From assembly GCA_001816585.1 (NCBI GenBank), contig MHCJ01000006.1, positions 64,040-128,039 on the forward strand: a stretch of 64,000 nucleotides of DNA, given 5' to 3'. A program made the position numbers and the translations under genes. Origin of the DNA: Candidatus Chisholmbacteria bacterium RIFCSPHIGHO2_01_FULL_52_32 (GTDB taxonomy: Bacteria; Patescibacteriota; Microgenomatia; UBA1400; Chisholmbacteraceae). This document shows positions 1 through 64,000 of this stretch, in pieces (the stretch's first letter is position 1; each line of letters opens with the position of its first letter). The notes beneath the pieces are model-generated. The model did no database searches and was not told where the DNA came from. It saw nothing but the letters and a program-made list of their open reading frames with translations.

Positions 1-2190
1 ACAAAAAAGCTGCTGAGTGTCCAAGTTCACATCAGAAAAACCAAACCCCAAAGAAGAATTCCTGCAAAAGCTGTGGTCATTTCACTCGCAGCGTTCACAC
101 TCTTAACCGGAATAATCATATTTCTCCTCGGCGGAATACTCAAAGACCTTCCCAGTCCAGACAGACTCAAGGACCGCAAGCAAATTGTATCAACGAAGAT
201 TTATGATCGAAACGGAAATCTGCTCTTCAAGATTTTCAAGAACGAAAACCGAACGCTCGACGATTTGGAAGACATCCCTCCCTTCCTCATTCAAGCCACC
301 ATCGCCATAGAAGATAAGGACTTCTACAAACACCCGGGGTACTCATATAAAGGTATCTTGAGGGCAATACGTGATATGGTAAAAACTGGGAACCTCCAGA
401 GCGGATCAACCATCACGCAGCAACTCGTTAAAAATGCGCTCCTTTCAAAAGAAAAGACCGTAAAAAGAAAAGTGAAAGAGATTATTCTTGCAATACTCGT
501 GGAAATGAAATTTACCAAAGACGAAATACTCACAATGTACTTCAACGAAGTCGGATACGGAGGTGCGGCTTATGGAATCGAAGAAGCCGCTCAGATGTAC
601 TTTAATAAACCCGCCCGCGAACTCAATCTTGAAGAAGCCGCTTTGCTCGCCGGACTTCCGGCTGCACCAACTCGTTATTCTCCGTTTGGGACACATCCGG
701 AAACGGCCAAATTCAGACAACACGAAGTGCTTCGAAGAATGGTTGAAGAGGGGTACCTTACGGAAAAACAAGCGGAAAAAGCAAAGGCCGACCAGCTGAT
801 CTTTGCTTCCCAAAAGACGGACATTAAGGCCCCACACTTCGTCATGTATGTAAAATCGCTTCTGGTCGAAAAGTTTGGTGAACAGGTGGTAGAGCAGGGA
901 GGTCTTGAAGTGCAAACATCCTTAGATCTGCAGATCCAAAGACTCGCCGAGGAGGCAGTGGAAAAAGAAGTCAGCCGACTCTCAAACCTCAACATCCAAA
1001 ACGGAGCCGCCCTGGTGACCAATCCGAAAACGGGCGAAATCTTGGCCATGGTAGGGTCAAGAAACTTCTTCGATTTTGAACACGACGGACAGGTAAACGT
1101 CACCATCCGCCCCCGTCAACCGGGGAGTGTCATCAAACCGATAAATTACGCCGTGGCGTTGGAGGGGGGGATGACAGCGGCAACCCTGCTTACCGACAGT
1201 CCGATTACGTATCAAATCCCGGGCCAGCCGCCATACTCACCAAAAAATTACGATGGGAAATACCATGGGAAAGTGAGCCTCCGTGAAGCACTGGCAAACT
1301 CATACAACATCCCTGCGGTTAAAACGCTTGCCGTCTTTGGAGTGGAAAAAATGGTGGAAAAAGGGAAGGCTATGGGAATTACAACCTGGGATAGTCCAAG
1401 CCGTTACGGCCTGTCGCTTACGCTCGGGGGTGGTGAGGTCAAAATGGTGGATCTCGCAGTTGCCTATGCTTCACTCGCCAATGCCGGGAATAGAATCGAC
1501 CTTGCTCCCATCCTCAAAATATCGGATGGTAAGGGCCGTGTACTCTTCAAATACGCCTGTGACAACTTCCAATCACCAAACGAGAAGGCAAAACCCATTG
1601 AAGAAGTTGTCTGCAATCCCAAACCGGTGGTAAAACCGGAAGTCGCCTTTATTGAAACGAGCATTCTTGCAGATAACATCGCCCGGTCGCGAGCATTCGG
1701 ACGACGCTCGGTCCTCAACATTCCTGGGCATGAAGTGGCGGTGAAAACCGGGACAACCCAAAATCTCCGGGATAACTGGACAATCGGGTATACCGACGAC
1801 GTTCTCGTGTCCTCCTGGGTGGGAAACAACGACAATACTCAAATGAGCTATGTAGCCTCAGGCATCACGGGGGCATCTCCTATTTGGAGTACCATCATGA
1901 CTACGCTTCTTGCAGAAAAGCCCCCTCACCGGTTCGAGACACCCCAAACCATTGCCAGAGTTGCCGTCTGCCATACCACCGGTACATTACCCTGCGAAGG
2001 CTGCCCGCAATACTTCGAATACTTCATTCCTGGGACACAACCAACCAACGCTTGCCTGCCGAAAACGGAAGGTGAAGAAGAAGGAGGCAAAGCCCTCACG
2101 GAAAAGGAGGACAAAGTCCAGGTAAAAAAACCAAAAGACGAAAAATTTGGCAGAATTCTTGGAGGAACCAACGCCAGACCGGCACTCTAA
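1..2190 (+). CDS. mrcA: Class A penicillin-binding protein 1A (transglycosylase/transpeptidase), 5' partial - reading frame open to window start
   Basis: GT51 glycosyltransferase motifs (QQLVKN..., EILTMYFNEVGYG), transpeptidase SxxK (GSVIKP) and KTGT motifs; N-terminal TM helix; frame open upstream of listed GTG at 73. Confidence 0.85.
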   Translation, partial: TKKLLSVQVHIRKTKPQRRIPAKAVVISLAAFTLLTGIIIFLLGGILKDLPSPDRLKDRKQIVSTKIYDRNGNLLFKIFKNENRTLDDLEDIPPFLIQATIAIEDKDFYKHPGYSYKGILRAIRDMVKTGNLQSGSTITQQLVKNALLSKEKTVKRKVKEIILAILVEMKFTKDEILTMYFNEVGYGGAAYGIEEAAQMYFNKPARELNLEEAALLAGLPAAPTRYSPFGTHPETAKFRQHEVLRRMVEEGYLTEKQAEKAKADQLIFASQKTDIKAPHFVMYVKSLLVEKFGEQVVEQGGLEVQTSLDLQIQRLAEEAVEKEVSRLSNLNIQNGAALVTNPKTGEILAMVGSRNFFDFEHDGQVNVTIRPRQPGSVIKPINYAVALEGGMTAATLLTDSPITYQIPGQPPYSPKNYDGKYHGKVSLREALANSYNIPAVKTLAVFGVEKMVEKGKAMGITTWDSPSRYGLSLTLGGGEVKMVDLAVAYASLANAGNRIDLAPILKISDGKGRVLFKYACDNFQSPNEKAKPIEEVVCNPKPVVKPEVAFIETSILADNIARSRAFGRRSVLNIPGHEVAVKTGTTQNLRDNWTIGYTDDVLVSSWVGNNDNTQMSYVASGITGASPIWSTIMTTLLAEKPPHRFETPQTIARVAVCHTTGTLPCEGCPQYFEYFIPGTQPTNACLPKTEGEEEGGKALTEKEDKVQVKKPKDEKFGRILGGTNARPAL

Positions 2191-2486
2191 GTCAGCTGAA
2201 ATCCCCTGTATTTCAATTATGGTGAATATGAAAGAATGGTGACCCTTAACGAGAGCGTGTCCATGTGGAAGGCCCGAAAAACTCACTGAACCAGGCAGGG
2301 ATGCGCCGCTGGATCCAAAAAAGCAGTGAAAGACCAACCGTCAGAAGAAACAGGATAATGATTGCCCGTCTTCCTCCCCGATCCTCCCCGGACTTTTTTT
2401 CAATGGAGGGGGAACGCCCCCCCGAGGTCCCAATCGGTAACTTGGATGGCAAACCCGAAGGAATTCTCTCCGCTCCCATACCGTCC

Positions 2487-2765
2487 TTAAATCTGTATTT
2501 TTATCCCGCCGTACTTCCGTGCAATACGGTTGTAAAGCCAAACAGAAACGGCAACCGTCGCACCCCCAAACAACACATAGAGCGCCGCCCCCACAAGAAG
2601 AACAAAACCTCCCACAAGGAATTCGACAACGCTGAAGTTCCCTCGAAGCAAAGCCAGCAACTCAGCCCCTAAAAAAACAAGAGTGATAGTGCCGACCACC
2701 GCACCATAGAATAGGAGTCCAAAGCGAAATGCACTACGAAGATCAATGGACTTGATTTCCTTCAA
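2487..2765 (-). CDS. hypothetical small membrane protein (3 predicted TM helices)
   Basis: 92-aa hydrophobic ORF whose start overlaps cmk stop by 4 nt (coupled arrangement). Confidence 0.35.
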   Translation of the reverse strand: MKEIKSIDLRSAFRFGLLFYGAVVGTITLVFLGAELLALLRGNFSVVEFLVGGFVLLVGAALYVLFGGATVAVSVWLYNRIARKYGGIKIQI

Positions 2766-3490
2766 ACCTCCTCACCTCCGCTCAAAAGACCGCTTTTTTC
2801 TATCTTGTCTACTATTCTCTCAACAACCTGCTGAATCGTCAAATCGGAAGTGTCCAAAACCCACGCTCCGTGCGCAACCCGAAGTGGATCCGCTTTTCGA
2901 GCGCTGTCCTGCTCATCCCGCCGGCGTAAATCCGCAAGCACCTTCTTGTACGAAAGCCCAATCCCCCGCTCACGGAGTTGTTGTTGGCGCCGACGCGCTC
3001 GCACCTCGGGACTGGCGGTGAGAAAAATGCGAAAAGGGGCATCGGGGAGGACCCGCGTGGTAATATCTCGTCCTTCCATGACCACGCTCTGACCAGCCAC
3101 CATCTCCCGTTGTCTTGCCACCAAAATCGCTCGTACTTCTGGGTGTTGAGAAATAATCGAAGCTCCCAGGCCAACTGCTTCACCGCGGATCTTCCAGGAA
3201 ACGTCCTCGCCGTTGAGCAGAACGGTAGTCAAACGCCCATCCTGCTCCTCCAAAGTCGGTGGCCGAATCTCGATCCTTGCTTGGGAAAGAAGCGTAACAA
3301 CCGAAGAGGAATCCTCCAAGGGAATCCCCGATGACTGCGCCAACAAAGCAGCTGAGCGGTACATCGCACCGGTATCGACATAGACAATTCCTAGTCGTTC
3401 TGCCAAGGATCGGGCCACCGTTCCCTTGCCGGCAGAAACCGGCCCATCAATGGCAATTTGTAAAGGACGAGAAGGACGTTTCATCACCAC
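2762..3490 (-). CDS. cmk: cytidylate kinase
   Basis: IAIDGPVSAGKGTVARSLAERLGIVYVDTGAMYR P-loop/CMP-kinase signature. Confidence 0.85.
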   Translation of the reverse strand: MVMKRPSRPLQIAIDGPVSAGKGTVARSLAERLGIVYVDTGAMYRSAALLAQSSGIPLEDSSSVVTLLSQARIEIRPPTLEEQDGRLTTVLLNGEDVSWKIRGEAVGLGASIISQHPEVRAILVARQREMVAGQSVVMEGRDITTRVLPDAPFRIFLTASPEVRARRRQQQLRERGIGLSYKKVLADLRRRDEQDSARKADPLRVAHGAWVLDTSDLTIQQVVERIVDKIEKSGLLSGGEEV

Positions 3491-3654
3491 TTTCCATCAA
3501 ATCAGAATCGCGCGCTACTCAATGGATAACAAAAATCCAACCTTCAGTAAAGAAGATGGAAAGATCAGAAGTCCGACCAGAAAACCTTCGGCCGAGAAGA
3601 AGCACCTCTCTTCGCCTCCCTACGGTAGAACGGGAAGTAAAACAATATCCTGCC

Positions 3655-3840
3655 TTACTTCTTTTTCTCAGAAACACCAAATCCCACCAACTTAAACAAC
3701 CCAAGAAAAATGAAAATAATCGGCCAAAAACGCCAAGTATCCGCTGGCAAAACTCCCAGGTTCACGAGTAGAACCGCCGTTCCCGCAAGAATGATAAAAA
3801 CTGGCCAAAAAAGTCCACCCTCATTCATCTCAGAAAGCAC
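3655..3840 (-). CDS. hypothetical small membrane protein
   Basis: 61-aa ORF with two hydrophobic helices; no other support. Confidence 0.3.
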   Translation of the reverse strand: MLSEMNEGGLFWPVFIILAGTAVLLVNLGVLPADTWRFWPIIFIFLGLFKLVGFGVSEKKK

Positions 3841-4014
3841 AAGCGTTCACCTCCTCTCAAACAAAACGCCTGCGTTCTCTCAAACCCTTTCGGAAAATCG
3901 ACCTCCGTAGAAGGGCAGGAACGCTCAGTATCCCCTCCGTAATAAAAACCTCAACAACATTAAGCGTAGCAAAGCACCCCTGAAAGGTCAAGACGAAGAA
4001 GAATCGACTTGGGC

Positions 4015-4980
4015 TCACCGCCGTGTAATAGGCGATTTACCCTCAAGCTGACTCCGGTATAACAAACCGCGTTTAGCCGACAGAAACTGAAGCACCCCCT
4101 CGGCATTACGACTACCCCAAGACGCAGCTTCTACTAAGGACTTCTGAAGGATAAGTCCTGCCACAAAACCGCTCCCGAATGCATCCCCTGCTCCAACGCT
4201 GGAAACCTTGGGTTTCTTCGACCCGGAATAGAAGAAACACTCTCCCTTTCCGCAAACCTTGCCACCAAGCTCTCCAGCAGTAATCACACTAGTTGCTGGA
4301 CCAACCAGGCATGCCTTCGAACGAAATACCTTGGTGTCCGAAAAATCGATGTGGGTAAGCCGGGTGGCTTCCTCCCGATTCATCAAAAGGACCTCGACAT
4401 GAGGAAGAAGGGGAAGCAGCCGCTCTCGCAAATCAATCTCACCATTCCCCGGATTAAGGGCAACCCGAATGCCCTGCTTCTTCGCAAAGGAAACGAGCTC
4501 CTCCAACAGTCCCATCCGCCCCCCCAAAGAAGAAATGTGAAGCCAGCGGGTGTGAAGCTGTTTCCAGGGAATATCCTTATGGGTCAGCATGCGGCTCGCC
4601 CCCCGATAGGTGACGATGGCCCGCCCCCCCTCACCGGAAACGAGGATCACCGAAATAGCGGTCTCCTCTCCCTCCTCAACCACGAGGTGTCGCGTATCGA
4701 CCCCCTCCCGCACGAGCTCCGAGGCAACCATCTTCCCCGCAAGATCCCTGCCCATCTCGGCAATCACCGCGGTCCGGAGGCCTTTCCTTGAAAATGAAAC
4801 GGCGTTATTTGTCCCTCCCCCGCCGGATACGATCTCGATTTCCGACGCCTCAATCTTTCCTTCATAAGGTTCGCAAATGGCAACACCCCCGTCAAAGTTC
4901 TTGGACGCAAGCAGTTTATAGGACCGTGATTTCACAAAAACATCCAAAACCGCTGATCCTACCGTAACGACATCGTACAT
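4015..4980 (-). CDS. PfkB-family carbohydrate/nucleoside kinase (ribokinase-like)
   Basis: N-terminal GG dipeptide region (GGGGTNNA), C-terminal VGAGDAFGSGF anion-hole motif. Confidence 0.75.
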   Translation of the reverse strand: MYDVVTVGSAVLDVFVKSRSYKLLASKNFDGGVAICEPYEGKIEASEIEIVSGGGGTNNAVSFSRKGLRTAVIAEMGRDLAGKMVASELVREGVDTRHLVVEEGEETAISVILVSGEGGRAIVTYRGASRMLTHKDIPWKQLHTRWLHISSLGGRMGLLEELVSFAKKQGIRVALNPGNGEIDLRERLLPLLPHVEVLLMNREEATRLTHIDFSDTKVFRSKACLVGPATSVITAGELGGKVCGKGECFFYSGSKKPKVSSVGAGDAFGSGFVAGLILQKSLVEAASWGSRNAEGVLQFLSAKRGLLYRSQLEGKSPITRR

Positions 4981-5009
4981 ACGCTCCCAAAAGAATTCGT
5001 TTACCGCTC

Positions 5010-5642
5010 TTATCGATGGTATCGGTATTTAATATCGGCCCGATTTTGGCAGACGTCACACTTCTCGGGATCATGGGCCTGCATCTCGCGCTCAAAACGA
5101 CTGACCGCATCCAGAACCTCCTCCGGTGTCTGGACAATGGTGTACACCCGCTCCTCTGTTCCCCGCATAAAGAAATTCCGCATCAAAACATGCATCACCT
5201 CATACCAGAAATCCCCAAAAAGAATGAAGGGTTTATGATGCCCGAAGTAAAGTCTCGCCAGGACCCAAGCGGTACCGAGCTCACTGATCGTTCCGGTGCC
5301 ACCCTTAAAAATGATATAAACATCCGCCTCCTCCAAAAGCTTAAACATCCGCTCAACATAATTCCCGGTGACGATCTCTCGGTCAACGATGTTCGCAATA
5401 TATCGGCCTTCAAATCCAGGAGCGTCATCGGGATAGAAAGTCACCGCTTCCGTCCTGCCCCCACCTTCTTCAGCGCCTTTGGTTGAAGCCTCCATGACCC
5501 CGGGCCCGCCGCCATTGACGACGGTGTACCCTTGCGAAGCCAGCATCTTTGCGGTTCGAAATGCATCTTTGTAAAGTCTGCTTCCGGGCTTAGCGTCGGC
5601 ATAGCCAAAAAATGCCACTTTCTTAATGAATCTCTTTCTCAT
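5010..5642 (-). CDS. LOG family (TIGR00730) Rossmann-fold nucleotide-binding protein / cytokinin riboside 5'-monophosphate phosphoribohydrolase-like
   Basis: VVNGGGPGVMEA ... IFKGGTGTISEL motifs typical of LOG/lysine-decarboxylase-like family. Confidence 0.7.
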   Translation of the reverse strand: MRKRFIKKVAFFGYADAKPGSRLYKDAFRTAKMLASQGYTVVNGGGPGVMEASTKGAEEGGGRTEAVTFYPDDAPGFEGRYIANIVDREIVTGNYVERMFKLLEEADVYIIFKGGTGTISELGTAWVLARLYFGHHKPFILFGDFWYEVMHVLMRNFFMRGTEERVYTIVQTPEEVLDAVSRFEREMQAHDPEKCDVCQNRADIKYRYHR

Positions 5643-6268
5643 TGAACCGCCTTTGAAAGATTCGCGATAGCCTTCCCGATATCTTTACTCTCCCATAAAA
5701 AGTTCCCGACTGCAAACTCCGTGGCCCCCTCCGAAACAAGCTGCTTAACAACCGAAGGGGTGATCCCGCCATCCACGCAAATTGGAAGGTCCGGCCGGAG
5801 AGCCTTGACTTCCGCGATCTTCCCGAACACCCGCTCATCAAATAGTTGTCCGCTCCGTCCGGCGGGAACGGACATCAACAGCACCGAATCAAGATCAGCA
5901 ATGCTCCTTTCGATCGCCACGATGGGAGTCGGCAGATCAACGGCAAGCCCAACTTCCATTCCGAGGGAAAAGCCGTACTCGATAAACGCCCGCGAGTCTC
6001 GCATGTGCTCGACATGTCCGAACACCCTACTCGCTCCGGCCAGATCGCAACGATTCAGGTAGGCGATGGGTTCGCCAACCATAAGCTGGACATCCAAAGA
6101 AAGAGCACTCGAAATTTGCTCCAAAGCCTCAACCCCGACGGAAACCTCGGCAGAAAATGCCCGCCCGACAATATCAATCTGAATACGATCAACCAGTTGG
6201 TCAACCCGGGCACATTTCTCAAGAAGCTCCGTAACGTTTGTAGCAAGGATCGCTGGGATTATCCGCAT
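5639..6268 (-). CDS. rpe: ribulose-phosphate 3-epimerase family protein
   Basis: IIPAILA..., ICVDGGI and C-terminal GNFLW resemble RPE TIM-barrel motifs; 4-nt overlap with upstream LOG gene. Confidence 0.55.
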   Translation of the reverse strand: MRIIPAILATNVTELLEKCARVDQLVDRIQIDIVGRAFSAEVSVGVEALEQISSALSLDVQLMVGEPIAYLNRCDLAGASRVFGHVEHMRDSRAFIEYGFSLGMEVGLAVDLPTPIVAIERSIADLDSVLLMSVPAGRSGQLFDERVFGKIAEVKALRPDLPICVDGGITPSVVKQLVSEGATEFAVGNFLWESKDIGKAIANLSKAVQ

Positions 6269-6355
6269 GTGCTGCTCGATAACCTATCGAGAAAACGATA
6301 GGCAGGAAAATCACAAACCAAAAATAGTCAAGGTAAAAAGGAACGATAAATTCAC

Positions 6356-6811
6356 TTAAGCCTTAAACACCATCCGTTCAAGTGCTTCGATCTTGCGAAG
6401 CCTCCGAAGATACTTCCGATCGCGCTTGGGAGAAGCATCAAGCCATGCGGAGATGATCTTTGTTGCCTGCCCGAAAGAAACCTCATCTGCCGGCAAGGCA
6501 ATGATATTGGCGTGATCATCACTCTTGGCATGGGCTGCCCGCCGCTCGTCAGACACTTCAACCGCCCGAATACCCCTCACTTTATTGGCAACCAACGCCA
6601 TTCCTCCCGAACCACAAAGAAGGATCCCCACATCATCGCTTCCCGCGACTCTTGAGGCAACCGCAAACGCAAAATCGGGGAAATCATCCTCGGGATCATA
6701 GACGGCATTCCCGAGATCAACGACGGCTGGCTGCGTATCCGTCAGCCAGCGCTTGATCTTCTCCTTAAGTTGAAAACCACGATGGTCACTCCCAAGATAA
6801 ATTCTCATCAA
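6356..6811 (-). CDS. rpiB: ribose-5-phosphate isomerase B
   Basis: MRIYLGSDHRGF...LLCGSGGMALVANK RpiB/LacAB family signature. Confidence 0.85.
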   Translation of the reverse strand: MMRIYLGSDHRGFQLKEKIKRWLTDTQPAVVDLGNAVYDPEDDFPDFAFAVASRVAGSDDVGILLCGSGGMALVANKVRGIRAVEVSDERRAAHAKSDDHANIIALPADEVSFGQATKIISAWLDASPKRDRKYLRRLRKIEALERMVFKA

Positions 6812-6837
6812 ACGACAATCGCACCATTGGATAACAG

Positions 6838-7110
6838 CTAAAACAAAGGGTTGCCAAAAGCAGTAATGGCCAACACACTATGAAAAAGAACCGAAGCAAA
6901 GAAGATGTACCAGAAGACGCAATGACGCGCATAATACCAACGGTACCAGGGTTGCTTGAGCATACCCTCAACGAATCGATGCCCAACCAAACAACGACAA
7001 GAGAAAAACACCAGAGAAAGGGAGAGGAGGTTGAGAATTCCGAAAACGTACACCAACTTGCCGGCGAGCAAAGGATCAAACATGATAAAAAAGAGTTTAA
7101 AAGATACCAC
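6838..7110 (-). CDS. hypothetical membrane protein (uncertain; competes with overlapping frames)
   Basis: 90-aa ORF with hydrophobic segments between rpiB and channel gene; weak. Confidence 0.2.
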   Translation of the reverse strand: MVSFKLFFIMFDPLLAGKLVYVFGILNLLSLSLVFFSCRCLVGHRFVEGMLKQPWYRWYYARHCVFWYIFFASVLFHSVLAITAFGNPLF

Positions 7111-7192
7111 CCCTTAAATCAAGAGGCAGGCAAACACGCTGGAAAGCAAACCTTCCTTGCACCCGACGCAGCGACTTGATACCATCAAAGGT

Positions 7193-7609
7193 ATGAGATA
7201 CATCCTAAAGAGCCATCGTTTTGTCATCACAATTATCATCCTCATCTTCATGACGATCGTCTTTGGGTTCCTCATCGTCCCCATTGAAATATCTGACCCG
7301 ACGACAACCTTCCGAAACGCCGAAGATGGTCTCTGGTGGTCCTTTACGACCGTTACCGGAGTTGGCTTCGGTGACTACTACCCGGTGACAACCACAGGAA
7401 GAATAATCGGGGTCATACTGGAAACGATCGGGGTCACAATATTTGGTCTTATCATTGCTATTCTGACAATAAACCTCTACCGCGACGAACAACAGTTCTA
7501 TTGGAGACGGATGACCGAGCGTTTCGATCGAATTGAAGAAAAGCTGATCAAGCTTGAACAAAAACAAGACTACTCCATCAAAACGAACGAGAAACCCAAA
7601 AAGGGGTGA
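7193..7609 (+). CDS. two-TM potassium channel (Ion_trans_2), KcsA-like
   Basis: Selectivity filter TVTGVGFGDYYP flanked by two TM helices; likely start MRYILK rather than listed upstream start. Confidence 0.7.
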   Translation: MRYILKSHRFVITIIILIFMTIVFGFLIVPIEISDPTTTFRNAEDGLWWSFTTVTGVGFGDYYPVTTTGRIIGVILETIGVTIFGLIIAILTINLYRDEQQFYWRRMTERFDRIEEKLIKLEQKQDYSIKTNEKPKKG

Positions 7610-7652
7610 ACCCTTAGAGTCCTGTCAGGCGGAAGCCCCCGAAGCACAACCC

Positions 7653-8420
7653 TCACCGTATCTGATACCCCAGCCGGAACGCCCACCCAAACAAATAGGA
7701 GTTCAGATAGCCGTAAGTCAGACGATCGGAGAGAAATAAAACGGTGTTATTAAACAAAAGAAATCCGATAAGAAATAACAAAACCCCCGAAACCTTGCTG
7801 AAAAGACTAAGAAAATGGGCATATCCCCGCAGAAACCCTGGTACCTCGGCAAGGACAAGTGAGACGAAAAGGAAAGGCAACGAAATCCCCAAGGAATAGA
7901 CAAACAGCATAAGGGCTCCGGCCGAAGCGGTGCTGGCAGTTGCGGCAAGCGTCAAAATCGAACCTAGCACGGCGCCAACACAAGGTGTCCAGGCAGTAGC
8001 AAAAACAATTCCCAACAAAAACGCTCGTCCGTACGAAAGATGATCAGCCCATCGCGGTAATCGCAGGGAATGCCCAAGTGAAAGAAAGGGAAGACGAAGA
8101 ACGCCCATGAATTGGAGTGCAAACACCATAATCAACACCCCACCAACCCGCTCCATCCAAACACCGGATTGCCTAAGCCACAAACCGAAAGAAGCGGCCG
8201 TCGTCCCGAGAAGCACAAAGATAAGCGAAAACCCCAGGATATAAGAAAGAGAAGAAAATAGAATCTGCCGCCGATATAAAGAAAGGTTCTTGGAAAAGGC
8301 ATACTCAGATAACGATACGCCGGCGATATACCCAATGTATGCCGGAAGAAGAGGAACAACACACGGAGCAAAGAAGGATACGACACCTCCGGTGAATGCG
8401 ATTAGAAGATTAAGATCCAT
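7653..8420 (-). CDS. ccdA: cytochrome c-type biogenesis / thiol-disulfide transporter CcdA (DsbD transmembrane domain family)
   Basis: N-terminal FFAPCVVPLLPAYIGY motif with Cys, second Cys in AWTPCVGAVLG; 6 TM helices. Confidence 0.8.
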   Translation of the reverse strand: MDLNLLIAFTGGVVSFFAPCVVPLLPAYIGYIAGVSLSEYAFSKNLSLYRRQILFSSLSYILGFSLIFVLLGTTAASFGLWLRQSGVWMERVGGVLIMVFALQFMGVLRLPFLSLGHSLRLPRWADHLSYGRAFLLGIVFATAWTPCVGAVLGSILTLAATASTASAGALMLFVYSLGISLPFLFVSLVLAEVPGFLRGYAHFLSLFSKVSGVLLFLIGFLLFNNTVLFLSDRLTYGYLNSYLFGWAFRLGYQIR

Positions 8421-8506
8421 AACAATTTTCTCTGCGTCCTGTCTTCCGATAGAACGAATGGAATCGAGGTAACGAATAACCGATAAGCTCTGCTCACTAT
8501 CGCAAG

Positions 8507-9478
8507 TTATCTACCGAACGTAAATGCGTGAATCCGAAGCCCAGGATCAACCTCCATTACTAGCATATGCTCTCCGAACGTACCCTTCCATAAGGAATAG
8601 AGATCGTTAGAAGAAATGGTTAAGGACCTGGATTCACTGTCATCAACCATAACCCGAACGGTTCGCGCTCGTGCATCAGGTAAGCTCATTACCAAGTTGA
8701 CCTCAGACGCTTGAAAGACTAACCGAAGCCTTGCTCCTTCACCTGCGGCGGAAAAATCCTCCCCGGTCTCCCAATTCCCCAACAGCTCAACACGATCCCT
8801 TCCCTTTCCCAAATGCGATGAGGTCTGACCGCGACTCGTCATATAGAGCTCGGGCGTCAACGACGGGCCGAATTGAATGCTCCCGGAAGAAGGCTCTTCC
8901 ATAACAGCCGTGTCCGAAATACCAAGGAATTCCTGTATCCTCCGTTCCGTCTCTTCATAAGCGCCTTCTCCGATGTGCTCATAAACGATCTTCCCGTCTC
9001 GATCCACCAAATACTTATGTGGCCAGAAATGGTTGCTGTATGCCGTCCAAATGCGGTAGTCGTTATCCTGGACAACAGGCCATGTGACCCCATACTTCAA
9101 AATAGCTTCTCGAAGATTGCCAATGTCTTTCTCAAACTCGAATTCTGGGGTATGGACACCAATGATAACCAAACCACGGTCCCGATACTTCTCCCACCAA
9201 GCGCGTAAGTAAGGCAACGTCCGCTGACAGTTAATGCAGGAATAGGTCCAAAAATCAACCACCACCACCTTACCCCGGAGTGCCTGAATGGTGAGAGGTT
9301 CCGAATTCAACCACTTTCCGCCGCCGGAAAAGTCGGGAGCAATAACGGGGTCCCGATCGGCAAACTCGCTTGCAACCTTAATAAATCTCATCATTCCTCC
9401 TTGGCCGCCCGGAAAGAAGCGGCTGACGAGAACGGAAAAGACGATGATAGAGAGAATAATCCACAGAGCAATCTTCAT
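8507..9478 (-). CDS. membrane-anchored thioredoxin-fold protein (TlpA/ResA/DipZ-C-terminal-like) with extra C-terminal domain
   Basis: FWTYSCINCQRTLPYL CxxC redoxin motif; signal/TM at MKIALWIILSIIVF (probable true start); adjacent to ccdA. Confidence 0.7.
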   Translation of the reverse strand: MKIALWIILSIIVFSVLVSRFFPGGQGGMMRFIKVASEFADRDPVIAPDFSGGGKWLNSEPLTIQALRGKVVVVDFWTYSCINCQRTLPYLRAWWEKYRDRGLVIIGVHTPEFEFEKDIGNLREAILKYGVTWPVVQDNDYRIWTAYSNHFWPHKYLVDRDGKIVYEHIGEGAYEETERRIQEFLGISDTAVMEEPSSGSIQFGPSLTPELYMTSRGQTSSHLGKGRDRVELLGNWETGEDFSAAGEGARLRLVFQASEVNLVMSLPDARARTVRVMVDDSESRSLTISSNDLYSLWKGTFGEHMLVMEVDPGLRIHAFTFGR

Positions 9479-9533
9479 CGAACACGGATACGAAAAGGAT
9501 AATGCGAAAACAGGAGAAGGTATGTAACCGCAA

Positions 9534-10202
9534 TCACACTCGAGGCTGAAGCTTTGAGGGAGAAACAAGCAGATTCTTTCCCTCTCGCGCGATAACCCCT
9601 TCCCGCGCCAAAAGGGAGAGCATCTTGGTCACCGTCTCCCGCGACGCACCGATCATATGAGCCAATTCCTCGTGGGTAAAGCGATTCCCGATCCGAACCC
9701 GCTTCCCGGTACCTACCCCATACTTCTGTACCAATTGGCCCAGAAGATGGATCAGCCGATCCCGAACCGACCCGGTTGCCATAATGGTAATCTGCTCCCG
9801 TGCCTCAAAAAGTTGAGACAGCAAGCCTTCAACAACGCGCCTCGCAAGCGTCGGTTGATGGGCAATCATTTCATACAATCGATCTTTGGTGGTAACACAA
9901 AGGAGGGTATCCTCCGTTGCCTCAAGAAACTGGCTCCCTCGTTGCCCGAATCCAACTGCGGCAAAAAAACTTCCTGGTCCGAGCGTTTCAAGGGTGACTT
10001 TCTTTCCCTCTTCGGTAAGGTTGTAGACCTCAACCATTCCGCGTTTAATAAAAAACACCTTATCCTGATCTTCCGGGTCAAACACGATCTGCATCCGTCT
10101 GACCTGCCGCTCTTCTAAAAAAAGCCCCAGCTCATGAAGCTGTTGGTCTGAAAATCCGGAAAAGAGTGAGAATTGCTTAAGGTACCAAAGCTTTCCTTCC
10201 AT
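9534..10202 (-). CDS. Crp/Fnr family transcriptional regulator
   Basis: cNMP-binding beta-barrel region plus C-terminal HTH (RETVTKMLSLLAREGVI). Confidence 0.8.
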   Translation of the reverse strand: MEGKLWYLKQFSLFSGFSDQQLHELGLFLEERQVRRMQIVFDPEDQDKVFFIKRGMVEVYNLTEEGKKVTLETLGPGSFFAAVGFGQRGSQFLEATEDTLLCVTTKDRLYEMIAHQPTLARRVVEGLLSQLFEAREQITIMATGSVRDRLIHLLGQLVQKYGVGTGKRVRIGNRFTHEELAHMIGASRETVTKMLSLLAREGVIAREGKNLLVSPSKLQPRV

Positions 10203-10447
10203 TAAAAAAATCTCCCTTTAAGATACGTCCGATAAAGATAGAACAGGAAAGCGCAAAGGGCAATCCACACCAGAAGATGAATAACGAAATCAAACGGAGT
10301 GAACGGGCGGGGGAAGAAATGAAAGAACCCCACTCGGCAGTAGAGTGATCGAACGAGGGAAACCTCTGTTCCGAATGCAATATACTTATAGCACTGGCTA
10401 AAGCTATAGACCGATAAAAGAACTGCAGCCACAAGAACGTATTTCAT
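10202..10447 (-). CDS. hypothetical small membrane/secreted protein
   Basis: ORF with N-terminal signal-like helix MKYVLVAAVLLSVYSF and second TM; start chosen at internal Met. Confidence 0.3.
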   Translation of the reverse strand: MKYVLVAAVLLSVYSFSQCYKYIAFGTEVSLVRSLYCRVGFFHFFPRPFTPFDFVIHLLVWIALCAFLFYLYRTYLKGRFF

Positions 10448-10460
10448 AGAAGAAACCTCA

Positions 10461-10760
10461 CTAGTCAAACCCAAGTTGGGCCTTTGCCGCTTCGCTCATC
10501 AGCTCCTGCGTCCATGGAGGATCAAAAGTAAGCTCAATCGCAACCTCGTTAACGCCGGGGATTTTCCGAATTGCCCCAGAAACGAGCTCTTCAAACACGC
10601 CCCCCAGAGGGCATCCGGGGGTCGTCAGCGTCATCAGCACCGACACCTTCCCTCCATGAATGACAATCTTGTAGACCAACCCTAAATCGACGATGTTCAC
10701 CCCAAGCTCAGGGTCAATCACCTTTCTAAGCTTGGCTGTCACGCGTTTCCTGGTAACCAT
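10461..10760 (-). CDS. MIP18/DUF59 family Fe-S cluster assembly protein (SufT-like)
   Basis: DPELGVNIVDLGLVY ... TTPGCPL motif characteristic of DUF59. Confidence 0.75.
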   Translation of the reverse strand: MVTRKRVTAKLRKVIDPELGVNIVDLGLVYKIVIHGGKVSVLMTLTTPGCPLGGVFEELVSGAIRKIPGVNEVAIELTFDPPWTQELMSEAAKAQLGFD

Positions 10761-10821
10761 ACTTCAAGTATTATACAAAACTTAAGGCCAAAGAACCCAT
10801 CCGAACAAAGAAAAGCCCCGC

Positions 10822-10846
10822 GCTAAACGGGGCTTTAACACAAACG
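10822..10846 (-). terminator. rho-independent terminator downstream of 10874..11071 gene
   Basis: GCCCCG-cgctaaa-CGGGGC stem-loop followed by T-run on minus strand. Confidence 0.55.
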
Positions 10847-10873
10847 TACAGTAAGAAAAAAAGAAGAAGTCGT

Positions 10874-11071
10874 TTAGGACTTCTTCAAAACCGGCATACC
10901 TGTCCGCTGGGTTTCAATAACCTTATACCCACCCGGAACGCTGTCAAGCGAACCGCTGCGGATATCGCGGGCGAAGAAATAAATGGTCTGCCGACGACCA
11001 TTCTTCAGAGTCACATCCTTGTTATGAAGGTAGTACGTCTGACCTTTCGAATTTTTGTAAGAATACGCCAC
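10874..11071 (-). CDS. hypothetical small protein (65 aa)
   Basis: GTG start preceded by GGAGGGAGG Shine-Dalgarno 8 nt upstream; followed by terminator. Confidence 0.45.
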   Translation of the reverse strand: MAYSYKNSKGQTYYLHNKDVTLKNGRRQTIYFFARDIRSGSLDSVPGGYKVIETQRTGMPVLKKS

Positions 11072-11392
11072 GTCTTCTCACCTCCCTCCGTGAGCAGGAG
11101 ACAAGAAGTAATCTCCTAAAGTCACCAGAGCAGTATACCAAGACTCCAGAGGAAAATGCAAGAGGCAAATCTGGCAGGAAAAAACCGGCATGAAAAAACT
11201 CGAGACAACTGGGGAAGGAGAGTCGGAAAAGAGAAAAAGGCTATTCTGTCGGGAATAAGGGCATACACAAAGCACAAAGCCCTCAGGATCAGAAGAGATG
11301 GGTTCCTGAAAAAACTTAAAAAAACATTGACGGGAATGAGCCCATACGTCACGAGGGAAAACGATGGGACGGCGCGCTATCCGAAACAGGAA

Positions 11393-11587
11393 TCACGACC
11401 GAAACTCCGCTTCGAGGAGGAGGTAAATTCCCCATGCAGCCAAGGTGATGGACACCAAAAGCCACTGGGTACTCGCAAGAAAGATATCGCTACCCGTTGA
11501 TCCCAAAGCGGCAAGCCCGACCCCGACAACAGAACCAATCATGAGGGTCTTCGCGGCCATCGGCTTATCCTTGTCTCGAAGAAACAT
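11393..11587 (-). CDS. hypothetical small membrane protein
   Basis: 64-aa ORF with two hydrophobic helices; weak. Confidence 0.25.
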   Translation of the reverse strand: MFLRDKDKPMAAKTLMIGSVVGVGLAALGSTGSDIFLASTQWLLVSITLAAWGIYLLLEAEFRS

Positions 11588-11663
11588 AGATCTTTCTCAC
11601 CACCCTTCTTTCAAGCTCAATCTATCTCTCAACTCCCCATTCAACCACCCCCAAAACCCGGTG

Positions 11664-12287
11664 TCAATGAAGTTCCGCAGTAACGGCTTGAGAAAGTTGG
11701 TCCGCAGAAACTTTCCTCCCATTCATAAAGATGGTCGGTGTGGACGAAATTCCTAAAGTCCGCCCGTCCCTGATATCATCTCGGATCTGCTGCTCATACT
11801 CCGAAGCGTCCCACAGGTTTAGGAAAGCGCCGGGGTCCATTCCCAACCGATCCGCATATGAAGCAAAAAGAGCTTTGATATCGTTCGAGGTTGCCCATTC
11901 GTCCTGCAGCTCAAACAACAGGTCATGCATTTCCCAAAACTTCCCTATCGAGAAAGCGATCTCACTCGCCTTTGCAGCATCGAGCGCATGATCATGAATC
12001 GACGTCAGCGGAAAATGTCGGTAGACGAAACGTACATCGTTCGAGTTTTCCCGAAGAACTTCCTGGATAACGGATTCGCTCGCCCGACAAGCCGGACATT
12101 GGAAATCGGAGAATTCAACAATGGTCACCCGAGGTTCCGCACTCCCGGTAGACAGGCGTGCATCACCGACAATGAGGGAAGGATCAACGGCTCGCTGTTC
12201 CATTTTAGACAGAAGGGAAGCAGCGCCAAACACAATCGCAACGGACAGAAATAAGCCCAATCCGATGATCTTAAGCTGCGAATTCAT
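11664..12287 (-). CDS. DsbA-family thiol:disulfide oxidoreductase (thioredoxin fold), membrane anchored
   Basis: FSDFQCPACRA CxxC motif in thioredoxin-like context; N-terminal TM/signal. Confidence 0.75.
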   Translation of the reverse strand: MNSQLKIIGLGLFLSVAIVFGAASLLSKMEQRAVDPSLIVGDARLSTGSAEPRVTIVEFSDFQCPACRASESVIQEVLRENSNDVRFVYRHFPLTSIHDHALDAAKASEIAFSIGKFWEMHDLLFELQDEWATSNDIKALFASYADRLGMDPGAFLNLWDASEYEQQIRDDIRDGRTLGISSTPTIFMNGRKVSADQLSQAVTAELH

Positions 12288-12637
12288 GGGGAAAGCCTAC
12301 CAGCCACCGAGGCCGATGTCAACCAGGCTAAAGGGTATTGACAAGCAGTGGAGGGATTGTTACGGTAGAAAGGAATGAACCGCCCTGCCAAGCCAAAAAT
12401 CTCCAATCCACATCAATTCAATTGGTTAAAGTTCTCTTCATACAACAATCGTTTTTACTCATTCTCTTGCCGATGAGATCCTATCTAAAAAAGCTCCTCA
12501 TCTCGGTCGGCGTCATCGCCGCCCTCATGCTTGCCAAAAAAGCCGGCGCCTGACCTTCTCAGTGATAACAAACTCCGGTTGTCCGGAGTCTTACTCTTTA
12601 TCTCTAGATGTATCATTAGTCGCTATTCACTACTCCG

Positions 12638-12895
12638 TCACTTCGGCCAAATCTGCTCTCCGGTTTCATCATCGGTCACAACAATCGCTGCCGTCGGACA
12701 GCTTTGCGCCGCCAAAAGCATATTATCGTCGCTATCCAGCTTCTGTGCCAACACAATCGCCTTAGTCTCGCTATCGAGCTTAAACGTCATGGGTGATATC
12801 GCCACGCAGCTCGCCGCACCGATGCATTTATCTCGAATGACGGTAACGGTGTATCGCCCTTTTTTTTGGATTTGCTTATCTGCCATAGGTGACAA
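12638..12895 (-). CDS. small single-cluster ferredoxin
   Basis: CIGAASCVAISP ... SCPTAAI cysteine ligand pattern of Fer4_13-type ferredoxins. Confidence 0.7.
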   Translation of the reverse strand: MSPMADKQIQKKGRYTVTVIRDKCIGAASCVAISPMTFKLDSETKAIVLAQKLDSDDNMLLAAQSCPTAAIVVTDDETGEQIWPK

Positions 12896-12934
12896 TAATA
12901 ATAAACAATTCCTTCAGTTCCCGTACAGGGGTGT

Positions 12935-13660
12935 TCAATAATACTGCTCCGTATGAATTCGTTGTCTCGGAACGCCCTTCTCTTCAAGAATCTTCTTCAT
13001 ATCGAGAATCATCTGGGCGTTCCCGCAAAGATACGCCCCGACCTGAGAAAAATCACTGTGATGAGTAACGACACAATCCGTAACGTAACCGGAACAGAGT
13101 GGCCAGTCCTTCGGCGGACGCGACAGCACCAGGTCGAAATGGAAGTTCGGAAAATACTCTGCTAGCTGCCGGAAATCCTCTTCCCAAAAAAGTTCTTCGG
13201 CATACCGAAAGCCCCAGTGCAAATAGATCTCTCGCTTGTCCTTTTTGGTTTGCAAAAGATCCAAGACATGACTTCGAATTGAGGAAATCCCGCTTCCGGT
13301 CGCAATAAACAGAAGCTTCTTTTCCTCCCTACCGATATCGCCTGCCGGATCGGCTACCGTAAACACACCCACAGGAGCTTTAAAACTCACCTCATCCCCG
13401 GGAGCAAGAGAAGCCAAATAGAGTGATCCTTCCCCGCCAGGGGAAATATCAACCAGTACCTCAACCGAGTGATCCTGATCCGGAGACGAGGCGATGGAAT
13501 ACGACTTTAACTGGTCAAGGCCAGGAATCCTCATCAACAGATACTGACCGGCCGTGAATTGGATCCTGGGCGGGGAAACCAGTTCAAAATCGATGTATTG
13601 GAACTTCCCGCCCAACAGCTCATGCTCGCGAACCTTCGCATGAAAGTCGGTTATCGCCAT
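12935..13660 (-). CDS. ferredoxin-NADP+ reductase-like FAD/NAD(P)-binding oxidoreductase
   Basis: RSYSIASSP FAD-binding motif (RxYS), GSGISSIRS NAD-binding glycine motif; adjacent to ferredoxin. Confidence 0.7.
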   Translation of the reverse strand: MAITDFHAKVREHELLGGKFQYIDFELVSPPRIQFTAGQYLLMRIPGLDQLKSYSIASSPDQDHSVEVLVDISPGGEGSLYLASLAPGDEVSFKAPVGVFTVADPAGDIGREEKKLLFIATGSGISSIRSHVLDLLQTKKDKREIYLHWGFRYAEELFWEEDFRQLAEYFPNFHFDLVLSRPPKDWPLCSGYVTDCVVTHHSDFSQVGAYLCGNAQMILDMKKILEEKGVPRQRIHTEQYY

Positions 13661-13706
13661 AGGTCCATTCTAAAGGAAACTGGAATAAGAATTCAAAACA
13701 ACACGG

Positions 13707-14078
13707 TTATCGCTTCTCAAATGTTTTCAGCGCATTCCCAAGAGCACGGAAAGGTAAAAGGATGCACTTCGTCCGCATAGAAGAAACCTCAACCCCAACC
13801 AGATCAAGAACAAACCGCTCGCTCATCCGTGCAACGTCCGAGATAAGCTTCCCTTTCAATTGCTCGGTCAGCAGGCTTGCCGAGGCTATGGACAAAGCAC
13901 ACCCGACACCCTTAAACCGTACGCCGACAATTTTGGCATCAACAACCTTTAAGGAAAGCTCAATCAGGTCCCCACAACTTGCATTCGCTTCCCGTACGGT
14001 AACAGTGGCATCGGGGAGATCTCCATAATTCGACGGATGCTTATAGTGGGTTAAAATTTCCTCTCTATAGGGATCCAT
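13707..14078 (-). CDS. sufU: SUF system NifU-family Fe-S scaffold SufU
   Basis: HYKHPSNYGDL ... ANASCGDLIE ... GVGCALSIASAS conserved Cys triad. Confidence 0.85.
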   Translation of the reverse strand: MDPYREEILTHYKHPSNYGDLPDATVTVREANASCGDLIELSLKVVDAKIVGVRFKGVGCALSIASASLLTEQLKGKLISDVARMSERFVLDLVGVEVSSMRTKCILLPFRALGNALKTFEKR

Positions 14079-14081
14079 AGA

Positions 14082-15368
14082 TTACACTTTGAATACCCGA
14101 CGAACCTTCAAAAGCCCGTCCGCGAGCCGATCGATCTCTTCTTGTAGCGTATAAATGTAAAAACTTGCCCGAACGGTTGCGACAACCCCAAGCCTCCGCG
14201 CAAGTGGCATTGCGCAGTGATGACCGCTGCGGACAGCAATACCCTCACTATCAAGAACCTGCGCGGTGTCATGAGCATGAACGCCGGCGACATTGAACGT
14301 CACCACTCCGCCCCGCACACTCGCATCACGAACACCATAAAGAGTTAAAAAACCTTCTTTCTCAAAAACCTGCAGTTTTGTCAGAGCATAGGAAACCAGC
14401 TCTTGCTCATGCTGCCGAATAAGCTGCATACCAACCGAGCGAAGGTATTGGCAACACGCTTCCATGCCGACCATTCCGGCCATGTTTGGTGTTCCCGCCT
14501 CAAACTTCCAAGGCAAACGGTTCCAGACGGTATCCGAAAGTCCTACTTCTGAAATCATGTCACCGCCAAAAAGGAAAGGCGGCATCGCATCCAAAAGCTC
14601 CCGACGGCCCCAGAGCACCCCTATCCCCGTCGGTCCCAACATCTTATGGCCGGAAAACACAAGAAAGTCAGCGCCTATTCGTTTGATATCAACCGGCATG
14701 TGGGGAACGGATTGTGCCGCATCAACCACGACCAAGGCCTGCGGGGCTTTCTTCCGAACGAGGGGAATGATATCCGAAAGAGGATTGATCGTCCCCAAAA
14801 CGTTTGACACATGCGTAATACCGACAACCTTCACCCGCTCATCCAACAAGTCCTCAAGCGTTCCCACAACCGCACCATCCACCTGCTGCATGCTGCCTGA
14901 CTCGTCAAAGATCTTGAGCCGCCCATCGTCGGTAACATCCGCAATCTTAAAGGCAGCTCCTTTCTGTTTTGCCAATTGTTGCCAGGGGACAAAATTGGAG
15001 TGATGCTCCATCATCGTAACCACAACGCTATCTCCCGATCCGATATTCTGCTCTCCCCATGCGTAGCGAATGAGATTCACTCCCTCCGTTGCGTTGCGGA
15101 CAAAAATCACTTCGTCGCTGCTTGAGGCTCCGATGAAACGGGCAACACTGGCTCGCGCCCGCTCGACCATCTCCGTTGCCTCACCGGAGAGGGTATGCAC
15201 TCCACGGTGAACATTGGCATTATGACGCCGGTAGTATCGATCCATCGCTGAAATGACCTGCCGGGGTTTCTGGGTCGTCGCTGAGCTATCAAGATAAACC
15301 AAAGGTTTCCCATGGATCTTTCGTGAAAGAATTGGGAAATCCTTACGTATTTTTTTGACGTCGAGCAT
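14082..15368 (-). CDS. sufS: cysteine desulfurase SufS (class V aminotransferase)
   Basis: PLP lysine region SGHKMLGPTGIGVLWG, catalytic Cys loop SGHHCAMPL; 428 aa. Confidence 0.9.
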   Translation of the reverse strand: MLDVKKIRKDFPILSRKIHGKPLVYLDSSATTQKPRQVISAMDRYYRRHNANVHRGVHTLSGEATEMVERARASVARFIGASSSDEVIFVRNATEGVNLIRYAWGEQNIGSGDSVVVTMMEHHSNFVPWQQLAKQKGAAFKIADVTDDGRLKIFDESGSMQQVDGAVVGTLEDLLDERVKVVGITHVSNVLGTINPLSDIIPLVRKKAPQALVVVDAAQSVPHMPVDIKRIGADFLVFSGHKMLGPTGIGVLWGRRELLDAMPPFLFGGDMISEVGLSDTVWNRLPWKFEAGTPNMAGMVGMEACCQYLRSVGMQLIRQHEQELVSYALTKLQVFEKEGFLTLYGVRDASVRGGVVTFNVAGVHAHDTAQVLDSEGIAVRSGHHCAMPLARRLGVVATVRASFYIYTLQEEIDRLADGLLKVRRVFKV

Positions 15369-15404
15369 TTACCTCCGTGGTTCACGCTTCATCATTGTTA
15401 ATTC

Positions 15405-15911
15405 TTAATGCTTAATTCTCTCCCGAACCGCGTTCAAAAAGCCATCAACGATCATCTTCGAGGCTACAGTGCGCGAGAAGCCTCGGCTCCGAAGATAAAA
15501 TATCTGCTCCTCATCAATCTTCCCAACCGTTGCGGCGTGAGAAGCATGGACATCATCTGCCTCAATTTCTAACCTCGGTAAAGCCTCTGCTCTGGCCCAC
15601 GGAGAAACAAGGAGAACATTCTCCCGCAGAAAGGCATTCGTCTGCTGCGCTCCTCGTCCTATCTTTATCATACCAGAGAGGAAAACCTGCGAACGATCAG
15701 TTGCCACGGCGCGGATGAAAATATCGCAAGATGTATGTGGTACGCGGTGGAGTGAGGTAATATCAACCACAAGACGCTCCGAGCCCGTAGCCACGAGCGC
15801 CCCCAAAATCTCAACCCTCGCCCCTTCCCCAACCAGCTCGATCGCATACTCCCCCGGCCGGTTAATCACAATCTGTCGCTCTTCGTCCTTCCGAATGGTA
15901 TATTTTGTCAT
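15405..15911 (-). CDS. sufD: Fe-S cluster assembly protein SufD (short form)
   Basis: SufBD-family beta-helix C-terminal motifs (ATVGKIDEEQIFYLRSRG); position between sufB and sufS. Confidence 0.7.
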   Translation of the reverse strand: MTKYTIRKDEERQIVINRPGEYAIELVGEGARVEILGALVATGSERLVVDITSLHRVPHTSCDIFIRAVATDRSQVFLSGMIKIGRGAQQTNAFLRENVLLVSPWARAEALPRLEIEADDVHASHAATVGKIDEEQIFYLRSRGFSRTVASKMIVDGFLNAVRERIKH

Positions 15912-15936
15912 GAAAATTGTTTAGAAATTGTTGACC

Positions 15937-17324
15937 TTATCCAACCGATCCTTCCATCTCGAGATCTATCAGCCGATTCATTTCGATCGCATATTCAAGC
16001 GGTAACTTTTTGATCAATGGTTCTACAAACCCGGAAACAATCATCTTGCTCGCCGCCTCTTCATTCAGGCCCCGGCTCATAAGGTAAAAAAGCTGCTCCT
16101 CACCAATCTTTGACACCGTCGCCTCATGGGCAAGCGAAACATCGCTGCAGAGAATACGGTTGGTCGGATACGTATCGCTTCTGCTCTCGGGGTCCAAAAG
16201 CAACGCATCGCAAACCACTTTACTCTTACTGCCCCGCGCTTGCGGACTGATGGACACCAAACCGCGATAACTGGTCCGTCCTCCGCCACGGCTTACGGAC
16301 TTACTGACAATGGTGCTTGTTGTATGGGGAGCAAGATGAATCGCTTTGCTTCCCGTATCCTGATGCTGACCTGCACCCGCCATTGCCATAGACAGCGTCT
16401 CGCCCCGCGCCCCCTTCCCTGCCAGAAAAAATGAAGGGTACTTCATGGTGAGCTTCGAACCCATGTTGAAGTCCGTCCATACCATCTCCCCTTCCTCCTC
16501 GACCCATGCCCGCTTCGTCACGAGATTATACACGGTCTTATACCAATTCTGGACGGTCGTATACTGAACGCGGGCACCCTTCTTCACAAAAATCTCAACC
16601 ACCCTTCAATATAGTGAACTGATGACCCCTCATCAGCAATGATCAGGGTTCGCTCAAACTGGCCGGCATTCGGCGCGTTAATCCGAAAATATGCTTGAAG
16701 GGGTAATTGAACCGTCACGCCCTTTGGTACATAGACGAAACTTCCGCCGCTCCACACTGCGCTGTTTAATGCGGAAAACTTATTGTCAGCGGGAGGTATC
16801 AATTTTCCGAAGTGTTGACGGACAAGATCGGGGTGCTCGCGCAATCCCTCATCCATCGAGAGAAAAACGATACCCTGTTTCTGCAAAAGCTTCCGCAGCG
16901 AACCATAGACGACCTCCGAATCGTACTGCGCCTTCACTCCGGAAAGTGCTTTCCGTTCCGCTTCCGGAATCCCCAGCCTGTCAAACGTTCTTTTGATCTC
17001 GACAGGCACATCTTCCCATCGCCGCTTGAGCCCTGTAGTTGGCCGCAAATAATAATGAATGGCATCATAATTAATGGTCCCCAGGTTCCCGCCCCATATT
17101 GGCGTTGGCTTGGCTTGGAAGATTCCCAAGGCAGACAGACGGAATTCTCGCATCCACATCGGTTCATGTTTATAAAAGGAGATTTCTTCAACCACCCGTT
17201 TCGAAAGCCCTGGCCGGCTCATAAACTCATAGCGATCCGTCGGCATGGAAAACCCATACCGATAACCATCCCGAATCGAAGGACTTTTTATTTTGGGTAT
17301 CTGAATCGGTGCAAATCTCGACAT
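15937..17324 (-). CDS. sufB: Fe-S cluster assembly protein SufB, interrupted by an apparent -1 frameshift near 16590-16605 (two ORFs 16584..17324 and 15937..16602)
   Basis: N-part aligns to SufB through ...[16 protein letters not shown]-part resumes at [20 protein letters not shown]...; the two ORFs overlap by 19 nt in different frames. Confidence 0.75.
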
Positions 17325-17340
17325 CTTTTTAGAAATTAGG

Positions 17341-18129
17341 TTAATGAGAAATTAGAAATTTCCGGTAACCCTCTCTCTCCAATTCCCTCGCCAACTCTCT
17401 TCCGCCGCTTTTCACTATTCTCCCATCAATCATGACATGCACAACATCCGGTTTAATAAATCGGAGCAGGCGTTGATAATGAGTAATAAGAATAATGCCC
17501 AGGGTTTTATTCTTTGCCATCATTCGATTAACCCCATCTGCCACCACCTTCAAAGCATCGACATCCAGTCCGCTGTCCGTCTCATCGAGTACTGCATATT
17601 TCGGGCGAAGCACTGCCATCTGCAATATTTCCAACCGCTTTTTCTCTCCCCCGCTAAACCCCTCATTGAGTGAACGGCGTAAAAGTTCTTCCGGGATGCC
17701 CAATCGCTTTACTTCGTGAAGTAGCTTCTGACGAAATTTCAAAACGCCATTCTTCGGCTGAAGGCCAAGGGTCTGCGTCGCTTGACGGAGAAAATTCTGG
17801 ACGGAAATCCCCTCTATGCTCACGGGATACTGAAATGCCAAAAACAACCCCGCCCTCGCCCGCTCATCAGGAGTCTTATGAAGTAAATCCTTCCCGTCCA
17901 ACATTATCTTACATTGGTATTTATTGGTATTTATTGGTTTATTGGTAGTTATTATTTTTTTCTCTACATCATAGGCTGGATGCCCCATCAGCGTATAGGC
18001 AAGAGTTGATTTTCCGCTCCCGTTCGGGCCCATGATCGCATGGATCTCTCCCGGACGCACCACAAGATCCACTCCTTTCAATATAGGTTTCCCTTCAACC
18101 GACACGTGGAGATTCTTCACAACCAGCAT
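17341..18129 (-). CDS. sufC: Fe-S cluster assembly ATPase SufC
   Basis: Walker A GPNGSGKST, ABC signature LSGGEKKR, Walker B AVLDETDSGLD; GGAGG RBS before ATG. Confidence 0.9.
   Translation of the reverse strand: MLVVKNLHVSVEGKPILKGVDLVVRPGEIHAIMGPNGSGKSTLAYTLMGHPAYDVEKKIITTNKPINTNKYQCKIMLDGKDLLHKTPDERARAGLFLAFQYPVSIEGISVQNFLRQATQTLGLQPKNGVLKFRQKLLHEVKRLGIPEELLRRSLNEGFSGGEKKRLEILQMAVLRPKYAVLDETDSGLDVDALKVVADGVNRMMAKNKTLGIILITHYQRLLRFIKPDVVHVMIDGRIVKSGGRELARELEREGYRKFLISH
17905..17948. repeat. AT-rich tandem repeat (TTATTGGTA-like units x4) inside sufC coding an in-frame ~14-aa insertion
   Basis: tattggtatttattggtatttattggtttattggtag directly visible; encodes TTNKPINTNKYQ absent from canonical SufC. 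Confidence 0.6.
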
Positions 18130-18429
18130 CTCTCCTCCTCATCACTCCTGTCTTATTCTTGTCTCTTGTCTCTTGTTTCTTGTTTCTCTCTACTCACAGC
18201 ACGGATCCTTCCATCCGCAGTTCGTGCAAATCGCTTTCTTCGTCCCCGCAATCGCGCCCATGAGATTCCCACACTGCAGACACTCCTGGGTTGGCTCCCC
18301 TCTTCTGCGAATCTCCCTTGACTGTTGTTTCCAAGTAGATTGTGTTGTTATCCGAAAGGCACCCACATCTCTCCCTACTTGCTATTTGCCATTTGCTAAT
18401 TACCATTTGCTATTTGCTTTTCCCTACTA
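18130..18429 (-). promoter_or_regulatory. 300-nt repeat-rich upstream leader/promoter region of sufCBDSU
   Basis: Tandem TCTTGT(C/T) heptamers and repeated GCAAAT(A/G)GCAAATGG motifs; contains candidate zinc-ribbon sORF. Confidence 0.4.
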
Positions 18430-19017
18430 CTATAACAACGACATCTGAACCTTTGCCTCACCCGTAAACGAAAAGTCGACCGGAACCGTCATCAGCCGAT
18501 TCCACTTATTCTTAAACTTCAGCTGTCCATGGGTACGGCCAAAATCATAGAGATCGCGCGTAATACGGACATCCGAAAGGCAGTACGAGGCAAGCTCTTC
18601 AAAACGACCCTGTTCATAGTAAAGAAGCGCATCAAGCCCAGTTCCGCTCTTCTCAGTGCCCAACGTCTCCTTTGCAAGAGCATCCAAACTCACCCGATGT
18701 CCGACAGTCTTTTTGACCTCCGCTAAAATATCAAGCGTCGGAAACGAGGAAATGTCACCGTGGTAGTGCGCGGACAGAACCGGGTAATCAAAATCGATGA
18801 TGTTAAACCCGATGATCCGATCTGCCTGTTCTAAGATCGGCCAAAGTGCATCCAATTGGTCCTCAAAAAAACCCGACAGCTCGCCGGACCCGCGATCTTC
18901 TGTATCCATTGCCCTGCGACAGATCCCGACAAAACTCACGCCCAACTGCTTAGGATCATACTTCCCGGACTCAACAAACGCCTTTTTTGTCTCAAGATCC
19001 AAAATGACCTCATTCAT
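18430..19017 (-). CDS. DEDD-type 3'-5' exonuclease (RNase H-like fold)
   Basis: Exo I-like ILDLETK, Exo II-like GFNIIDFDYPVL, Exo III-like YCLSDVRITRDLY motifs. Confidence 0.5.
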   Translation of the reverse strand: MNEVILDLETKKAFVESGKYDPKQLGVSFVGICRRAMDTEDRGSGELSGFFEDQLDALWPILEQADRIIGFNIIDFDYPVLSAHYHGDISSFPTLDILAEVKKTVGHRVSLDALAKETLGTEKSGTGLDALLYYEQGRFEELASYCLSDVRITRDLYDFGRTHGQLKFKNKWNRLMTVPVDFSFTGEAKVQMSLL

Positions 19018-19042
19018 ATCATTGCTGCAAAATCGCGCTCAA

Positions 19043-19444
19043 TCAGGCTTTTCCGATGAGATCCGCAACCGTATACCCCCTCATCGACCGCTGAAATGAA
19101 GACGCCATCCGCTCCATAACGCTTTTTTGCACACAGGCAGGCTCGCAAACGCAGCCTTCCCGCATGCAGGCAACAGGAGCAACCGGCCCTTCCAAAAGCT
19201 CCAAAACCTCACCAATCCCAATCGATCGGGGGTCTCGCGCCAGAAAATACCCTCCGCCCACTCCTTCTTTGCTCCCCAATATCTCAGCCTCAACTAAAAG
19301 AGGAGCAATCTGCGAAACGAACTTGAATGGCATGCGTAATGTGTGCGCCAACTTCCGTAAGGGAACGACATTCCCAACACCTATCTTGGCAAGGGAAGTC
19401 AGAAGCAAGAGTCCGTAGTCACCTTTTCTCGAAATCCGAAACAC
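19043..19444 (-). CDS. Rrf2-family (IscR-like) transcriptional regulator with Fe-S-binding cysteines
   Basis: MFRISRKGDYGLLLL wHTH start typical of Rrf2; CMREGCVCEPAC cysteine cluster. Confidence 0.8.
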   Translation of the reverse strand: MFRISRKGDYGLLLLTSLAKIGVGNVVPLRKLAHTLRMPFKFVSQIAPLLVEAEILGSKEGVGGGYFLARDPRSIGIGEVLELLEGPVAPVACMREGCVCEPACVQKSVMERMASSFQRSMRGYTVADLIGKA

Positions 19445-19507
19445 CGGGAATCCTTAAACTCCAACTTAAACAGTAGGAGTTTAACACGAAGCAAACCAAG
19501 GATCAAA

Positions 19508-20740
19508 TTATGGAAGCGAGATGCGATTCTCCAACACCACAATCAACCCGTCCGCAACCAACCCGAAAAGAAGCTTCCGTAATCGTTTCTTGTCCGAAAA
19601 TTGATATTGCTTTGCCATCACCGCAGATAATTTCTTTTCTGAAACAGAGCCTTTCCGTACCATATCCACAATCCTCCCCCGAAAATAACGATCCGTCTCC
19701 TCAAATCTCACTCTCTTTTCTCTTAAAGTGTTAACTTTTATGTTGTCGTTTTGCGCTTCATTAGGAGTTTGGTTCCGATACCACATACACAGACCCCTCA
19801 CAGGACACGCTTCGCATTTCGGCCTCCGGCTCACGCACACCATCGCCCCAAAATCCATCATCGCCTGATTCCACACATCTCCCTTCCCTCTCGGAACAAC
19901 AGCATCAGCAAACAAGAGAAGGTCATTCTCAGAAAAATGATCAGTCATATTCCCCTTTGGAGCTAACGCAGTTGAATTCTTCCCCCTTTGAACGCAGCTA
20001 GCCAAGATAAACCGAGCGAATTCCTCTGGAAAGTCATCAACTGTCTGACGAGCCTTTACGGCGAAGGAGTTGGATGACAGAGATGAGCGAGGCAATATCC
20101 TGGCAGACCGTTCATGGGGCACTCTTTCTTCGCCCATTCTTTGAGTGCGCAAAGAATGGGCAGATTCTTTTTGGCTAAGAAGCGTATTTGCTTCTTTTAT
20201 ATTGTTCACTCCCAAAAACACCCTCAATAGCACCCGCTTTGTGTTTATATCCAAAACCCCAACATCCTCCCCATACGCAAATGCCAGTATCGCCCTCGCG
20301 GTATATCGCCCTACCCCAGGAAGCCGCAACAGCTCCTCTTCGCTTCTCGGAAACTCCCCGTCAAACTCGGAAACGATTCTCTTGGCCGCTTTATGTAAAT
20401 AAACTCCCCGTCGGTTATACCCCAGTCCTCCCCATGCTCGGATGAGATCCGAAAGCTTCGCTCTTGCCAATCTCCGAACCGTAGGCCATCGCCGCATCCA
20501 CCGCCGGTAATAAGGAATAACACGCTCCACCTGGGTCTGCTGCAACATCACCTCGGAAACAAGAATCCGATAAGGATCGCGAATCGTCTGGGAGATAAAG
20601 CCTCGTCCCTCCCTCCACGGAAAACCTCTCTTGTGTTTTCGAAACCATAAAAGAATCGTCTGCTGGAAATGGCGCTTTTCTGGAAAAGATAATACAAAAC
20701 GTTCACGAAGATTCAGCACGTAAGGAGTATAGCACTCCAA
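19508..20740 (-). CDS. mutY: A/G-specific adenine DNA glycosylase MutY (HhH-GPD + 4Fe-4S + NUDIX-like C-terminus) carrying an in-frame ~73-aa insertion
   Basis: HhH-GPD motifs LPGVGRYTARAIL, VLDINTKRVL; Fe-S loop CVSRRPKCEACPVRGLC; residues ~191-263 derive from the repeat element. Confidence 0.8.
   Translation of the reverse strand: MECYTPYVLNLRERFVLSFPEKRHFQQTILLWFRKHKRGFPWREGRGFISQTIRDPYRILVSEVMLQQTQVERVIPYYRRWMRRWPTVRRLARAKLSDLIRAWGGLGYNRRGVYLHKAAKRIVSEFDGEFPRSEEELLRLPGVGRYTARAILAFAYGEDVGVLDINTKRVLLRVFLGVNNIKEANTLLSQKESAHSLRTQRMGEERVPHERSARILPRSSLSSNSFAVKARQTVDDFPEEFARFILASCVQRGKNSTALAPKGNMTDHFSENDLLLFADAVVPRGKGDVWNQAMMDFGAMVCVSRRPKCEACPVRGLCMWYRNQTPNEAQNDNIKVNTLREKRVRFEETDRYFRGRIVDMVRKGSVSEKKLSAVMAKQYQFSDKKRLRKLLFGLVADGLIVVLENRISLP
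19952..20183 (+). repeat. Copy A of a ~220-240-nt structured repeat element (double CCCCTTTGAACGCA box, conserved core, terminal perfect hairpin + T-run)
   Basis: Aligns with 28160..28400 in the same orientation; terminal hairpin CCCATTCTTTG-agtgcg-CAAAGAATGGG then CAGATTCTTTTTGG. Confidence 0.7.
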
Positions 20741-20743
20741 AGT

Positions 20744-21493
20744 CTACCAGGCTTCCTCTTGGATACTCCTTAAGGAAGATTTGCTCTCCTCGCAAAAATC
20801 CAAGGGAATATTCTCAAACTGGAACCGTCTATTCCCGTACACCTCCACCCGCTCCGCCATCACACAATCCGGACGATCCACATGCTCAAGCCCTAAAAGG
20901 TGCCCAAATTCATGCCGCAGTGTTGACTCCTCAATCAAAGCACGCACCGAAGACCGCTCGGAAAGGCCCCAAATGGAATCCTTAAAAATAAAGATCACAT
21001 CACCCGAGAGCGTCAGCCCTGTATTCGAAGGGAACGACGACGATCGGGAAACGTAAAGAATATGAAGATAGCTCCCGTCTCCGTGCGGGGCGAGGTTCCG
21101 TGTGTTTCGCTCAAGTGCTCGCAATGCCTTATCCGAGAACTCTTCAATATCCTCAATCCTATTCTCCTCCGAAACCTCTACCTCAACCTCGTTCCTCCCT
21201 AAAGTGTCAAAGGCCAAATCACTCATCCAAGATTCAATCTCGGTATGAGAGGATCGATGCATCTGGTAATCGACTTCAATAAAGAGCTTCGTTCTTTGAG
21301 GGGAAAAATAGACAAAACGATTATCTCCGGGCCGATCAAGGAAAAAAAGTTTCCGTAACAGTTGGGAATGAAGAAAGACAGATCGATACTGCTGGTTGAT
21401 CGCGTTCGTAGGCGGAGCGATCCGAAACCGCTGCAGCAGAAAAACATAGAGCAAAGCAGCAATGACAAACAGCAGCGTAAATACTTTTGACAT
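20744..21493 (-). CDS. membrane-anchored metzincin-type zinc metalloprotease
   Basis: HEFGHLLGLEH (HExxHxxGxxH) zinc-binding signature; N-terminal TM helix. Confidence 0.6.
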   Translation of the reverse strand: MSKVFTLLFVIAALLYVFLLQRFRIAPPTNAINQQYRSVFLHSQLLRKLFFLDRPGDNRFVYFSPQRTKLFIEVDYQMHRSSHTEIESWMSDLAFDTLGRNEVEVEVSEENRIEDIEEFSDKALRALERNTRNLAPHGDGSYLHILYVSRSSSFPSNTGLTLSGDVIFIFKDSIWGLSERSSVRALIEESTLRHEFGHLLGLEHVDRPDCVMAERVEVYGNRRFQFENIPLDFCEESKSSLRSIQEEAW

Positions 21494-21508
21494 GGACTTT
21501 ACATCTGT

Positions 21509-22882
21509 CTATTGGGAAAAGTCGGAGAGCTTCCGATGAACAACGGGGGGCACAACGTACGACTCGACCAACCCCTTCGTATTCAGAACCCTCAATTGTT
21601 CAAACAGAAATCCGAACCGCTCCGCCAAACTTCCGCGCATATCCGCCCGCGCGTCTTTATCAATACTCCAACACTCCTTCTTGAATGGCCCCCAGGCTTT
21701 CTTACGCAATTTGTAATGGAACTGTTCATCCGTCTGTCCATCCTTCCGTTCACCCGAAAGGTTCTCATCAACCCATGTATACATTTTCTCCAAGAGCTCT
21801 GCAGGAAATCGCGGATGATCCAAGGTGAGATTTTGAAATCCTGTGGAAAGATGAATCTCTAAAGTCCCTGCCTCAACAAACTTCCCGAACAGTTCGTTGG
21901 GCAGGGTGCTTGCCCCATGCTGCACCGCCCCGGCAAGACTGTACTCCTCTCGCGCCAGCTTCGAAAGTCGCTTAAGAGTTTCAAAATCAACCGCAACTTG
22001 CTCAATCGTCCCGTCCGGTAAAACCACACCGCCATGACTTGTCCCGGTTTGAACGGAAAGCTTCGAAAGTCCCACGAATCGTCCGCCTCGTGCTCCCTCG
22101 TACCCCTCCATAAATGCCGAGAGCTCTTCCTCCGTACTGTTATGACCCCCGACCTCCCCGATCTCCCCACCCAAAGAAATCGTAATACCCATAGGCTCTA
22201 AAGAGCGGGCGTGCTCGGAGAGCCCCGCACACATGGAAAAATTCGGTCGCTGCTGGTCCGAAGCCTTCTCCTTCGTAAGATCAACTAAGGTCGAAGTATC
22301 AATATCGATGTTGTACATCCCCGCACCGACAGCTTGAATGATAAGCGCCCGCAGCCCCTCTTCTTCCCTCTCCTTCGCAACTCCCGGCGCCTTTGCCTTG
22401 GCTTGAAAATGATCCCCCTGCAGAAAAACCGGTCCCCGATACCCCTCCCGCAATGCCGCGGCCAGCAACACCGTAACGTACTCGGATGGTGACTGGTCGG
22501 TGTATTCCATCTCGCTTCGCGCCAGCTCCAAAACAAAGGCCCCAACGCCAAGTCCGACTACCTTGGAAAAAAGTGACCGCGCCACATCGTAAGTCATCCC
22601 GCGAATATTAATCGCGGGAACGGTAAACGTCGCCGGAACCTCGCCCTTCCCGCGCGCAACATAGAAGTCATAAATCGAAGCCGGCCGTACCCCAACCTGC
22701 TGTCCGACTTCCCAAATGATCCACCGCGCAGCCGCTTTCTCCTCTTGATTTCCAAACGCAGCCGTCCATATCAACCGGTCCATCAAAGGAGACTGCAAAA
22801 CCCCAGTCTCCAAAACCTCAACTGCTTCCTCAGAAACACGAATAGCATCACCGAGAATGGAAAGGGTCGATTGTGCAATCAT
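21509..22882 (-). CDS. fba: class II fructose-bisphosphate aldolase (long form)
   Basis: VPAINIRG, LQGDH, SHGG...QHGASTLP motifs resembling class II FBA zinc/substrate sites; 457 aa. Confidence 0.6.
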   Translation of the reverse strand: MIAQSTLSILGDAIRVSEEAVEVLETGVLQSPLMDRLIWTAAFGNQEEKAAARWIIWEVGQQVGVRPASIYDFYVARGKGEVPATFTVPAINIRGMTYDVARSLFSKVVGLGVGAFVLELARSEMEYTDQSPSEYVTVLLAAALREGYRGPVFLQGDHFQAKAKAPGVAKEREEEGLRALIIQAVGAGMYNIDIDTSTLVDLTKEKASDQQRPNFSMCAGLSEHARSLEPMGITISLGGEIGEVGGHNSTEEELSAFMEGYEGARGGRFVGLSKLSVQTGTSHGGVVLPDGTIEQVAVDFETLKRLSKLAREEYSLAGAVQHGASTLPNELFGKFVEAGTLEIHLSTGFQNLTLDHPRFPAELLEKMYTWVDENLSGERKDGQTDEQFHYKLRKKAWGPFKKECWSIDKDARADMRGSLAERFGFLFEQLRVLNTKGLVESYVVPPVVHRKLSDFSQ

Positions 22883-22975
22883 AAGAAACCCACTTCAATT
22901 GTAAACTCATCTTACTCCAAATTGCATCTAAAATAGCGTGCAATACCCCAGAACACCAGATGTGCGATATGGCTG
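22883..22975 (-). promoter_or_regulatory. conserved upstream leader/promoter motif (copy 1) shared with 30774..30900
   Basis: ~55-nt block GGGGTATTGCAC...ATGCAA(A/T)T...GATGAGTTTA(C/T)AAT immediately 5' of fba start, nearly identical to block 5' of gene 30141..30773. Confidence 0.5.
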
Positions 22976-23070
22976 AATAAGCCTACAAAGCGCACATTCT
23001 GGTGTGAAAGGGGTGTACATTGGAATTGTGATGTCGACCAAATGAAAGGGAATGCAAGAAGAAAAATACC

Positions 23071-23472
23071 CTACTCTTCTTTGGAGAGCTCCTTATCAAT
23101 TTCCGTCATTTCCTGATCAATCCCGTCAAACGAGGTGCTCGAGAGGTCTGACTCAATTGCCGAAACTTCATCGGAAGCGGATTGCTGACCGTACTCGGTA
23201 GTCATTGTATCCTCCTGAGTTACCGGGGGTGTTTCAGACCCTTGCCCGACTTCTGACTTCCCTGCTCGACGCGAGGAGAGAAACCCCGCCACCACCGCCC
23301 CAATGGCCAATACCAAAACGAGCGCAACGATAAGACCGATCCGTCTCCCTCCTCCCTCTGCTGCAGGGGAAGGGGCCGGTGCGGGTGGAGTCACCACCGC
23401 TTCCGGTTGGCTCGGCTGTGCCGCTTCGGGCGCTGGTTGTTCTGCTGGTTCCATCGGTGTCTCTTCTGCCAT
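23071..23472 (-). CDS. hypothetical Pro/Ala-rich membrane-anchored protein
   Basis: Low-complexity PAPEAAQP N-terminus, single TM (IGLIVALVLVLAIGAVVAGF), acidic C-terminus. Confidence 0.45.
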   Translation of the reverse strand: MAEETPMEPAEQPAPEAAQPSQPEAVVTPPAPAPSPAAEGGGRRIGLIVALVLVLAIGAVVAGFLSSRRAGKSEVGQGSETPPVTQEDTMTTEYGQQSASDEVSAIESDLSSTSFDGIDQEMTEIDKELSKEE

Positions 23473-23491
23473 AGTTCTCCTTCGTTAATCG

Positions 23492-24190
23492 TTAAGGGGT
23501 AGGGGTTGCGGAAGGGGTTGACATCGGAGTGGCCGACGGCGTTCCCTCCTCCACTTCTGTCTGGAATCCCTTCATTGCCACGATAATACGAACCAATTTT
23601 TGATGGATTTTCTTCAGCTCATCCCGTGTCTCTTTGACGGTCTCCCGCACTTCCTCAAAGGCCTCCTTCGGATCTTCGGAAGCCAGGGCTTCCTCAAGTT
23701 TCGTATCCAATCCCGAAAGCAAGCCTTCGGAAAGAACGATCTCCTCTTTCGCCTCGGCCAAATCCTCACGGAGGCTCGAAACGTCTATCCCCAAAGCCTC
23801 CATCTTATCAAGCCGTGATTCAATCCGGTCTGCCAACCGCTTCATCCGCGCCACTGCTGCTTGGAAACGCTTCAGCATCAGCCCGAAAAATTTTCGGATG
23901 AACTCCTTCCGTCGCTCTGCCAGCCGGCGTTTGACCTCCGCCACTCTGGTTGCAATGTTCTCCTTCCGTAGTTCAATCCGATTCTGAATTTCCGTTTTCC
24001 TCTGTTCGAGCTTCTCCTGAATCGCCGCCTTCCGTTCCTCCCAACTCATTCGCCCCGTTGCCGAATCGGTAGCAGACCTTGCCGTATTCACCAAACCCAA
24101 AGGCTTCGCCAGGACACTTGAGCTGCCAACACTTGAAACCAGGAGGAAAACTGCAAGGAGTACTCGAACCCCAAAACGCATACTCTTCAT
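23492..24190 (-). CDS. hypothetical secreted coiled-coil protein
   Basis: Signal peptide MKSMRFGVRVLLAVFLLVSSVGSSSVLA; Lys/Glu/Arg-rich heptad region; C-terminal TP-rich tail. Confidence 0.5.
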   Translation of the reverse strand: MKSMRFGVRVLLAVFLLVSSVGSSSVLAKPLGLVNTARSATDSATGRMSWEERKAAIQEKLEQRKTEIQNRIELRKENIATRVAEVKRRLAERRKEFIRKFFGLMLKRFQAAVARMKRLADRIESRLDKMEALGIDVSSLREDLAEAKEEIVLSEGLLSGLDTKLEEALASEDPKEAFEEVRETVKETRDELKKIHQKLVRIIVAMKGFQTEVEEGTPSATPMSTPSATPTP

Positions 24191-24267
24191 ACTACCGACT
24201 CCCCACCCACCTTGTCAACCCAAGAGCTGAAAGCTCCTAGGCAACCCCATTAACGGAGCCAACCAAA

Positions 24268-24292
24268 AAACCGCGTTTAGCGCGCGGTTAAA
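24268..24292 (-). terminator. rho-independent terminator downstream of 24339..24647
   Basis: CCGCGCGC-taaa-CGCGG hairpin followed by TTTTTTGG on minus strand. Confidence 0.55.
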
Positions 24293-24338
24293 CAGTTAAA
24301 CAATACAGCAATGGAACAATTGAATGAGTCTTTACCTG

Positions 24339-24647
24339 CTACTCCCCCGCCGCCCGCTTCGTTCTCTCCTCAACCTCATCAACTTTCGCCAGAAGTTTGG
24401 ACAGAACTGTCGTAACCAAACCCCCTCCCTCCTCCGGAACCTTCTTTGTTGTAACGATCTCGTCCGCTGTCTCAAATTGCGCATCGATCATCAGCTGCCT
24501 GAGCAAATTGAGCTTAAGCTCCAGGAGTTCCGACGGCAACATCTGTGACAGCCGCGCCTTCCACCGGCCTTTCTCCGCATCGGTCAATCCGGATATCTCT
24601 ATAAGCTGCTTTATTTCCTCAAGCTGTTTATCGGAAGTCAAAATCAC
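24339..24647 (-). CDS. hypothetical protein (102 aa)
   Basis: ORF only; followed by terminator. Confidence 0.45.
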   Translation of the reverse strand: MILTSDKQLEEIKQLIEISGLTDAEKGRWKARLSQMLPSELLELKLNLLRQLMIDAQFETADEIVTTKKVPEEGGGLVTTVLSKLLAKVDEVEERTKRAAGE

Positions 24648-24671
24648 AAGCCCTCCACCTTAAGGAGTGAG

Positions 24672-26345
24672 TTATTCAGCCGGCTTCAGCGCCTCTGCCG
24701 CCTGCTTCTCAAATTCTTTCGGGATCTTCTTCAGCTCATCCCACATGTTCATCAGAAAATACAACAAGTACATCGTTCGTAAGCTCTTTCGCTTCTCTCC
24801 CTTGATCTTCTTGTCAATTCCCGCGTCAAGCGCTTTATTGAGAGCCTCCCGCAGCTGCTCGTCAGTTGCACTCTTTAGCGTATCTTCCGGGATACCTCTC
24901 CGCTTCAACTCCTCCCGAAACACATTGTAAAAAACCTTCCGCACACCCCTATCCTTCCCCGCAATCTCCGCCGCCAAATCTTGGATCGACATCTCTCCAC
25001 TAGTGACTTTCTCCAATTTCTCCTGTATCTCTGAATAACTCTTCCCCACAAATTCAAGAAGTCCTGACTGGAGCCTTTTTTCCTCATGAGTCAATTCCCG
25101 CTTTTCAGCCTCCGCTGCCGCTTTCGGTGCCTCGGCTCTGGCTTTCGGAACTTCTGCTTTTTCGGTCGGCGCCGGCGCTTGGGCACGAGCAGCCTCAGCT
25201 TCAAGAGCTTTTAGTTGATCTGCCACCCTCCCACGCTCTTTACCCAATCTTTCCCAACGATCCCATTCATCCTCGGCCACAGCCGAATCATTCATGTCTT
25301 GATCCAACTGTACAAGTCGTGCTTCCAATTCCTCTTTCTTGGTCCTCGGCCGAGCTTCCTGCCCAGGTGTAACTTCTGCTGTCTCTGCTGCTGGCTGTGG
25401 GGCCTCCGCTTCCGGAACCGGTGCTTTCCCCGGCTCCCCGGAAACTGCATCTTCCCACTCCTCCTGCAACCGGGAAGAAACGTCTGCCTCAAGTTCCTGT
25501 CGTGCCTCAGCAACCTGAACCGACATCATAAGCAGGGGGTCTGCCCCCTCCTTCTCCATCGCCAAGCGGGCGGTCGAATGCACCTCCCGCGGACGAAATC
25601 CCACCACACCAAAACCAAGCCTCCGTTCGATCTCATTCCCGATCATCCGCTTCAAAGTTCCGTCAATCGGGCCTGCTCCGGAGGCCCTTTCAATAAACCC
25701 CATGGCGCGCTCTTGGAAACTCACTTCCCCGGAAAGTGCTCCATCGAGGTGATCTAAATGCCGATTAAGGGTCTTTCGCTTATGAAGGACAACCTCCACG
25801 TTACGTCGCTGTTCAGAAGCCATATTCCCAAGAGCGGCATCCAATCCATTTTTCCCTTGGGTGTATCCCTCACCATCCCGGCTCAACTCGATCATCCGGA
25901 CGTACTTCCCAATCTCTTCGGGAAGATCTCCAGCGTTTCTCTGAAGGAGAAAACCGACCCCGAACAAACGCGCTTTAATATCCTTTTGCCCGGAATGCTC
26001 CCGCCCGACGCCGCTTGACAGAACATCAACCTGCTCCCGAAGTTTTTCAGCATTGGGGTGATTCGGATTTTGTAAAAGCTCTGCCTGAATCTCTTCGGCT
26101 TCACCGACCAAAAGCGAGTCAACCTGATCAATCACCTTGTAATCCACCTGTGCGGGGGCCCCTGTTTCAAAGCGGGCAATGTGCCGCGGTTCAGTAGCGG
26201 TCTCAGCAGAAGACCCTGTCCCCTGCGCCATTCGCTTCCGGGCCGCAAACAAATGCTCGCTCACTCGCGGCTTCTTGGGCTTGCTGACACCTGTTTCTGT
26301 GACTTCCTGATCTTCTCCCATATTCCTGAAGGATAATTGTACCAT
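24672..26345 (-). CDS. hypothetical large protein with central coiled-coil/Ala-Pro-Glu-rich region
   Basis: 557-aa ORF, no recognisable catalytic motifs. Confidence 0.5.
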   Translation of the reverse strand: MVQLSFRNMGEDQEVTETGVSKPKKPRVSEHLFAARKRMAQGTGSSAETATEPRHIARFETGAPAQVDYKVIDQVDSLLVGEAEEIQAELLQNPNHPNAEKLREQVDVLSSGVGREHSGQKDIKARLFGVGFLLQRNAGDLPEEIGKYVRMIELSRDGEGYTQGKNGLDAALGNMASEQRRNVEVVLHKRKTLNRHLDHLDGALSGEVSFQERAMGFIERASGAGPIDGTLKRMIGNEIERRLGFGVVGFRPREVHSTARLAMEKEGADPLLMMSVQVAEARQELEADVSSRLQEEWEDAVSGEPGKAPVPEAEAPQPAAETAEVTPGQEARPRTKKEELEARLVQLDQDMNDSAVAEDEWDRWERLGKERGRVADQLKALEAEAARAQAPAPTEKAEVPKARAEAPKAAAEAEKRELTHEEKRLQSGLLEFVGKSYSEIQEKLEKVTSGEMSIQDLAAEIAGKDRGVRKVFYNVFREELKRRGIPEDTLKSATDEQLREALNKALDAGIDKKIKGEKRKSLRTMYLLYFLMNMWDELKKIPKEFEKQAAEALKPAE

Positions 26346-26404
26346 CCCTGGAGGCAGGAATCAAAACCCATAACAAATCTGTCGGCTCATGCTACAATGG
26401 AACC

Positions 26405-27100
26405 ATGTCGCTCCCAGTCTTGGAAAAGATCTTCGGAAGAAGTGAAGCCCACCCCGACCAAGAGCTTGCCCGCCGCCTTGAAAAACTCCTCCGCTCAATC
26501 GAAAAACCGCGGATCGCCCACCCCTCGAATTTCTGGATCGGAAGGGAAGTCCAAAAAACAACCGCACCGATCCTTCTGACCATCCCGTTTGAGGAAAAGG
26601 GGGAATTCGCCGTCGTCTGGGCCCAAAACCGGGCCCCCTACGGCCTGATGCTGTTCGCCAAAAGCCAATGGCCTGTCGTTGACTACGACCTCTGGGCCTA
26701 TACCAGAAGTAAGTACAGGGGCCATAACATTTCAAAGCTCACCCTCGCCGAAGGCATCCGCCAGCTTGCCATCGAAGGAAGAGACAGAGTACTGACCGCC
26801 GAGATCCTCATCGAAAATGAACGGACGCGCCAAGGCGCGGTCCGCTGGCTAAAAGTCCTGGGCTTTATCGCCTCGCAAGATAAAGCAGAGGAAAGCTATA
26901 AACGCATCTTCATGGCCGCCTACACGAAAGAAGTACTCAAGACAGCGCTCGCCACTCTCCCGGAACCCTACCAGCGTCCGGAAAAGAAAATGTCTCCCCT
27001 TCCTCCCGACCTCTTGACAGCCTTCGTCGGCCCCCTCACTGAAAGCTTCAACCAAGGCGGGAAAGCCCTGCTCGACCGCCGCCGCTCCGCGCCAGCATGA
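26405..27100 (+). CDS. hypothetical protein (231 aa)
   Basis: ORF only; 4-nt overlap with downstream acyltransferase gene. Confidence 0.5.
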   Translation: MSLPVLEKIFGRSEAHPDQELARRLEKLLRSIEKPRIAHPSNFWIGREVQKTTAPILLTIPFEEKGEFAVVWAQNRAPYGLMLFAKSQWPVVDYDLWAYTRSKYRGHNISKLTLAEGIRQLAIEGRDRVLTAEILIENERTRQGAVRWLKVLGFIASQDKAEESYKRIFMAAYTKEVLKTALATLPEPYQRPEKKMSPLPPDLLTAFVGPLTESFNQGGKALLDRRRSAPA

Positions 27101-28146
27101 ACCCAAAAAGGATTTCCCGCGACCAGCGAATCGACATCCTCCGCATCCTCGCTGCATCTTGGGTCGTCCTTTTTCACTGGTGGGCAGCAATCTGGGGCTA
27201 TCCATCCGTCTTTCCCCAGTCACTCTCCCAATTCCTAAAGAACATTTCACAATTTCCCTTCGGCCCGTTCTATACCCTTTCCGTCCTCGGCGACAACGCC
27301 GTACCGCTGTTTATCGCAATTGCAGCCTACTGTCTCGCAAAAAAACAAAGGGTGGGCTGGGGCTGGATCCCGGATCGCCTCAGGAAAATCCTCTTCCCCT
27401 ACTGGGTTGCCATCCTTATCTCCTTTCCGCTCCTTGCCCTCGCCTGGAAACTCAATCCGAGCCTAATGAAACTTGCCGAGGTCAGACCCCTTACACTTGA
27501 GGGAATTATTGCCGCAGCCCTCCTTCTCCAAAATAGCTTCAAAGCCACCTTCCTTGCTCCGATCCAAGCTTGGTGGTTTGTCCCTATCCTCGTTCATCTC
27601 TACCTCATCTATCCCTTACTTTCCCGGCTCCGAAGCAATCGCTCCGCCTTCCGGTTTCTAACCATTACCATCCTCCTCCAGCTTGCCTGGAATGGACTCA
27701 TCATCTCCCGCGTCCTCGCGACAAATGAGATCCCTCTCCTCCTCCGCTTCTCCGGCCCCTCCTACCTCGCACTCTTTGCTGTTGGAATGATCCTTGCCGA
27801 AGCCAAACGGCGCCCATCATGGCTGACCGGCGCCATCTTCTGGTTCGGCGGCATACTGCTTCGCTTCGCCACCAACAGGCTCTTTCTCTTCTCGGAAACC
27901 CTCATCGGAACCGGCCTGCTCTTGATCGGCCTTCCGCTTGCTGAGGCGCTCATCCGCCGTACCCCAATCCTTGCCGAAAAACTCTCAATCCTCGGGAAAA
28001 AACGAAGCTACCTCGTCTATCTCCTCCACCAACCGATCATCTATGTTCTCTTAATCTTTAGCCTCCCTTTCTTCAGTAAACCCCTGATCACGCTCCTCCC
28101 CTTCCTCGCGGCTGGACTCTGGGTAGCTATCAACGTCAAACGCTGA
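27097..28146 (+). CDS. acyltransferase family 3 (OafA/YrhL-like) integral membrane protein
   Basis: N-terminal RIDILRILAASWVVLFHWW motif (Acyl_transf_3), ~10 TM helices. Confidence 0.75.
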   Translation: MNPKRISRDQRIDILRILAASWVVLFHWWAAIWGYPSVFPQSLSQFLKNISQFPFGPFYTLSVLGDNAVPLFIAIAAYCLAKKQRVGWGWIPDRLRKILFPYWVAILISFPLLALAWKLNPSLMKLAEVRPLTLEGIIAAALLLQNSFKATFLAPIQAWWFVPILVHLYLIYPLLSRLRSNRSAFRFLTITILLQLAWNGLIISRVLATNEIPLLLRFSGPSYLALFAVGMILAEAKRRPSWLTGAIFWFGGILLRFATNRLFLFSETLIGTGLLLIGLPLAEALIRRTPILAEKLSILGKKRSYLVYLLHQPIIYVLLIFSLPFFSKPLITLLPFLAAGLWVAINVKR

Positions 28147-28159
28147 CATTCTCCCAATA

Positions 28160-28400
28160 CCCCTTTGAACGCAACCAACCAGACTAGCTTATTAGCTTGT
28201 AGCTTTCTCAGTTTCTAATTCCCCTTTGAACGCAGCTAGTCAAGATGAGCCGAGCGAATACTGCTAAGAAACGGCCACTGTTCGACGATCGCAGGACGCG
28301 AAGGAGTTTGGCAGTATGATATGAGCGAGGTGAAACCCTGACAGACCGTTCACTGGGGCACCCTTCTTTGGTTACTTTCTTGGGTGCGCAAGAAAGTAAC
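28160..28400 (+). repeat. Copy B of the ~220-240-nt structured repeat element
   Basis: Two CCCCTTTGAACGCA boxes, conserved core GACAGACCGTTCACTGGGGCACCC, terminal hairpin GTTACTTTCTTG-ggtgcg-CAAGAAAGTAAC (compensatory vs copy A). Confidence 0.7.
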
Positions 28401-28785
28401 GTTTATGCTCCTTCATCATGCACCGATCCATGACAACGGTGATCCCTGCCTTCCTCGCTCGCTTCGCCGCCTCTTCATGAATCACCCCTTCTTGCATCCA
28501 TATGACCGGCGCCTTGATCCGAATCGCCTGCTCCACAATCTCCGGCACAAACTCAGACCTGCGGAACACGTCAACCACATCCGGTTTCTCGGGAAGAGAT
28601 AATAAATCAGGGAAACTCTTCTCACCGAGCGTCTCAGAAATCATTGGGTTAACCGGATAAATCGTGTAGCCTACTCGCTGAAGGTAAGCCGCAACGATGA
28701 AACTGTAGCGCTCCGGCTTATCCGAAAGCCCCACAACCGCAATGATCCTGGCTGTTCTAAGAATCTTCGCTATAGACATCGGCAT
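28372..28785 (-). CDS. CoA-binding domain protein (YccU-like)
   Basis: IIAVVGLSDKPERYSF...YPVNP...DVVDVFRR CoA_binding_2 pattern; start set at internal Met (MPMSIAK). Confidence 0.7.
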   Translation of the reverse strand: MPMSIAKILRTARIIAVVGLSDKPERYSFIVAAYLQRVGYTIYPVNPMISETLGEKSFPDLLSLPEKPDVVDVFRRSEFVPEIVEQAIRIKAPVIWMQEGVIHEEAAKRARKAGITVVMDRCMMKEHKRYFLAHPRK

Positions 28786-29815
28786 GAGCGCTGAGGGTAT
28801 CCTGAAAAACTTGAGCTGACTCCGTAAGTCCGGAAAGAAGATCGCTTGCAAAAATCTCCTCCCTTCTGCCTTCCTTAAGAAGGTGTTGTACCGCTTCAAG
28901 GCGCTGCTTCCCATCGAGCGCAACCGTCCGGTACGGACGGACCTTCGTTTGGTCGAGCAACCATGCCAGGCTCCCGATCTTCCCTATGGTATATCCGTAA
29001 TCCCGCCGGGCCGGAGCCCCTGCATTCGTTAAGTAGATGTTTCGAAGCAGATGCTGTTCAATTTCCTCCCCAACATCTACCAGAATCATCCGGTCCGATG
29101 CCCGCGCAAACGTCAACGCCGCCTCAATTTGTGCGTACTTCGCCGTGATGTACCCGCCCACTTCTTCCTCTCGTTGTTTTGCCCGCCGTTCCACCGCAAA
29201 CAATCCCTGAAGAGTAACCAGTTCATTCGGTCTCCCCCAAGAATCCTCGCCCTTGCTCGCCTTAATCAACCAAAGGGCCATCAGAAGCTTTATCTCAAGA
29301 AGGACGCGCGCGGGATCCAAACCTGCCTCCGAAAGCTGCGTAACGGTTTCTTCTTGAAGTGCTTCCCGCTTCGCTCTGGGGATGCCGGAAATCTCGTGCT
29401 CGGAAAACAGGGAAAGCAGATACCGCGACCTCCCCAGGACAACCTCAACCTGTTCGCGCTCAGTTTCCCGCTGTTCCTCAAGGATATGGGTTACCATGCG
29501 GATGCCGGTCTCAACACTCCCCCCATTCTTCTGGACTTCATGGATCTGCATCACCCGGACATCCTTCGTTATGAGCCCTTGTCGGAAAAGCGCCTCATCC
29601 GAATAGCGGCTTTTAGAAAGCGCGGTATACTCATCCGGACTCACCGTTCCCCGTAAAACCGGCATCCATTTAGGAACAAGGATCGTCCCGTCCCGCTCAA
29701 TCATCGCGGGGCTTCCGTACAAAGATTCTGCGCGATCGAACCGGGCCTTAAGCTCAACCGCCTCGGAGCCCGTTCGATAGACGAAGAACTCGGCGCCTCT
29801 GATCATAGCCGCCAT
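28757..29815 (-). CDS. hypothetical protein with C-terminal DGKQR motif (possible divergent ParB/DndB DGQHR-like domain)
   Basis: 352-aa ORF; VALDGKQRLEAVQHL segment; otherwise no motifs. Confidence 0.45.
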   Translation of the reverse strand: MAAMIRGAEFFVYRTGSEAVELKARFDRAESLYGSPAMIERDGTILVPKWMPVLRGTVSPDEYTALSKSRYSDEALFRQGLITKDVRVMQIHEVQKNGGSVETGIRMVTHILEEQRETEREQVEVVLGRSRYLLSLFSEHEISGIPRAKREALQEETVTQLSEAGLDPARVLLEIKLLMALWLIKASKGEDSWGRPNELVTLQGLFAVERRAKQREEEVGGYITAKYAQIEAALTFARASDRMILVDVGEEIEQHLLRNIYLTNAGAPARRDYGYTIGKIGSLAWLLDQTKVRPYRTVALDGKQRLEAVQHLLKEGRREEIFASDLLSGLTESAQVFQDTLSAHADVYSEDS

Positions 29816-30140
29816 ATTGTAGCAAAACCAAAAAACGTGTGTGGAAAAACCTAAAGCACAGAAGCTTGTTTCTGATCAAACGACAGCGTGGCTTGGTTTA
29901 AGGTCACCGCTTGCCCTGTCACCAGGCACATCCTGGCCCACTCTCGCGAGATCGCCTGCATCCGCTCAACTGCGGCTTCAGAACCTTCTGGTCCCGCACT
30001 GTTCGGACTGACATGTTGTGCGCCTTGCTCAACCATACTTCCCCCCTCTCTCTGCAATTGACGGAAAAACCAGACTATACAGGAAAACATCCGGTCTGAC
30101 AAGTCCGAGAGGGATAATCCTTTGGAAAAAACAGACAACC

Positions 30141-30773
30141 TTAAAATCCCGAAGGCCAATTTCTGTCCTCAACATTAAGCGCAGCCGCAATCTCCGCATC
30201 CGTGGCGGTCGCCTGCGTCCGCCGGGCCTGTTTGTTCGCGAACCTCAGTTTCAATTTCGCAAGCATTTGAGGATCGCTCGTCAGCCCTTTCTTCGTCGGC
30301 GGCTTCCGGTGTGATCGCCTACTCGCGTCAGCATGATCAATCCGCCTAAGCTCGCGGGGGCGAAACTTCTTCTGCATGAGCCTGTTTAGCCGGTCAAGCC
30401 GCCCGTCCCAACTGGCATCCTTCGCCCCTTCCTCTTGTGCCCACCGCGCATACGCCTCAGCCCAGTTCAACGTCGGGTCCGTAAGACAATAATGGAAGAT
30501 GTCGGGGAAATTAGGATCCTTCATAGCCAACCCCCAGTCTTCAGGAGACAATTCAAGCACGCCCGCGAGCTCGCGTATCCCGTCCCGTAAATCCGAGATG
30601 GTCCCTTCGGCCTGCTTCAGGGCTTCAGCTTGAGCCTCCATTTGCGCCCGCTCCTCCACAAAGTAGTCATGCAGAAAACGGTCGGTGTATGCAGGGGTAC
30701 CAAATACGCTTTCGCCCTCGGGAATCCCTGCATCCGGATCTATAGCTCCGGACAATTCAACTTCACTCCTCAT
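30141..30773 (-). CDS. hypothetical protein (210 aa)
   Basis: ORF preceded by the shared conserved leader motif. Confidence 0.5.
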   Translation of the reverse strand: MRSEVELSGAIDPDAGIPEGESVFGTPAYTDRFLHDYFVEERAQMEAQAEALKQAEGTISDLRDGIRELAGVLELSPEDWGLAMKDPNFPDIFHYCLTDPTLNWAEAYARWAQEEGAKDASWDGRLDRLNRLMQKKFRPRELRRIDHADASRRSHRKPPTKKGLTSDPQMLAKLKLRFANKQARRTQATATDAEIAAALNVEDRNWPSGF

Positions 30774-30900
30774 ATCCCCCGATTATAAACTCATCTTCTT
30801 CTCATTTGCATTTCTATCCATAAAGAGTGTGCAATACCCCGCTTCGACAGCGAGGCGAGCCCGATTCTCCAGATGTGGAGTTTGGCTGCCTGCCCGCCGT
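30774..30900 (-). promoter_or_regulatory. conserved upstream leader/promoter motif (copy 2)
   Basis: TAAACTCATCTT...TTGCAT...GTGCAATACCCC...CCAGATGTG...GGCTG aligns with 22883..22975. Confidence 0.5.
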
Positions 30901-31036
30901 AGCAACCGGCTGGCGAATCCTCCAGCTGACGGACTGCGCCAAGCAGTATTGCGAAGGAGGGGATAAGCCCACGAACGAAACAATCTGGAGCAAAAAGGGA
31001 AACGATAACGCAGTGACAGCCAAACGGACAAACAAA

Positions 31037-31285
31037 TTACAAAGACGAGTAATCGGGCATCACGCCCTGCTGTTTGCAACTCGAACAATGAGGGCGGAGG
31101 ATCCCGTGCTCGAGGTCAATACCGATGATTTCCCCCTTTGTCCCCGGACAGCCGCTATGCTGCTGAATATCCACCTCATCACCGATGCGAAACTCCCTCC
31201 CTCGGATCACAAGCACCACCTCTTCTCCCGGAAGAGAACCCTCTCCAGCCCCACCCTTTTCAAGTTTCGCCATAAGAAAGCCCAA
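31037..31285 (-). CDS. hypothetical small protein (82 aa), uncertain
   Basis: ORF in 640-nt intergenic region; several Cys; no RBS. Confidence 0.2.
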   Translation of the reverse strand: MGFLMAKLEKGGAGEGSLPGEEVVLVIRGREFRIGDEVDIQQHSGCPGTKGEIIGIDLEHGILRPHCSSCKQQGVMPDYSSL

Positions 31286-31416
31286 ATAGAAGAGAGTCGT
31301 AAAACAGAAAAAACGGTAGTCATTATCCTATCACGGATACCAAATCTTCAACAATCAACTACCAGCGAATAAGGAAAATCTGATATACTGCTTTTTTCGT
31401 TTGGAGGAAAAATACC

Positions 31417-32193
31417 ATGGCAACCACCCGTTTTATCCATCTTATTGCCGACTACGGTCTGGGCGATCCCTCCTTCGGCGAGGTTGCCCAACGCCTCACC
31501 AGCCTCCACCCCAACCTCACGGTCCATCCGACCTCGGTTCCCGCCTTCAACACCCTTGCTACGGGATTTTGGATCTACCAGTACGGCTTGGGCGAACACC
31601 CGAAAGGCATGCTGATTTTCGCCAATACCGCTCCCCGCAAAGACAGCAAGAAACCAAAGTTGGACAACGAAGGTGAAGGCCTCATATATGGCCTCCTCGA
31701 CAATGGCGTCGAAGTCATGGCCGTCAACGCCGGCTATTGCTTCTCCTTCGTCAAGCCCCACTTGAAAAATTTCAGGGTCGTCAACGTCGAAAACCGCGGC
31801 TCCCAATTCCGTTCGCGGGACTTCTATCCGCAGGCGATCGCCAAGCATCTACAAGGAAAGAACGTTCTCGGTCACGAACTTAGCCCATCCATCATCCCCG
31901 AAGTCCCTAAAAACCAGATCGCTTGGATCGACGGCTACGGGAACATCAAAACCACCATTCGCCAAAGTCAATTCAACCTCAAGCCCGGAACCAAGGCAAA
32001 AATCTCAATAAACGGCACAACCAGAACTGCCCTTGTCGTAGGCGGCGTCTTCTCGGTTGCCGAAGGCGAGCTTTCCTTCTCGCCCGGCTCTTCGGGATAC
32101 GAAGACCGATTCATGGAATTGATCCTGCGCGGCGGAAGTGCCGAGCACCTCTTCGAATTCCCCAAAATCGGAACGGGAATCATCCTGAAGTGA
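31417..32193 (+). CDS. SAM hydroxide adenosyltransferase family protein (DUF62; fluorinase/chlorinase-like SAM hydrolase)
   Basis: IHLIADYGLGDPSFGEV N-terminal motif and DGYGNIKTTI motif match DUF62 family; GGAGG RBS. Confidence 0.7.
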   Translation: MATTRFIHLIADYGLGDPSFGEVAQRLTSLHPNLTVHPTSVPAFNTLATGFWIYQYGLGEHPKGMLIFANTAPRKDSKKPKLDNEGEGLIYGLLDNGVEVMAVNAGYCFSFVKPHLKNFRVVNVENRGSQFRSRDFYPQAIAKHLQGKNVLGHELSPSIIPEVPKNQIAWIDGYGNIKTTIRQSQFNLKPGTKAKISINGTTRTALVVGGVFSVAEGELSFSPGSSGYEDRFMELILRGGSAEHLFEFPKIGTGIILK

Positions 32194-32210
32194 AACTCCA
32201 AGAAGAATCG

Positions 32211-32507
32211 TTATCGTGATGAAGACTTAGTTCGAAGTTCCTTCTCAACCTGCTCTGCCAGAAAGATCTTCATGAGCGACTGATACGGAACATCTTTTGC
32301 GTTCGCCAGTTGTTTGATCCTTGCCAATAGAGGCTCAGGAAGCCGAAGAGATATTGCCTTGGTGGATGGTTTAAGATTCGGAAAAACAACAGGCTCTGCT
32401 TTACTCCAATCGATATAATCAGTGGAGTCGTGAGTCGCCCAAAATTCACGCTCTTCGTCTTCGTTTTTAAAACTTGGAATTGGTTTGAGCTTTTTACTTC
32501 TTGCCAT
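32211..32507 (-). CDS. brnA: BrnA antitoxin (CopG/RHH-like)
   Basis: Downstream of and overlapping brnT; C-terminal RHH-like segment ISLRLPEPLLARIKQLA. Confidence 0.7.
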   Translation of the reverse strand: MARSKKLKPIPSFKNEDEEREFWATHDSTDYIDWSKAEPVVFPNLKPSTKAISLRLPEPLLARIKQLANAKDVPYQSLMKIFLAEQVEKELRTKSSSR

Positions 32508-32790
32508 ATTGTCCTCTTTCTTTTCTACTCGCCGGCCTTGCTGAAATAATTCTCACCCTGTAACCCCTTACTGTAAAAGATAAAAATATGGCCCTATTTT
32601 CATCTGTCTTTCCTAAAGCATGGTATCTAACTTCAGTTGTCGTTGAATGCTTTCTATCAAGAGAAACACATAAGGGCTGATTATTAAAAATCTCTTCTGA
32701 TTCCTTGTCACTTATCCCATGCTTTTGAAAGTTCTTGCGGATATTGCCCTTATTCCATTCGAATTCCAATGGTTCAGGCAATATTTTCAT
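32494..32790 (-). CDS. brnT: BrnT toxin (DUF497 ribonuclease)
   Basis: FEWNKGNIRKNFQKHGIS ... RIISARPASRKER matches BrnT/DUF497; toxin-first order typical of brnTA. Confidence 0.75.
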   Translation of the reverse strand: MKILPEPLEFEWNKGNIRKNFQKHGISDKESEEIFNNQPLCVSLDRKHSTTTEVRYHALGKTDENRAIFLSFTVRGYRVRIISARPASRKERGQYGKK

Positions 32791-32844
32791 TCTACTAATG
32801 AGTATATATCAGAGATATACATTAGTCAACAAGGAAAGGAGCTG

Positions 32845-33480
32845 TTAACTCCTGTTGAGTTCTGCTATAGCCTCAGGAATTTCTAAAAAAGATTCAACAT
32901 TTAAATCCGCCCCTTGAAGTGGTCGCGCCGAATACACAATAATTTTTGTGTTTGCCGCTTTCGCTGCTTGGATGTCAGTTTCGGAATCGCCGATATAGAC
33001 CGCTTCTCCGGCCTTCACCTTTAATTTTTTGAGCGCGAGAAGCAAAGGCTCCGGATGCGGTTTCGGATGGGTGTAGTCTTCATAAGAAACGACGACCGTA
33101 AAATACTGCTTCAGTCCGGAAATCGTAAAGTAGTCCTCTACACCCAACCGTACCCTGCTCGTCACTATTGCCAATCGGTATGTTTTATCTAGTGTATCAA
33201 CGACGTCCCTTGAGTGTTCGGGGATTTTAAGCAGTTCCGTTGGGTATCGTACTTTCCGTCCTCTCCCCATTTCCCAAACTTCTCTCACTCTCACGTCAGA
33301 AGTTTCCTGCGTCAGTTGCCGTATCGCATCCATCATCGGCAGATGGAAAACACCCTCAATTTCTTTTCTTGATGGAACGTTGTACCCGCTCTCTTCAAGC
33401 AGGAGCTGGTAAAACTTGATATTTGCTTCCCAGGAATCAAGCAGCACCCCGTCGACATCAAAGATAACTACCTTGATCAT
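32845..33480 (-). CDS. HAD-superfamily hydrolase (subfamily IA)
   Basis: Motif I VIFDVDGVL, motif III-IV region YIGDSETDIQAA. Confidence 0.8.
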   Translation of the reverse strand: MIKVVIFDVDGVLLDSWEANIKFYQLLLEESGYNVPSRKEIEGVFHLPMMDAIRQLTQETSDVRVREVWEMGRGRKVRYPTELLKIPEHSRDVVDTLDKTYRLAIVTSRVRLGVEDYFTISGLKQYFTVVVSYEDYTHPKPHPEPLLLALKKLKVKAGEAVYIGDSETDIQAAKAANTKIIVYSARPLQGADLNVESFLEIPEAIAELNRS

Positions 33481-33527
33481 GGTGTTTATTGTACCCGATG
33501 CGTCATCCTGAGAAGAGCATCAGATCA

Positions 33528-34565
33528 TTATCTCTTCCGACCGCTCGCTTCAATATAATGACGAACCGCCTGTAAATTTGAATACCAATTCCGCCCTTTC
33601 TTTACCGCCTCGATTCTCCCTCTTCTGGCCAACAAACTCAGGTATTCCTGAGAGTAAGGTGCTTTGAGGGCAAGTTCGGAAAGCAACTGCCACATCTCCA
33701 CCATCTTTTTCTTCTTTTCTGGAATAACCGCTTCCAAATACCATGTCAGCGACCGCTCAACACTTCTACCGATAAAATCCACAAATAGCTTAAGCTCTCC
33801 TCGATGGGCTAAATCAAGTGCCCGATAATATTTTTGCCTATCAGTCTTAAGAATGACGGTCGGTGGATAACCCCTATTCATCAAAATCAAATTCATCAGC
33901 AGCCTCGCCGTGCGGCCATTTCCATCGATAAACGGGTGAATATCTACCAGCTTAAAATGGGCCAGCGCCGAATAATCAATCAGATGTTGCTGGTTTTCAC
34001 TTTTTGCTAACCATTTCTCAAGCTGTCTCATTGCTATTGGCAGCCTTGCCGGAGAAGGAGGCACAAACCCGGAACCGGTTATTTTTACCTCCACCTCTCG
34101 ATATCTACCGGCATGATCATTGTCTATTTCTTTCAAAATCAATTGATGAATCTGCCTGATAAGCAGTTGGTCAATCCGGAATCCACCTTTCTCTACCAAT
34201 TTCTCCAAAAACAAAATTGCGCCCTTATGATTGATCGCCTCGAAATGTTCCTTCAGAGGCTTTCCTTTAATCGTCAACCCATGCTCGATTATAAGCTCCG
34301 TCTCCCGTAAAGAAAGGCTTGTCCCCTCAATTGCATTAGAGTTATACGTCCACTCAATAATTACCTGCTCCCGTAACCGATTCACCAACGACGTGGGCAA
34401 GGGCCTAAGGCTATCAAGACGTTTCTTCTTCTCTACAATTCTCTGGAAAATAGACTGATCAAGAATCATATTGAAACTCTCATATGTATAAAGTTTGAAA
34501 TCCCGCCGTAGCTCTGCTGCCTGCAAAGCGAAGGAGGATCGTATCGGATAGATACATTTTATCAT
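33528..34565 (-). CDS. Fic-family protein (class II, N-terminal inhibitory motif) with C-terminal wHTH-like region
   Basis: Fic active-site HPFIDGNGRTARLL; inhibitory (S/T)xxxE(G/N) motif SNAIEG upstream. Confidence 0.85.
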   Translation of the reverse strand: MIKCIYPIRSSFALQAAELRRDFKLYTYESFNMILDQSIFQRIVEKKKRLDSLRPLPTSLVNRLREQVIIEWTYNSNAIEGTSLSLRETELIIEHGLTIKGKPLKEHFEAINHKGAILFLEKLVEKGGFRIDQLLIRQIHQLILKEIDNDHAGRYREVEVKITGSGFVPPSPARLPIAMRQLEKWLAKSENQQHLIDYSALAHFKLVDIHPFIDGNGRTARLLMNLILMNRGYPPTVILKTDRQKYYRALDLAHRGELKLFVDFIGRSVERSLTWYLEAVIPEKKKKMVEMWQLLSELALKAPYSQEYLSLLARRGRIEAVKKGRNWYSNLQAVRHYIEASGRKR

Positions 34566-34643
34566 TTATCCGATACTTGTCAAGCCCTGACAAACAATGA
34601 GGATACTCCAAACGGAAGCGTTGCTCACTCACCTTCTTGGAAG

Positions 34644-35018
34644 CTATGTACTCATCGGGGTCATCAGCTGAAAGTAGTTTCCGTCCGGATCGGCAAACGT
34701 CGCGATCCACATCCCCTTCTCCTGTTCCGGCCGGTACGGCTCTGCAACCACCTCAACACCCAAAGCCTTGATCCTCGCAAACTCATCTTTCACATCCTTC
34801 GTCTCAAAGTTGATAAGTATCCTCCCCGGCTCTTTATTCTTCCCGTGGACTTTGTCATGCGGACCGACGCACAAATTTCCGCTCCCCACTTGCCAGGCTG
34901 CCCATTCCCCCTCTTCCCATTCGGGGGTTGCCCCGAATATTTTTGTATAAAACTCGATCAGCTGCTTTGGCTTCTCGGATCCGATGAGGATGGAATTCAA
35001 ATCCAACTTGTTTTTCAT
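34644..35018 (-). CDS. VOC/glyoxalase-bleomycin resistance family protein
   Basis: 124-aa beta-alpha-beta-beta-beta fold pattern, FADPDGNYFQL C-terminal motif. Confidence 0.7.
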   Translation of the reverse strand: MKNKLDLNSILIGSEKPKQLIEFYTKIFGATPEWEEGEWAAWQVGSGNLCVGPHDKVHGKNKEPGRILINFETKDVKDEFARIKALGVEVVAEPYRPEQEKGMWIATFADPDGNYFQLMTPMST

Positions 35019-35146
35019 AGCTCCCAGACTTCCTTCTATAAATGTTTAAAAAGTTATCCTAGTGTACGTTTAGTTTCCGGGAAAATCAACGCCTGCATGC
35101 CACGCGCTAGGAGAGTTTCTAAAAAAATCTTTTTTTACTTACCGCT

Positions 35147-35782
35147 TCAATATCCCCAATCCTTCATCCATTGGCGCATTTGGTCGATCTCACGAGTTTG
35201 AGCGGTGATAATGTCCACGGCTAGCTTCTTCATCTCTGACCGCTGTGTTCCAATCTGAAGCATATTGGCCATCATCACAGCCATTTGATGATGTGGAATC
35301 ATGGCTTCCACAAATGCCCTATCAAAGTCCTCCGCCTGTCCAAGTCTTGTGATGTCGGTTTCGTCGCCCATCATTCCCATATGCATATTGCTGCTTCCCA
35401 TACCATGCATTCCCATGACATCATCGTCGATTGGTACGTCAGTTCCGAACCAATCTTTATACCAGTCTTTCATTTGATTTATTTCTTTGCCTTGGGAATC
35501 AATAATATTGAGTGCCAACTGTTTTACCTCAGCGCGCTTTGCATTGGTCTGTACAAGCCTCGCCATGGTAATCGCATCTTCATGATGAGGAATCATTTGT
35601 TCGATAAAATGAGCATCCATGGTATTGGAATTAGGTATCATGCCCTGATTTCCTCCACGCATACCCATCATTTGTGTAATACCGGTCATGTTGTTATTAA
35701 CGGCAGTAGCTGCCAAAAGCCAAACAACGACACCTCCGATGAAAACTCCGGCTATTCCATAGAAGAGTGGGTCCCTTTTCAT
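35147..35782 (-). CDS. DUF305 family membrane-anchored metal-binding protein
   Basis: Duplicated MIPHH(E/Q) motifs (FIEQMIPHHEDAITMA and FVEAMIPHHQMAVMMA); start set at MKRDPL before TM helix. Confidence 0.7.
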   Translation of the reverse strand: MKRDPLFYGIAGVFIGGVVVWLLAATAVNNNMTGITQMMGMRGGNQGMIPNSNTMDAHFIEQMIPHHEDAITMARLVQTNAKRAEVKQLALNIIDSQGKEINQMKDWYKDWFGTDVPIDDDVMGMHGMGSSNMHMGMMGDETDITRLGQAEDFDRAFVEAMIPHHQMAVMMANMLQIGTQRSEMKKLAVDIITAQTREIDQMRQWMKDWGY

Positions 35783-36007
35783 AGAATTCACCTCCCCCAA
35801 TGAGATAGCTATTTGGAACAGCTCATGGGATCCCGTGAGATCTGAAAGTATCTCACCGGGACTTTCCAAGTTTAATCATATGATACATGAATTGAAAGAT
35901 AGTTTTCTTCCTACCCCAGATTGAATCAAAGCATGAAAAGCCAGTTGATCGAAAAAGGTTCGATGCTATACTTAGGCTTAATAAAAATTGAAATAAGGAG
36001 GATGCGA

Positions 36008-36286
36008 ATGCCCAGGTTCTTAATTGAAGTACCACACGAAAATTCTAAAGCTTCCTGTGATCTCGCGGTGAATGTGTTCAAATCTACAGGCTCACACTTC
36101 TTAACCAACGCAGACTTCGGCTGTCCGGACGGTATTCATAAGGCATGGGTAACGCTCAGCGCAAAGAGCAAGAGGGAGGCATTGTACGTCGTTCCCCCGC
36201 CTTTCAGGAATAAAGCTCGGGCAATAAAGGTAAGGAAATTTGCACTGGAGATATTCGAAAAAACCATCAGGCCTCAACACAAGTAG
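36008..36286 (+). CDS. hypothetical small protein
   Basis: AAGGAGG RBS before ATG; followed by strong terminator. Confidence 0.35.
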   Translation: MPRFLIEVPHENSKASCDLAVNVFKSTGSHFLTNADFGCPDGIHKAWVTLSAKSKREALYVVPPPFRNKARAIKVRKFALEIFEKTIRPQHK

Positions 36287-36375
36287 ATAAGTAGTGCTTC
36301 TCAGTACCCCATACTCGAGCTGGTACCTCAACATCTACTGGGGATCGTATTCCGAAGAGTGTCGTCATCGCGGAA

Positions 36376-36405
36376 ACAAAAAAAAGAGAGCCGTTTCGGC
36401 TCTTT
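36376..36405. terminator. bidirectional rho-independent terminator between convergent genes
   Basis: AAAAAAAAG-AGAGCCG-ttt-CGGCTCT-TTTTTCTT. Confidence 0.7.
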
Positions 36406-36485
36406 TTCTTGTCTGCTCCCTCTGTGCCTGCCCGCCTTTGGATGGAGATACTATACCAAATGGTTACGGAGTAAGGAGTAAGCGG

Positions 36486-37118
36486 TTACTCTGCCGGAAT
36501 CATAAGGTGCTCGTACGGAGTACCTGCCCACATGATCCAGGCGCCGCCTTTTTTAGGGTCAGTTCCATAGAGAGTAGGGTCGAGTCTGCCAACCGGAAAA
36601 ACCATGACATGGGATGGGGTAGTAATCCAGTCTTCTCCTTCTGTTGGGGTAGTCGCAAAAGGATCGGTGTTTGATGCATCAGAACCACCCTCAAGCATAT
36701 AAGCCAGACCAATTTGAGTTAGGCTGGGAGTTTTTTGCGCCACATATGCTTGCAACCATTCCATACCTGATTTATCTAAACACATTGGGTCTTTACCCGG
36801 TGAGGCCGGATAATCCGGCAGACAGGTCCAACCATTGGTACCCTGTTGAAGCTCAATTAAACTGCCCCCTTCTGCTTCAGGAAAATCCATTACAGTGGCA
36901 TCTTCCCTCAGAGACTCAGGTGCGGCAGATAAAGCATCTTGGATCTTTGCTTCTTCGGAACCCGGTTGGGAGGAAGTGGATGGGCTTTGGGTCTCTGACA
37001 ATGCTTGCTGATTTGGGGAATTGGGAGTTTCGGTAGATGTTACCGCACCATGAATAAAATACCCAGCAATGCCGCCCGCGATTAATGCCACAATAACAGC
37101 CGGGGTTAGTTTATCCAT
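36486..37118 (-). CDS. hypothetical membrane-anchored secreted protein
   Basis: N-terminal TM (AVIVALIAGGIAGYFI), Ser/Thr/Pro-rich linker, Cys pair; 210 aa. Confidence 0.5.
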   Translation of the reverse strand: MDKLTPAVIVALIAGGIAGYFIHGAVTSTETPNSPNQQALSETQSPSTSSQPGSEEAKIQDALSAAPESLREDATVMDFPEAEGGSLIELQQGTNGWTCLPDYPASPGKDPMCLDKSGMEWLQAYVAQKTPSLTQIGLAYMLEGGSDASNTDPFATTPTEGEDWITTPSHVMVFPVGRLDPTLYGTDPKKGGAWIMWAGTPYEHLMIPAE

Positions 37119-37268
37119 AATTGTTGGCTGAGTGTAACACGTACACTCTCTTTGTCAATAGTTCTTCGGACACTATCCGCATAATCGTTGATAATCCGCC
37201 CCGGAGGTGGTTTTCTCCGGCCTCCCTCGCTCTGTCGGAGATAAGAGAAAATTTGATAGTATTAAAGA

Positions 37269-38504
37269 GTGAACGTACCCCTGCTGATCATTACCCTTAT
37301 CGCGTGTTGTATTGCAGTCGTACTGTATAGGATATTCATCCGGCAGCGCTCGCAACTCGACCAATACAGGAAGCGGTTAAATGACCTGGAAATGACACTC
37401 GGTAAAACCCAAGCAGATCTTGCGAGGATCCCCAAAGAAGCCCAAGGCCAGAATGAATTTCAGCTCCTTGCGGGTCGAATAGTATCGCATTTGGATCACG
37501 GAGTAATTTGTATTGATCAGAATGGCGTCGTACAGCTTGTCAACACATACGCAGAAAAATTCCTAGACAGTCCTCCTGCCGTAGGAAAGCCGTATTCTGA
37601 GGTCTTGCACAGGTTAAAAATCGGCGGGAGGAATGATTTTTCACAATTTGAGCAGGCACGAAAGGGAAAAAGCCAAACCCTGCCGGAGACTGTCGAGTTC
37701 ACCACCAAACACGGGAACATACCGATCAGCGCCACGCTCACTCCGCTTTTGTCCGATGGAACGAATGCAATAACCGCATTTATTTTTGCCGACAACAGTC
37801 GAAACGTCGCCCGTATCTTGGAAGAAAAAGCGTTTTTTTCTGCAGCAGCGCATGAGCTGCGTACTCCCCTATCCGTCATACGCATGGCGGTCTATTTGCT
37901 TTTGACAAAGTTCGATGCGCTGGGCCGGGAAGAAAGAATAGATCACCTCAAAAAAATTGAAAAAACATCCGAACAGTTGGCAAATCTCGTCAATGATTTC
38001 CTAAACGTATCACGGATTGACCAGGGAAGACTGGAAGTCGATAAAACTCCATTTGACATCGTAACGCTCACCGATGAGGTAATAAAAGAGCTTTCCGATC
38101 TGGCCAAAAAACGCAAGCTCTATATCCATCATGACATTGGCGGAGAACATCGCAGAGTCATAGGGGATAAGATGAAATCAAAAGAAGTGTTAACAAACCT
38201 GGTGAGCAATGGCATTAAATATACACTTCAGGGCGGATTGACGATCACCCACCAAGAAGAAAAAGGAACGCTCATGACCAAAGTGACCGACACCGGCAGC
38301 GGCATTACGCCGGCATCTCAACGCTTGCTTTTTAGGCGGTTCATGCAGGTCGGCGGAGGACGTCTTCAGTCCAAAGCGGAAAGTACCGGTTTGGGTTTGT
38401 ATATATCAAAGAAGTTTGCCCAACTCATGGGGGGAGATGTCGTCCTGGAAGTGAGCAAGCCAAACAAAGGCTCAACGTTTGCCTTCAGTTTACCAATGGG
38501 GTAA
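37269..38504 (+). CDS. sensor histidine kinase (TM + PAS-like + HisKA + HATPase_c), orphan
   Basis: H-box AAHELRTPLSVI, N/G boxes LVSNGIKYT, DTGSGI, GTGLGLYISKKF; GTG start. Confidence 0.85.
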   Translation: MNVPLLIITLIACCIAVVLYRIFIRQRSQLDQYRKRLNDLEMTLGKTQADLARIPKEAQGQNEFQLLAGRIVSHLDHGVICIDQNGVVQLVNTYAEKFLDSPPAVGKPYSEVLHRLKIGGRNDFSQFEQARKGKSQTLPETVEFTTKHGNIPISATLTPLLSDGTNAITAFIFADNSRNVARILEEKAFFSAAAHELRTPLSVIRMAVYLLLTKFDALGREERIDHLKKIEKTSEQLANLVNDFLNVSRIDQGRLEVDKTPFDIVTLTDEVIKELSDLAKKRKLYIHHDIGGEHRRVIGDKMKSKEVLTNLVSNGIKYTLQGGLTITHQEEKGTLMTKVTDTGSGITPASQRLLFRRFMQVGGGRLQSKAESTGLGLYISKKFAQLMGGDVVLEVSKPNKGSTFAFSLPMG

Positions 38505-38523
38505 AAAGATAAGGGCTTAGAGG

Positions 38524-38841
38524 CTAGAGTATATCCCTGTCGACTCTTGTAGCTTTCTTGAACCAATCAGGCCAGCCCAACTCATCGCCCCACCTCTTTA
38601 GAGTAACAGTATCCTCGATCTTTAATTCTGGATGCTTTTCCAGAAATTCATAGCAATCTCTTAGTAGTTCTTCGCCTTGTTCGTTCAACCTACTTTCTCT
38701 ATTGTATTCTTCTAAATTTCCAATGAGTCCGACAAATGAGTCCCAAAGTGCGGGCCACGAATTAATGAGAAAATCAGGTGTTACGGGTCTTGTCCTCCCA
38801 TCACCGAACAATACTGGAAATTTTTGTTCTCTTTCCGTCAT
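38524..38841 (-). CDS. hypothetical protein (105 aa)
   Basis: ORF only. Confidence 0.4.
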   Translation of the reverse strand: MTEREQKFPVLFGDGRTRPVTPDFLINSWPALWDSFVGLIGNLEEYNRESRLNEQGEELLRDCYEFLEKHPELKIEDTVTLKRWGDELGWPDWFKKATRVDRDIL

Positions 38842-39117
38842 TTTTACTCACCTCCCCTTTAACTAAAAACCTCTCTGTAAAGAGAGGTGAATAGAACCTT
38901 TTCCGACAGAGATCGGACTAATCCTTCCCTTTACAGGGTTGGGTTTAGCACCGTAGCTCTTATGAGATCGGTTGCCGGATGGATCATCGAGCCAACTCTC
39001 TCCCCATCGCTCTTGATTGGCTATTGAATCTTGTACCTAAAAAAATGATACAAGTCAATATGGTTTTTTGAATATAATTCTTGCTCCCCGGGCAGGATCT
39101 CCCTGATCCAAAAAACA

Positions 39118-39146
39118 GGAGCCGCCTTGGGCTCCTTTTCTTCGCT
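39118..39146 (+). terminator. rho-independent terminator on + strand (terminates a short unannotated transcript)
   Basis: GGAGCC-gccttg-GGCTCC followed by TTTTCTTCG. Confidence 0.5.
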
Positions 39147-39243
39147 GCTCCCCCTGATTGACATGTTCAGGAACAGGAAAATTGAGATAGCTGGCTCAAT
39201 CCTCAGCTCACCGCCTGCCTGCCGGCAGGCAGGATTTAGACCC

Positions 39244-39732
39244 TTAACTCACCGCTTTCTTCACGAGCGCTGCGATCTTCGCCTCTTCGGCAGCAGTCAA
39301 CTTCTTTAGCGCGAAGGAGGTCGGCCATATGGCGCCTTCGTCGAGGTTCGCCGTATCATTAAAGCCGAACGTCGCGTACCTCGATTTGAACTTACTTGCG
39401 CTTTGGAAGAAGCAAACGACCTTGCCGTCCTTGTTGGCATAGGCGGGCATCCCGTACCAGGTTTTCGGTGAGAGGGCTGGCGCGTTGGCTTTGATGATGG
39501 CATGGAGCCGCTTGGCCATAGTGCGGTCCGGTTCCGGCATCGCGGCGATCACCGCCAGCACATCACGTTCCCCGTCCGCTTTCCTCTTGTTCGAGCGCGA
39601 TTCGGCCATCAGCTCCTCTGCGCGAGCCTTCATTGCGGCTCGTTCCTCGTCCGTGAATCCCTTGAACTTCTTGTTGATCGCGGTGGTGTTCCTAGCCGCC
39701 TTCTTCGCGGATTTCTTGGTGGTACTTATCAC
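39244..39732 (-). CDS. DUF1801 domain protein (YdhG-like)
   Basis: Overall resemblance to DUF1801 family (KTWYGMPAY...FGFN); Lys-rich tail. Confidence 0.45.
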
Positions 39733-39905
39733 AACCTATTTACCTCCTTTAATTTTTATTTTATACCATCCCAAACCGCCATTATCGTGGGAATTGGTCA
39801 CCGAGGCCATCCTCATTGGACCCGCAAAAAAGCGAGTGCAGACCTGACGATTACGGAGGTTTCCTTATGATAAATATTCATATCATCTTGGGATCGGCGC
39901 GACCA

Positions 39906-41339
39906 TTACAACTCTTCGACGTTGTGGGATTTGCTTTCCCGAAATCCGGCATCCGTGATGCGGATAAACCGGGCATTTTTCCACAGCTCCTTAATCGTGC
40001 GGGCATTGCAGTAGCTCATGCCAGACTTAAGCGCGCCGCTGAGCTGATAAATGACGTCGGCAACCTTGCCTTTGTAGGGGATTAGCGCCTCGATTCCTTC
40101 GGCCACGATGGAATTAAGCCGGTCTTCCGTGGTTTGCTTGAATTTCAACTTGCGGTCGGCTGTGGCCAAAAACGAAGCGGATCCGCGGTGGATTTTGTAT
40201 TTCATGCCCTTGCGCAGGATGATACCTCCGGGGCTTTCATCCGTTCCGGCAAACCACCCGGCCAGCATAATCGCTGAAGCTCCACCAGCCAAAGCCTTGG
40301 TGATATCGCCTGGATAATTCGTTCCGCCGTCGGCGATAATTGGTACCCCGGACTTCTTGGCCCGGGCGCTGGCGCGCATGATGGCCGTCAGTTGCGGGAC
40401 ACCGACACCGGCGACAATGCGAGTGGTGCACAAACCACCAGGTCCGATACCCACTTTCACCGCGTCGACTCCCGCGGCAATTAGGTCAGCGACACCCTCG
40501 GGGGTGGCGACGTTGCCGCCGATAATCTCCGTGTCTTTGTAGAGTTTACGGATGGTTTTTATGGCACGCAGCGACACGTCGTTGTGTCCGTGGGCCACAT
40601 CCACCATGACAACGTCAGCGCCTGCAGTCAGAAGCGCCTTGGTTCTGTCCAAATAATCATCCACCACTCCGACCGCCGCACCGACCCGGTACCGTCCGTA
40701 GGCATCTTTGGTGGAATGCGGAAACTTTTCAAAGTTTTTCACGGACCGGGCGGTAATCAGTCCGACCAGCATGCCATGGCGGTCCACCAGCGGCAATTTC
40801 TCGATTTTCTGGGACGCAAAAATTTTCTTGGCTTCTTGAATCGTAGTTTTTCTGTTTCCGACGATGAGCCGCTTTCGCGGGGTCATGAGTTTGGCAACCG
40901 GCGTGTTGGGGGACGGCGCAAACTGGTAATCGCGCCGGCTGATGATGCCGACGACACGCCCGGCTTTAGCGGTTACCACAAAACAATCGATGCCGGTTTG
41001 GGTTTTTTGTTGCAGGATTTGCTCAATTGTGTCGTCGGGTCTAATGGTGTAGGGAGCGCTCAGCACGAATCCGACATTGCGTTTGACTTTGGCAACTTCC
41101 CGAACCTGTTCGTCGATGGTCATGAACCGGTGGATAATGCCGATACCCCCTTCTGTCGCCAGGGCAATGGCCATGGCCGATTCTGTAACCGTATCCATGT
41201 TGGCAGACAGAAACGGCAGGGACATTTCGATGGTGCGCGTCAGGTGGGTTTTGAGGGAGATTTCGTGCCGGTGGTCGATAAACGAGCGCTGCGGAATGAG
41301 CAACACATCATCGTAGGTAAAACCTTCATCAAATTTCAT
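39906..41339 (-). CDS. guaB: inosine-5'-monophosphate dehydrogenase
   Basis: [19 protein letters not shown] start, catalytic loop [14 protein letters not shown] pair insert; listed ORF has spurious N-terminal extension. Confidence 0.9.
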
Positions 41340-42649
41340 AAATCTGTTTGCGCTGCAGCAGGTACAGTAATAACTTGTGACCGTTTCGGTCCGACTGATA
41401 CGTATGCTACCGGTGTTTTGAGCGCCCGAGAAACATACCGGATATATCCCTTGGCTGTCGCCGGCAACTTCGCGTAGGCGGTGCAGGCGGAAATATCCTG
41501 CTGCCAACCGTCAAGTTGCGTATAGACCGGAGTACAGGTGCCGTACGTGTATGCGGACACCGGAATGTCACTGTAGCGCTTGCCATTTGTTTTATAGGCA
41601 ACACACACCTTAAGGGTGGAAAGTCCGCTTAAAACATCAAGTTTTGTCAACGCCAAAGCGGTGTATCCGGAAAGCCGGGTGGACGTTCTAAGTGCCGGCA
41701 GATCCAGCCAACCGCAGCGCCGTGGCCGTTTGGATACGGTGCCGAATTCGCCGCCTTTAGTGCGCATCGCCGCACCGGTCGCATCGGTCAGTTCGGTCGG
41801 GAACGGTCCGTTACCGACACGGGTTGTATACGCCTTGACCACCCCCAGCGTCGATACCGGTCGGGGTGAGATGCCGACATAGGGGAAGATCGAGCCTGAG
41901 ATGGTGTGGATGGCGACCGTATACGGGTAAGTGCCGAACACCGGATCCAAAAGGGTCCCGTGGGCGCCCTCAAACAGCACGCGTTTTGTTTTTGCCTGCA
42001 GGGCGTTTTCGATAAGCGTGGAAGTGTCTTCCAAATACTGCTTGAGCTGTTTACCGTAATGAAGATACTTGCGGGAAATTGATGCAATATCAAATGATTC
42101 TTTCTGGCCGAAAACCTGCCGGATCCGCCTGAGCTGCAACCCTAGGTTGCGGCGCAGTTTCTCCCGAAATACCGCTGGATAAAGTAGGTCATCCATCCGT
42201 ATCCCGAAGCGGTTATTTTTGTCCTCATAGCAGTAGCCGATCCCCAAGTGTAAACTGCCGGTAGCGCTTTTTCCTTTCCACAGTTCGGTGGCCCGGTCCA
42301 GCGCTTTGTGGTAGGGCATCACCACGTGGACGCGGGGATCAAGCGAAAGCTTAAGCGGCAGACCGCGGGCTTTGATAAGCGCAATCTCTTCAAGTAACAC
42401 CTGTGGGTCAACTACACATCCTTGGGCAATAACCACGTGCTTTTTTTGCACTACGCCCGAAGGTAATAGCGAAAGTTTGAAGATGTCCCGGCCTACCGTT
42501 ACGGTGTGACCGGCATTGTTACCGCCGTTAAACCGCACGACCAAATCCGCATCTTGGGCCAAAACGTCAACCAGTTTGCCTTTTCCTTCATCTCCCCATT
42601 GGGCGCCGATAACAACGAGCGGAAAGTGGACCTTAGGCATACGTCTCAA
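41336..42649 (-). CDS. purA: adenylosuccinate synthetase
   Basis: GAQWGDEGKGK P-loop, GNNAGHTV; ATGA overlap with guaB. Confidence 0.9.
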   Translation of the reverse strand: MRRMPKVHFPLVVIGAQWGDEGKGKLVDVLAQDADLVVRFNGGNNAGHTVTVGRDIFKLSLLPSGVVQKKHVVIAQGCVVDPQVLLEEIALIKARGLPLKLSLDPRVHVVMPYHKALDRATELWKGKSATGSLHLGIGYCYEDKNNRFGIRMDDLLYPAVFREKLRRNLGLQLRRIRQVFGQKESFDIASISRKYLHYGKQLKQYLEDTSTLIENALQAKTKRVLFEGAHGTLLDPVFGTYPYTVAIHTISGSIFPYVGISPRPVSTLGVVKAYTTRVGNGPFPTELTDATGAAMRTKGGEFGTVSKRPRRCGWLDLPALRTSTRLSGYTALALTKLDVLSGLSTLKVCVAYKTNGKRYSDIPVSAYTYGTCTPVYTQLDGWQQDISACTAYAKLPATAKGYIRYVSRALKTPVAYVSVGPKRSQVITVPAAAQTDL

Positions 42650-44102
42650 CCAGCCGGTCAGCCAGACCGGTATAACCAGTGGGAGTTAGAGCCAACAATA
42701 CCTTCTTGTCTTGAGTGGCAAGCGGCAGGGTTTTGATAAATGCGGCGATCTCCTGGCGGCTGTGGACAAAGCCGCGGAAAAACAATTTCGTGCGCTCGAA
42801 GGCATCGCCGCGGCCTTTGGCCCGCAAATAATTTTGGATGGCCTCGGAGAGAATTTCGTAGTGGTCGTCGAGCGCTTGTGCCATAAATTCCGGATGGGGA
42901 CGAATTCGGTGCAAACTTTCCAAAACGCTTTGGTAGGAAAGCAGGCTGTAGGCAAAGGCGGTACCGAAAGACCGGCGTATCGTACTGTCGGAAAGGTCCC
43001 GCTGCAGACGGGAGTAGGAGAGTTTCCGGATATACATTTCCAAAAGTCCATTGGCAATCTCAAACCCGCCCTCCGCCCCTTCCAAGTAAATCGGATTAAT
43101 TTTATGCGGGAGAGCAGTTGAGCCCACTTCCGCAGGGATGCGCTTTTGGCTGAGGAATCCCAACAGGGCATAGAGCCACAAATCCTTACACAGCCCTAAA
43201 AGCAGCAGGTTGATTTGTAGCATGGTTTGGAAGATGTCGGTAAGCGAGTCATATGAGGCGATTTGGGTAGAAATCGGCTCTGGGTTTACTTCCAGCTGTT
43301 CCAGGAAGGTTTCGGAGAACCGCAACCAATCTACCTTGGGGAAGACCACGGCGTGGGCATTAAAATTACCGACATTCCCCGAACATTTGCCCGCTGCCCG
43401 AAACTGCGAGAGTTGCCTGATGCGCTTCTCCAGCCGGTAGATATAGACACCCAGCTCTTTTCCGTAAGTCGTGCCGTTGGCCGGCTGTCCGTGGGTATAG
43501 GCAAGCATGGGCAACTGTTTGTATTCGCGCGCCTGCTTTTTTAATTCCGCCAGATTTTCCCACAGTATGGGTAAGATAATGTCCTTGAGCGCGCGATTGA
43601 TGCAGCGGGCATAGGCACAGGAATTGATGTCATCGGACGTCAGTCCGAAATGAACCATGCTCGCGATATCCCGCAGCGTAGTTTTACTAAGGCGCTCCTG
43701 CAGGTAGAGTTCAACCGCTTTAACGTCATGGTTGGTCTGCTGTTCAATCTCCCGAAGCCTCAGATAGTCTTTGGTGGTAAGTAAAAAGAGGGATTTGAGA
43801 TGCGTCTGTTCTTTGGTGGTAACCGGGCGAATCACTCGATAACGCGACAGCCAAAGCAGATACTGGATTTCGACAAATACCCGCTCTCGGTTAATCGCGC
43901 GTTCCGAGAAATAGTCGGAGAGAGTGCTAATCTTAAAATAATTTCGTCCGTCAATCGGGGTGATATGCAGGTCGATGGGGATTGCACCTAGCGTACTCAC
44001 GTAGCCCAGGGTAACACAAGGAATACCTGCAAGTAAAGAGATTCTTCCGCAGTCTCCGACATCAGATGCTCTTGGGGAATACAAACTTACTGGGCTCAAC
44101 AC
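42633..44102 (-). CDS. purB: adenylosuccinate lyase (fumarate lyase family)
   Basis: Signature GSTALPHKINPI; N-terminal PIDGRNY; overlaps purA start. Confidence 0.85.
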   Translation of the reverse strand: MLSPVSLYSPRASDVGDCGRISLLAGIPCVTLGYVSTLGAIPIDLHITPIDGRNYFKISTLSDYFSERAINRERVFVEIQYLLWLSRYRVIRPVTTKEQTHLKSLFLLTTKDYLRLREIEQQTNHDVKAVELYLQERLSKTTLRDIASMVHFGLTSDDINSCAYARCINRALKDIILPILWENLAELKKQAREYKQLPMLAYTHGQPANGTTYGKELGVYIYRLEKRIRQLSQFRAAGKCSGNVGNFNAHAVVFPKVDWLRFSETFLEQLEVNPEPISTQIASYDSLTDIFQTMLQINLLLLGLCKDLWLYALLGFLSQKRIPAEVGSTALPHKINPIYLEGAEGGFEIANGLLEMYIRKLSYSRLQRDLSDSTIRRSFGTAFAYSLLSYQSVLESLHRIRPHPEFMAQALDDHYEILSEAIQNYLRAKGRGDAFERTKLFFRGFVHSRQEIAAFIKTLPLATQDKKVLLALTPTGYTGLADRLVETYA

Positions 44103-44224
44103 CCCGCCACTTACACTGTATCATATCTTCAATCGGGAAACGCTTGCCAAGCTTAAAATCCAGCTCGAAATTGCCAGAAGGTTAACCAACAACCAACCAG
44201 CATATCAGGAGGTTCATATATCCA

Positions 44225-44419
44225 ATGGAAGATTTTGCCAACTACCTGTACCGGAGTAGAACCAGAAAAGGGCGTTATGTAAGCCAACAAACCCTCTCCA
44301 AGCTGTCCGGCTACAGCCAGACTTATATATCTTTGATCGAAACACGGAAGGCGAGACCGTCAAAGAGGTGTATGAGGGTAATTTTAAGCGTTTTAGATGC
44401 TAATCTAAGATTTTCTTGA
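44225..44419 (+). CDS. XRE-family helix-turn-helix protein
   Basis: QQTLSKLSGYSQTYISLIE HTH; sits at GC-content transition. Confidence 0.5.
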   Translation: MEDFANYLYRSRTRKGRYVSQQTLSKLSGYSQTYISLIETRKARPSKRCMRVILSVLDANLRFS

Positions 44420-45085
44420 AACAAACCCGATTATTGCATTATCTATTAGTTTAGGCACCGTTGTATTCCAAAGAACGCCATCAACATCCTTTAAAGTTAG
44501 CTTAAGTTGCTGGGTAATCTTGTAAAGCTCCCTCATTAAAATTGAAAACGATTTGAATTCTTTTATCTCTTCATTATGATAATTGAAGTAACCGTAAAAA
44601 AAGTTCATTGTGTATCGCCTATCCATCGGGGGAAATAGCTTTGGTAACAAAAAATGGAGTGTTTTTGATACTCCAACAATTTTTGACTTTGACTTCATAA
44701 TTTTTAAACCCAAGAACAGTTGTCTTGTTATCTCCAAAACCTGTTCTAGCTCAATCTCGGTCAATCGCTGAAGTTCTTTACTGCTTAATTGAGTAACAAT
44801 TCCACTATTCTTCCGGATGGATTCCGCAAAATCATTAAAGTCAGCCAATCTTGCCCCCCGCATGTTCATATTCCACGAAACCAAAGTAACATAACATAGC
44901 TCTATAAAATCTCTGTCACCAGTTAGCTTTACTGTCTGAAAATCTACTTGCTTTTGACGTTCGAAGATCTTCCGGTAGAGATAGATTGACGGGGTTAAGG
45001 ATCGAAAGTTTTTATTGCATATAGACACATATTTGAAAAATTGTTCTCTTGATTCTGTTAATTTGTCTATATTTTCTGTTTTCAT
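44405..45085 (-). CDS. hypothetical protein (226 aa), last gene of nuclease triad
   Basis: ORF abutting Cas4-like nuclease gene (no gap). Confidence 0.5.
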   Translation of the reverse strand: MKTENIDKLTESREQFFKYVSICNKNFRSLTPSIYLYRKIFERQKQVDFQTVKLTGDRDFIELCYVTLVSWNMNMRGARLADFNDFAESIRKNSGIVTQLSSKELQRLTEIELEQVLEITRQLFLGLKIMKSKSKIVGVSKTLHFLLPKLFPPMDRRYTMNFFYGYFNYHNEEIKEFKSFSILMRELYKITQQLKLTLKDVDGVLWNTTVPKLIDNAIIGFVSRKS

Positions 45086-45754
45086 TTAATCTCCAAACGC
45101 TTTAGAGCCCCAGTTGCAAAACTCACAAGCAAAATCGCTATGGCGCTTGGGTTCTGGGCCTTTTAGACACTCTACGGCATCCTTGAATAACTTTTCTGCT
45201 CTAGTTATATCTGTTTCCAGCTTTTTAGGCTCGACTTCAAAGTCCACTCGGCCGTTTTCTGCTACTTGTCTGGGGAAATAATAGACCAGATAAGCAAAAC
45301 TGGCTGTTTTATAACCGTTTTTCATCAACAAATAGCAATAGATATCCAACTGGTGCTGGTAATAACTGCTGGTATCTTCTTTTAACTCATAACCCCGGGT
45401 TTTGTAATCCAAGGGGATATAAACGCCATCATCAACCAAGCAGTCATCCAAAACACCTTTAAGAACAGCGTCAAGCTCTTTGTCCTCATATGTCAGCCCT
45501 TCCCAGTTACTCTGCCATGATTTTAAGAGTTTCTCATCGTCAAACAGCTTACCAATTACTTTTCCTTCAATTTCTGGCGGTAACTTACCCTGTCTGCGGT
45601 ACTTGTCATAGTATTTTTTGATAACCCCATCCATGCCTCCCGGTAGAGATGGAAAAATTCCTCTTGGCCTGTGAATATTTTTGTTAAACTGCAACCAAAA
45701 GCACCTCGGGCACTCCATGTATAGGCTAATTGTTGAGGGTGAGAGTTTTATCAT
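45086..45754 (-). CDS. Cas4/RecB-like PD-(D/E)xK nuclease with cysteine cluster
   Basis: N-terminal YMECPRCFW, core IPLDYKTRG (D...DxK), QxxxY (QHQLDIY), C-terminal CEFCNW. Confidence 0.7.
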   Translation of the reverse strand: MIKLSPSTISLYMECPRCFWLQFNKNIHRPRGIFPSLPGGMDGVIKKYYDKYRRQGKLPPEIEGKVIGKLFDDEKLLKSWQSNWEGLTYEDKELDAVLKGVLDDCLVDDGVYIPLDYKTRGYELKEDTSSYYQHQLDIYCYLLMKNGYKTASFAYLVYYFPRQVAENGRVDFEVEPKKLETDITRAEKLFKDAVECLKGPEPKRHSDFACEFCNWGSKAFGD

Positions 45755-48237
45755 AAACTAACCCGCTTTCTGATAATTTCTTTAACCACTTCCAAATCCT
45801 CATTATTGATAAGATGAAATCTTACCTGATCGTGACGTTTCTTTGGCATGACTGACTCAGGCTTAGACAATTTATCTTTCAGCAACTCTAGTTCTTCAGG
45901 GTTAGTATATTGAAGCTCGGCAAAAATCCACTGCTCAGCAGAATAATAGTAAAGTACCAGATTTTTGGATATCTTTATCGCTCTTGAGGATCCAGCCCAC
46001 CTCTCAAACGACACATCCCGATCCTTAAAATCTTTTTCCACCCATTCTGGGATTGAAGTAACTGCTTGTTTGACAAACTCGCTTTTGACCCGCTTAATCG
46101 TCTGCTCGTCTGGTTCAATCTTTCTTCCCAAGGCTACTTTGCTTTCTTCCGGCTCTTCTTTATCGATATTTTTAACTACTCTGAGTATTTGCGAAAACCA
46201 CTCAACCGCTGCTTCAGCCTCCTTCTGTAATACAAAATTGATTTCCTTGACATGCTTAACTGCATTTCTGAAGTCCTTTAAAGTGATAAACCTTTTCTCT
46301 GTTTCATAGGTTGATCCGAAGTATTGCTCGAAAAACTGCCAATTCTTTAAGATTGTATTTGAATAATCCATCACATCACACTGGCAGAGTTTCTCATAAG
46401 AGGATAATTGATCCTCTTTGATATATGGATTTTTCCTTACATACTCGGCAATCTTGGTTTTAGCTTTAACTTTAATATCTTGTGGAATAACCTTATCCCA
46501 GTAATCGGGGCCGACTTTATCCCTTAAAACGTTATCGATGAGCAAGCGAAGCCGAAGTTCAATATCATCAAGGGCGCTATTGGCATTAACCCCTAAAATC
46601 TGGATGATTTTTGATCCCGTCAATCTCTCAAATTCACCTTTAATTTTTATTACCCTTTCTTTGATAAATGCCTGGTAGTCATCATTTTTGATAACTTCAG
46701 AATAAGTTATCAAGTGTGATTGTAAAGTATTATCAAAGTCAGAGTTTTCCTTATCAAACTTTGAAAAATAGTCGCTTGGGCTTTTATCTAGAATTTCTTT
46801 GTTAAGCTCTGCCGGGATAAAACAGAAGTTAGCGATAAGATTCTCTCCACTCTGACCGTGTTTTGAAAGATGGTTTTTAGGGAAGATGTGGTGTTTTTCC
46901 GGATGGTTAAACTCTGAACAGAAGTTATAATCCATAGAAATCGGTTCGTTTGTTCTGAAATGTTTCGGTGTTCGAAGCGCTAACATGCAGAAAAAAGCAT
47001 TACGCAGGGCTGATTTGGTACTGATGGTAGTATTAGCGATTTTCTCTTCATCGGCCGTAATCTGGAAATTTATCTTTGGCTCTTTATCTGAAAGCAATTT
47101 GTCAAAAATTTCTCTTCTGTCCTCACCCATTTTACTTTCCATAGCCGCTGTGTACCGTTCGCTTAGGGAGGCCTTCCAAAACCACTCGTGGACCTTCTCG
47201 GTAACCTCTTTGTCCAGTGAGTGTCGGGGTGATTTGTAATATAGATAGGCAAGTAAGGAAATAAATGAGGGGTATGGCACAAAGTCAAAGATTTTTACTC
47301 CTAAACTGCCTGTTAAGTGGTCAATTGCCTGCTCAATTGCTGAAGCGATCCCATCCCAATTGTTTTTAATCTCCTCCTTTCTTAGCTGCAGTTGGTAAAT
47401 CTTGTTGCAATAGCCTTTAAGGATTAAAGAGGCAGTATGAGTGACTACTTCCGGCGGGATCTCACCAAAGTTTTTCTTGCTGATTCTTCCGCTTAATTCC
47501 TCATATTTCTCTTTCAAGTCAAAATCTTCTCCCCAAGTGCTAGCCACGATCAGGTCAAATAGCGACAGCTTCTTACCTCCCTGATTGATCCTTTCAAATA
47601 TCTCACAAGCCTCGTTTAAAGTGGCGTTAGATACGGTAACCACGCTTAGGGGGTAGGTAGTAAACCGTCGATAACAATCGTTGAAGACTTTTCGTCTTTC
47701 CGGTGGCAACTTGTCATAAAGAGATAAGTGATCTTCTCCGATTATTTTATACAAAGGCAAGTATCGGTCGCTTTCTTTTTTGACCTCAAAAACAGAGATA
47801 TTTCCGTTTTCATCAGGAGTTTTTTTGTAGTAATCCAGATCTAGACAGATAACCGAACAGTCAATTGCTTTAACCTTGTTGTTGTGTTTAATCTCAACCT
47901 TCAATCCCTTCCAGGCAGCATATAACGAACAAATCCTTTGCTGGCCGTCAAGGATAAACTTCAACTTCTCATCCGACCTTGGCTTTTTAGGCATAATGCC
48001 AAGCTCCGGCAAGTCCCGATAGAAAAGATTGTGCTTACCAGTTGTTTCCCAGAGGAAAAAACTTCCAATAGGATACTCTTTAAAGATACTGTCAAGCAAA
48101 GCCACAATCTTACTTCGTTCCCAGACAAAATCTCTTTGAAATCTGGGCACCCGTAAAGAGCCTTCGGTTAAAGCGTCAAGCAAAGTGATGATCTGTTTGC
48201 TTCCTTCTGATTCTATTCTTGGTGCTGATATTGACAT
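45751..48237 (-). CDS. GmrSD-family type IV restriction-like nuclease (DUF262 ParB-like + DUF1524 His-Me finger) with C-terminal HEPN-like extension
   Basis: DUF262 motifs VPRFQRDFVW, ILDGQQRICSLY; DUF1524-like NHPEKHHIFPKNHL...ENLIANFCFIPAELN; C-terminal FRNAVKH (Rx4H). Confidence 0.8.
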   Translation of the reverse strand: MSISAPRIESEGSKQIITLLDALTEGSLRVPRFQRDFVWERSKIVALLDSIFKEYPIGSFFLWETTGKHNLFYRDLPELGIMPKKPRSDEKLKFILDGQQRICSLYAAWKGLKVEIKHNNKVKAIDCSVICLDLDYYKKTPDENGNISVFEVKKESDRYLPLYKIIGEDHLSLYDKLPPERRKVFNDCYRRFTTYPLSVVTVSNATLNEACEIFERINQGGKKLSLFDLIVASTWGEDFDLKEKYEELSGRISKKNFGEIPPEVVTHTASLILKGYCNKIYQLQLRKEEIKNNWDGIASAIEQAIDHLTGSLGVKIFDFVPYPSFISLLAYLYYKSPRHSLDKEVTEKVHEWFWKASLSERYTAAMESKMGEDRREIFDKLLSDKEPKINFQITADEEKIANTTISTKSALRNAFFCMLALRTPKHFRTNEPISMDYNFCSEFNHPEKHHIFPKNHLSKHGQSGENLIANFCFIPAELNKEILDKSPSDYFSKFDKENSDFDNTLQSHLITYSEVIKNDDYQAFIKERVIKIKGEFERLTGSKIIQILGVNANSALDDIELRLRLLIDNVLRDKVGPDYWDKVIPQDIKVKAKTKIAEYVRKNPYIKEDQLSSYEKLCQCDVMDYSNTILKNWQFFEQYFGSTYETEKRFITLKDFRNAVKHVKEINFVLQKEAEAAVEWFSQILRVVKNIDKEEPEESKVALGRKIEPDEQTIKRVKSEFVKQAVTSIPEWVEKDFKDRDVSFERWAGSSRAIKISKNLVLYYYSAEQWIFAELQYTNPEELELLKDKLSKPESVMPKKRHDQVRFHLINNEDLEVVKEIIRKRVSL

Positions 48238-48254
48238 ATTTTTATACTCAATAT

Positions 48255-51200
48255 TTAATTTTCTCCACTCCAGTCTTTACAAAGTAAATTTGCCTGTTCC
48301 AATACGGTTTGTGTTGCGCTTTCCTGTTTGTCCGGTGGGTAGTTGTACTTTCGTAAAAGCTTCTTAACATACACTCTTAATTTTGCTTGAACGTTTTCTT
48401 TGATTGTCCAGTCAATGGTGGTGTTTTTACGAAGCATGGACACAAGCTCTCTGGCAATCTGCATGAGTATTTTATCTCCCAACTCCCGGATGGCGCTTTC
48501 ATTGACGCATAGCGCATCATAAAAGGCCACTTCCTCGGGGCTAAGCCCAATCTCTCCACCTCGTTCTTTTTCTTTCTTAATTTTCTTGGCCAGTTCAACC
48601 AGTTCAGCGATCACTTGGGCGGCTTCGATAGTGCGATTCTGGTATTTCTTAATTGTCTCCTCAAGCATCTGAGCAAAAGAGCGTGATTTTACCAGATTAG
48701 ACCTCATCATAGTGACAATTTCATCATTTAGCAGGCGCTTAAGCATCTCAAAGGCCAAATTCTTATGAGGCAAATCTTTAACTTCAGCCAAGAATTCATC
48801 AGAAAGAATGGAAATATCCGGTGTTTTAATTCCTGTTGCCGAGTAGATATCAATAACCTTATCCGAAACAATCGCTCCCGAAACTATCTGTTTGATTGCC
48901 TCCTGATAATCTTCGTCAGTTGGTCCTCCGCCACCGCCCCCGCCGCCAGATTTTCTAATACCAGCTTTTACCGATTGGAAAAAGGCAACTTCGTCTCTGA
49001 TTTTCAGAGCCTCCTCATCGGGTACGGATAGGGAAAAGGCAAATGAAAGCTCAGTTACAGCCTGGATGTACCGCTTCTGCCCGTCTTCCAAGCCGAGAAT
49101 ATAATCCATAGCCGAAGCAATAAGTCTAGTACGCTCAGAAGCCGAGCCTTTTAATTTATCTTTATACTCAAACCCGTGGTACATCTGACAAACAACCTCG
49201 TACTTTTCAAGCATGATCCTGACTGCTTCTTCTTGGGGTATGGCTACTTTCTTGCGGTCATTGTCAGTGTAGTAAGCCAAAGCGTCCTTCAGCTCCGGTG
49301 CAATACCCAGATAGTCAACGATCAGTCCTCCTTGTTTGTCTTTAAAGACTCTGTTGACTCGAGCCACAGTCTGCATCAGTCCATGACCTTTCATTGGTTT
49401 GTCAATATACATGGTGTGCAGACACGGCACATCAAAGCCTGTCAACCACATATCCCGAACAATGACTAATTTTAATTTATCGTTGGGGTCTTTCATTCGA
49501 TTGGCTATATCGTGCCTTACCTGTTTGGTGCGGATATGTTTTTGCCAGTCCAAAGGATCAGCGGCTGACCCGGTCATCACTACTTTCAAAAATCCATCCC
49601 GATCATCATCAGAAGCCCAGTTTGGTCGAAGCTTAACCAGTTCGTTGTATAGCTCAACCGCAATCCTCCGGCTCATTGCCACCACCATACCTTTGCCGTC
49701 AACTGCTGAAAGTCTAGTTTCAAAATGTTCAACTAAATCCTTGGCGATAAGAGAAATACGCTTTGGAGCTCCAACCAAAGCTTCAAGCCGGGCCCATTTG
49801 CTCTTAAGCTTTTCTTTCTTTTCCACTTCTTCTCCTTCTGTTAATTCTTCAAACTCCGGGTCAATTTTAGGCCGTTCTTCTTCCTTTAAAGAAATCTTAG
49901 CCAGCCTTGCCTCATAGTAAATCGGTACTGTTGCTTTATCCTCAACTGCCTGGGAAACATCATAAACGTCAACATATTCTCCAAAAACTGCTCTGGTGTT
50001 TTTGTCTGTCAGCTCAATTGGAGTGCCGGTAAAGCCGATAAACGAAGCGTTGGGAAGTGCATCTCTCATGTGGCGGGCAAAACCATCGATAAAGTCATAC
50101 TGGCTACGGTGAGCCTCATCGGCAATAACCACAATATTTGTCCGCTCCGAGAGCATCTGGTAGTCATGTTTGCCGTTTTCGGGGAAAAACTTTTGGATAG
50201 TGGTAAAAACCACGCCACCAGAAGCAACTTTTAAGTATTCTTTTAATTGTTCCCGGCTTTCTGCCTGTTTGGGAGTTTGCCGAAGTAAACTTGAACAGCG
50301 GGAAAAGGTTCCAAACAACTGATCGTCCAAGTCATTTCTGTCTGTCAAAACCACAATCGTCGGGTTATCAAGTGCCTGGATGATTTTTCCGGCATAAAAG
50401 ACCATAGTTAAACTCTTGCCTGATCCTTGCGTATGCCAAACCACGCCACAGCGCCGGTCTCCTTCTTTTCCGGTTGCTTCCATTGTCTTAGAAACAGCCT
50501 TATTGGTAGCATGATACTGATGGTAAGCAGCTACTTTTTTGCTGATTTTCTCACCATCAGTCTCAAAGACCACAAAGTTATTGATAATATCCAAAAGTCT
50601 TTGTTTTTCAAAAATCCCTTTTAACAATACTTCCAGCTGAGGCACCGAGTTTGGCGCTAAATCCTGACCCTCAATAGTCCGCCACCTGGTAAACCACTCC
50701 ATGTTTGAAGAAATCGTTCCGGCTCTGGCTTCCAAACCATCGCTGATGATTGCCAGTTCGTTATAGGCAAAAAGAGAAGGAATTTCGCTTTTGTAGGTTT
50801 GAATCTGGTTAAAAGCGCCTTTAACAGTAGCTCCGGTATCTGCCGGGTTTTTCAGCTCGATAACCGCAACAGGAAGACCATTGATAAAGATAACGACATC
50901 CGGTCGTCTTTGGGCTCTGTTTTCGATAACCGTGTATTGGTTGACTGCCAGAAAATCGTTTTTATCAGGCTTGCTCAAATCCAAAAGTTTTACTTTATCT
51001 CCGGCAATTGAGCCATCTGTCCGTTGATATTCAACATCCACACCGTCACGAAGCATGGCATGAAAGGCTTTGTTGTTTACTGCCAGTTGAGGGCTTAAAG
51101 TAGATACTCGAAGCACTTTGCGTAAAGCATCTTCTCGGGCTCCCTCCGGTATATCCGGATTCAAACGGTTAATCGCATTTTGTAATCGTTCTACTAAAAC

Positions 51201-51341
51201 TACATCAGAGTAGCTTTTACGTTCCGGCCTTTCACCATCTGGCGGTGGAGCAATCTCTGGTCCTCCAACCACGCTATACCCAAGCTCTGAAAGCCACTCC
51301 AGCGTTGCCTGTTCTAAATCTGATTCTGTATATTTAGACAT
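48255..51341 (-). CDS. hsdR: type I restriction enzyme R subunit HsdR
   Basis: HsdR N-terminal domain, SF2 helicase motifs [26 protein letters not shown]; 1028 aa. Confidence 0.9.
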
Positions 51342-51343
51342 AT

Positions 51344-53776
51344 TTAGTAAACTTTTTCAGTTATTTTTATAAATTCGGCAATGTGATTATCTAGTTCAGA
51401 GATTGCCGATGGAATTTCTTTGTCTGCATGTAACAAATTTGAGTAACTGCAATACTTATAAATATTTCTTATTCTTTCCAAATCGGTATCGTTCAGCTTG
51501 ATAAGTTTTCCTTTACCAGATATTAAATTGTCGGTAACCTGAGTAAAGTTATCCTCTTTGTTCCATAATAGTAGTTCGTTTTTGATAAATCTTTCTATGG
51601 CTAACCGCAAAAGCTGACCATATTTCAAAGCTATTGCCTCTAGGCATAATGTGCCCTTTTTTGCCTGCTCTGTCATCTCCTGATAACACTGTTTTACATC
51701 CGCAAGTAAGTCAAATCCAGGATCAGAGTAGATAAAGCTTCCACCGAATTCTTCTCTATTTCTAGCTATACCAAACGTGATCGGGTTGGGATTCTCACAC
51801 TTTGATAAATACTTATAAAAAAGCGGGTGATGGGTTAATACGACAATCTGCCCAAAGGTTTTAGTTTTTTCATGGATGAGATCCGATAGTATCTTCAGAT
51901 TGGGAGCGTCAAGACTAGTTATTGGATCGTCTAGAATCAAGATAACGTCTTTTTTGTCACCAATATTCTCGTTCAACGCAAAGAAAAACGCCAAGGAAAC
52001 CATCTGTCTTTCGCCTTCTGATAAACCTTGCTTAAAAGCTCTTTCCTTTCCGCTTTTATCGTATATTCTGAAAGAAAAGGGGTACTCCTTCGTCTTCGGT
52101 GAAAGCTTAATATGCTTAAGTGTAAAATTGAGGTTGAAACGACCAATGATTTTTATCATTAAGTCAATGAGAGATTGAGGTATTTTCTCTGATAAATACT
52201 TTTCTAAATTGTCTTCTAACAAATCTACTTCCTGATCTAATTTTTCTTTTTCAGACTTTACCTTCTCGTGCTTTTTAATTTGCTCAACTCTTTCTCCTTC
52301 AACAAATGCGTAGATTCCTTCAAGTTCAGCAATCTTGTTGTTTACTTTTTGATGCTCTAGGTCAGTGTTCCTTTTTACCGAATATTTCTGTTTAAACTGG
52401 TTGATTTTTTGGTTCTTACTATCAATAAATTTGTTAAATTCAGTTATCAACTTGTCGAGTTTAACAAAAAAAGCATTTAATTCATCATAAGCGGAATCGG
52501 TACAATATTTTGGTTTTTCTAAAGTTTTCAGTTGCTGTAAAGCCCGCTGAAGTATTGATATTGCCTGAGAGGCTTTACTGCATATTTCAAATTTCTTATT
52601 GTAAGAAATCTTCTCGTCAATATTGTAAAGATCTTTAATTTCAAATTCCTGATTTACTTTCTCAAAAGAAGAAAAAGCCTCGAGTACATCTTCTGGTAAA
52701 TTAGTTATGAAGGTAAGATATTCCGTAATTTCTTGTTCAAGATTTTGAATATCGCTTAGGTATTTTTGCTTCTCGTTTTCATATGTTTTGTCAAATACCT
52801 GTCGATAATATTTGATGACAGCTGTTGCACCAGATAACGGTTGCATACACAGTGGACAGTTTTTGTTCTTTGTATCTGTAATCCTTTTATAATTTTCATC
52901 TTTTTCTAGGAATGACTTATGTTGCTCATAATGTGCTTTTATTAAAGAATCCGCACCATCTCCAGCAGTTTTTTTAATATCCCTTTCGAAAAGTTCAATA
53001 TAGACCTTCTTTGAAGAAATCTGGGGTCGGTCTGACAATTGATTTATCGTTTGAATCCCTGCTATTTGTGCTGACTTGTTTAGTAGTTTTGTGAGACGAT
53101 CCTTGTCTTTTTTTTGATCTGAAATTTCACTTAAAGTCCTTTTGGCAAGTGCTCCTTTTTGATTTTTATTTAAACTTTTATATTTGTTAAACAAGACTAT
53201 CTCTTCCGGGGAGACTGTTAGGTGCAATATGTCCTTGTTGTTGCTTTCAAACTGACTTAAGGCCATCTTTTTTTCCGAAAGATCCATCTTTTGTTTATTT
53301 GCCTGAGCGTCTAAGCTGATAATGAGATTGCCAGCGTTTTGGGTGTGATATCCCTGGATATTGCTAATCGTCCCGTGGGAGTGGATATTTTTATCTATAA
53401 AGTCAACATCAAAAAATAGGATATGTTTTTGTTCTTTTGGTGTATCATCCCATTTTCCTTGCTCGAAGCGGTATGTCTTCGTTGATATATTCCTTTTTAT
53501 ATAAGTTTTTCCATTTGGAGCTGTGTTTTTACTTAACTCAACGGTCTCAAGCTCAACTTCTGACAATACGGGTTTATCGCCTTCAAATCTTTGAAAACCA
53601 GTTAAGTCTTTCAGTATTTCACAGACTGAAGATTTCCCAGACCTGTTTTCTCCAAAGAAAACTGTAAAAGGAGAAAATGAACACTCTCTTCCAGTTTTAT
53701 CCTTACATAAACAATCCCACTGAAAATCTTGAAACGGTTTGTAATTTTTTATAGTTTTTATCTTCTTAATTTTCAT
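51344..53776 (-). CDS. RloC-like Rad50/SMC-type ABC ATPase with coiled-coil CPxC zinc hook and C-terminal putative anticodon-nuclease-like region
   Basis: Walker [10 protein letters not shown], signature LSEGERQ, Walker [15 protein letters not shown]-loop VVLTHH; ~450-aa coiled-coil insert with CPLC; embedded in hsd operon. Confidence 0.6.
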
Positions 53777-55052
53777 AATCCCTTACTCTTAATTTTCCAC
53801 TCATTAACCTTGGTAAAAGTGAATCTCTTATAGATGTTAGACGCTCAATCTCATCATGTGTTTGTCGATATTTAGAAAACAATAAATCTATAAGGCCACT
53901 AAATTCGGCAAGTATTTCTTTTTTCGGAAGAACTACAGGAATTGAATTTAAATTGTTTTGATTAAGTTTTGGTTGAACAGCTCCTGTGATATAAGGTGCA
54001 ATATTTGTAACTTCAAGAAAAAGCTTTAAAACTTCAGTTGAAAATCCATTTTTACCCTTTAGTACATGGGCATGATTGTTGACCCAAAATTTTCCCCATA
54101 CATACTGTGTGACTGCAGTTTCTTTGTTGGTGATTACCGTTCCGTCTTCTCCAACCAATAAATATATTCCGTCAAAAATGAAGTCATTAACATGATCCAT
54201 TACGCCAGTTGCGCCGTAGTACCTAAAGTCTCCTTTGCGTTTCTCTCTTTCTCTATTCGATAGAGGTATTCTTTTTGAGTCAAAATTTTCTACAACATTT
54301 CCAAAGTGTCCAGCTTCCCACCCCTCCGGTATCTCTCCTAATTCCGAATTCACCATTTTGCCACCGCTTGATTTGTAAGGCCTACCATTTTCATCGGGGA
54401 ATTCAAAATCTACAAACCATTGCTTAAAGAGTGCCTTGCCGATTTCCTCAAGCGTATTGTTCATTTTCCGGTTGAGCTCGATCTTGTCATCAAGAGAAGA
54501 GAGGATCAAAATGATTATCTGTTGCTCGTGAATACTAGGTAATGCAAGCTTTATCAATTCAATAATTTGCCGGTTAGCGATATTGACTTGAACACTTCCT
54601 GTTGAGCGAGATGTTATTGAAGTAAATCCATATCTTGAGGTAAAAAAATACTTTAAATAGTCTGGTAATATCTTTTCAGTGTCAGGCCTTAAAGCTAAGA
54701 GCGCCTGGCTGATGATTCCTTTTGGGTCTTCGTCCGTAATGATTGATACCTTACCAAGCGTACCCGAACAACTAATGATCAGGTCATTTACTTTTACTTG
54801 AAATCTTTTTAGTTCTTCAAATTTTTCTTCATCTATATAGTATCTAAAGTCTCGAACACCATATATTGCGTGTTGTTGCTCATAGACAGGTATTCCTTCC
54901 GATTTTAGCTCAGGTCTTCTTAGCGCTGAACCGAAAGGCCCTCTGATATATCCTTTTTCTGACAATACATCCCTTAATTCAACTAGCTCCCAAGTTTGTG
55001 GAATTTCGCCGATTTCGGTTTGTTTGTAATTTGTTTTAGATGTCATATCCAA
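53766..55052 (-). CDS. hsdS: type I restriction-modification specificity subunit HsdS (two TRDs)
   Basis: Conserved HsdS N-terminal and central repeat regions; overlaps hsdM by 17 nt. Confidence 0.85.
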
Positions 55053-56562
55053 CTTTTTTTAAATTCTCCTTTATTTTCTGTTCCAACTCTTTGGATTGTT
55101 TGAATTGCACTGAAAGTTCTTTTGTTAATCTTGCCATTTTTTCTTCGAATACTTCGTCATCTTCCATTTCAAAATCTGTACCCACATAGCGGCCTGGAGT
55201 TAAAACAAATCCATTCTTTTCTACTTCTTCAATCGTGGCAACCTTGCAAAAGCCCTTTTTATCCTCATACTTGCTGTTCTTGTTTCTCCAGTTGTGGTAG
55301 GTTTGGGAAATCGTGGCTATATCTTCATCGGTCAATTCCCGGTGTCTGCGGTCGATCATCTTACCCATCTTGCGTGCGTCGATAAATAGGATTTCATTGT
55401 GCCTGTCCCGAAACTTGTTGTTGTATCTGTCTCTTGAGACAAACCAAAGACATGCTGGAATTTGCGTGGTATAAAAAAGCTTATCCGGCATGGCGATAAT
55501 ACAATCCACCAAGCCGTTCTTAACCAGATTTTTTCTAATTTCTCCCTCTCCTGAAGTGTTTGACGAGAGCGACCCGTTAGCCATGACAAATCCGGCAATC
55601 CCTATTGGTGACAAATGATGAATAAAGTGCTGGATCCAAGCATAGTTGGCGTTTCCTGTCGGAGGTGTACCGTATTTCCAACGCATATCCTCACGTAATC
55701 TTTCACCGCCCCAGTCGCTGATGTTAAACGGAGGATTGGCTAGGATAAAATCGCTTTTTAAGTCTTTGTGCTGATCGTTGTGGAAGCTATCACCAAGCAA
55801 GATATGCTTACTCTCAATTCCTCTTATGGCAAGGTTCATCTTACAAAGCCTCCAAGTGGTAGCGTTTGACTCCTGACCAAAGATAGCGACATCGTCAAGC
55901 CTGCCGCCGTGAGTCTCGATAAACTTCTCGCTCTGAACAAACATGCCTCCTGATCCGCAACACGGGTCAAAAACACGGCCTTTGTAAGGCTCGATCATGT
56001 AGACCAAAAGTCTTACTACCGAAGCCGGGGTAAAAAACTCTCCGCCGCCCTTGCCTTCAGCGCTGGCAAATCGGCCGATAAAGTACTCATAGACTCGTCC
56101 AAGTACATCTTTTGACCGGCTTTCTTTATCTCCCAGTCCAATTGTACCGATAAGATCGATCAATTCTCCTAAGCGCTGTTTGTCTAAAGTTGGCCGGGCA
56201 TAATCTTTGGGAAGCACGCCTTTAAGCGAGAGGTTTTCTTTTTCAATTGCCACCATGGCATCGTCAACCAGTTTGCCTATTTCTGCTTTCTTGGCATTTT
56301 GTAAAAGGGAATTCCAGCGGGCTTCTTGGGGTACCCAGAAGACGTTTTCTGCTAGGTATTCGTCTTTGTCTTCGGGATCTGATAATTTGTCAGCTTTTAA
56401 TTTTTCGTGGAGTTCTTCGAAGGAGTCGGAGATATATTTAAGAAAGATAAGGCCAAGTACAACATGTTTGTACTCCGAGGGGTCCATGTTGTTTCGCATT
56501 TTGTCGGACGCCGCCCAGAGTTTTTCCTCAAACCCCAGATTGGCCGAGGTTGTTTTTTTCAT
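55036..56562 (-). CDS. hsdM: type I restriction-modification N6-adenine DNA methyltransferase HsdM
   Basis: HsdM N-terminal domain, FxGxG SAM motif, catalytic NPPF ([12 protein letters not shown]). Confidence 0.9.
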
Positions 56563-56592
56563 AATTTTAAATTCTCCTATTTTTAAAATTCT

Positions 56593-56796
56593 CTACTTTT
56601 TCTTTTTTTGAGATTTGCTTTTTATATATGCTTCAATATCTTCTTTTTTATACCTGCGGTCACCAATACCACGCCTGGTGCCGATCCTAACAGCTTTTAA
56701 TATGTTGTCATTGTCCCATCTGCGGAGCGTCTGTTCGTTCACCTTCAAAATTTGGGCTGCTTGCTTGAGAGTTAGTAATTCGTCTATGCCTGTCAT
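56593..56796 (-). CDS. excisionase/MerR-like HTH DNA-binding protein
   Basis: LTLKQAAQILKVNEQTLRRW HTH; first gene of the minus-strand island operon. Confidence 0.6.
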   Translation of the reverse strand: MTGIDELLTLKQAAQILKVNEQTLRRWDNDNILKAVRIGTRRGIGDRRYKKEDIEAYIKSKSQKKKK

Positions 56797-56868
56797 ACAT
56801 TAATTGTCTTTAATTATACATTTATTATTGTAAAAAGGGAAACGAACAAGTAGAATATAAACAGATCA

Positions 56869-56953
56869 GAGCTGCGAAATATGCCTTCGGCGTGGTCTTG
56901 AACCCAAAAAGGGGCGACTCTCGTAGGGTTCAAGGCTTCGCAGCTCTGAATAC
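56869..56953. repeat. 85-nt imperfect palindrome with perfect 12-bp terminal inverted repeats
   Basis: CAGAGCTGCGAA ... TTCGCAGCTCTG with internal GCCTTGAACCC/GGGTTCAAGGC complementarity; in divergent intergenic region. Confidence 0.55.
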
Positions 56954-57001
56954 TGGGGGTCGTCCCTTTCTGTTTGGAGGATGACCCAGAAAAGATAATA
57001 T

Positions 57002-57850
57002 ATGGGTCATAAAAATATTTTTGCTTCCGATGGTTGCCTAGCCCAACTTGTTTTCTTTGTTTTTGTGTTGATCTGTTTATTTTCCTACCCACCTTACGGA
57101 TTGTTACTGGGTATCGGAATCCTCTTTATAAGATTTCAACTTCATAAAAAGAAAAAGCTTGAGAAACAAAAAATAGAACTCGAACAAGTTCAAAAGGAGA
57201 TGGATGAGGAAGAGAAAATTAACAAAAGATTTGATGAGATGGATAAAGTTATCAACTCCATGATTAAAAAGGGAAAGATAGATAAGAATTTTATTAAAAC
57301 GCAGTTCGCTGATCTGATCCCAGCTGATATATATTCATCAGAGAAGGAAAAGGATAATCTTATTGATGAACACATAAAAAGACGGTTAAAAGGATTGGCT
57401 TATGAAGAGCGAGAATTGCGAAAACATGAGGCAGATACTTTTATGGCAAGATCGTATCTTCAAAGAAAGAAAATACAAACTCTAAAAAAGAATTTAAGAC
57501 AAGTTGATGATTTATTTGATTTAACACCTGTCGAGTTCGAGAAATGGGTAAAACGCAATATCTTTGAAAAAAAAGACTGGGAGGTAACGGAAACAAAAGC
57601 CACCGGTGATGGCGGTATAGACCTAATCCTAAATCGACAAGATGAACACTCCATAGCTCAATGTAAAAGGTTCAAAAAAACAGTTGGTGAACCGCTTATA
57701 AGGGATTTCTATGGTGTAATGATAAGTGAAGGCGTCAGTAAAGGTTATTTTGTAACTACCGGCCTATTTTCCTTATCTGCTCTTAAATTTGCAGAAGGCA
57801 AACCAATTGAAATGATTGACAGGCGAGTTTTAGCTCAAAAATACCTTTAA
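57002..57850 (+). CDS. membrane-anchored restriction endonuclease (Mrr-cat domain, PD-(D/E)xK) with coiled-coil linker
   Basis: N-terminal TM helices, Lys/Glu coiled coil, C-terminal GDGGIDL...IAQCKRF...GYFVTTGLFS Mrr-cat motifs. Confidence 0.7.
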   Translation: MGHKNIFASDGCLAQLVFFVFVLICLFSYPPYGLLLGIGILFIRFQLHKKKKLEKQKIELEQVQKEMDEEEKINKRFDEMDKVINSMIKKGKIDKNFIKTQFADLIPADIYSSEKEKDNLIDEHIKRRLKGLAYEERELRKHEADTFMARSYLQRKKIQTLKKNLRQVDDLFDLTPVEFEKWVKRNIFEKKDWEVTETKATGDGGIDLILNRQDEHSIAQCKRFKKTVGEPLIRDFYGVMISEGVSKGYFVTTGLFSLSALKFAEGKPIEMIDRRVLAQKYL

Positions 57851-58120
57851 TTTCTTTCAATACCCACCTTATGATTTGGTCGATATAACGGGCTAATTCC
57901 AATTTTTCCTATTGACAAAAGATTTACTCAACTGTTATCATTTATACAGCTTCTCTCAAGAAGCATAGGTTTAGTAAAGAGTACCTCTTCGTAGGAGCAA
58001 AAGGTCGAGTAAGGCCGGAGACTCCTTTTTTATTGCTTCCAAAAGTCCTTAGTTTAAGTTGTTGGTGATGGAGACATGATCTCCTGAGTGTCAGTTTTAA
58101 TAAATTGCTCAGGAGGTTTT

Positions 58121-58756
58121 ATGTCAAAACAATATAAAAACAAAAAATATTTAAAGCAAAAATATGAAGAGTTAGGTTCAACAAGAAAAGTCGGTAAATT
58201 CTTTGGAGTTTCCAATGGCACGATATGTTATTGGATGTCAAAGTACCGGATACCAAGAATCCCCAGATTAGATTTACAGGATAACAACTCAGGAAAAGGC
58301 AGACGAGGAGAGATTTATATTGTCGATCACCCTTATTTTCGAGGAAAAATAATTGATCTTGGACTAATTGACGATAAGTCAAAACGTGATCTTATCTGGG
58401 ACTCAAACTCCATTGACGTTAAAACTAGCCATTACAGGAGGCCAATTTTTAGAACAAAAGTAAAAAGGCATCGCTGTATTTTTTATATTTGCCTTTATTA
58501 CGATTATAAAGTCAGTGAATTCGTTCCGGTTGAGGTTTGGATTACTCCTGCACGTATTGCTTCCCATGAGAACATCGCTCCTGGTTTTAAGAAAAAGTCA
58601 AAATTTGACAAATATCGTCTGTCAAATCTCAGGGGAAAAGCTTTTAGCACTGATGAAGAAAAGAAATATAACCAGGAGTTCGAAAAACGTTACCAAAAAC
58701 TAATTGATAAAAAGAAAGCTCAAAGAACTAGAAAAAGCAAGGAGGTATCTCAATGA
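58121..58756 (+). CDS. HTH-domain protein of unknown function, first gene of Topo-VI-like operon
   Basis: AGGAGG RBS; N-terminal HTH (LGSTRKVGKFFGVSNGTICYWM); 4-nt overlap with downstream GHKL gene. Confidence 0.45.
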   Translation: MSKQYKNKKYLKQKYEELGSTRKVGKFFGVSNGTICYWMSKYRIPRIPRLDLQDNNSGKGRRGEIYIVDHPYFRGKIIDLGLIDDKSKRDLIWDSNSIDVKTSHYRRPIFRTKVKRHRCIFYICLYYDYKVSEFVPVEVWITPARIASHENIAPGFKKKSKFDKYRLSNLRGKAFSTDEEKKYNQEFEKRYQKLIDKKKAQRTRKSKEVSQ

Positions 58757-60060
58757 AAAAACCACAATTCGTCCGTAAGCTTTTTACCACCAGTCGACTT
58801 CTGGAGTTTTTTACCGAAAAAGAACTATCGATGCAAATAGGTCACAGTAAAGAATGGTGGCCAATTGCTCTTTTAAAAGAACTTATTGATAACTCACTTG
58901 ACGCTGCAGAAAATATAAACAAACCCCCGGAAATCCAGATAGTAATTGCTGAAAACTATTTTTCTGTCGAAGACAACGGTCCTGGGATCCCTGATAAAGT
59001 GATTAATCGTTCATTGAACTACACCGTAAGAGTGTCGGATAAAAGCTATTATGTGAGTCCCACCCGAGGACAACTGGGAAATGCGCTTAAATGTGTATAT
59101 GCCGCCCCTTTTGTCGCTAATGGTGAAATAGGCAAGATTGAAATAGTGAACGGTAAAAAAACGTATATGATCGAGGTTGTTTTGGATCGAATAGACCAGA
59201 AACCAAAAATAAAGTTAAACAAACTCGATGAAGGCAATTGTAAAAAAGTGACAGTTTTTTACACAGATTCAGCAGGCTTACTTTTAACACCGAAAGTTTC
59301 AAATATTTACAAAACCCCAATGGACGCAGAAACCCTCGTAAAAAGATATGCCATATTTAATCCACATGCGACATTCAATTTAAACGGTAAAACGTATGAA
59401 CCTTCCAGCACAGTTTGGAAAAAGTGGTTACCAACAGAGCCAACTTCACCACATTGGTATACACCAGAGCAACTCAAAACGCTGATTGCTGCATATTTGA
59501 GCATGGATCGAGACAGCGAAAAAACCGTAAGAGAATTCATTGCAGAGTTTAGGGGTCTTAGTGGTACGACTAAACAAAAAGAGGCCACAGATGATGCAGG
59601 ACTCTCAGGTAAGAGGTTGTGTGACTTGATCGTCAACAACGATATACCTTTAGCACCAATTGAGAAACTTCTGATGTCGCTTAAAAAACATAGCAGACAA
59701 GTAAAAGCCACTTCTTTAGGTTCAATCGGTGAAGAACATCTTAAAACTAGAATGATGAATGACTATCACATAGCCCCTAATAGCTTTAAGTATAAAAAGA
59801 TAGCCAAGATCGATGAGGTAACTAATTTACCACATGTCATAGAAATTGGTTTTGCTATCTATGACAAAGACCATGAGCAAAATTCCCGACAAGTAATATC
59901 TGGTCTAAATTGGTCACCAACATTTGATTTTTTGAGTGAGGCAAAAACAATGTTGTTTGAGAACCACATAGAACCACAAGATCCAGTTTGTGTGGTTTGT
60001 CATATCGCCCGGCCAAAATTTGAATATACCGACAAAGGAAAGGAGCAAGTATGTCTTTAA
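58753..60060 (+). CDS. Top6B-like GHKL (Bergerat-fold) ATPase
   Basis: N-box LKELIDNSLDAAE, G1 box VEDNGPGI, G2 box SPTRGQLGNAL. Confidence 0.7.
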   Translation: MKKPQFVRKLFTTSRLLEFFTEKELSMQIGHSKEWWPIALLKELIDNSLDAAENINKPPEIQIVIAENYFSVEDNGPGIPDKVINRSLNYTVRVSDKSYYVSPTRGQLGNALKCVYAAPFVANGEIGKIEIVNGKKTYMIEVVLDRIDQKPKIKLNKLDEGNCKKVTVFYTDSAGLLLTPKVSNIYKTPMDAETLVKRYAIFNPHATFNLNGKTYEPSSTVWKKWLPTEPTSPHWYTPEQLKTLIAAYLSMDRDSEKTVREFIAEFRGLSGTTKQKEATDDAGLSGKRLCDLIVNNDIPLAPIEKLLMSLKKHSRQVKATSLGSIGEEHLKTRMMNDYHIAPNSFKYKKIAKIDEVTNLPHVIEIGFAIYDKDHEQNSRQVISGLNWSPTFDFLSEAKTMLFENHIEPQDPVCVVCHIARPKFEYTDKGKEQVCL

Positions 60061-61277
60061 CCAATGATTTACAATCGGCTTTTAAATCGACTTCTAGAGA
60101 TTGGAAACAGAAGAAAAAGGGGCTTAGACGGCAAGAAAGCATGAGTTCATGGGGTTTATCAAGTTTACGCTCATACCGTCCACCACGGCAAACAGTAAGA
60201 GACGCTGCTTTTAAAGTTATGAAAGATGCAATAAACAAAGCAAGCGAAAATGGACGTTACTTTGCTAATGCTCGCCAGATCATGTATGCTGCGAGGCCTT
60301 TAGTACTTGAGATAACGAGGGGCGAAATATGGAAAGATTCAGCATACTTTACTCAAACTTTACTTAAAGATTATATCGAACAATATGGCGGTGGAGAAAA
60401 GATTGTTTGGGATGCTCGGGGACATTTAATCGAACCACACACAAAAAAGGTCATACCACTAGGAGGTATTGATGTATTAAAGTACATCAACGACTGGAAC
60501 AGTAAATTTGATATATACGAAGATAGTATTGTACCGAAAGGTATTAAAACTGTTGGACCTAAACTCAGATACGGTGGCGTGCTCTTTATCGAAAAAGAGG
60601 GATTTTCAGAAATTCTTGATGACGCCAGAATTGCGGAAAGATTTGATATCGCCATCATGTCAACCAAAGGGCTCCCTGTTGGTGCTGCATGTAGATTAGT
60701 TTCAGAGCTGGCCGCAGGATCTAAAATTCTTGTCCTTCACGATTTTGATTTGGCTGGATTCAAGATTCTCCAAACTCTAAAGTGTGGTACAAGACTAGCA
60801 CCTAGCACGGAAATTACAGATATTGGCCTACGAATAGACGATGTTTTAAAACTCCAATCTGAGGTTGTTGATTATAAACAATGTATTGATCCAAAAATTT
60901 ATTTACGAAATTGCGGTGCAACCAAAGAAGAATGCGATTTCCTGGTTGAAAAACAAGTTTTTCAGAAAAAATGGATCGGAAAACGAGTAGAGCTGAACGC
61001 CATGACTTCAAAACAACTAATTGACTGGCTTGAACAAAAATTACTCGACCATGGTATCAGTAAGGTAATCCCCGACAAAGCAACACTATCCAAAGCCTAT
61101 CAAAGAGCTAGTTATTGCCTTACGCTTCAAGAGGAAATTGAACTAATAAAAGAAGAATTTGATATCGAAGCTGTCAAAATTCCAAAAGATCTATCCAAAC
61201 AAGTGAAAAAAAGAATAATAAATAGTCAACTCTCTTGGGATAAAGCTGTCTGGAATATAGTTTTTGGAGAAAAATGA
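60051..61277 (+). CDS. Spo11/Top6A-like protein (5Y-CAP catalytic Tyr + Toprim)
   Basis: Catalytic Tyr motif ARQIMYAAR, Toprim Glu VLFIEKEGF, DxD motif VLHDFDLAGF; 10-nt overlap with GHKL gene. Confidence 0.7.
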   Translation: MSLTNDLQSAFKSTSRDWKQKKKGLRRQESMSSWGLSSLRSYRPPRQTVRDAAFKVMKDAINKASENGRYFANARQIMYAARPLVLEITRGEIWKDSAYFTQTLLKDYIEQYGGGEKIVWDARGHLIEPHTKKVIPLGGIDVLKYINDWNSKFDIYEDSIVPKGIKTVGPKLRYGGVLFIEKEGFSEILDDARIAERFDIAIMSTKGLPVGAACRLVSELAAGSKILVLHDFDLAGFKILQTLKCGTRLAPSTEITDIGLRIDDVLKLQSEVVDYKQCIDPKIYLRNCGATKEECDFLVEKQVFQKKWIGKRVELNAMTSKQLIDWLEQKLLDHGISKVIPDKATLSKAYQRASYCLTLQEEIELIKEEFDIEAVKIPKDLSKQVKKRIINSQLSWDKAVWNIVFGEK

Positions 61278-62289
61278 AAGGTTAAGTAGAAGATTTAAGT
61301 TCGACAATAGTCGAGGGGTCGCAAGAGACCAAGGTTAAGGAGTCAAAACTGGCAAAATCGATGATATAAGCCAGTAAGACTTCCATATCGAAGTTAAACG
61401 GTATCGGAGCCCTGCAGTAAAGGCGGTAGCCAAACGCAAACACTGAAAATGAAACAGGGGTCTTATCCAGATGCTCGCTTATAAAGCGTAACCGTCGTAG
61501 AAGTGCGAGTGAGAAGGATTACAGCTCACCTTGCCTCTGAGGCGACAACTTAAAGCAGAAGCGGGATGAATCTACTAGCTAATCTAGTTACAACAAGTAG
61601 CAGGCTGCACACTGATCAATTCAGAATGGCATAAGTAGGAAGTTGCCTTCAAGTCTCGTAAACTAGGATTAAGCTTCATGGAGTGGTAAAGCTACACCTG
61701 GACACGTTAGAACATGAGGAGTTGTTCAAGAACCGTTTATTTCTCTTGCGACTGCAGTTTATAGCTGTAGGGATTAATACTGCTTATAAGACAAACATTA
61801 TCGTAATATTTTTTCAAACACATACTCTTAAAAATTTAAAAAACTAACTTTTCGTACTTATCATAATTGAGCCTAACTGTCGTTTTATTAGATATATTTA
61901 GCCTCATTTAGCCTGAAATCATAAGAGCGGTTATAAATTGTGGTTTCCCGCCTTATGATAGCCACTACCGCCCTTTTGATAATTCATAAAGTCGGTTGTC
62001 AGCAAATATACAACCTTCCTCCTATTTCAGTCGTCTGAACTCCTGTTTTCTTCAATCCAATATTGACAGCCGCCATCTTGCTCTTGACTTTCACTCGGGG
62101 TTCTGTTCCCCTAGGGGGCATGTCTCATTTAGCCATTGCATACGGGATAATTTTTTACTATACTGTTATTAAGTTTTTAATAAGACTCAACTCGGGTCTT
62201 ATAGGTAGAGTAAAAGTTTTAGGTATAGTTTCAGAGGCACATTTCGTGCCAAAGACTATACCTTTTTTTGTTATTTAGGAGGTAAAAGT

Positions 62290-62484
62290 ATGCAGTATAT
62301 AAAAGATATAAGAACAGAGGACTATTTGGATCTTCTGGCAACTAGACTGGCCGAGATAAAACTGTCGGAGTTAGGTTACCGATTTATCCCCGGAATTTAT
62401 CCGGTATTTAGACACCTCAAGCGCTTTATTGAAGCCAGAGCCAGAATCATTACACCCCAGAAAGGAGGTCGAACTGTATGTTAA
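62290..62484 (+). CDS. hypothetical small protein (64 aa) upstream of recombinase
   Basis: TAGGAGGT RBS 6 nt before ATG. Confidence 0.4.
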   Translation: MQYIKDIRTEDYLDLLATRLAEIKLSELGYRFIPGIYPVFRHLKRFIEARARIITPQKGGRTVC

Positions 62485-62601
62485 AAGCAATTTCTTACTA
62501 TAGAAAATCTTCTGATAAAAATGGGTCGAAAGTCGGATTAAATAAAAATGTCCAGCTCAAAGTACTTAAAAGTTATTTAAAAAAGAAAGGAGGTAGTGTC
62601 G

Positions 62602-64000
62602 TATGTCCAAAGCAGTAATTTATTCCCGAGTATCAACCGAGGAACAAGCCAACGAAGGCAAATCAATTGAGGTCCAAATTGATCTTTGCCGAAAGTGGGC
62701 TAAAGAGAACAAATACTCGGTTGTTGGAGTTTACCCGGAACCAGGGAGAAGCGCCACCACGCTTAAGGGTAGAGTCGGTCTTCAAGAAGCAATTGCTCAA
62801 TGTCAGGATGAAAAAATTGACGCCCTGCTGGTTATGGATACAGATAGGTTAGCTCGTAATCCTGCAGATCATTTCTTTATTAAAAAGGCTTTGGCAAAAG
62901 GTGGCACAAGACTTGTTGCTGTCAACCAACCAATGATTAATGACTCTGCTGAAGGAAACTTAATCGAGGCAGTTTTAGCGGGTATGAATGCTTTTCAATC
63001 TGAAATCACCGGAAGAAAAGTTAAAAAGAGCTTAGAAAAAAAGTGTCAGGAAGGCTGGTGGCCGGGCTGGGCACCACTTGGCTATATCAATATCAATAAA
63101 GGCTCTGATGATAAACCGATAAGAATTGTAGAAATCGATCCGGAGCGTGGGCCTTTGATAACTGAGTTTTTCAGACTCTACTCAACCGGCAACTATAGCA
63201 TAGACGCTTTAGTTGATATTTTGTTTAACATGGGGCTTCGCTCAAGACAGGGAAAAAGGGTTTACCGCAGTATTTTATACAATGTCCTTAAAAACGTCTT
63301 TTATATTGGAATGCTTAAGTTTAACGGCCAGATTTACAAGGGCAACCACCAACCCTTAACCACGCCTGAAATCTTTGAAAACTGCCAAAAAACATCTCAA
63401 CTGCATAATAAAAACGCTTGCCGAAGAAGAAAATACCGCTGGCTTTTAAACGGTTTTGTTTACTGCGGTTCTTGTAACACCCGCCTATACACCAGCTGGA
63501 ACCATAAAAAGAAAAAGGGCTACTATCACGGTAGTGTCAGAAACGGCTGTAACCATTATATTGGTTTGGATGAGCTAGAAGAGAAAGTAGCAAACCAACT
63601 TAAGAAAATCCAGTTTTCCGAAAGTTTCAGTCAGCGGGTTATTGACAAAGCCAAAGAACTGGTTAAGCGGTCACGGGAAGCTCGAGATGAGGAAATCCAG
63701 GCTCTAAGAAACAAAGTTAAGGCCCTCGAAGTAAAGAGAAACACGCTCGAGGATAACTTACTAGACCAAACCATCGATAAAGAGACTTTCAAACGTAAAC
63801 ATAACGAGCTAGAGCTTCAGATCCAAAACCTAGAGAATGATATTGCCACCATTGAAAACCAATCCGGTTTTGACGTCGACGTCATTTCCGATATCTTAAG
63901 CCTTACCCAAAACGTTTATGAAACTTACAAAAGGGCTAATTTCGAGGCTAAAAAGCACTATTTATCGATTTTCTTTGAAAGATTAGAAGTCAAAGACAAA
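62602..64000 (+). CDS. large serine recombinase/integrase, 3' partial (runs off window end)
   Basis: N-terminal resolvase catalytic motif AVIYSRVSTEEQ, recombinase domain, zinc-ribbon CGSCNTRLY...C, coiled-coil tail; AGGAGG RBS; not in ORF table because no stop within window; start coordinate +/-1. Confidence 0.8.

Follow-up and report, generated by a model that had tools for sequence, protein, structure and literature searches.

A folded repeat carried in frame within mutY defines an apparently low-copy structured element family in Candidatus Chisholmbacteria

A folded repeat of ~190 bases, found a few times per genome in a group of uncultured groundwater bacteria, is located within the DNA-repair gene mutY without breaking it. 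The repeat belongs to a previously undescribed, apparently low-copy family that is conserved far better than neutral DNA and is therefore probably a functional small RNA or a mobile element. The data lean towards a functional + strand RNA, although they do not settle the question. The analyzed sequence (the window) is a 64,000-nt stretch of a Candidatus Chisholmbacteria genome (Candidate Phyla Radiation, aquifer metagenomes), and lies within a 178-kb contig from a JGI aquifer metagenome. The organism is abundant in the Rifle aquifer, and the same locus is found in at least 22 contigs.

Two copies in the window and a wider family

Both copies were found where the initial annotation had placed them, and the observation of a structured repeat present twice in the window is confirmed. 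Copy A (about 19952-20183) and copy B (about 28160-28400) are both on the + strand and align at 76% column identity. The features are as follows.

19508..20740 (-), mutY (HhH-GPD adenine glycosylase) ORF of 410 aa, carrying the insert
19940..20185 (no strand), extent of the extra DNA in mutY relative to orthologues without an insert, about 81 codons, with boundaries uncertain by about 2 codons
19952..19970 (+), copy A box 1, a degenerate duplicate of the rod's 5' strand (CCCCTTTGGAGCTAACGCA)
19983..20119 (+), copy A rod (helices P1-P4, four tandem G.A motifs, central internal loop); the exact box is at 19983-19996
20120..20131 (+), copy A pyrimidine linker CACTCTTTCTTC (class 1)
20132..20161 (+), copy A terminal 12-bp hairpin with loop AGTGCG, followed by a T-run
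20177..20196 (+), possible second, weaker hairpin unit at the 3' edge of the insert (AAGAAGC/GCTTCTT)
27097..28146 (+), Acyltransferase_3 gene ending 13 nt before copy B box 1, in the same orientation as the element
28160..28173 (+), copy B box 1, an exact duplicate of the first 14 nt of the rod
28174..28220 (+), copy B spacer, containing TAGCTTATTAGCTTGTAGCT (28185-28204)
28221..28358 (+), copy B rod
28359..28370 (+), copy B pyrimidine linker CACCCTTCTTTG (class 2)
28371..28400 (+), copy B terminal 12-bp hairpin with loop GGTGCG
28372..28785 (-), convergent CoA_binding_2 ORF whose last ~10 codons (KRYFLAHPRK*) are read from the antisense of the copy B hairpin

The exact 14-mer CCCCTTTGAACGCA occurs three times in the window, at 19983, 28160 and 28221, against 0.6 expected, and the hairpin pattern occurs only at the two copies in the 64 kb. 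Four points of the initial annotation require correction. First, both copies were said to share two boxes, but the first box of copy A is not an exact copy. Second, the box and the "conserved core" were listed as separate motifs, whereas in both copies the second box pairs with the core exactly 114 nt downstream, so that box and core are the two strands of one closing helix. Third, the insert was estimated at ~73 codons but is about 81, since there are 128 residues between NTKRVL and WNQA against 46-47 in the closest orthologues without an insert. Fourth, copy B was described as intergenic between convergent genes, but it is not purely so, because the convergent CoA-binding ORF runs through its hairpin. 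A T-run after the hairpin is seen only in copy A and is not a family feature.

Searches for further copies were performed at several levels. A pattern scan of one genome per species returned two more true copies, both in the GTDB MAG Candidatus Chisholmbacteria bacterium RIFCSPLOWO2_01_FULL_49_14 (L007 and L009; L numbers denote loci or contigs retrieved here), along with one chance hit in coding sequence of a Terriglobia contig (L008). A metagenome scan brought the total to 17 distinct type-1 copies, all from groundwater or sediment contigs; L025, a long perfect palindrome at a contig end, is a chance hit. The pattern scan of viral contigs gave 0 hits, and blastn of copy B against 72,556 plasmids and 50,697 phage records gave no match. 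A covariance model of the family (R1) finds only the two copies in the window (197.6 bits for the copy A rod, 189.1 bits for the copy B rod), and none in a further ~20 kb of the same genome, in 21 kb from two species whose mutY is empty, or beyond the known copies in the other loci examined. The family is absent from Rfam 15: at gathering score the only hit in the window was a SAM riboswitch elsewhere, and at E<=10 the hits over the two copies were at chance level (12-19 bits against thresholds of 38-90), with no relevant match to 6S, group I or II introns, HEARO/omega RNA or SRP.

Features accompanying the element recur among these copies. Box-1 remnants similar to that of copy A occur upstream of L010, L014, L017a, L018 and copy B, and TAGCTTATTAGCTTGTAGCT is also found upstream of the copies in L018 and L021. 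A clearer 10-bp equivalent of the possible second hairpin of copy A is present in L014 and L010. Hairpin units occur in tandem arrays of 2-3 in L017a, L018, L021, L026 and L028.

Structure, strand and conservation

Each element has a 137-nt rod closed by CCCCUUUGAACG/CGUUCA(N)GGGG, a pyrimidine linker, and one to three hairpins with a pyrimidine-rich 5' arm and a purine-rich 3' arm. On the model-fitted alignment, 96.2% of pair cells form standard pairs, as compared to 34-45% when the 3' partners are slid by 1-3 columns. Thirty of 48 pairs show changes on both sides, and 0 of 500 column shuffles reach the observed covariation score. RNAalifold run on a plain MAFFT alignment independently recovers the basal helices and the hairpin, with 15 compensatory pairs. 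Between the covarying helices lie internal loops that do not vary: the two GAGCGA motifs face each other, AU-GA-GCC faces GGC-GA-(A)AU, and GA flanks the apical 3-bp stem on both sides. Read antiparallel, these give four tandem G.A/A.G pairs separated by G-C pairs, present in 8-12 of 15 copies. An A.C mismatch is conserved in 14 of 15 copies.

Selection appears to act on the + strand, which is antisense to mutY. Minimum free energies do not distinguish the strands (-60.1 against -60.8 kcal/mol). However, within the helices G.U cells outnumber A.C cells 22 to 10 on the + strand, and the tandem G.A motifs would be U.C/C.U mismatches on the other strand. This evidence is moderate rather than decisive, and because both features would also stabilize single-stranded DNA, it fits single-stranded DNA as well as RNA.

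Conservation of the element was compared with that of flanking genes. L016 and L017b, orthologous copies upstream of an ogt-like gene, are 89% identical over 187 nt, whereas the adjacent gene is 71% identical overall and 55% at third codon positions. The rods of the mutY copies of three species are 79-84% identical, as compared to 74-82% for mutY at all positions and 52-64% at third positions. Linker plus hairpin are 45/45 identical between the window and L010, the mutY copy of another species. Paralogues within one genome or contig are only 70-72% identical, so within-genome homogenization by gene conversion does not explain the conservation, and each paralogue seems to be old and individually maintained. 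Some conservation could nevertheless come from recent exchange, as suggested by the mosaic copy L024 described below.

In all 18 copies, the linker is the mirror image of the loop-proximal part of the hairpin's pyrimidine arm, and is therefore parallel-complementary, in the Hoogsteen sense (U.A-U and one C+.G-C), to the purine arm. The single C moves in concert between two classes, CTTTCTT with TTCTTTG/CAAAGAA and CTTCTTT(T) with TTT(T)CTTG/CAAGAAA(A). A triple helix is one reading of this pattern, but it is a lead and not a finding: the linker abuts the base of a fully covarying 12-bp stem, in some copies it can instead pair with a second purine tract downstream, and linker and hairpin are adjacent and could be swapped as a single block, so the number of independent events is small. 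Each genome or contig with two copies has one copy of each class.

The insertion in mutY and the spread of the family

The window ORF is a MutY-type glycosylase in which the four Fe-S cysteines and the catalytic-motif residues are invariant across a 66-sequence alignment. The closest orthologues without an insert (L034 and L035) have 46-47 residues where the window protein has 128; orthologues P0006, P0008 and more distant ones lack the insert. Among relatives, the same site holds several different things. A type-1 element is present in frame in two other species (L010 and L012), preceded in L012 by the 5' part of another element. L013 carries a different rod, "type 2", with the same kind of linker and hairpin; this distant relative scores 40 bits against R1 and folds with z = -4.7. 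L014 carries a ~100-nt remnant. All of these keep the mutY frame open. AlphaFold predicts a confident MutY core (pLDDT above 90) and pLDDT below 50 for residues 210-263, which fits a tolerated surface excursion.

The antisense frame is stop-free in the three mutY copies, whereas 10 of the 12 intergenic copies have 1-2 stops in it and most carry frame shifts, so the element is not a coding module. A phmmer search of 1.84 billion protein representatives with the insert peptide found only the MutY cluster plus one spurious repeat protein (P0121), and a word-index search for other in-frame hosts found nothing. In-frame insertion is therefore a single event for this family and not a habit of it.

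The family has nonetheless reached unrelated loci. No transposase, TnpB, reverse transcriptase or integrase lies near the copies, and no transposase, TnpB or reverse transcriptase was found within about 85 kb of this genome. The site upstream of the class-I aldolase gene is empty in L010 and filled in L014 and L009. L024 lies at the locus orthologous to copy B, next to the CoA-binding gene, whose end is likewise read from the hairpin. Its rod, however, is 96-97% identical to that of L009, which lies at a different locus in another species, and only 79-80% identical to copy B, while its hairpin stem matches copy B; this mosaic indicates recent exchange. Duplicated 5' boxes and nested fragments look like debris of repeated insertion or recombination. 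No target-site duplication was recognized at the mutY or aldolase junctions, although the insertions are old and a short duplication could have eroded.

Interpretation and comparison with known systems

The initial annotation's interpretation is supported. The checks it had proposed came out positive, in that further copies exist, covariation is strong, and MutY orthologues outside a narrow clade lack the segment, which is thus an insertion and not a native domain. Its comparison with Rickettsia palindromic elements holds for behavior (an in-frame, tolerated, translated insert) but not for membership, and its suggestion of an own terminator holds only for copy A. It had left a MITE-like element and a small structured RNA gene both open.

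Apparently low copy number, old paralogues, conservation above the neutral rate, invariant internal loops and strand asymmetry point to a functional structured RNA that has been copied to new loci, and this reading is held with moderate confidence. The family is or was mobile, or has been duplicated. In this view, the + strand is transcribed into a stable small RNA whose conserved tandem G.A internal loops form a binding platform, a protein-binding role being inferred from what such motifs do in other RNAs. Copy A would have landed antisense inside mutY in an ancestor of several species, with only versions that keep the frame open surviving, so that MutY carries an ~81-residue, probably disordered surface loop while the opposite strand keeps the RNA fold. 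The analysis demonstrates the family, its structure, the insertion and conservation above the neutral rate; transcription, a trans-acting function and the mechanism of spread are inferences only. Against this reading, no motif is shared by the 120 nt upstream of the copies, so no portable promoter is evident, and most copies lack a U-tract after the hairpin. Promoter and terminator consensus scans were uninformative.

A purely selfish MITE, mobilized by a transposase encoded elsewhere and perhaps acting on single-stranded DNA, with the long stem as its terminal and subterminal inverted repeat and no host function, is less likely but remains possible. The element is 190-250 nt with no frame conserved among intergenic copies, and copies lie at unrelated loci with presence/absence polymorphism. 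Rods at non-orthologous loci can be 96-97% identical, different family members, nested fragments and a remnant occupy the same mutY site, and duplicated 5' boxes resemble debris of earlier insertions. The rod ends form an imperfect inverted repeat (CCCCTTTGAACG and CGTTCA(N)GGGG), but the linker and hairpin(s) lie outside it, and insert boundaries at the empty/filled sites extend 20-50 nt further. The lack of a recognizable target-site duplication or nearby transposase argues against this reading, as does the low copy number seen in the sequence covered (2 copies in about 85 kb of this genome and 2 pattern hits in the GTDB genome). Decaying MITE copies would also not be expected to show orthologous copies much more conserved than neutral sites alongside old paralogues.

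A cis-acting intergenic element in the manner of REP/BIME, ERIC or SPRITE, serving as a bidirectional terminator, an mRNA 3'-end stabilizer or an insulator, with the mutY copy an accident, is unlikely. In about 8 of 14 contexts the hairpin end faces the 3' end of a convergent gene, several copies follow a co-oriented gene, hairpins occur in tandem arrays, and copy A scores as terminator-like. However, most copies have no U-tract, a 137-nt rod with invariant internal loops is far more than a terminator needs, some copies lie in divergent promoter regions (L009/L014, L016/L017b, L026), and the hairpin never occurs without the rod in the window, so it is not an independent, genome-wide REP-like repeat.

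Removal of the insert as an intron or intein is essentially excluded. Different inserts at exactly the same site in orthologous genes resemble homing, but there is no Rfam match to group I or II introns, the strand under structural selection is antisense to mutY, the frame is kept open in five diverged orthologues, which an intron would not require, and an 81-residue insert with no Hint or other Pfam hit on record is too small for an intein. A native MutY domain, with the other copies as gene fragments, is refuted: although the peptide is partly conserved among three orthologues, the closest and more distant orthologues lack it, its conservation tracks the nucleotides that pair in the rod, the peptide search found it only in MutY, intergenic copies carry stops and frameshifts, and the other 14 copies have no mutY flanks. 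On reading the sequence, a CRISPR mini-array (boxes of only 14-18 nt, no cas genes), a template/variable repeat pair of a diversity-generating retroelement (differences not adenine-specific, no reverse transcriptase), a retron msr/msd (no reverse transcriptase), an integron attC site (R boxes do not fit, no integrase), a box C/D-like RNA (UGAUGA in only one subfamily) and an SRP or 5S RNA were also dropped.

A further reading, speculative and rather doubtful, is a functional small RNA family specific to the Candidate Phyla Radiation, consisting of a rod with a ladder of four tandem G.A pairs capped at the 3' end by a hairpin that may form a pyrimidine-motif triple helix with the linker. One paralogue would be encoded antisense to, and in frame with, mutY, making a true dual-coding locus maintained across genera, in which one strand specifies a structured RNA and the other a tolerated loop of a DNA-repair enzyme.

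Candidate Phyla Radiation bacteria have tiny genomes, and almost nothing is known about their non-coding RNAs or small mobile elements. A literature search found no paper reporting MITEs in this radiation, the single paper holding both terms being concerned with diversity-generating retroelements. The family supplies a covariance model with strong covariation, a clear case of an in-frame, long-retained insertion in a core repair enzyme outside Rickettsia, and evidence that the inserted DNA is itself under selection on the opposite strand. If the RNA is functional, the locus is a natural example of overlapping RNA and protein coding. It would also test how much insertion the MutY fold tolerates between the catalytic motif and the Fe-S cluster loop.

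Among known systems, triple-helix 3'-end elements (ENE/MALAT1 type) share the parallel complementarity of the linker to the purine arm of the adjacent hairpin, but the topology here is awkward, as the linker abuts the base of a 12-bp stem whose lower half covaries, and with only two or three ancestral 3' modules the statistical support is weak. 6S RNA is likewise a rod of similar overall size with a closing stem, a central asymmetric internal loop (13 nt/7 nt here) and an apical stem, and some bacteria have two or more paralogues. However, the Rfam 6S model gives no hit even at E<=10, the rod is shorter than known 6S RNAs, the element is present or absent at orthologous loci, one copy lies inside an ORF, and a tandem G.A platform has not been described as a 6S feature. 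REP/BIME elements also have short hairpin units, sometimes in tandem and often between convergent genes, but in the window the hairpins are always attached to the 137-nt rod, and no GTAG-type conserved tetranucleotide or RAYT gene was seen.

Bacterial MITEs (Correia/CREE, ERIC, BOX, RUP, Nezha) are short and lack an ORF, have inverted-repeat ends that give a stem, occur in multiple copies with presence/absence polymorphism, have a modular build (like the boxA-B-C modules of BOX) and are sometimes transcribed, and the general appearance of the element is MITE-like. In this family, no target-site duplication or parent insertion sequence was found in the loci examined, only a few copies per genome were seen in the sequence covered, covariation runs along the whole interior, internal loops are invariant, and orthologous copies evolve more slowly than synonymous sites. 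Rickettsia palindromic elements are ~100-150-bp palindromic repeats that can fold into a long hairpin, insert in frame into a housekeeping ORF, are kept and translated, and are predicted to sit on the protein surface (PMC10969869), and the behavior at mutY is similar. They occur in dozens of copies inserted in frame in many genes, each family carrying a conserved peptide ORF, whereas here copy number appears low, only mutY carries the element in frame, intergenic copies have stops, the strand under selection is antisense to the ORF, there is no sequence similarity, and the host belongs to a different phylum (Candidate Phyla Radiation).

Linker, terminal hairpin and upstream sequences of the element

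The pyrimidine linker and terminal hairpin, at 20120-20161 in copy A and 28359-28400 in copy B, were compared across the window and all copies in the contigs L007-L031. In each instance, the linker is the mirror image of the hairpin's 5' arm and is therefore parallel-complementary to the purine arm. Two classes exist in which the single C shifts in concert, and genomes or contigs with two copies have one of each class. This arrangement could reflect a triple helix, an alternative pairing with a downstream purine tract, or pairing in trans between paralogues. In two copies, those in L009 (6583-6664) and L024 (982-1065), the hexaloop of the terminal hairpin is replaced by a ~39-nt GC-rich mini-hairpin (CCGTGCCCGCAAT...GCAGGCGGGGG). 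These replacements show that the loop tolerates insertions.

Sequence is also shared by the regions upstream of some copies. A 20-nt sequence, TAGCTTATTAGCTTGTAGCT, is found upstream of copy B and of the copies in the contigs L018 and L021, and L018 and L026 (another contig with a copy) also share a ~110-nt upstream module (ATGAATCATGAATTAYGAATGAGG...). The full element may therefore be larger and more modular than rod plus hairpin. The positions of the 20-nt sequence are:

window 28185-28204, upstream of copy B
L018 ~1520-1540
L021 ~6375-6396

Tandem arrays of 7-nt units (3.7-6.3 copies, with a different unit at each site) are frequent in the intergenic DNA of this genome and also lie just upstream of several element copies. 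In L018, the units include GGTTTAG, which resembles a telomere repeat. The arrays were located at:

window 15394-15419
window 17329-17360
window 18157-18187
window 18375-18418
L018 1376-1516
L007 (a Chisholmbacteria contig carrying a copy) 3473-3500

Element copies at the ends of neighboring genes

The CoA-binding protein convergent with copy B ends with about 10 residues (KRYFLAHPRK) that are read from the antisense of the copy B hairpin (window 28372-28400, - strand), and the orthologue in L024 reads even further into its element. This is a second, C-terminal case of the element contributing codons to a protein. In the case of the contig L023, one copy (859-1046) ends 7 nt before the start codon of rplJ (ribosomal protein L10) and is in the same orientation, although this placement is possibly coincidental. 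The 14-mer box was also found in L025, an unrelated GC-rich contig that starts with a ~215-nt perfect palindrome (1-215) which happens to contain it; this is probably an assembly artefact or a chance hit.

Other features of the window

A search against Rfam returned a single hit at gathering score in the window, a SAM riboswitch. Separately, the region at ~45750-61280 is a defence island holding a type I restriction-modification system together with several further genes. These features are:

38916-39022 (-), SAM riboswitch (RF00162), 57 bits
48255-51341, HsdR of the type I restriction-modification system, which also includes HsdM and HsdS
45751-48237, GmrSD
57002-57850, Mrr
58.1-61.3 kb, a three-gene set with a TOP6A-type Toprim protein, a HATPase_c protein and an HTH protein
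also within the island, an AAA_13 ATPase and a PD-(D/E)XK protein

The SufB gene of the window (~15.4-16.9 kb) lies next to the ABC ATPase gene at 17341-18129 and was compared to its counterpart in L014, a contig from a related species. SufB of the related species (L014 9648-12305) is 885 aa and carries an intein with a LAGLIDADG endonuclease, whereas the window's SufB is 476 aa and has none.

Follow-up and report, generated by a model that had tools for sequence, protein, structure and literature searches.

A defence-gene island ending in a large serine recombinase at tRNA-Asn(GTT) of a CPR bacterium, with an attachment site that appears to lie inside the recombinase gene

Introduction

The genome of Candidatus Chisholmbacteria bacterium RIFCSPHIGHO2_01_FULL_52_32, a small groundwater bacterium of the CPR (Microgenomates group), contains a block of defence genes beside purB that ends in a serine recombinase. 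Is this block a single mobile element, and, if so, where are its ends and how did it come to lie there? We analysed a stretch of 64,000 nucleotides (the window, to whose first letter all positions refer) together with the sequence that follows it. Our results make it very probable that positions 44,094–64,081 are one integrative island, a member of a family of elements of CPR (Microgenomates-group) bacteria carrying large serine recombinases (LSRs), which its own LSR would have inserted at the 3′ end of tRNA-Asn(GTT), apparently splitting the integrase ORF.

Results

A discrete low-GC segment beside purB

GC content in 1-kb steps is 0.51–0.57 across 39–44 kb and 0.32–0.45 in the remainder of the window. 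By exact count, the island has a GC content of 0.392, compared with 0.509 for positions 1–32 kb, 0.532 for 39.0–44.09 kb, and 0.469 for the 7 kb past its right end. Measured against the same 1–32 kb reference, tetranucleotide L1 distances are 0.39–0.50 inside the island, 2–3 times larger than elsewhere: 0.13–0.21 within the reference itself, 0.15–0.30 in host windows at 30–44 kb, and 0.20–0.24 in the right flank. The step is sharp at both junctions. The GC drop from about 44 kb described in an earlier sequence-only reading is thus borne out by both sliding GC and tetranucleotide analysis.

At each end of the segment stands the 4-bp core GCTC (44,094–44,097 and 64,078–64,081), giving a discrete element of 19,984 bp, core to core. 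The right core lies 78–81 bp beyond the window end, where the sequence-only reading had correctly expected a boundary outside the window; its left boundary, between 44,102 and 44,225, was nearly right, the true junction falling within 8 bp of it. The direct repeats that it had suggested searching for are short: the junctions share only 4–6 bp, so such a search is a weak test for a serine recombinase.

The left attachment site, attL (44,074–44,120, plus strand), joins a chromosomal B arm through the core to the P′ arm of the element (AACACCCCGCCACTTACACTG...). Here, DNA homology to the left ends of two related elements on metagenome contigs (L088 and L089) begins abruptly, the flanks being unrelated, and an assembly-graph branch was located at 44,097/44,098 from contig ends at 43,957 (k=141) and 44,068 (k=31). 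On the chromosomal side is purB (42,633–44,000, minus strand; adenylosuccinate lyase, Pfam Lyase_1 and ASL_C). The start previously placed at 44,102 belongs to an over-extended ORF of 489 aa, in which alignment to the 451–455-aa homologues begins at residue 35; the GTG at 44,000 is the likely start. On the island side lies an XRE-family HTH regulator (44,225–44,419, plus strand; Pfam HTH_31/HTH_3), a conserved left-end backbone gene whose counterparts in L088 and L089 also stand at the left end and show 65–78% identity.

The five closest relatives (purB 83–65% identical) keep the order purB–purA–guaB. Comparison with such genomes, proposed in the sequence-only reading, found island genes beside purB in none of the five. 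Among the recovered contigs, no empty site (attB) or circular junction (attP) was found, and the approximately 20 contigs of the host species that span the left junction all carry the island, as they would if the block were ancestral, a native low-GC region whose composition follows from its gene content. That reading is highly improbable in view of its absence beside purB in the five relatives, the sharp compositional step at both junctions, the integrase adjoining a tRNA gene, and the occurrence of the same ends around other cargo in unrelated genomes. In three Gottesmanbacteria relatives, tRNA-Asn lies 0.6–1.9 kb from purB in the opposite orientation, and in the two closest relatives it was not found near purB; the layout before insertion is therefore reconstructed rather than observed, with tRNA-Asn placed about 93 bp upstream of purB.

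The serine recombinase and the right end

The LSR gene (62,603–64,090, plus strand, of which the part to 64,000 is in the window) encodes 495 aa with Resolvase, Recombinase, and Zn_ribbon_recom domains and retains the catalytic YSRVSTEEQ motif; the gene is, by its predicted domain content, intact at the island end. Its closest NCBIfam profiles are CcrB/XisF-like, and its structural matches in the PDB are the TP901-1 and A118 integrases. ARAGORN places tRNA-Asn(GTT) at 64,076–64,150 on the minus strand (14,026–14,100 of contig L003), and the final five LSR codons, with the stop, overlap the tRNA 3′ end, such that the integrated LSR ends in ...TWLPG* inside the tRNA and the attR core falls in the last bases of the tRNA gene. 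Just upstream of the LSR are two small ORFs (71 and 64 aa; 62,063–62,484, plus strand), which are 52–81% identical in L087, L088, and L089, matched no family in Pfam or NCBIfam, and are candidate regulators or directionality factors. The P arm (100% identity) joins three different right-hand contexts across assemblies, which would fit recent mobility or variation; one alternative right junction, in L005/L084, weighs against the single-island reading.

A family of elements with shared ends

The LSRs of L088 and L089 are 84% and 81% identical to that of the island and overlap tRNA-Asn in the same way, with an XRE homologue approximately 8.4 kb to the left. In all three elements, homology at the ends starts and stops abruptly at the common GCTC and the flanks are unrelated; the core-to-core lengths of the L088 and L089 elements are 10,107 and 9,779 bp. 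Their cargo is different: DUF6602/SMODS-like genes, a LexA-like gene, and a type IIG restriction–modification (RM) system in L088, and a PIN-like gene, a SEC-C gene, a LexA-like gene, and a ScaI RM system in L089. The family backbone is an XRE gene on the left and the two small ORFs and LSR on the right, with interchangeable defence cargo inside. That the same ends bracket other cargo in two unrelated genomes supports the earlier suggestion of a horizontally acquired island with an LSR at its end.

Independent insertions could instead have accumulated downstream of tRNA-Asn as at an accretion hot spot, the LSR moving only part of the block or being inert by now. Several features would suit this reading: GC differs between modules (0.32 to 0.45), the genes form two divergent blocks, cargo is wholly different between family members, and three tandem tRNA-Asn 3′-end fragments occur in L085. 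Moreover, some assemblies have an extra segment of approximately 1 kb between the island and the tRNA position, with a 272-aa gene whose family, in other CPR genomes, is found directly downstream of tRNA genes. However, the 20-kb block has the same two ends as the 10-kb elements L088 and L089, with the match exact at the GCTC core, and the ORF fragment at the left end continues the LSR frame of the right end. Matching ends and a continuous frame tie the two ends into one unit, and we consider accretion quite unlikely. Cargo turnover within a conserved backbone fits the single-unit and accretion views alike.

The integrase frame across the reconstructed attachment site

The left-end fragment of the LSR ORF (44,098–44,256, plus strand; 53 codons, NTPPLTLYHIFNRETLAKLKIQLEIARRL...) comes into frame with the LSR only after the island ends are joined. 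When attP was reconstructed in silico from the joined ends, the LSR frame of each of the three elements gained 53 codons and reached 546 aa, and the fragment's frame is the only one of the six that is open in all three. The reconstructed attP has weak dyad symmetry, with an imperfect 8-bp inverted repeat as judged by eye. In this coding test of three related sequences, differences at codon positions one, two, and three number 12/6/20, 10/7/26, and 4/1/13 for the three pairs, an excess at third positions, and between L088 and L089, 12 codon changes are synonymous and 3 nonsynonymous. Across the family, LSR lengths are bimodal, the short class terminating in tRNA codons: approximately 43 of the 59 LSR cluster representatives end in tRNA-derived codons (PG*, PR*, or PGLDSNQ...), long alternative tails occur in 14, and the other 2 are fragments cut short. 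The joined 546-aa frame, the third-position excess, and the many LSRs that end in the tRNA together suggest an attachment site within the LSR gene.

An alternative is that the left-end frame is a separate small gene, or is conserved through constraint on the DNA itself (the P′ arm, the XRE promoter, and the start codon), rather than being an integrase tail. The last 11 or so codons of the extension overlap the XRE start, so the XRE gene explains part of its conservation; hhalign detected no homology between the 53 codons and the C-terminal tails that contiguous long-form LSRs carry (probability 0.1%); and only three sequences are involved. Against this alternative stand the preponderance of third-position and synonymous changes, the closure of the other five frames, the identical length of 546 aa in every reconstruction, the bimodal LSR lengths, and the absence of a start codon conserved among the three elements, whose upstream flanks are unrelated. 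We regard it as unlikely, although a genuine competitor to the integrase-tail reading.

In the proposed integration, the LSR would have inserted the element, as a circle, at the very 3′ end of the chromosomal tRNA-Asn(GTT) gene, with strand exchange in the GCTC core at approximately tRNA positions 71–74, leaving the tRNA intact. If the fragment is an integrase tail, the free circular form would encode the 546-aa LSR and the integrated form the 495-aa protein, integration stranding the last 53 codons at the opposite island end; the two isoforms might differ in function.

Defence cargo

Every gene class named in the sequence-only reading was recovered with Pfam, PADLOC, and NCBIfam. A long minus-strand operon ends in a 226-aa protein (44,405–45,085) with no match in any of these three collections. 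It is preceded by a Cas4-like PD-(D/E)XK nuclease (45,086–45,754; PF12705, 1e-10; PADLOC Cas4 models, 1e-11), which scores under the NCBIfam TIGR00372 cut-off, and by an 828-aa GmrSD-like putative type IV restriction enzyme (45,751–48,237; PF03235, the DUF262 N-terminal domain or GmrSD_N, 3e-30; PADLOC PDC-M55C, 4e-47, and HEC-05, 2e-42), in whose sequence an H-H-x-x-P motif is seen at about residues 449–453. The type I RM genes, also on the minus strand, comprise hsdR (48,255–51,341; HSDR_N, SWI2_SNF2, and T1RH-like_C, down to 6e-128), hsdS (53,766–55,052; PF01420, two target-recognition stretches), and hsdM (55,036–56,562; N6_Mtase, 6e-110, and HsdM_N).

Between hsdS and hsdR, the earlier-noted RloC-like ATPase is present as an 810-aa AAA_13 protein (51,344–53,776, minus strand; PF13166, 4.5e-33; PADLOC PDC-S06/LmuB), a position matching that of prrC in the prr locus (EcoprrI hsdM–hsdS–prrC–hsdR). 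Like the PrrC and RloC anticodon nucleases, it combines an AAA_13 match and Walker A (GENRSGKS) with a single CxxC in a long helical insert (CPLC at residue 307) and a C-terminal R-x3-E...H (R724, E728, and H783); by position and motifs, it is putatively PrrC/RloC-like. The spacing of these putative nuclease residues differs from that in PrrC.

An HTH_17/MerR-like protein of 67 aa (56,593–56,796, minus strand; PF12728, 1.8e-12) is the HTH gene previously called Xis-like. The gene is there, but it heads the hsd operon as cargo outside the conserved backbone; L088 and L089 have no counterpart, LexA-like genes preceding the RM genes there. On the plus strand are an Mrr-family type IV restriction endonuclease (57,002–57,850; Mrr_cat, 1.5e-24; PADLOC mREase_IV) and, next, a topoisomerase module.

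This module comprises a 222-aa HTH protein (58,088–58,756, plus strand; HTH_50, a weak match of 2.5e-5, under cut-off) ahead of two overlapping genes. The first (58,753–60,060, plus strand; NCBIfam Top6B, 1.5e-19, residues 38–433) encodes a GHKL/Bergerat ATPase and transducer moiety with N box ELIDNSLDA, G1 DNGPGI, and a G2 box of GxxGxA type, GQLGNA; over its full length, it is 42% identical to the N-terminal half of a fused 846-aa homologue (P0157). The second (60,051–61,277, plus strand; TOP6A-Spo11_Toprim) encodes a 5Y-CAP and Toprim moiety with RQIMYAARP, E...DFDLAG, and the Topo VIII-specific box RVELNAM; its relatives comprise 2,722 cluster representatives at E≤1e-3, many of them 840–900-aa fusions matched in their C-terminal half. 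The type IIB topoisomerase pair earlier termed Topo-VI-like is therefore present, but by its motifs and fused homologues, it is a two-subunit (split) Topo VIII.

The edge serine integrase, XRE regulator, tRNA insertion, and topoisomerase of a plasmid-borne kind would also suit a prophage or an integrative conjugative element. Nevertheless, the size is only 10–20 kb, the ORFs scanned with Pfam, PADLOC, and NCBIfam have no capsid, tail, terminase, relaxase, coupling-protein, or type IV secretion domains, and a search of IMG/VR gave no relatives of the LSR; we give this reading very little credence beside that of an LSR-mobilized island.

Discussion

The island LSR shares its Resolvase, Recombinase, and Zn-ribbon domains and coiled-coil region with SCCmec Ccr, TP901-1, A118, and Anabaena XisF, and, as in LSR-mobilized islands and prophages, the integrase stands at the element edge and the junctions have few bases in common instead of long direct repeats. 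In contrast to those systems, its host is a CPR bacterium, its attachment site apparently lies inside the integrase ORF, a directionality factor was not identified, and the insertion is at the final bases of a tRNA gene. Such targets are the usual choice of tyrosine integrases and are uncommon among serine integrases.

Two known arrangements bear comparison with the attachment site. In the SSV1-type "suicidal" tyrosine integrases, described as exclusive to archaea, the attachment site falls within the integrase gene and a tRNA gene serves as the target; integration splits the integrase gene into two inactive halves, and excision would restore it (PMC8371274). The island resembles them in its tRNA target, in the apparent position of its attachment site, and in that excision would restore the gene; its enzyme, however, is a serine recombinase, and integration would remove just a 53-codon C-terminal tail, the integrated copy keeping all canonical domains. 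[quoted passage not shown] The reconstructed attP of the island likewise appears to lie within a coding sequence with two C-termini, but it is the recombinase itself that would be cut.

Topo VIII enzymes are type IIB topoisomerases found on plasmids and integrated elements, and only 7 of the 82 described are split (PMC7671362). The island pair has every diagnostic motif (a G2 box of the GxxGxA type, RxxMY...RP at the catalytic tyrosine, E and DxDxxG, and the RVELNAM T2BI box), and it also agrees with them in its full-length homology to fused 840–900-aa proteins, and in riding on a mobile element. Unlike most of them, it is split between a pair of overlapping genes, whose products have 435 and 408 aa, and, unlike those described, this putative Topo VIII lies in a CPR defence island with an HTH gene ahead of it.

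Composition and Extent of the Island

The segment between window positions 44,094 and 64,081 is a precisely bounded, horizontally acquired defense island and belongs to a new family of CPR elements. Its composition departs from that of the host with sharp boundaries, as for a horizontally acquired island. Specifically, sliding 1-kb GC and tetranucleotide profiles bear out the compositional step that a sequence-only reading had placed at ~44.2 kb: 1-kb windows have a GC content of 0.51–0.57 at 39–44 kb and of 0.32–0.45 from 44 kb to the window end. Over the whole island GC is 0.392, compared with 0.509 at 1–32 kb, 0.532 at 39.0–44.09 kb, and 0.469 over the 7 kb past its right end; there, on contig L003, which carries the sequence beyond the window (L003 coordinate = window − 50,050), it climbs again beyond the tRNA-Asn at the right end. 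Tetranucleotide distance to the 1–32 kb reference is 0.39–0.50 within the island, 2–3 times larger than in the host (0.13–0.21 within 1–32 kb, 0.15–0.30 at 30–44 kb, and 0.20–0.24 past the island). A second, milder GC dip (0.42–0.49, mean 0.456), with a moderately raised tetranucleotide distance of 0.24–0.26, occupies 32001–39000 and holds genes for Fic, a HAD hydrolase, a glyoxalase, DUF305, and a histidine kinase; it may be an older acquisition.

Every gene class named from sequence was recovered with Pfam, PADLOC, or NCBIfam. Defense systems cluster in the island (a type I restriction–modification [RM] system with an AAA_13 ATPase, a GmrSD-like enzyme, a Cas4-like nuclease, and Mrr), and its edge holds a mobility gene, encoding a large serine recombinase, and tRNA-Asn. 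Virion, packaging, and conjugation genes were found in none of the ORFs scanned with Pfam, PADLOC, and NCBIfam, and an Rfam scan of the island returned no RNA family at gathering score. The window proteins match exactly those of the 1.16-Mb contig MHCM01000003.1 (GCA_001816955.1), from a groundwater MAG of Candidatus Chisholmbacteria, CPR, and exact-protein look-ups found the same sequence on ~20 further contigs (JGI, ENA, and Logan assemblies).

The Recombinase and Its Attachment Sites

The ORF running off the window is, as had been read, a large serine recombinase. It extends from 62,603 to window-equivalent 64,090 (+), encodes 495 aa, and stops inside tRNA-Asn. Its N terminus bears the catalytic motif MSKAVIYSRVSTEEQ and a resolvase domain (PF00239); the protein aligns to the catalytic domain of TP901-1 integrase (8.6e-16), carries PF07508 (Recombinase) and PF13408 (zinc ribbon), and over residues 225–419 aligns to the C-terminal domain of A118 integrase.

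Searching metagenome contigs with this enzyme yielded three close relatives. The recombinases of contigs L088 (84% identical) and L089 (81%) both run into a minus-strand tRNA-Asn(GTT), and ~8.4 kb to their left each contig has a homologue of the XRE gene (44225..44419 in the window), the left-end regulator, together with the DNA just upstream of it. The left ends of the three elements are unrelated up to window ~44,093, where similarity sets in abruptly (GGCTCAACACCCCGCCACTTACACTG...), and the right ends are conserved up to ...GTTAGAGTAACGCCTA(C/A)CTGGCTC, where the tRNA follows. All three share a 4-bp junction core, GCTC, at 44,094–44,097 on the left and 64,078–64,081 on the right, with 5–6 bp shared in individual elements; core-to-core lengths are 19,984 bp for the window island and 10,107 and 9,779 bp for the others. 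The left and right sites, attL and attR, are hybrids in which the P and P′ arms (element ends) are conserved, the B arms on the chromosomal side are unrelated, and B′ is the tRNA. The core comprises the last acceptor-stem bases, discriminator, and C74 of tRNA-Asn(GTT) (64,076–64,150, −), whose 3′ end overlaps the last five recombinase codons. Since the core is confined to these extreme 3′ bases, the tRNA stays intact.

The right boundary thus lies outside the window, as anticipated. Serine recombinases leave few shared junction bases rather than long direct repeats, so the proposed search for flanking repeats would have been uninformative: shared junction sequence does exist, in the form of the GCTC core and no long repeat. 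Judged by enzyme architecture and junction type, both read from sequence, this is a serine-integrase genomic island. The circular junction was reconstructed as attP* = AAAAAGTTAGAGTAACGCCTACCTGGCTCAACACCCCGCCACTTACACTGTATC and the empty-site junction as attB* = GGGGAATACAAACTTACTGGGCTCCCCGGGTAGGATTCGAACCTAC. An earlier candidate, GAAGGTTAACC at 44,176, taken as a displaced remnant of the tRNA anticodon arm, was dropped because the family alignments put the junction at 44,094–44,097.

The conserved backbone of the three elements consists of the XRE gene, two small ORFs (62,063–62,484), and the recombinase. The two ORFs, of 71 and 64 aa, are candidates for a recombination directionality factor; neither has a family match in Pfam or NCBIfam. 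The cargo is wholly different: type I RM with the AAA_13 ATPase, GmrSD-like, Cas4-like, Mrr, and topoisomerase (Topo) VIII genes in the window island; DUF6602/SMODS-like genes, a LexA-like gene, and a type IIG RM pair in L088; and PIN-like and SEC-C proteins, a LexA-like gene, and a ScaI RM pair in L089. The LexA-like proteins (LexA_DNA_bind plus Peptidase_S24; L088:3451–4050 and L089:6555–7160) are encoded directly upstream of the RM genes, which suggests SOS-type or self-cleaving control of the restriction modules; in the window island the corresponding positions are taken by HTH_17 and a 222-aa HTH protein.

The purB Locus and the Pre-insertion State

Had the block been ancestral, relatives should carry it at the same place. 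The nearest purB genes are those of contigs L071 (83% identity) and L072 (76%) and of three Gottesmanbacteria (L014–L016, 65–66%); all five keep purB–purA–guaB, and none has island genes beside purB, where the flanks are rearranged and the exact empty site was not found. This result favors acquisition. In the three Gottesmanbacteria a tRNA-Asn lies 0.6–1.9 kb from purB with its 5′ end toward that gene, opposite to the source genome, where the 3′ end faces purB; a simple empty-site model drawn from these relatives is therefore unsupported. Given this orientation and the rearranged flanks, the pre-insertion state is a reconstruction rather than an observed empty site: the tRNA-Asn 3′ end would have lain ~93 bp from the start of purB, on its upstream side. 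The purB start had been put at 44102, but the longest purB ORF (42633–44102, −; 489 aa) is an over-extension across the island junction. Alignment shows that purB homologues begin at GTG 44,000 (455 aa), the likely start; the NCBI annotation has a 449-aa form.

No contig carrying attB (the empty site) or attP (the circular junction) was found among the recovered contigs or in IMG/VR. Exact-protein look-ups with purB variants, the 455-aa purB, the XRE gene, and the 226-aa gene adjoining it returned only contigs collinear with the island, and an exact 30-mer of purB had 0 matches in the metagenome_contigs collection, which evidently lacks contigs of this organism. One contig assembled at k = 141 stops at 43,957 (= 44,097 − 140) and k = 31 Logan contigs begin at 44,068 (= 44,098 − 30), as expected in two assemblers from a graph branch exactly at the 44,097/44,098 junction; these breaks are an indirect sign of polymorphism at the left junction.

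On L072, the 10 kb upstream of purB include genes for a PBP transglycosylase and BacA/UppP. Here these genes (window 1–2187; extension 69388–70164) flank purB at distances of 42 kb on the left and 25 kb on the right, which indicates extensive rearrangement around the purB locus among close CPR relatives.

An Integrase Gene That Appears to Cross attP

When the element ends are joined in silico, the recombinase frame (...ACC TGG CTC) runs through the reconstructed attP into 44,098–44,256, and the joined ORF is exactly 546 aa in each of the three elements. Across the first 42 codons of the extension no frame but this one is open throughout the three sequences. Over these codons, counts of differences at the successive codon positions are 12/6/20, 10/7/26, and 4/1/13, and the L088 and L089 extensions differ by 12 synonymous and 3 nonsynonymous codon changes, in a substitution test that comprises three sequences only. 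No conserved start codon precedes the extension, the upstream flanks are unrelated, and the last ~11 extension codons overlap the XRE start.

Across the family at large, recombinase lengths are bimodal (494–505 aa versus 513–546 aa). ORF ends were surveyed in 59 cluster representatives at ≥55% identity and classed by what follows a conserved (W/L/R)L. Automatic classification assigned 40 of the 59 to a tRNA type, which stops at once or reads tRNA T-arm codons as "PGLDSNQ..." (D-S-N being GAT TCG AAC of the T-arm); 3 more were so assigned by eye, 14 have long tails in three sequence classes, and 2 are fragments. The 53-codon extension has no detectable homology to the long-form tails (hhalign probability 0.1%).

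The attachment site thus appears, from these alignments, to lie inside the recombinase ORF, with the integrase gene crossing attP, and free and integrated elements would then make different enzymes. The circular form would encode a full-length enzyme of 546 aa, and integration would swap its last 53 residues for "PG," giving the 495-aa protein. That shorter form still aligns with the TP901-1 and A118 integrase domains, an indication that it would be clipped rather than destroyed. We tentatively raise the idea, to which we give less than even weight, that the integrase is a self-contained two-state switch whose free 546-aa and integrated 495-aa forms are unequal in stability, activity, or direction. 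On this view attP × attB might, for instance, be favored by the full-length enzyme, and the clipped one would be locked or, alternatively, able to carry out excision. No dedicated directionality factor would then be required, as the act of integration would determine which way recombination runs.

Two known systems bear comparison. SSV1-type integrases, described as confined to archaea, belong to the tyrosine class and are split into inactive halves on integration (PMC8371274). As in those, the att site here lies, in silico, inside an integrase ORF that is partitioned at a tRNA, but the island enzyme is a serine recombinase and lacks the tyrosine recombinase fold. In mycobacteriophage integration-dependent immunity, attP lies inside the repressor gene, which integration cuts (PMC3694055); there too attP is within a gene, although the gene cut is a repressor and here it is the recombinase. 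The island element belongs to neither system. Full-text literature, in a coverage that leaves out most subscription journals, holds no description of a serine integrase split by its own attachment site or of this CPR element family, which is not proof of novelty.

If the switch is real, it would be a counterpart, among bacterial serine recombinases, to the phage switches that depend on integration and to the "suicidal" integrases of archaea, and the family would be a shuttle for defense cargo at tRNA genes, spread through CPR genomes. To our knowledge, CPR bacteria, which have tiny genomes, are a group whose mobile elements are poorly described; the locus defines to the base an island family that uses a single tRNA site to exchange RM and other defense modules among CPR lineages. 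In genome engineering, where serine integrases are in wide use, their directionality normally depends on an additional factor. An integration event that rewrites the enzyme's own C terminus would offer a directly testable design for state-dependent recombinases, and the family also offers a tRNA-end target conserved across hosts.

Variant Right Junctions and tRNA Genes

Across assemblies, an identical P arm is joined to three different right-hand sequences. The first, at 10 loci, is an intron-less tRNA-Asn followed by a glyoxalase gene; the source genome carries this intron-less allele. The second, on contig L008, shares the tRNA 3′ half and carries, between U35 and U36 of the anticodon loop, a group I intron of 213 nt (L008:4781–4993, −; RF00028, 61.7 bits, E 1e-13); the tRNA 5′ half differs slightly, and the flank is not the same. 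Just upstream of this intron-bearing tRNA-Asn is an HNH-like ORF (CxxC...HH...CxxCH; L008:5059–5343, −). The third, on L005/L080 and the independent contig L084, diverges straight after the core plus one base into an unrelated AT-rich kilobase with an antisense gene of 272 aa (L005:14033–15031, the same in L084; homologues at L085:8001–8729 and L093:6001–6744).

The third junction was considered as attP of the window island and rejected: even short-word BLAST failed to place its 1-kb tail anywhere in the window, it has no dyad symmetry, and its first 26 nt are unmatched at the left boundary. It may instead come from a sister element, given that a recombinase only 65% identical ends in this class of ORF tail. 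A fourth junction type is seen in P0302 (504 aa), the cluster representative of the window's recombinase and 99% identical to it, which ends "...TWLTKWNDFRTANW"; tails of this W(D/N)DFR type are common to four more distant family members. Searches of IMG/VR gave no relatives of the recombinase or the 272-aa protein and no match to the attP or left-end DNA patterns.

The 272-aa gene represents a CPR-specific family of 240–270 aa, without a domain match, whose genes immediately follow tRNA genes (Asn, Gln); some assemblies place such a gene right against the recombinase gene of the island, at the crossover core. In another CPR genome (L085:6730–7004, on a 1.14-Mb contig), tRNA-Asn is followed by two more copies of its last 17–21 nt, three tandem copies of the 3′ end in all, and by a partial anticodon-arm copy; beyond these lie an AbiJ_NTD4 gene and a homologue of the 272-aa gene. 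These repeats look like scars of repeated integration at tRNA-Asn. Together with the 272-aa homologues beside tRNAs, they suggest that tRNA gene 3′ ends act generally as hot-spots for insertion in these CPR organisms.

Topo VIII and Putative RloC/PrrC-like Cargo

Between hsdS and hsdR lies the gene for the AAA_13 protein, in the position that prrC has in the E. coli prr locus. The protein has a Walker A motif; a long helical stretch of it contains one CxxC (CPLC), and an R-x3-E...H motif was matched by eye. Position, AAA_13 match, and motifs make an RloC/PrrC-like identity (RloC-like in the sequence-only reading) plausible, though not established.

The module first read as Topo VI-like is indeed a type IIB GHKL plus Toprim pair, but its diagnostic motifs identify it as a two-subunit Topo VIII. 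The A protein (408 aa) has a T2BI box in GKRVELNAMTS; the RVELNAM form of this box separates Topo VIII from Topo VI and Mini-A (PMC7671362). Its tyrosine context is RQIMYAARP and its Toprim motifs are FIEKEGF and HDFDLAG, where Topo VIII has RxxY/F/M-Y with R(P) three residues on and Toprim E plus DxDxxG (PMC7671362). The B protein matches the Top6B profile (1.5e-19, NCBIfam) and has an N box ELIDNSLDA, a G1 box DNGPGI, and a G2 box GQLGNA, of the GxxGxA group, one of the two G2 forms (GxxGxG or GxxGxA) of the Topo VIII Bergerat ATPase (PMC7671362). The presence of this enzyme among defense genes raises the question of whether it serves the element or acts against invaders. No solved structure was matched by the sequence of the pair; the A protein matches 2,722 cluster representatives. 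B and A are encoded by two overlapping genes rather than as a single B–A polypeptide, and they align end-to-end with the fused 846-aa homologue P0157 (42% identity for the B part and 47% for the A part), split Topo VIII being a known minority (7/82) (PMC7671362).

Follow-up and report, generated by a model that had tools for sequence, protein, structure and literature searches.

An 810-aa protein encoded between hsdS and hsdR in a type I restriction–modification (R-M) operon of Candidatus Chisholmbacteria is very probably an RloC-family anticodon nuclease (ACNase) fused to a Rad50-like ATPase, with tRNA cleavage and zinc binding as predicted activities. Its membership of this family is read from a profile match, database names, the positions of the motifs and the published descriptions of RloC. 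Judged in this way, the protein is an added member of an already known family and an ordinary, though well-preserved, second-line phage defence; it reveals no new kind of system and opens no new question, and it adds an operon-embedded, well-preserved RloC to the candidate phyla radiation (CPR). The features discussed below are collected in Table 1, where positions are those of the 64-kb window, i.e., the whole stretch of DNA that was analysed. All conservation counts refer to an alignment of 89 relatives, and the secondary structure was taken from AlphaFold2 (AF2) models.

Table 1. Positions of the rloC-like gene, its operon partners and the motifs of the encoded protein
Feature	Position	Strand	Evidence or conservation
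hsdM, type I methyltransferase	55036..56562	−	Pfam N6_Mtase 5.9e-110, HsdM_N 5e-28
hsdS, specificity subunit	53766..55052	−	Pfam Methylase_S 3e-27, two stretches
rloC-like gene	51344..53776	−	810 aa: ABC-ATPase head, coiled-coil/CxxC insert, C-terminal HEPN-type nuclease domain
hsdR, restriction subunit	48255..51341	−	Pfam HSDR_N, SWI2_SNF2, T1R_D3-like, T1RH-like_C; PADLOC REase_I E = 0
Walker A / P-loop GENRSGKS (G42–S49; K48)	53630..53653	−	Translation check; K48 in 89/89
Helical (coiled-coil-type) insert splitting the ATPase head, residues ~143–545	52142..53350	−	AF2 secondary structure; ~400 residues
H282/H286, upstream of CPLC	52919–52933	−	H282 in 84/89, H286 in 59/89
CPLC putative zinc-hook motif (C307–C310, residues 307–310)	52847..52858	−	C307 and C310 each 89/89
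ABC signature LSEGERQ (585–591)	52004..52024	−	S586 in 87/89, G588 in 86/89
Walker B / D-loop (613–623)	51908..51940	−	D616, D617, D623 each 89/89
Switch / H-loop THH (648–650)	51827..51835	−	H649 in 89/89
C-terminal anticodon-nuclease (HEPN-fold) domain, residues ~686–810 (~125 aa)	51347..51721	−	AF2 and Foldseek
R724-L-A-I-E728 (Arg and Glu of ACNase triad)	51593..51607	−	R 89/89, E 88/89
H783, putative catalytic His, in S779-N-L-L-H-A-D785	51428..51430	−	H 87/89, S779 84/89

The gene and its operon

The initial annotation had placed an 810-aa open reading frame (ORF) between hsdS and hsdR without stating its strand. This ORF was recovered at exactly the span given in Table 1, on the minus strand, starting with ATG and with the stop codon included, and the plus-strand translation of the same span contains many stops. 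A total of 53 homologues was found with E values from 0 to 5e-84, on which ground the ORF is judged to be a real gene rather than a chance ORF. One of these homologues, a hypothetical protein of Candidatus Chisholmbacteria, is 100% identical; P0009, P0043 and P0054 bear the JGI/NCBI name "wobble nucleotide-excising tRNase", which two homologues have from JGI. A search of a plasmid collection returned five remote matches, all named "AAA family ATPase" and uninformative.

The ORF list and the Pfam matches give the operon order hsdM-hsdS-rloC-hsdR, with all four genes on the minus strand. At the junctions, rloC begins within hsdS, with an overlap of 11 nt, and is preceded by the Shine-Dalgarno-like run AAGGGA, and the rloC stop is followed after 2 nt by the ATG of hsdR. 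As judged from the sequence, the rloC-like gene shares transcription and translational coupling with a type I R-M system that is complete. A promoter and terminator scan across the operon returned sites no more numerous than in shuffled sequence, and no tRNA genes were found in the window. The C-terminus of HsdR matches PF11867 (HindI-like) in Pfam instead of EcoR124_C, which is present, e.g., at locus L029 of a relative, suggesting that the type I system here is probably not type Ic. Other neighbours of the hsd and rloC genes include GmrSD-like and Cas4-like genes.

The ATPase head and its helical insert

All motifs of an ABC ATPase are present in the protein, as is the case for RloC under its 2008 definition by Davidov and Kaufmann. 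Pfam AAA_13 matches at 4.5e-33 (115 bits vs. a cut-off of 36), with an alignment that extends only up to residue 660 and thus leaves out the C-terminal domain. The profile match in the PDB is Rad50 (3e-10), and a Foldseek search with the full-length AF2 model (pLDDT 79.7) returned Rad50 7zr1 as the best solved match (8e-10), followed by SMC heads and Lamassu LmuB. These matches bear out the initial description of a Rad50-type head split by a long coiled coil.

In the AF2 model, the insert consists of near-continuous helices over residues 143–301 and 314–545, including helices of 65, 50 and 40 residues, with short gaps only, the longest at about 240–255. The stretch NKNCPLCMQ, in which the initial annotation had seen a CPxC hook, is indeed present, and its CPLC motif maps to a loop (302–313) between the helices 293–301 and 314–378. 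This agrees with the 2008 definition of RloC, which includes a coiled-coil insert with a CXXC between helical arms. The arms on either side are unequal in the model, about 160 vs. about 230 residues, and the position of CPLC at the apex of the coiled coil is presumed. The H-x3-H made up of H282 and H286 could join CPLC in an intramolecular Cys2His2 site for zinc, in place of the intermolecular hook known from Rad50.

The putative C-terminal nuclease domain and its triad

The AF2 model of residues 660–810 (pLDDT 73.6, pTM 0.72) contains four long helices. When it was compared with the PDB using Foldseek, HEPN proteins accounted for 19 of the 25 best matches, among them HepT (7bxo/6m6u/5yep), 4nqf, 2hsb, 7ae8, 1wwp and 1ylm, with TM scores of 0.40–0.62, probabilities of 0.84–1.0 and E values that are weak (0.09–0.6), as expected for any four-helix bundle. 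Despite these E values, the model shows an all-alpha core of four helices resembling that of solved HEPN domains, the fold to which Anantharaman et al. (2013) assigned the nuclease domain of RloC and PrrC (PMC3710099). A profile of the domain matched 1375 cluster representatives, nearly all of about 750–800 aa with the domain at the C-terminus. Matches of about 400 aa were considered as PrrC-like proteins and rejected, since these turned out to be fragments from the C-terminal part of proteins of RloC length and lack a Walker A motif.

The triad is laid out as R724-x3-E728-x54-H783. The initial annotation had proposed an R-x4-E...H arrangement, of which the three residues stand, being invariant or nearly so (Table 1), whereas the spacing had been miscounted by one. 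The corrected R-x3-E is the motif by which RloC and PrrC are defined, with R-x3-E-x36-52-H as the published triad of RloC (PMC2610378). The spacing between E and H here is two residues beyond that range. In the clade of the 810-aa protein, hereafter A1, this spacing is 53–55 residues, and in A2, a Fontibacillus-type clade annotated "wobble nucleotide-excising tRNase" (RloC/COG4694), it is x51–54. Because the RloC-annotated clade itself has x51–54, the published range, which was derived from 72 sequences in 2008, is probably too narrow. In the AF2 model, the pLDDT of the loop with H783 is below 50. The canonical HEPN motif R-x4-6-H was not found at this site, as no Arg lies 4–6 residues before H783 (C-S-Y-S-N-L-L-H), and the conserved R724 is located on a different helix.

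The initial annotation had considered the C-terminus compatible with a PrrC/RloC ACNase triad, and had named a lack of similarity to ACNase domains, with clustering among SMC, RecN or SbcC proteins, as the finding that would speak against it. Instead, besides the HEPN matches described above, an hhalign comparison of A1 with A2, whose first sequence bears the NCBI name "wobble nucleotide-excising tRNase [Fontibacillus phaseoli]", gave a probability of 100% and an E value of 8.9e-50 over about 780 columns, at an identity of about 21–23%. In this alignment, CPLC falls on CPFC, i.e., hook on hook, and R724/E728 fall column for column on R676/E680 of the Fontibacillus RloC. H783 falls on H733, one column from the invariant H734 of A2; A1 has a single His, and the alignment sets it at the HH/SH dyad of A2 or in the neighbouring column. 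RloC of Geobacillus kaustophilus (GkaRloC) and PrrC of E. coli surfaced in none of the genome-contig scan, the Fontibacillus-seeded search and the cluster representatives, and the GkaRloC residue pattern K44/C291/D572/R692/E696/H737 was found in none of 256 proteins. No RloC or PrrC structure was detectable in the PDB by sequence or profile.

An RloC-like ABC-HEPN RNase could also act on a different substrate, such as mRNA, rRNA or another site in tRNA, in the manner of the HEPN toxins RnlA/LsoA and HepT. The RNA targets of HEPN domains are varied (PMC3710099), the closest solved folds of the C-terminal model are HepT toxins, which differ from the RloC-type anticodon nucleases that excise the wobble nucleotide, the His motif is unlike the HH/SH dyad seen in A2, and the residues with which PrrC recognises tRNA-Lys are not known to be common to RloC (PMC2610378). 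However, the full-length homology to the RloC-annotated clade is very strong and includes both R-x3-E and S-x3-H, and the only characterised ABC-HEPN members of the RloC/PrrC kind are anticodon nucleases (PMC2610378, PMC3458546). A different substrate is accordingly regarded as improbable, and anticodon cleavage remains the preferred reading.

Linkage to R-M systems across relatives

The hsd-embedded arrangement is conserved at loci L001 and L081–L083, and at L029 with a different type I family, whose HsdR carries EcoR124_C. Of about 44 loci, at least 26 have the relative immediately downstream of a type II, type IIG, type I/III-like or GmrSD-HNH gene, while some loci have no R-M system. The rloC-like gene diverges at about twice the rate of the flanking hsdR. 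According to published work, RloC is rarely linked to R-M systems (8 of 72 cases; PMC2610378, PMC3458546). The initial statement that genes of the RloC type are classically embedded in type I R-M loci fits PrrC rather than RloC as published, and the linkage found in A1 in turn qualifies the published statement.

The coupling of the gene within the hsd operon, together with a head and coiled coil resembling those of DNA-binding Rad50/SMC proteins and a C-terminal domain model of only moderate confidence, would also suit an SMC/Rad50-like ATPase with an accessory role in type I R-M, which would sense DNA ends, alleviate restriction or control translocation, and whose C-terminal domain would only bind protein or nucleic acid. 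However, R, E and H stand at the catalytic positions of GkaRloC and are invariant or nearly so (PMC2610378). Moreover, the protein family is joined to many unrelated R-M types, and some of its loci lack R-M, which argues against a dedicated type I subunit. This role is thus given only a slim chance compared with that of an RloC-type nuclease.

Since close and distant relatives are attached to structurally unrelated R-M systems, we infer that the switch of the A1 nucleases would be internal, working through DNA, ATP and the zinc hook, rather than a PrrC-style silencing contact with one Hsd complex. The presence of one RloC clade behind many unrelated R-M types supports the idea of the Kaufmann laboratory that an internal silencing switch lets rloC move without a dedicated silencer. 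A more speculative proposal, which for now seems rather doubtful, is that A1 makes up a separate variant of RloC, a "plug-in R-M guard": its members would come mostly from CPR/Patescibacteria and from uncultured lineages, the gene would almost always be a 3′ passenger of R-M genes (type I, II, IIG or GmrSD-HNH) and evolve at about twice the rate of the R-M genes beside it, and the protein could carry the intramolecular Cys2His2 site. If this were true, the Cys2His2 site and the single-His active site would point to a logic of regulation, and perhaps also a chemistry of cleavage, unlike those of GkaRloC. The locus also provides an example of a layered defence island in a CPR bacterium, in which the type I R-M system and the RloC-type suicide RNase are accompanied by a GmrSD-like type IV enzyme, an Mrr-like enzyme and a Cas4-like nuclease.

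Proposed mechanism

The RloC-like protein would be a homodimer-forming ABC ATPase with a long antiparallel helical arm bearing the CPLC zinc hook, where both dimerisation and zinc binding are presumed, and its C-terminal HEPN-type domain would be a metal-independent RNase with an Arg-Glu-His active site. In the uninfected cell, by analogy to GkaRloC, the nuclease may be kept latent by the hook and the ATPase. During infection, subverted restriction or accumulating DNA ends would elicit DNA-dependent ATP binding and hydrolysis and thereby release the nuclease, with activation by DNA ends again a supposition. The released nuclease would then cut the anticodon loops of its presumed tRNA substrates and stop translation, the likely outcome being an aborted infection. 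In the case of GkaRloC, the wobble nucleotide is excised.

Comparison with known systems

Among solved structures and PDB profiles, Rad50 matches the split ABC head best, and Rad50/SbcC proteins share a CxxC between two long helical arms. The protein differs from them in having no Mre11/SbcD partner gene, much shorter helical arms and an extra C-terminal HEPN RNase domain. Its best PADLOC match, PDC-S06 (3.6e-33), and LmuB (2.8e-18) are likewise SMC-like ATPases of defence systems, but their matches stop at about residue 650–668 and leave the nuclease domain uncovered, with the exception of PDLC04891, which reaches residue 783. It is scarcely credible that the protein is the SMC-like subunit in a multi-gene SMC defence system, whether Lamassu-type (LmuB) or another, or a bacterial repair protein of the Rad50/SbcC kind, despite these matches, the LmuB structures returned by Foldseek and an NCBIfam Rad50 match (2.9e-12, though far below its cut-off), since the Lamassu and Rad50 matches span only the ATPase and coiled coil, to about residue 660–668, the 810-aa protein has its own effector domain, every Rad50/SMC family-specific cut-off is missed by a wide margin (e.g., NCBIfam Rad50_Sulf, 45 bits vs. 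1000), and no gene like LmuA/LmuC or SbcD/Mre11 adjoins it, its neighbours being Hsd genes and, among the others, GmrSD-like and Cas4-like genes. An AbiEii (AAA_21) reading was rejected together with the Lamassu and Rad50/SbcC readings on neighbourhood, cut-offs and partial coverage.

PrrC, from the E. coli prr locus with EcoprrI (type Ic), occupies an identical slot, hsdM-hsdS-X-hsdR (PMC3014915), and is similar in combining an ABC NTPase with a C-terminal R-x3-E...H nuclease and in being presumed to back up restriction by disabling translation. However, PrrC is described as a protein of 341–416 aa without a coiled-coil/zinc-hook insert (PMC2610378), so that the 810-aa protein, with its insert of about 400 residues, lies well outside the size (about 340–420 aa) and the uninterrupted NTPase of PrrC. 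The triad of PrrC (R320/E324/H356) has a spacing of x31 in contrast to x54 here, and PrrC invariably accompanies type Ic systems, whereas HsdR here has PF11867 and not EcoR124_C.

The closest resemblance in overall layout is to RloC, whose name stands for restriction-linked ORF C. The R-M operon location contrasts with the rare R-M linkage of RloC (PMC2610378, PMC3458546), the host belongs to the CPR, and the spacing of x54 vs. 36–52, the single His vs. the HH/SH dyad of the RloC-annotated clade, and the conserved H282/H286 upstream of the hook are further differences. The prototype from G. kaustophilus (804 aa; YP_146738; COG4694) is of similar size, and has the same ABC head, interrupted by a coiled-coil/CXXC insert, ahead of a C-terminal ACNase (HEPN) domain. 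By published positions, the key residues follow the same order in both proteins: K48 corresponds to the Walker A residue K44, mutation of which kills ACNase activation (PMC3458546), C310 to C291, D616 to the Walker B residue D572 (PMC3458546), and R724/E728/H783 to R692/E696/H737, all of which have been shown to be essential or regulatory in GkaRloC (PMC2610378, PMC3458546).

Gene and operon organization

The RloC-like gene encodes a protein of 810 aa. The initial annotation had its coordinates exactly right and left the strand unstated, which the six-frame ORF list gives as minus; the plus-strand translation of 51344..53776 contains stop codons throughout. An identical protein (100%) occurs as a hypothetical protein of Candidatus Chisholmbacteria (RIFCSPLOWO2_01_FULL), and 52 more homologues were found with E values from 0 to 5e-84, so the ORF is a real, conserved gene. 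It belongs to seven closely packed minus-strand genes (see table). An AAGGGA precedes its ATG, which lies within the last hsdS codons so that the two genes overlap by 11 nt; at the other end, 2 nt separate its stop codon TAA from the hsdR ATG. The ORF list, the Pfam families and these junction sequences bear out the earlier proposal of an insertion between hsdS and hsdR, and the operon reads as a complete type I restriction–modification (R-M) system with a RloC-family gene that is, by its junctions, translationally coupled to both neighbours.

Features of the operon and of the rest of the window
Feature	Position	Strand	Content or evidence
SAM riboswitch	38916-39022	minus	Rfam RF00162, 57 bits, E 1.6e-10
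Cas4-like PD-(D/E)XK nuclease (222 aa) and 226-aa protein without family	44405-45754	minus	operon end
GmrSD_N/DUF262 protein, 828 aa	45751-48237	minus	directly downstream of hsdR; Pfam 3e-30; PADLOC PDC-M55C 4e-47, HEC-05
hsdR	48255-51341	minus	HSDR_N, SWI2_SNF2, T1R_D3-like, T1RH-like_C; PADLOC REase_I E=0
RloC-like ORF, 810 aa, ATG start	51344-53776 (including stop codon)	minus	six-frame ORF list
CPLC of the hook	52847-52858
Pre-hook His segment	52919-52933
hsdS	53766-55052	minus	Methylase_S, two target-recognition stretches
hsdM	55036-56562	minus	N6_Mtase 5.9e-110, HsdM_N
Divergent array	57002-61277	plus	Mrr_cat-like (282 aa), HTH_50 (222 aa), GHKL ATPase (435 aa), Spo11/Topo VI-A Toprim (408 aa)

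The G+C content of the surrounding island (~44 to ~63 kb) is 33-44%, compared with 52-55% on the purA/purB side (39-43.5 kb); it is lowest over rloC–hsdS (33-37%), whereas hsdR and hsdM stand at ~43-44%. This drop and the uneven composition suggest, and are consistent with, a mosaic defence island acquired horizontally. The 828-aa GmrSD_N protein carries a His-Me-like motif, EKHHIFPKNH, and a ~290-aa C-terminal extension without a Pfam family, which contains an HEPN-type R-x4-H motif, FRNAVKH, and of which PADLOC PDC-M34B matches aa 556-666; it may be a second RNase-bearing restriction enzyme of the same operon. In the divergent array, the GHKL ATPase matches the Topo VI-B transducer weakly, and the last three genes either overlap or lie end to end. 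The Topo VI-like A/B pair has no PADLOC match, and the array may be an undescribed defence module. The riboswitch is the sole Rfam gathering-level match in the window, and no tRNA genes lie within the 64 kb.

Conserved motifs and predicted architecture

Conserved positions were taken from two alignments, one of the window protein's clade (A1, 26 sequences) and one of 89 sequences combining A1 with a second clade, and the motif letters were confirmed by translating the matching nucleotide intervals. The ATPase motifs comprise a Walker A (GENRSGKS, K48 in 89/89), a Q-loop candidate (Q146, invariant in A1), the ABC signature LSEGERQ, an 11-residue Walker B/D-loop segment in which D616, D617 and D623 are each found in 89/89, and a THH switch (H649, 89/89). 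Both cysteines of the CPLCMQ hook, C307 and C310, are present in all 89 sequences. In the C-terminal domain, R724 (89/89) and E728 (88/89) are followed by S779 (84/89) and H783 (87/89); translation gives the spacing as R-x3-E, correcting the R-x4-E first read.

The full-length AlphaFold2 model, built from the 26-sequence alignment (mean pLDDT 79.7), predicts a beta-rich N-lobe (residues 1-123), helices at 143-301, a short CPLC-bearing loop at 302-313, helices at 314-545 that include single helices of 65, 50 and 40 residues, the strands and helices of the ABC-head C-lobe (551-684) and an all-helical last domain (690-809). Since the helical arms on either side of CPLC are unequal (~160 vs ~230 residues), what can be said from the model is that CPLC sits between two predicted helical arms, with no claim that it marks a coiled-coil apex. 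About 20 residues before CPLC, H282 and H286 form an H-x3-H pair one helical turn apart that is invariant in the window's clade; H282 is shared with the other RloC clade as well (84/89 in total), and H286 is found in 59/89. With the two cysteines, the pair could make up an intramolecular Cys2His2 zinc site that replaces or supplements a Rad50-like intermolecular hook.

No solved RloC or PrrC structure is detectable in the PDB by sequence or profile search, and the best hits of these searches are heads of Rad50 (5da9, 3e-10 by profile) and of SMC proteins. When the full model was compared with PDB structures by Foldseek, Chaetomium Rad50 came first (7zr1, 8e-10), with SMC, condensin and cohesin heads, human and E. 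coli Rad50/SbcC and Lamassu LmuB below it. The designation of a Rad50-type ATPase was therefore correct. Pfam AAA_13 matches residues 29-660 (4.5e-33, 115 bits vs a cut-off of 36), AAA_21 is weak (31.1 bits, slightly over its 27-bit cut-off) and SMC_N falls below threshold.

The C-terminal domain and its active site

Two homologues (P0009, P0043) are named 'wobble nucleotide-excising tRNase' by JGI, and a remote relative from a genome scan, the 770-aa protein of Fontibacillus phaseoli (L048:7998-10310), bears the same name in NCBI, which is the COG4694/RloC label. When the A1 profile was compared with that of 20 Fontibacillus-type sequences (clade A2), ~780 columns aligned at ~21% identity, with a probability of 100% and E 8.9e-50; CPLCMQ pairs with CPFCQQ and YSNLLHAD with YSKRYHHD, LSEGERQ is also paired, and IRPLIE is the A2 partner of another segment. 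Residues 660-810 were modelled from 77 sequences (pLDDT 73.6, pTM 0.72), and of the 25 best PDB matches of this model 19 are HEPN proteins, including HepT toxins (7bxo, 6m6u, 6m6w, 5yep), the HEPN toxin 7ae8, 4nqf, 2hsb, 1wwp and YutE (1ylm), with the sacsin HEPN lower; TM reaches 0.62 and the probability is 0.84-1.0, but E is only 0.09-0.6. The names, the profile homology and the fold model support the RloC-like anticodon-nuclease (ACNase) interpretation as a whole. An RloC-like HEPN RNase that cuts a target other than the anticodon is an unlikely alternative.

Published work defines RloC by three features: the ABC motifs it has in common with PrrC, an insert of coiled coil and CXXC, and an Arg-X3-Glu-X36-52-His motif close to the C-terminus (PMC2610378, PMC3458546). 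The Glu–His spacing is 53-55 in the window's clade and 51-54 in most of A2, against a range of 36-52 that was drawn from 72 sequences in 2008. In A2 the position is taken by a dyad, HH or SH, with the second His invariant, whereas the window's clade has a single His followed by a small or hydrophobic residue, so that H783 is one column off the invariant His of A2. The H783 region is a low-confidence loop in the full-length and C-terminal models alike. We regard the predicted R/E/H triad as present: the ACNase-compatible arrangement noted at first stands as a conserved R-x3-E...H aligned with an RloC-annotated clade, with the exact His equivalence not fully settled.

A search of the C-terminal-domain profile against 1.84 billion representatives returned 1375 proteins at E<=1e-3 and 940 at <=1e-10. 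Essentially all full-length matches are 750-800 aa with the domain C-terminal; those of the ~400-aa matches that were inspected are C-terminal fragments rather than PrrC-like proteins.

Linkage with restriction–modification systems

The hsdS-X-hsdR order recurs in a Woesebacteria genome (L001), in three metagenomic contigs (L081-L083) and, with another type I family (EcoR124_C HsdR) and only 29% identity, in a Saccharibacteria locus (L029). The three contigs share 87% identity with the window in HsdR and 68-69% in the RloC-like protein; for L001 the values are 79% (HsdM), 74% (HsdR), 47% (RloC-like protein) and 31% (HsdS). The RloC-like gene diverges about twice as fast as its hsdR/hsdM neighbours in a conserved locus. 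In one contig an ORF of 308 aa that matches Mrr_cat weakly (L083:3082-4008, E 0.007) lies between the RloC-like gene and hsdR, so the hsdS-hsdR slot admits further cargo. A PD-(D/E)XK homologue also follows hsdR in L001, and in a Thermodesulfobacteriota locus (L033:6921-7977) the RloC-like gene is directly preceded by homologues of the Cas4-like protein (28% identity) and of the 226-aa protein (35%).

In the wider clade, the RloC-like gene is very often the final gene of an R-M module of another type. Its partners are a Dam-like D12 methylase (L002, L003), N6_N4 and D12 methylases (L004, L024, L028), HaeII endonuclease with Vsr (L006, L007, L020), an Eco57I/MmeI-type IIG enzyme (L008 and the contig of homologue P0006), an EcoRI-type methylase with GmrSD_N-HNH (L011, L022, L031), a type I/III-like helicase–methylase pair (L023, L026, L027, L030, L032, L034) and AlwI (L039). 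By our own count, an R-M module lies upstream in at least 26 of ~44 loci; a minority (L021, L036, L005, L010 and others) has no recognisable R-M neighbour. The conserved triad and the occurrence of the family behind many unrelated R-M types make an accessory, non-nuclease ATPase of the R-M system very improbable.

Identity and proposed mechanism

The PADLOC matches, to the candidate system PDC-S06 (3.6e-33) and to LmuB (2.8e-18), are confined to the ATPase and coiled coil, and in NCBIfam no family reached its cut-off (best Rad50_Sulf, 45 bits vs 1000). Despite these matches, a DNA-directed Lamassu/Rad50-type system can practically be dismissed given the neighbourhood, the partial profile coverage and the missed family cut-offs. 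The ATPase motifs of the window protein are intact, its CxxC and R/E/H are conserved, and its predicted folds are Rad50-like and HEPN-like. It is probably a latent RNase of the RloC type that backs up restriction.

By analogy with the characterised RloC of Geobacillus kaustophilus (GkaRloC; PMC2610378, PMC3458546), the ABC heads would mediate dimerisation, and the RNase would be held latent by the zinc hook and the nucleotide state. DNA, above all DNA ends, together with ATP binding and hydrolysis, would release the RNase to cut tRNA anticodon loops and excise the wobble nucleotide, a lesion not simply religated by phage Pnk/Rnl1; translation would then halt and the infection be aborted. Since the clade is attached to R-M systems without common subunits, silencing of the PrrC type, through contact with the Hsd complex, seems less likely than an internal switch. 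We infer that joint expression and transfer with 'some' R-M system, along with a shared signal, e.g., DNA ends from failed or ongoing restriction, would account for the linkage more simply.

Relation to known systems

The window adds a RloC-family member in the CPR (Microgenomates group), where to our knowledge the family has not been discussed. Beyond the initial annotation, the near-systematic position behind diverse R-M systems, the fast evolution relative to hsdR/hsdM, the single-His active-site variant and the extra invariant His before the hook were added, none of which changes the category. In GkaRloC (804 aa), activity needs each of R692, E696 and H737, whereas C291 has a regulatory role and activation depends on K44 and D572 (PMC2610378, PMC3458546); by these published positions, K48, C310, D616, R724, E728 and H783 of the window protein are similarly placed in the same order. 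The gene order hsdM-hsdS-X-hsdR equals the hsdM-hsdS-prrC-hsdR of the E. coli prr locus (PMC3014915). The frequent R-M linkage of this clade fits the description of PrrC/RloC genes as 'often found in R-M operons' (PMC3710099), in contrast to RloC described as rarely R-M linked, in 8/72 (PMC2610378, PMC3458546).

What the first reader, a model, noticed from the sequence alone, without database searches (positions are those of the whole stretch)
58121..61277. Translationally coupled three-gene module: HTH protein + Top6B-like GHKL ATPase + Spo11/Top6A-like protein inside a restriction/defense island
This reconstitutes a complete but split, miniaturised type IIB topoisomerase-like enzyme, and it sits next to Mrr, type I RM and GmrSD genes in the low-GC island. 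It could be a topoisomerase-based defense or MGE-maintenance system not assigned to a named defense family. Two consecutive genes (58753..60060 and 60051..61277, 10-nt overlap) encode (i) a 435-aa Bergerat-fold ATPase whose N-box (ELIDNSLDA), G1 (DNGPGI) and especially G2 (TRGQLG) resemble the Topo VI B subunit / MORC lineage. (ii) The second is a 408-aa protein with the Spo11/Top6A catalytic tyrosine motif (RQIMY), Toprim glutamate (IEKEG) and DxD (HDFDLAG). They are preceded and overlapped (ATGA) by a 212-aa HTH protein. Split or fused type IIB-like proteins (Topo VIII, Mini-A) are known mainly from plasmids and integrated elements.
Basis: partly seen in the sequence, partly recalled or inferred. 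Interest (0 to 1): 0.85.

Follow-up and report, generated by a model that had tools for sequence, protein, structure and literature searches.

The report
Two-subunit Topo VIII on integrated element
The two overlapping genes are the already published split form of DNA topoisomerase VIII, a small type IIB topoisomerase carried by mobile elements. The gene in front of them is an unrelated backbone gene of the element, so this is a correct observation of a known thing and not a new defence system.

Summary

The last two genes are a two-subunit DNA topoisomerase VIII of the GxxGxA group.
- The A protein carries the Topo VIII signatures: RVELNAM box, RQIMY-AARP, E plus DxDxxG.
- B and A align colinearly with the N- and C-halves of the characterised fused P. 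polymyxa Topo VIII.
- In 25 of 80 related loci, B and A form one ORF joined at exactly this split point.

The window is from a Candidatus Chisholmbacteria MAG. Takahashi et al. (PMC7671362) name a Ca. Chisholmbacteria Topo VIII, the only one they count in that phylum, as one of seven split enzymes in an integrated element.

The "HTH" gene encodes an HTH plus a PD-(D/E)xK nuclease-like domain. It belongs to the backbone of a serine-recombinase element family, and its relatives occur without Topo VIII. The triad is therefore not a conserved module.

Across 80 loci the neighbours are integrases, primases, helicases and terminases, not defence genes. PADLOC finds nothing for the three proteins.

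Verdict: already known, low interest.

By-product: a conserved structured noncoding element of about 440 nt lies just downstream of the A gene, with no Rfam match.

The parts
57912..57941 (+). Sigma-70-like promoter candidate (TTGACA-18-TATCAT, TG extended) upstream of the HTH-B-A operon
   Evidence: Best match of the consensus scan, 11 of 12. This is a prediction only.
58121..58756 (+). 211-aa protein with an N-terminal Fis/NtrC-type HTH (HTH_50) and a C-terminal PD-(D/E)xK nuclease-like domain. It is a backbone gene of the serine-recombinase element, not a Topo VIII partner.
58753..60060 (+). Topo VIII B-like subunit (435 aa): Bergerat/GHKL ATPase, H2TH region and transducer. Motifs: N-box 58876-58905, G1 58969-58989, G2 GxxGxA 59062-59085, SPHWYT region 59446-59496, putative switch Lys K430 within 60028-60048.
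   Evidence: NCBIfam Topo VI B E=1.5e-19 over aa 38-433. PDB profile search: best is Top6B at 6.5e-14, against MutL 2.4e-4 and MORC3 7e-3. Aligns to aa 2-273 of P. polymyxa Topo VIII. Motifs are invariant in A2.
60051..61277 (+). Topo VIII A-like subunit (408 aa): N-terminal linker helix, 5Y-CAP with Tyr79 (RQIMYAARP, 60273-60299), Toprim Glu181 (60585-60605), DxDxxG (60738-60758), Topo VIII T2BI box RVELNAM (60984-61004) and a C-terminal helical extension.
   Evidence: Pfam PF21180. BLASTP to aa 404-738 of P. polymyxa Topo VIII, E=4e-37. tblastn finds the published Topo VIII plasmids. AF2 plus Foldseek give Top6A/Spo11 as top hits. Invariant residues are listed.
61318..61760 (+). Conserved structured noncoding element downstream of the A gene, inherited together with B-A in the two closest elements. 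It carries a 120-nt insertion (61525-61645) at a stem tip.
   Evidence: 85-90% nt identity to L003, against about 74% for the coding flanks. RNAalifold gives 90 pairs, 0 broken and 5 compensatory. No Rfam match. Absent from L107 and L106.
62290..62484 (+). Small backbone ORF (64 aa) preceded by a conserved leader (62127-62282)
   Evidence: Conserved in L003, L084-L086 and L107. No family hit.
62603..64000 (+). Large serine recombinase of the element. It runs off the window; it is 495 aa in the source contig.
   Evidence: Pfam Resolvase + Recombinase + Zn_ribbon_recom. PHROG integrase 2.4e-85. The full gene, with host-like genes after it, is seen in L105.
56593..56796 (-). HTH_17/MerR-type small gene, the divergent backbone partner of the HTH_50 gene in sister elements
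   Evidence: Pfam HTH_17 1.8e-12. It has the same position in L084-L088.
57002..57850 (+). Mrr-type restriction endonuclease, a cargo gene absent from the sister element L003
   Evidence: Pfam Mrr_cat 1.5e-24. No homologue in L003.

Best explanation
Genes 58753..60060 and 60051..61277 encode the two subunits of a DNA topoisomerase VIII, the mobile-element-borne subfamily of type IIB topoisomerases. It belongs to the GxxGxA group. [quoted passage not shown]

By homology with Topo VI and with fused Topo VIII, the two proteins should form a B2A2 enzyme.
- ATP binding to the GHKL domains (N-box E43/N47, G1 D74, G2 G106-A111, switch K430) would close the B gate.
- The A dimer would cleave a DNA duplex with Tyr79 and Mg2+ held by Glu181, Asp231 and Asp233.
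- The RVELNAM box sits over the active site.

The genes sit in the non-defence arm of an integrated element of about 20 kb, bounded by a large serine recombinase, in a Candidatus Chisholmbacteria genome. The most likely role is to serve the element's own DNA: relaxation or decatenation of the excised or replicating circle, or controlled double-strand cleavage.

The upstream gene is a separate backbone gene of that element family (HTH plus PD-(D/E)xK nuclease-like domain). It happens to share the operon.

Shown here: identity, architecture, catalytic residues and genomic context. Inferred: subunit assembly, ATP gating and biological role.
For: Sequence signatures of Topo VIII as defined in PMC7671362:
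- RVELNAM box (aa 312-318).
- RxxMY followed by R at +3 and then P (RQIMYAARP).
- E plus DxDxxG.
- G2 box GxxGxA.

Homology to known Topo VIII:
- tblastn of A against 72,556 plasmids returns 7 records, including four that PMC7671362 and PMC4117785 name as Topo VIII plasmids: pPPM1a, pMPPla107, pBASL58 and the H. jeotgali plasmid.
- B aligns to aa 2-273 and A to aa 404-738 of the biochemically characterised 751-aa P. polymyxa enzyme.

Architecture in 80 genome loci from many phyla:
- B sits directly upstream of A in all 77 loci where both are seen.
- 25 loci are fused in one ORF and 52 are split.
- Fused relatives join the halves by 1-7 residues at exactly the window's split point.

Fold and profile evidence:
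- Top6B is the best PDB profile match for B.
- Top6A and Spo11 are the best folds for the A model.

Source and literature:
- The window proteins are OGY17861-3 of a Ca. Chisholmbacteria MAG.
- The paper counts one Topo VIII in Chisholmbacteria. [quoted passage not shown]

Mobile-element context:
- A large serine recombinase lies 1.3 kb downstream, with host-like genes after it. In L003 the recombinase is followed by rpoD and dnaG.
- Neighbours across loci are tyrosine integrases (29 of 80 loci), Prim-Pol, D5-like helicases, DnaB_C and terminase.
Against: - No enzymology exists for any split or CPR Topo VIII.
- The only tested GxxGxA enzyme (A. degensii) showed cleavage but no relaxation, and all reported activities were weak (PMC4117785). 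So 'topoisomerase' rather than 'DNA-breaking enzyme' is not established.
- Assembly of the two subunits is unproven. The paper notes that Topo VIII lacks the CAP segment that binds Top6B in Topo VI.
- I could not open the paper's supplementary tables to match accession numbers.
- The switch-lysine assignment (K430) rests on invariance and position only.
Confidence: 0.9

Rival explanations
1. The pair, or the triad, is a topoisomerase-based anti-phage or anti-plasmid defence system. It would work as a nuclease effector like JetD/MksG or Spo11, breaking invading DNA.
For: - In this window it lies beside Mrr, a type I RM with an AAA_13 ATPase, and GmrSD.
- The only tested GxxGxA Topo VIII only linearised plasmid DNA.
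- JetD and MksG appear among the weaker fold matches.
Against: - No PADLOC hit for any of the three proteins; JetD reaches only E=0.037.
- Among 116 genes flanking Topo VIII in 80 loci, the recurrent families are integrases, Prim-Pol, D5/VapE/DUF3987 helicases and terminase. Defence hits are a few methyltransferases, one SoFic and one PDC-S04.
- The next-closest locus is prophage-like: DnaB_C, B, A, terminase, recombinase.
- The defence genes here are on the opposite arm and strand, and they differ in the sister elements.
Confidence: 0.06
2. The HTH/nuclease protein, B and A form an obligate three-component machine, with the HTH protein targeting or regulating the topoisomerase.
For: - The ATGA overlap and shared promoter put the genes in one operon.
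- The same arrangement is found in the closest relative, L003.
Against: - The HTH family has only 15 members. Topo VIII A-like and B-like proteins number in the thousands.
- 79 of the 80 related Topo VIII loci have no homologue of it.
- HTH homologues at 53-77% identity lie in the same backbone position in elements with no Topo VIII.
- The same overlap style links the HTH gene to unrelated small genes there.
Confidence: 0.07
3. The split genes are a decaying, non-functional remnant of a fused Topo VIII.
For: Gadelle et al. suggested that integrated copies may be decaying, to explain the weak activities. Split forms could arise from a frameshift.
Against: - All catalytic and ATP-binding residues are intact and invariant across 22-sequence alignments.
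- The same 10-nt overlap and ribosome-binding site are kept in L003 and L106 at 56-76% identity.
- 52 of 77 loci are split, and split forms are interleaved with fused ones on the tree.
- The identical proteins recur on 19 contigs.
Confidence: 0.04
4. It is an ordinary bacterial Topo VI (Top6A/Top6B), or a GHKL protein of another lineage (MutL, MORC, HSP90, kinase) paired with an unrelated Toprim protein.
For: The best named profiles are Topo VI A and B. JGI labels many homologues 'DNA topoisomerase VI subunit B'.
Against: - Scores are far below the Topo VI equivalog cut-offs: 70 against 274 bits for B, and 25.8 against 424 for A.
- The Topo VIII-specific RVELNAM and YxxRP signatures are present.
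- MutL, MORC and gyrase profile matches are 9-11 orders of magnitude weaker than Top6B.
Confidence: 0.02

Closest known systems
DNA topoisomerase VIII, two-subunit form (Gadelle et al. 2014, PMC4117785; Takahashi et al. 2019/2020, PMC7671362)
   Same: - Same domain order: GHKL, H2TH, transducer, then linker helix, truncated 5Y-CAP, Toprim and a C-terminal extension.
- RVELNAM T2BI box, RxxMY plus R/P after the tyrosine, and a GxxGxA G2 box.
[quoted passage not shown]
- Located on an integrated mobile element.
- The Ca. Chisholmbacteria example is named in the paper.
   Different: Nothing in the B/A pair itself.

Not described in the main text of the papers I could read:
- The upstream HTH-nuclease backbone gene.
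- The downstream structured noncoding element.
- The serine-recombinase element family.
- Split forms outnumber fused ones (52 to 25) among the closest relatives in GTDB species representatives. The paper found 7 split forms among 82.
Fused Topo VIII of Paenibacillus polymyxa pPPM1a (ATP-dependent relaxation and decatenation)
   Same: Colinear homology of B to aa 2-273 and of A to aa 404-738. All catalytic motifs are shared.
   Different: The P. polymyxa enzyme is a single 751-aa polypeptide with a GxxGxG G2 box, carried on a 366-kb plasmid. Identity is only 27-28%.
Archaeal/plant Topo VI (Top6A2B2) and eukaryotic Spo11-Top6BL
   Same: - Two-subunit type IIB architecture.
- Bergerat ATPase with transducer.
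- 5Y-CAP tyrosine plus Toprim E/DxD.
- Best PDB profile and fold matches.
   Different: - Far below the Topo VI family cut-offs.
- Different T2BI box.
- Per the literature, it lacks the N-terminal CAP segment that binds Top6B.
- MGE-borne rather than chromosomal housekeeping.
Mini-A (viral stand-alone Top6A-like proteins)
   Same: 5Y-CAP plus Toprim, with MGE or virus association.
   Different: Mini-A is about 300 aa, has a WELDAL signature and has no B partner. Here the protein is 408 aa, carries RVELNAM and has an adjacent B subunit. The PHROG 'DNA topoisomerase' family match is weak, E=0.0016.
Wadjet JetD / MksG nucleases
   Same: Top6A-like CAP+Toprim fold, with weaker Foldseek hits.
   Different: No JetABC/MksBEF SMC partners nearby. 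The PADLOC JetD match is only E=0.037. A GHKL B subunit is present instead.

Membership tests
DNA topoisomerase VIII | [quoted passage not shown] | tested here: met
   The halves are colinear with the fused P. polymyxa enzyme. Fused relatives join the halves at the window's split point.
DNA topoisomerase VIII | T2BI box with the RVELNAM signature at the end of Toprim. The paper says this suffices to discriminate Topo VIII from Topo VI and Mini-A. | tested here: met
   RVELNAM at aa 312-318. R312, V313, E314 and N316 are invariant in 22 homologues. The definition is quoted.
DNA topoisomerase VIII | Catalytic Tyr in an Rxx(Y/F/M)Y context, with a conserved Arg three residues after it, often followed by Pro | tested here: met
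   RQIMYAARP at aa 75-83. R75, Y79, R82 and P83 are invariant.
DNA topoisomerase VIII | Toprim metal ligands: E followed by DxDxxG | tested here: met
   E181 (IEKEG) and D231-F-D233-L-A-G236; all are invariant.
DNA topoisomerase VIII | Intact N, G1 and G2 boxes (G2 = GxxGxG or GxxGxA) plus a switch lysine in the transducer | tested here: met
   E43/D46/N47/D50, D74-N-G-x-G78 and G106-Q-L-G-N-A111 are conserved: all invariant in A2 except G76 and G78, which are nearly invariant at 90% or more. The switch Lys is assigned to the invariant K430 by position only; that assignment is an inference.
DNA topoisomerase VIII | [quoted passage not shown] | tested here: inconclusive
   The AF2 model shows only low-confidence helices (aa 3-40) before the CAP helix that bears Y79. 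Foldseek aligns about 340 columns to Top6A but with poor global superposition. No residue-level comparison was made.
DNA topoisomerase VIII | Specific sequence homology to the experimentally characterised Topo VIII enzymes | tested here: met
   tblastn against plasmids hits pPPM1a, pMPPla107, pBASL58 and the H. jeotgali plasmid. BLASTP gives E=4e-37 for A and 4e-15 for B.
DNA topoisomerase VIII | Encoded by a free or integrated mobile element | tested here: met
   Low-GC island from 44.1 kb. Large serine recombinase with host genes after it. Integrases, primases and terminase in related loci.
DNA topoisomerase VIII | Mg2+-dependent DNA relaxation, decatenation or cleavage dependent on the active-site tyrosine | not testable with these tools
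   Needs purified protein. Only three fused enzymes have been assayed.
Topo VI (Top6A/Top6B) | Reaches the curated equivalog thresholds of the Topo VI A and B models | tested here: not met
   B scores 70 bits against a 274 cut-off. A scores 25.8 bits against 424.
Mini-A | Stand-alone A-like protein of about 300 aa with a WELDAL signature and no Bergerat-fold partner | tested here: not met
   The protein is 408 aa, has RVELNAM instead of WELDAL, and has a B gene overlapping it upstream.
Wadjet/MksBEFG (JetD/MksG) | JetD-type protein encoded with JetABC/MksBEF SMC-like partners | tested here: not met
   PADLOC JetD E=0.037 only. No SMC/kleisin genes flank the pair.
Other GHKL lineages (MutL, MORC, HSP90, histidine kinase) | Best profile match to that lineage | tested here: not met
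   Top6B 6.5e-14, MutL 2.4e-4, gyrase B about 2e-4, MORC3 7.4e-3.
Named anti-phage defence systems (PADLOC-DB 2.0) | Any of the three proteins matches a defence-system model | tested here: not met
   No hits apart from the marginal JetD match.

The most novel reading that the evidence does not exclude
In this CPR element the Topo VIII pair travels as a cassette of about 3.1 kb together with a structured RNA of about 440 nt that matches no Rfam family. The only tested GxxGxA Topo VIII cleaves DNA without religating. So the pair might be a programmed DNA-breaking enzyme of the element, not a housekeeping-style topoisomerase. It could process the element's own DNA or act against competitors, and the adjacent RNA could be a cofactor or regulator.
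Probability: 0.06. Interest if true: 0.7.

Novelty: already known. Interest (0 to 1): 0.15.

Why it matters
It matters little as a discovery. The enzyme subfamily was named in 2014, and a split Chisholmbacteria example, very probably this pair, was catalogued in 2019/2020. The analysis does tidy the annotation: GenBank still calls all three proteins 'hypothetical protein'.

It also adds three modest points.
- Relatives of this GxxGxA clade number in the thousands across many phyla. They are more often split than fused among the closest relatives in GTDB species representatives.
- The upstream 'HTH' gene is an HTH plus PD-(D/E)xK nuclease-like backbone gene of a family of serine-recombinase elements that carry restriction cargo.
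- A conserved, apparently structured RNA-like element sits directly downstream of the A gene.

The biological role of Topo VIII remains an open question. This locus does not make that question more testable than the published ones.

Tried and rejected
- **PADLOC on the three proteins.** No defence family matched.
- **Rfam on the whole window and on 61200-62650 at E<=1.** Only a SAM riboswitch elsewhere in the window.
- **More copies of the downstream noncoding element.**
  - An 18-mer scan of metagenome contigs gave 10 contigs with no further similarity, so these are chance matches.
  - Two 17-mer scans of viral contigs gave 4 and 0 hits, again with only the seed matching.
  - blastn and nhmmer against all fetched loci found only L003.
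- **A covariance model of the element.** Not attempted. It exceeds the size the tool will calibrate, and only two copies exist.
- **The paper's supplementary tables.** Not held, so accession-level identity with the published Chisholmbacteria entry could not be checked.
- **Whether split forms make one clade.** They do not; fused and split forms are interleaved on an NJ tree. This agrees with the published view of repeated split events.
- **Programmed frameshifting across the 10-nt overlap to make a fused protein.** No slippery site is evident. Other split loci use 1-4-nt overlaps typical of coupling. Not pursued.
- **Structure of the B subunit.** Its assignment rests on profiles and on homology to the fused enzyme.
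Full report
**1. Observation**

- 58121..58756, 211 aa. An in-frame GTG at 58088 would give 222 aa.
- 58753..60060, 435 aa.
- 60051..61277, 408 aa.

The junctions read AGGAGGTATCTCAATGA and AAGGAGCAAGTATGTCTTTAA. The 4-nt and 10-nt overlaps are therefore real, and each downstream start has a ribosome-binding site. A strong sigma-70-like site at 57912-57941 lies upstream of the first gene.

All quoted motifs are present. Profile searches confirm the families.
- The 435-aa protein matches the NCBIfam Topo VI B model from residue 38 to 433 (E=1.5e-19). It also matches Pfam HATPase_c and, weakly, the Topo VI B transducer.
- The 408-aa protein matches Pfam TOP6A-Spo11_Toprim above the gathering score.

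The surroundings are as described.
- purA and purB end at 44102.
- GC then falls from about 0.50-0.55 to about 0.32-0.45.
- The island holds a PD-(D/E)xK protein, GmrSD, hsdR, an AAA_13 ATPase, hsdS, hsdM, an HTH_17 gene and Mrr.

**2. What the B/A pair is**

The A protein has at least 3954 homologues and the B protein at least 2203. Nearly all are 400-450 aa and are named 'hypothetical', 'ATP-binding protein' or 'topoisomerase VI subunit'.

Takahashi et al. (PMC7671362) give sequence criteria for the Topo VIII subfamily:
- an RVELNAM box at the end of Toprim, which separates Topo VIII from Topo VI and from Mini-A (WELDAL);
- RxxY/F/M-Y around the catalytic tyrosine, with an Arg three residues later, often followed by Pro;
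- E plus DxDxxG;
- a G2 box of GxxGxG or GxxGxA.

The window proteins have RVELNAM (aa 312-318), RQIMY79AARP, IE181KEG, HD231FD233LAG and TRG106QLGNA111. All of these residues are invariant in 22-sequence alignments.

Homology to known Topo VIII is direct.
- A tblastn of the A protein against 72,556 plasmids returns seven records. They include four plasmids that the two Topo VIII papers name: pPPM1a, pMPPla107, pBASL58 and the H. jeotgali plasmid.
- Against the biochemically characterised 751-aa P. polymyxa enzyme, B aligns to residues 2-273 (E=4e-15) and A to residues 404-738 (E=4e-37). The two genes are thus colinear halves of the fused protein.

A scan of one genome per species gave 80 loci from many bacterial phyla and one archaeon.
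- The B homologue lies directly upstream of A in all 77 loci where both are visible.
- In 25 loci the two are one ORF. In 52 they are separate.
- In fused relatives only 1-7 residues link '...DRGKxxxxL' to the start of the A-like part, which is exactly the window's split point.
- Fused and split forms are interleaved on an NJ tree.

Other lineages are excluded.
- A PDB profile search puts B with Top6B (6.5e-14), well ahead of MutL (2.4e-4), gyrase B and MORC3 (7e-3).
- The AF2 model of A (pLDDT 79.9) has Top6A, then Spo11, then JetD/MksG as its best folds.
- Scores against the Topo VI equivalog models are far below their cut-offs.
- The Mini-A-like PHROG match is marginal.

**3. It is already published**

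Exact look-up shows the three proteins are OGY17861-3 (A2900_00550-560) of a Candidatus Chisholmbacteria MAG, contig MHCM01000003.1.

Takahashi et al. count one Topo VIII in Chisholmbacteria. [quoted passage not shown] They state that its neighbourhood is an integrated element. The Woykebacteria pair they also cite appears among my hits (P0072/P0141, L005).

I could not open the supplementary tables to match accessions. The phylum, the architecture and the split position all coincide.

**4. The first gene is not part of a triad**

The 211-aa protein has only 15 homologues. A homologue accompanies Topo VIII in only 1 of the 80 related loci, L003 from a Beckwithbacteria MAG at 62% identity.

Its other homologues (53-77% identity) sit in a fixed backbone with no Topo VIII:
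- restriction or defence cargo on the minus strand;
- a small HTH_17/MerR gene;
- then, divergently, the HTH_50 gene, variable small genes and a large serine recombinase.

The closely related element L107 shares the HTH gene and everything from window 61906 onward. It lacks B, A and the noncoding element. So about 58753-61900 behaves as a 3.1-kb cassette.

**5. Defence or element maintenance?**

PADLOC has no model for any of the three proteins.

Within 6 kb of Topo VIII in the 80 loci, the only recurrent gene families are:
- a tyrosine integrase, in 29 loci;
- serine recombinases;
- Prim-Pol and D5-like primase-helicases.

I also scanned 116 immediately flanking genes.
- In Pfam the top families are Phage_integrase, Prim-Pol, HTH_17, DUF3987, AAA_25, D5_N, VapE and terminase.
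- In PADLOC there are only a few methyltransferases, one SoFic and one PDC-S04.

The next-closest Topo VIII locus, L106, reads DnaB_C helicase, B, A, small ORFs, large terminase, serine recombinase. That is a prophage-like replication and packaging region.

In the window the defence genes lie on the opposite arm and strand, and they differ between sister elements. In both the window's source contig and L003, host genes follow the recombinase directly. This marks the element's edge.

The evidence therefore places Topo VIII among the element's own DNA-handling genes, as the literature proposes. Adjacency to restriction genes here reflects shared residence on a cargo-carrying element.

**6. Mechanism**

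Shown: the architecture, intact ATP-binding and cleavage residues, operon structure and mobile-element context.

Inferred by homology with Topo VI and fused Topo VIII:
- a B2A2 enzyme;
- ATP-driven dimerisation of the GHKL domains, signalled through the transducer and K430;
- duplex cleavage by Tyr79 with Toprim-bound Mg2+;
- strand passage and religation.

Uncertain:
- Published activities are weak.
- The P. polymyxa enzyme (GxxGxG) shows ATP-dependent relaxation and decatenation. The M. marina enzyme relaxes without ATP.
- The only GxxGxA enzyme tested, from A. degensii, only linearised plasmid (PMC4117785).
- This GxxGxA pair could therefore be a topoisomerase for the excised or replicating circle, or a controlled DNA-breaking enzyme.

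**7. Novelty and score**

The B/A pair is already known, by subfamily and very probably as this exact locus.

Minor additions:
- the size of the clade;
- the predominance of split forms among the closest relatives in GTDB representatives (52 to 25, against 7 of 82 in the paper);
- the identity of the upstream backbone gene;
- the noncoding element.

Interest is low (0.15).

**8. By-product**

Between the A stop codon and the backbone lies a noncoding stretch, about 61318-61760.
- It is 85-90% identical to L003, while the flanking genes are about 74% identical.
- RNAalifold on the two copies predicts 90 pairs. None is broken, five carry compensatory double changes and four carry wobble-compatible changes.
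- Many G-U pairs fit only the + strand.
- A 120-nt insertion in the window sits at a stem tip.
- It has no Rfam match, and no further copies were found.

Two related copies are too few to prove a structure, so this remains a lead.

Noticed in passing
window 61318-61760 (+), = L003 4360-4700: A noncoding element downstream of the Topo VIII A gene is more conserved than the flanking genes (85-90% against about 74%). The predicted structure has 90 pairs, 0 broken and 5 compensatory, with a 120-nt insertion at a stem tip. It has no Rfam match. It is inherited with B-A in the two closest elements and is absent from L106 and L107. It may be a new structured RNA or a replication/recombination site.
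   Followed up: partly
window 56593-58756 and 62127-64000; loci L083-L088, L107: A family of integrative elements, seen here in candidate-phyla bacteria and in unassigned metagenome contigs, has a fixed backbone. The order is restriction/defence cargo (- strand), HTH_17 gene, divergent HTH_50 + PD-(D/E)xK gene, variable small genes, conserved leader, a 64-aa ORF and a large serine recombinase. Topo VIII is optional cargo of the right arm.
   Followed up: partly
[not shown]
   Followed up: partly
window 51344-53776 (-): An 810-aa AAA_13/SMC_N-type ATPase is inserted between hsdR and hsdS of the type I RM operon. This is the position typical of RloC/PrrC-like abortive-infection partners of type I systems.
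   Followed up: no
window 44405-48237 (-): The left end of the low-GC island holds a 226-aa protein with no family, a PD-(D/E)xK protein and an 828-aa GmrSD-type enzyme. They lie directly after purB (42633-44102), which marks the probable left boundary of the element.
   Followed up: no
window 38916-39022 (-): A SAM (S-box) riboswitch, 57 bits against a gathering score of 44.4, lies in the host part of a Candidatus Chisholmbacteria genome.
   Followed up: no
L106 (Logan SRR30681617 contig), 276-8568: A prophage-like arrangement carries a split Topo VIII: DnaB_C helicase, B, A, small ORFs, large terminase, serine recombinase. The main text of the papers I could read describes Topo VIII as plasmid-borne and Mini-A as the viral form. 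This suggests Topo VIII also occurs in phage-like elements.
   Followed up: no
L003-L082 (genome-contig scan): Among the 80 closest genome loci, 52 have split B/A genes and 25 are fused. The 2019/2020 survey found 7 split among 82. Some splits may be MAG frameshift errors, but most show 1-10-nt start/stop overlaps typical of coupled genes.
   Followed up: partly
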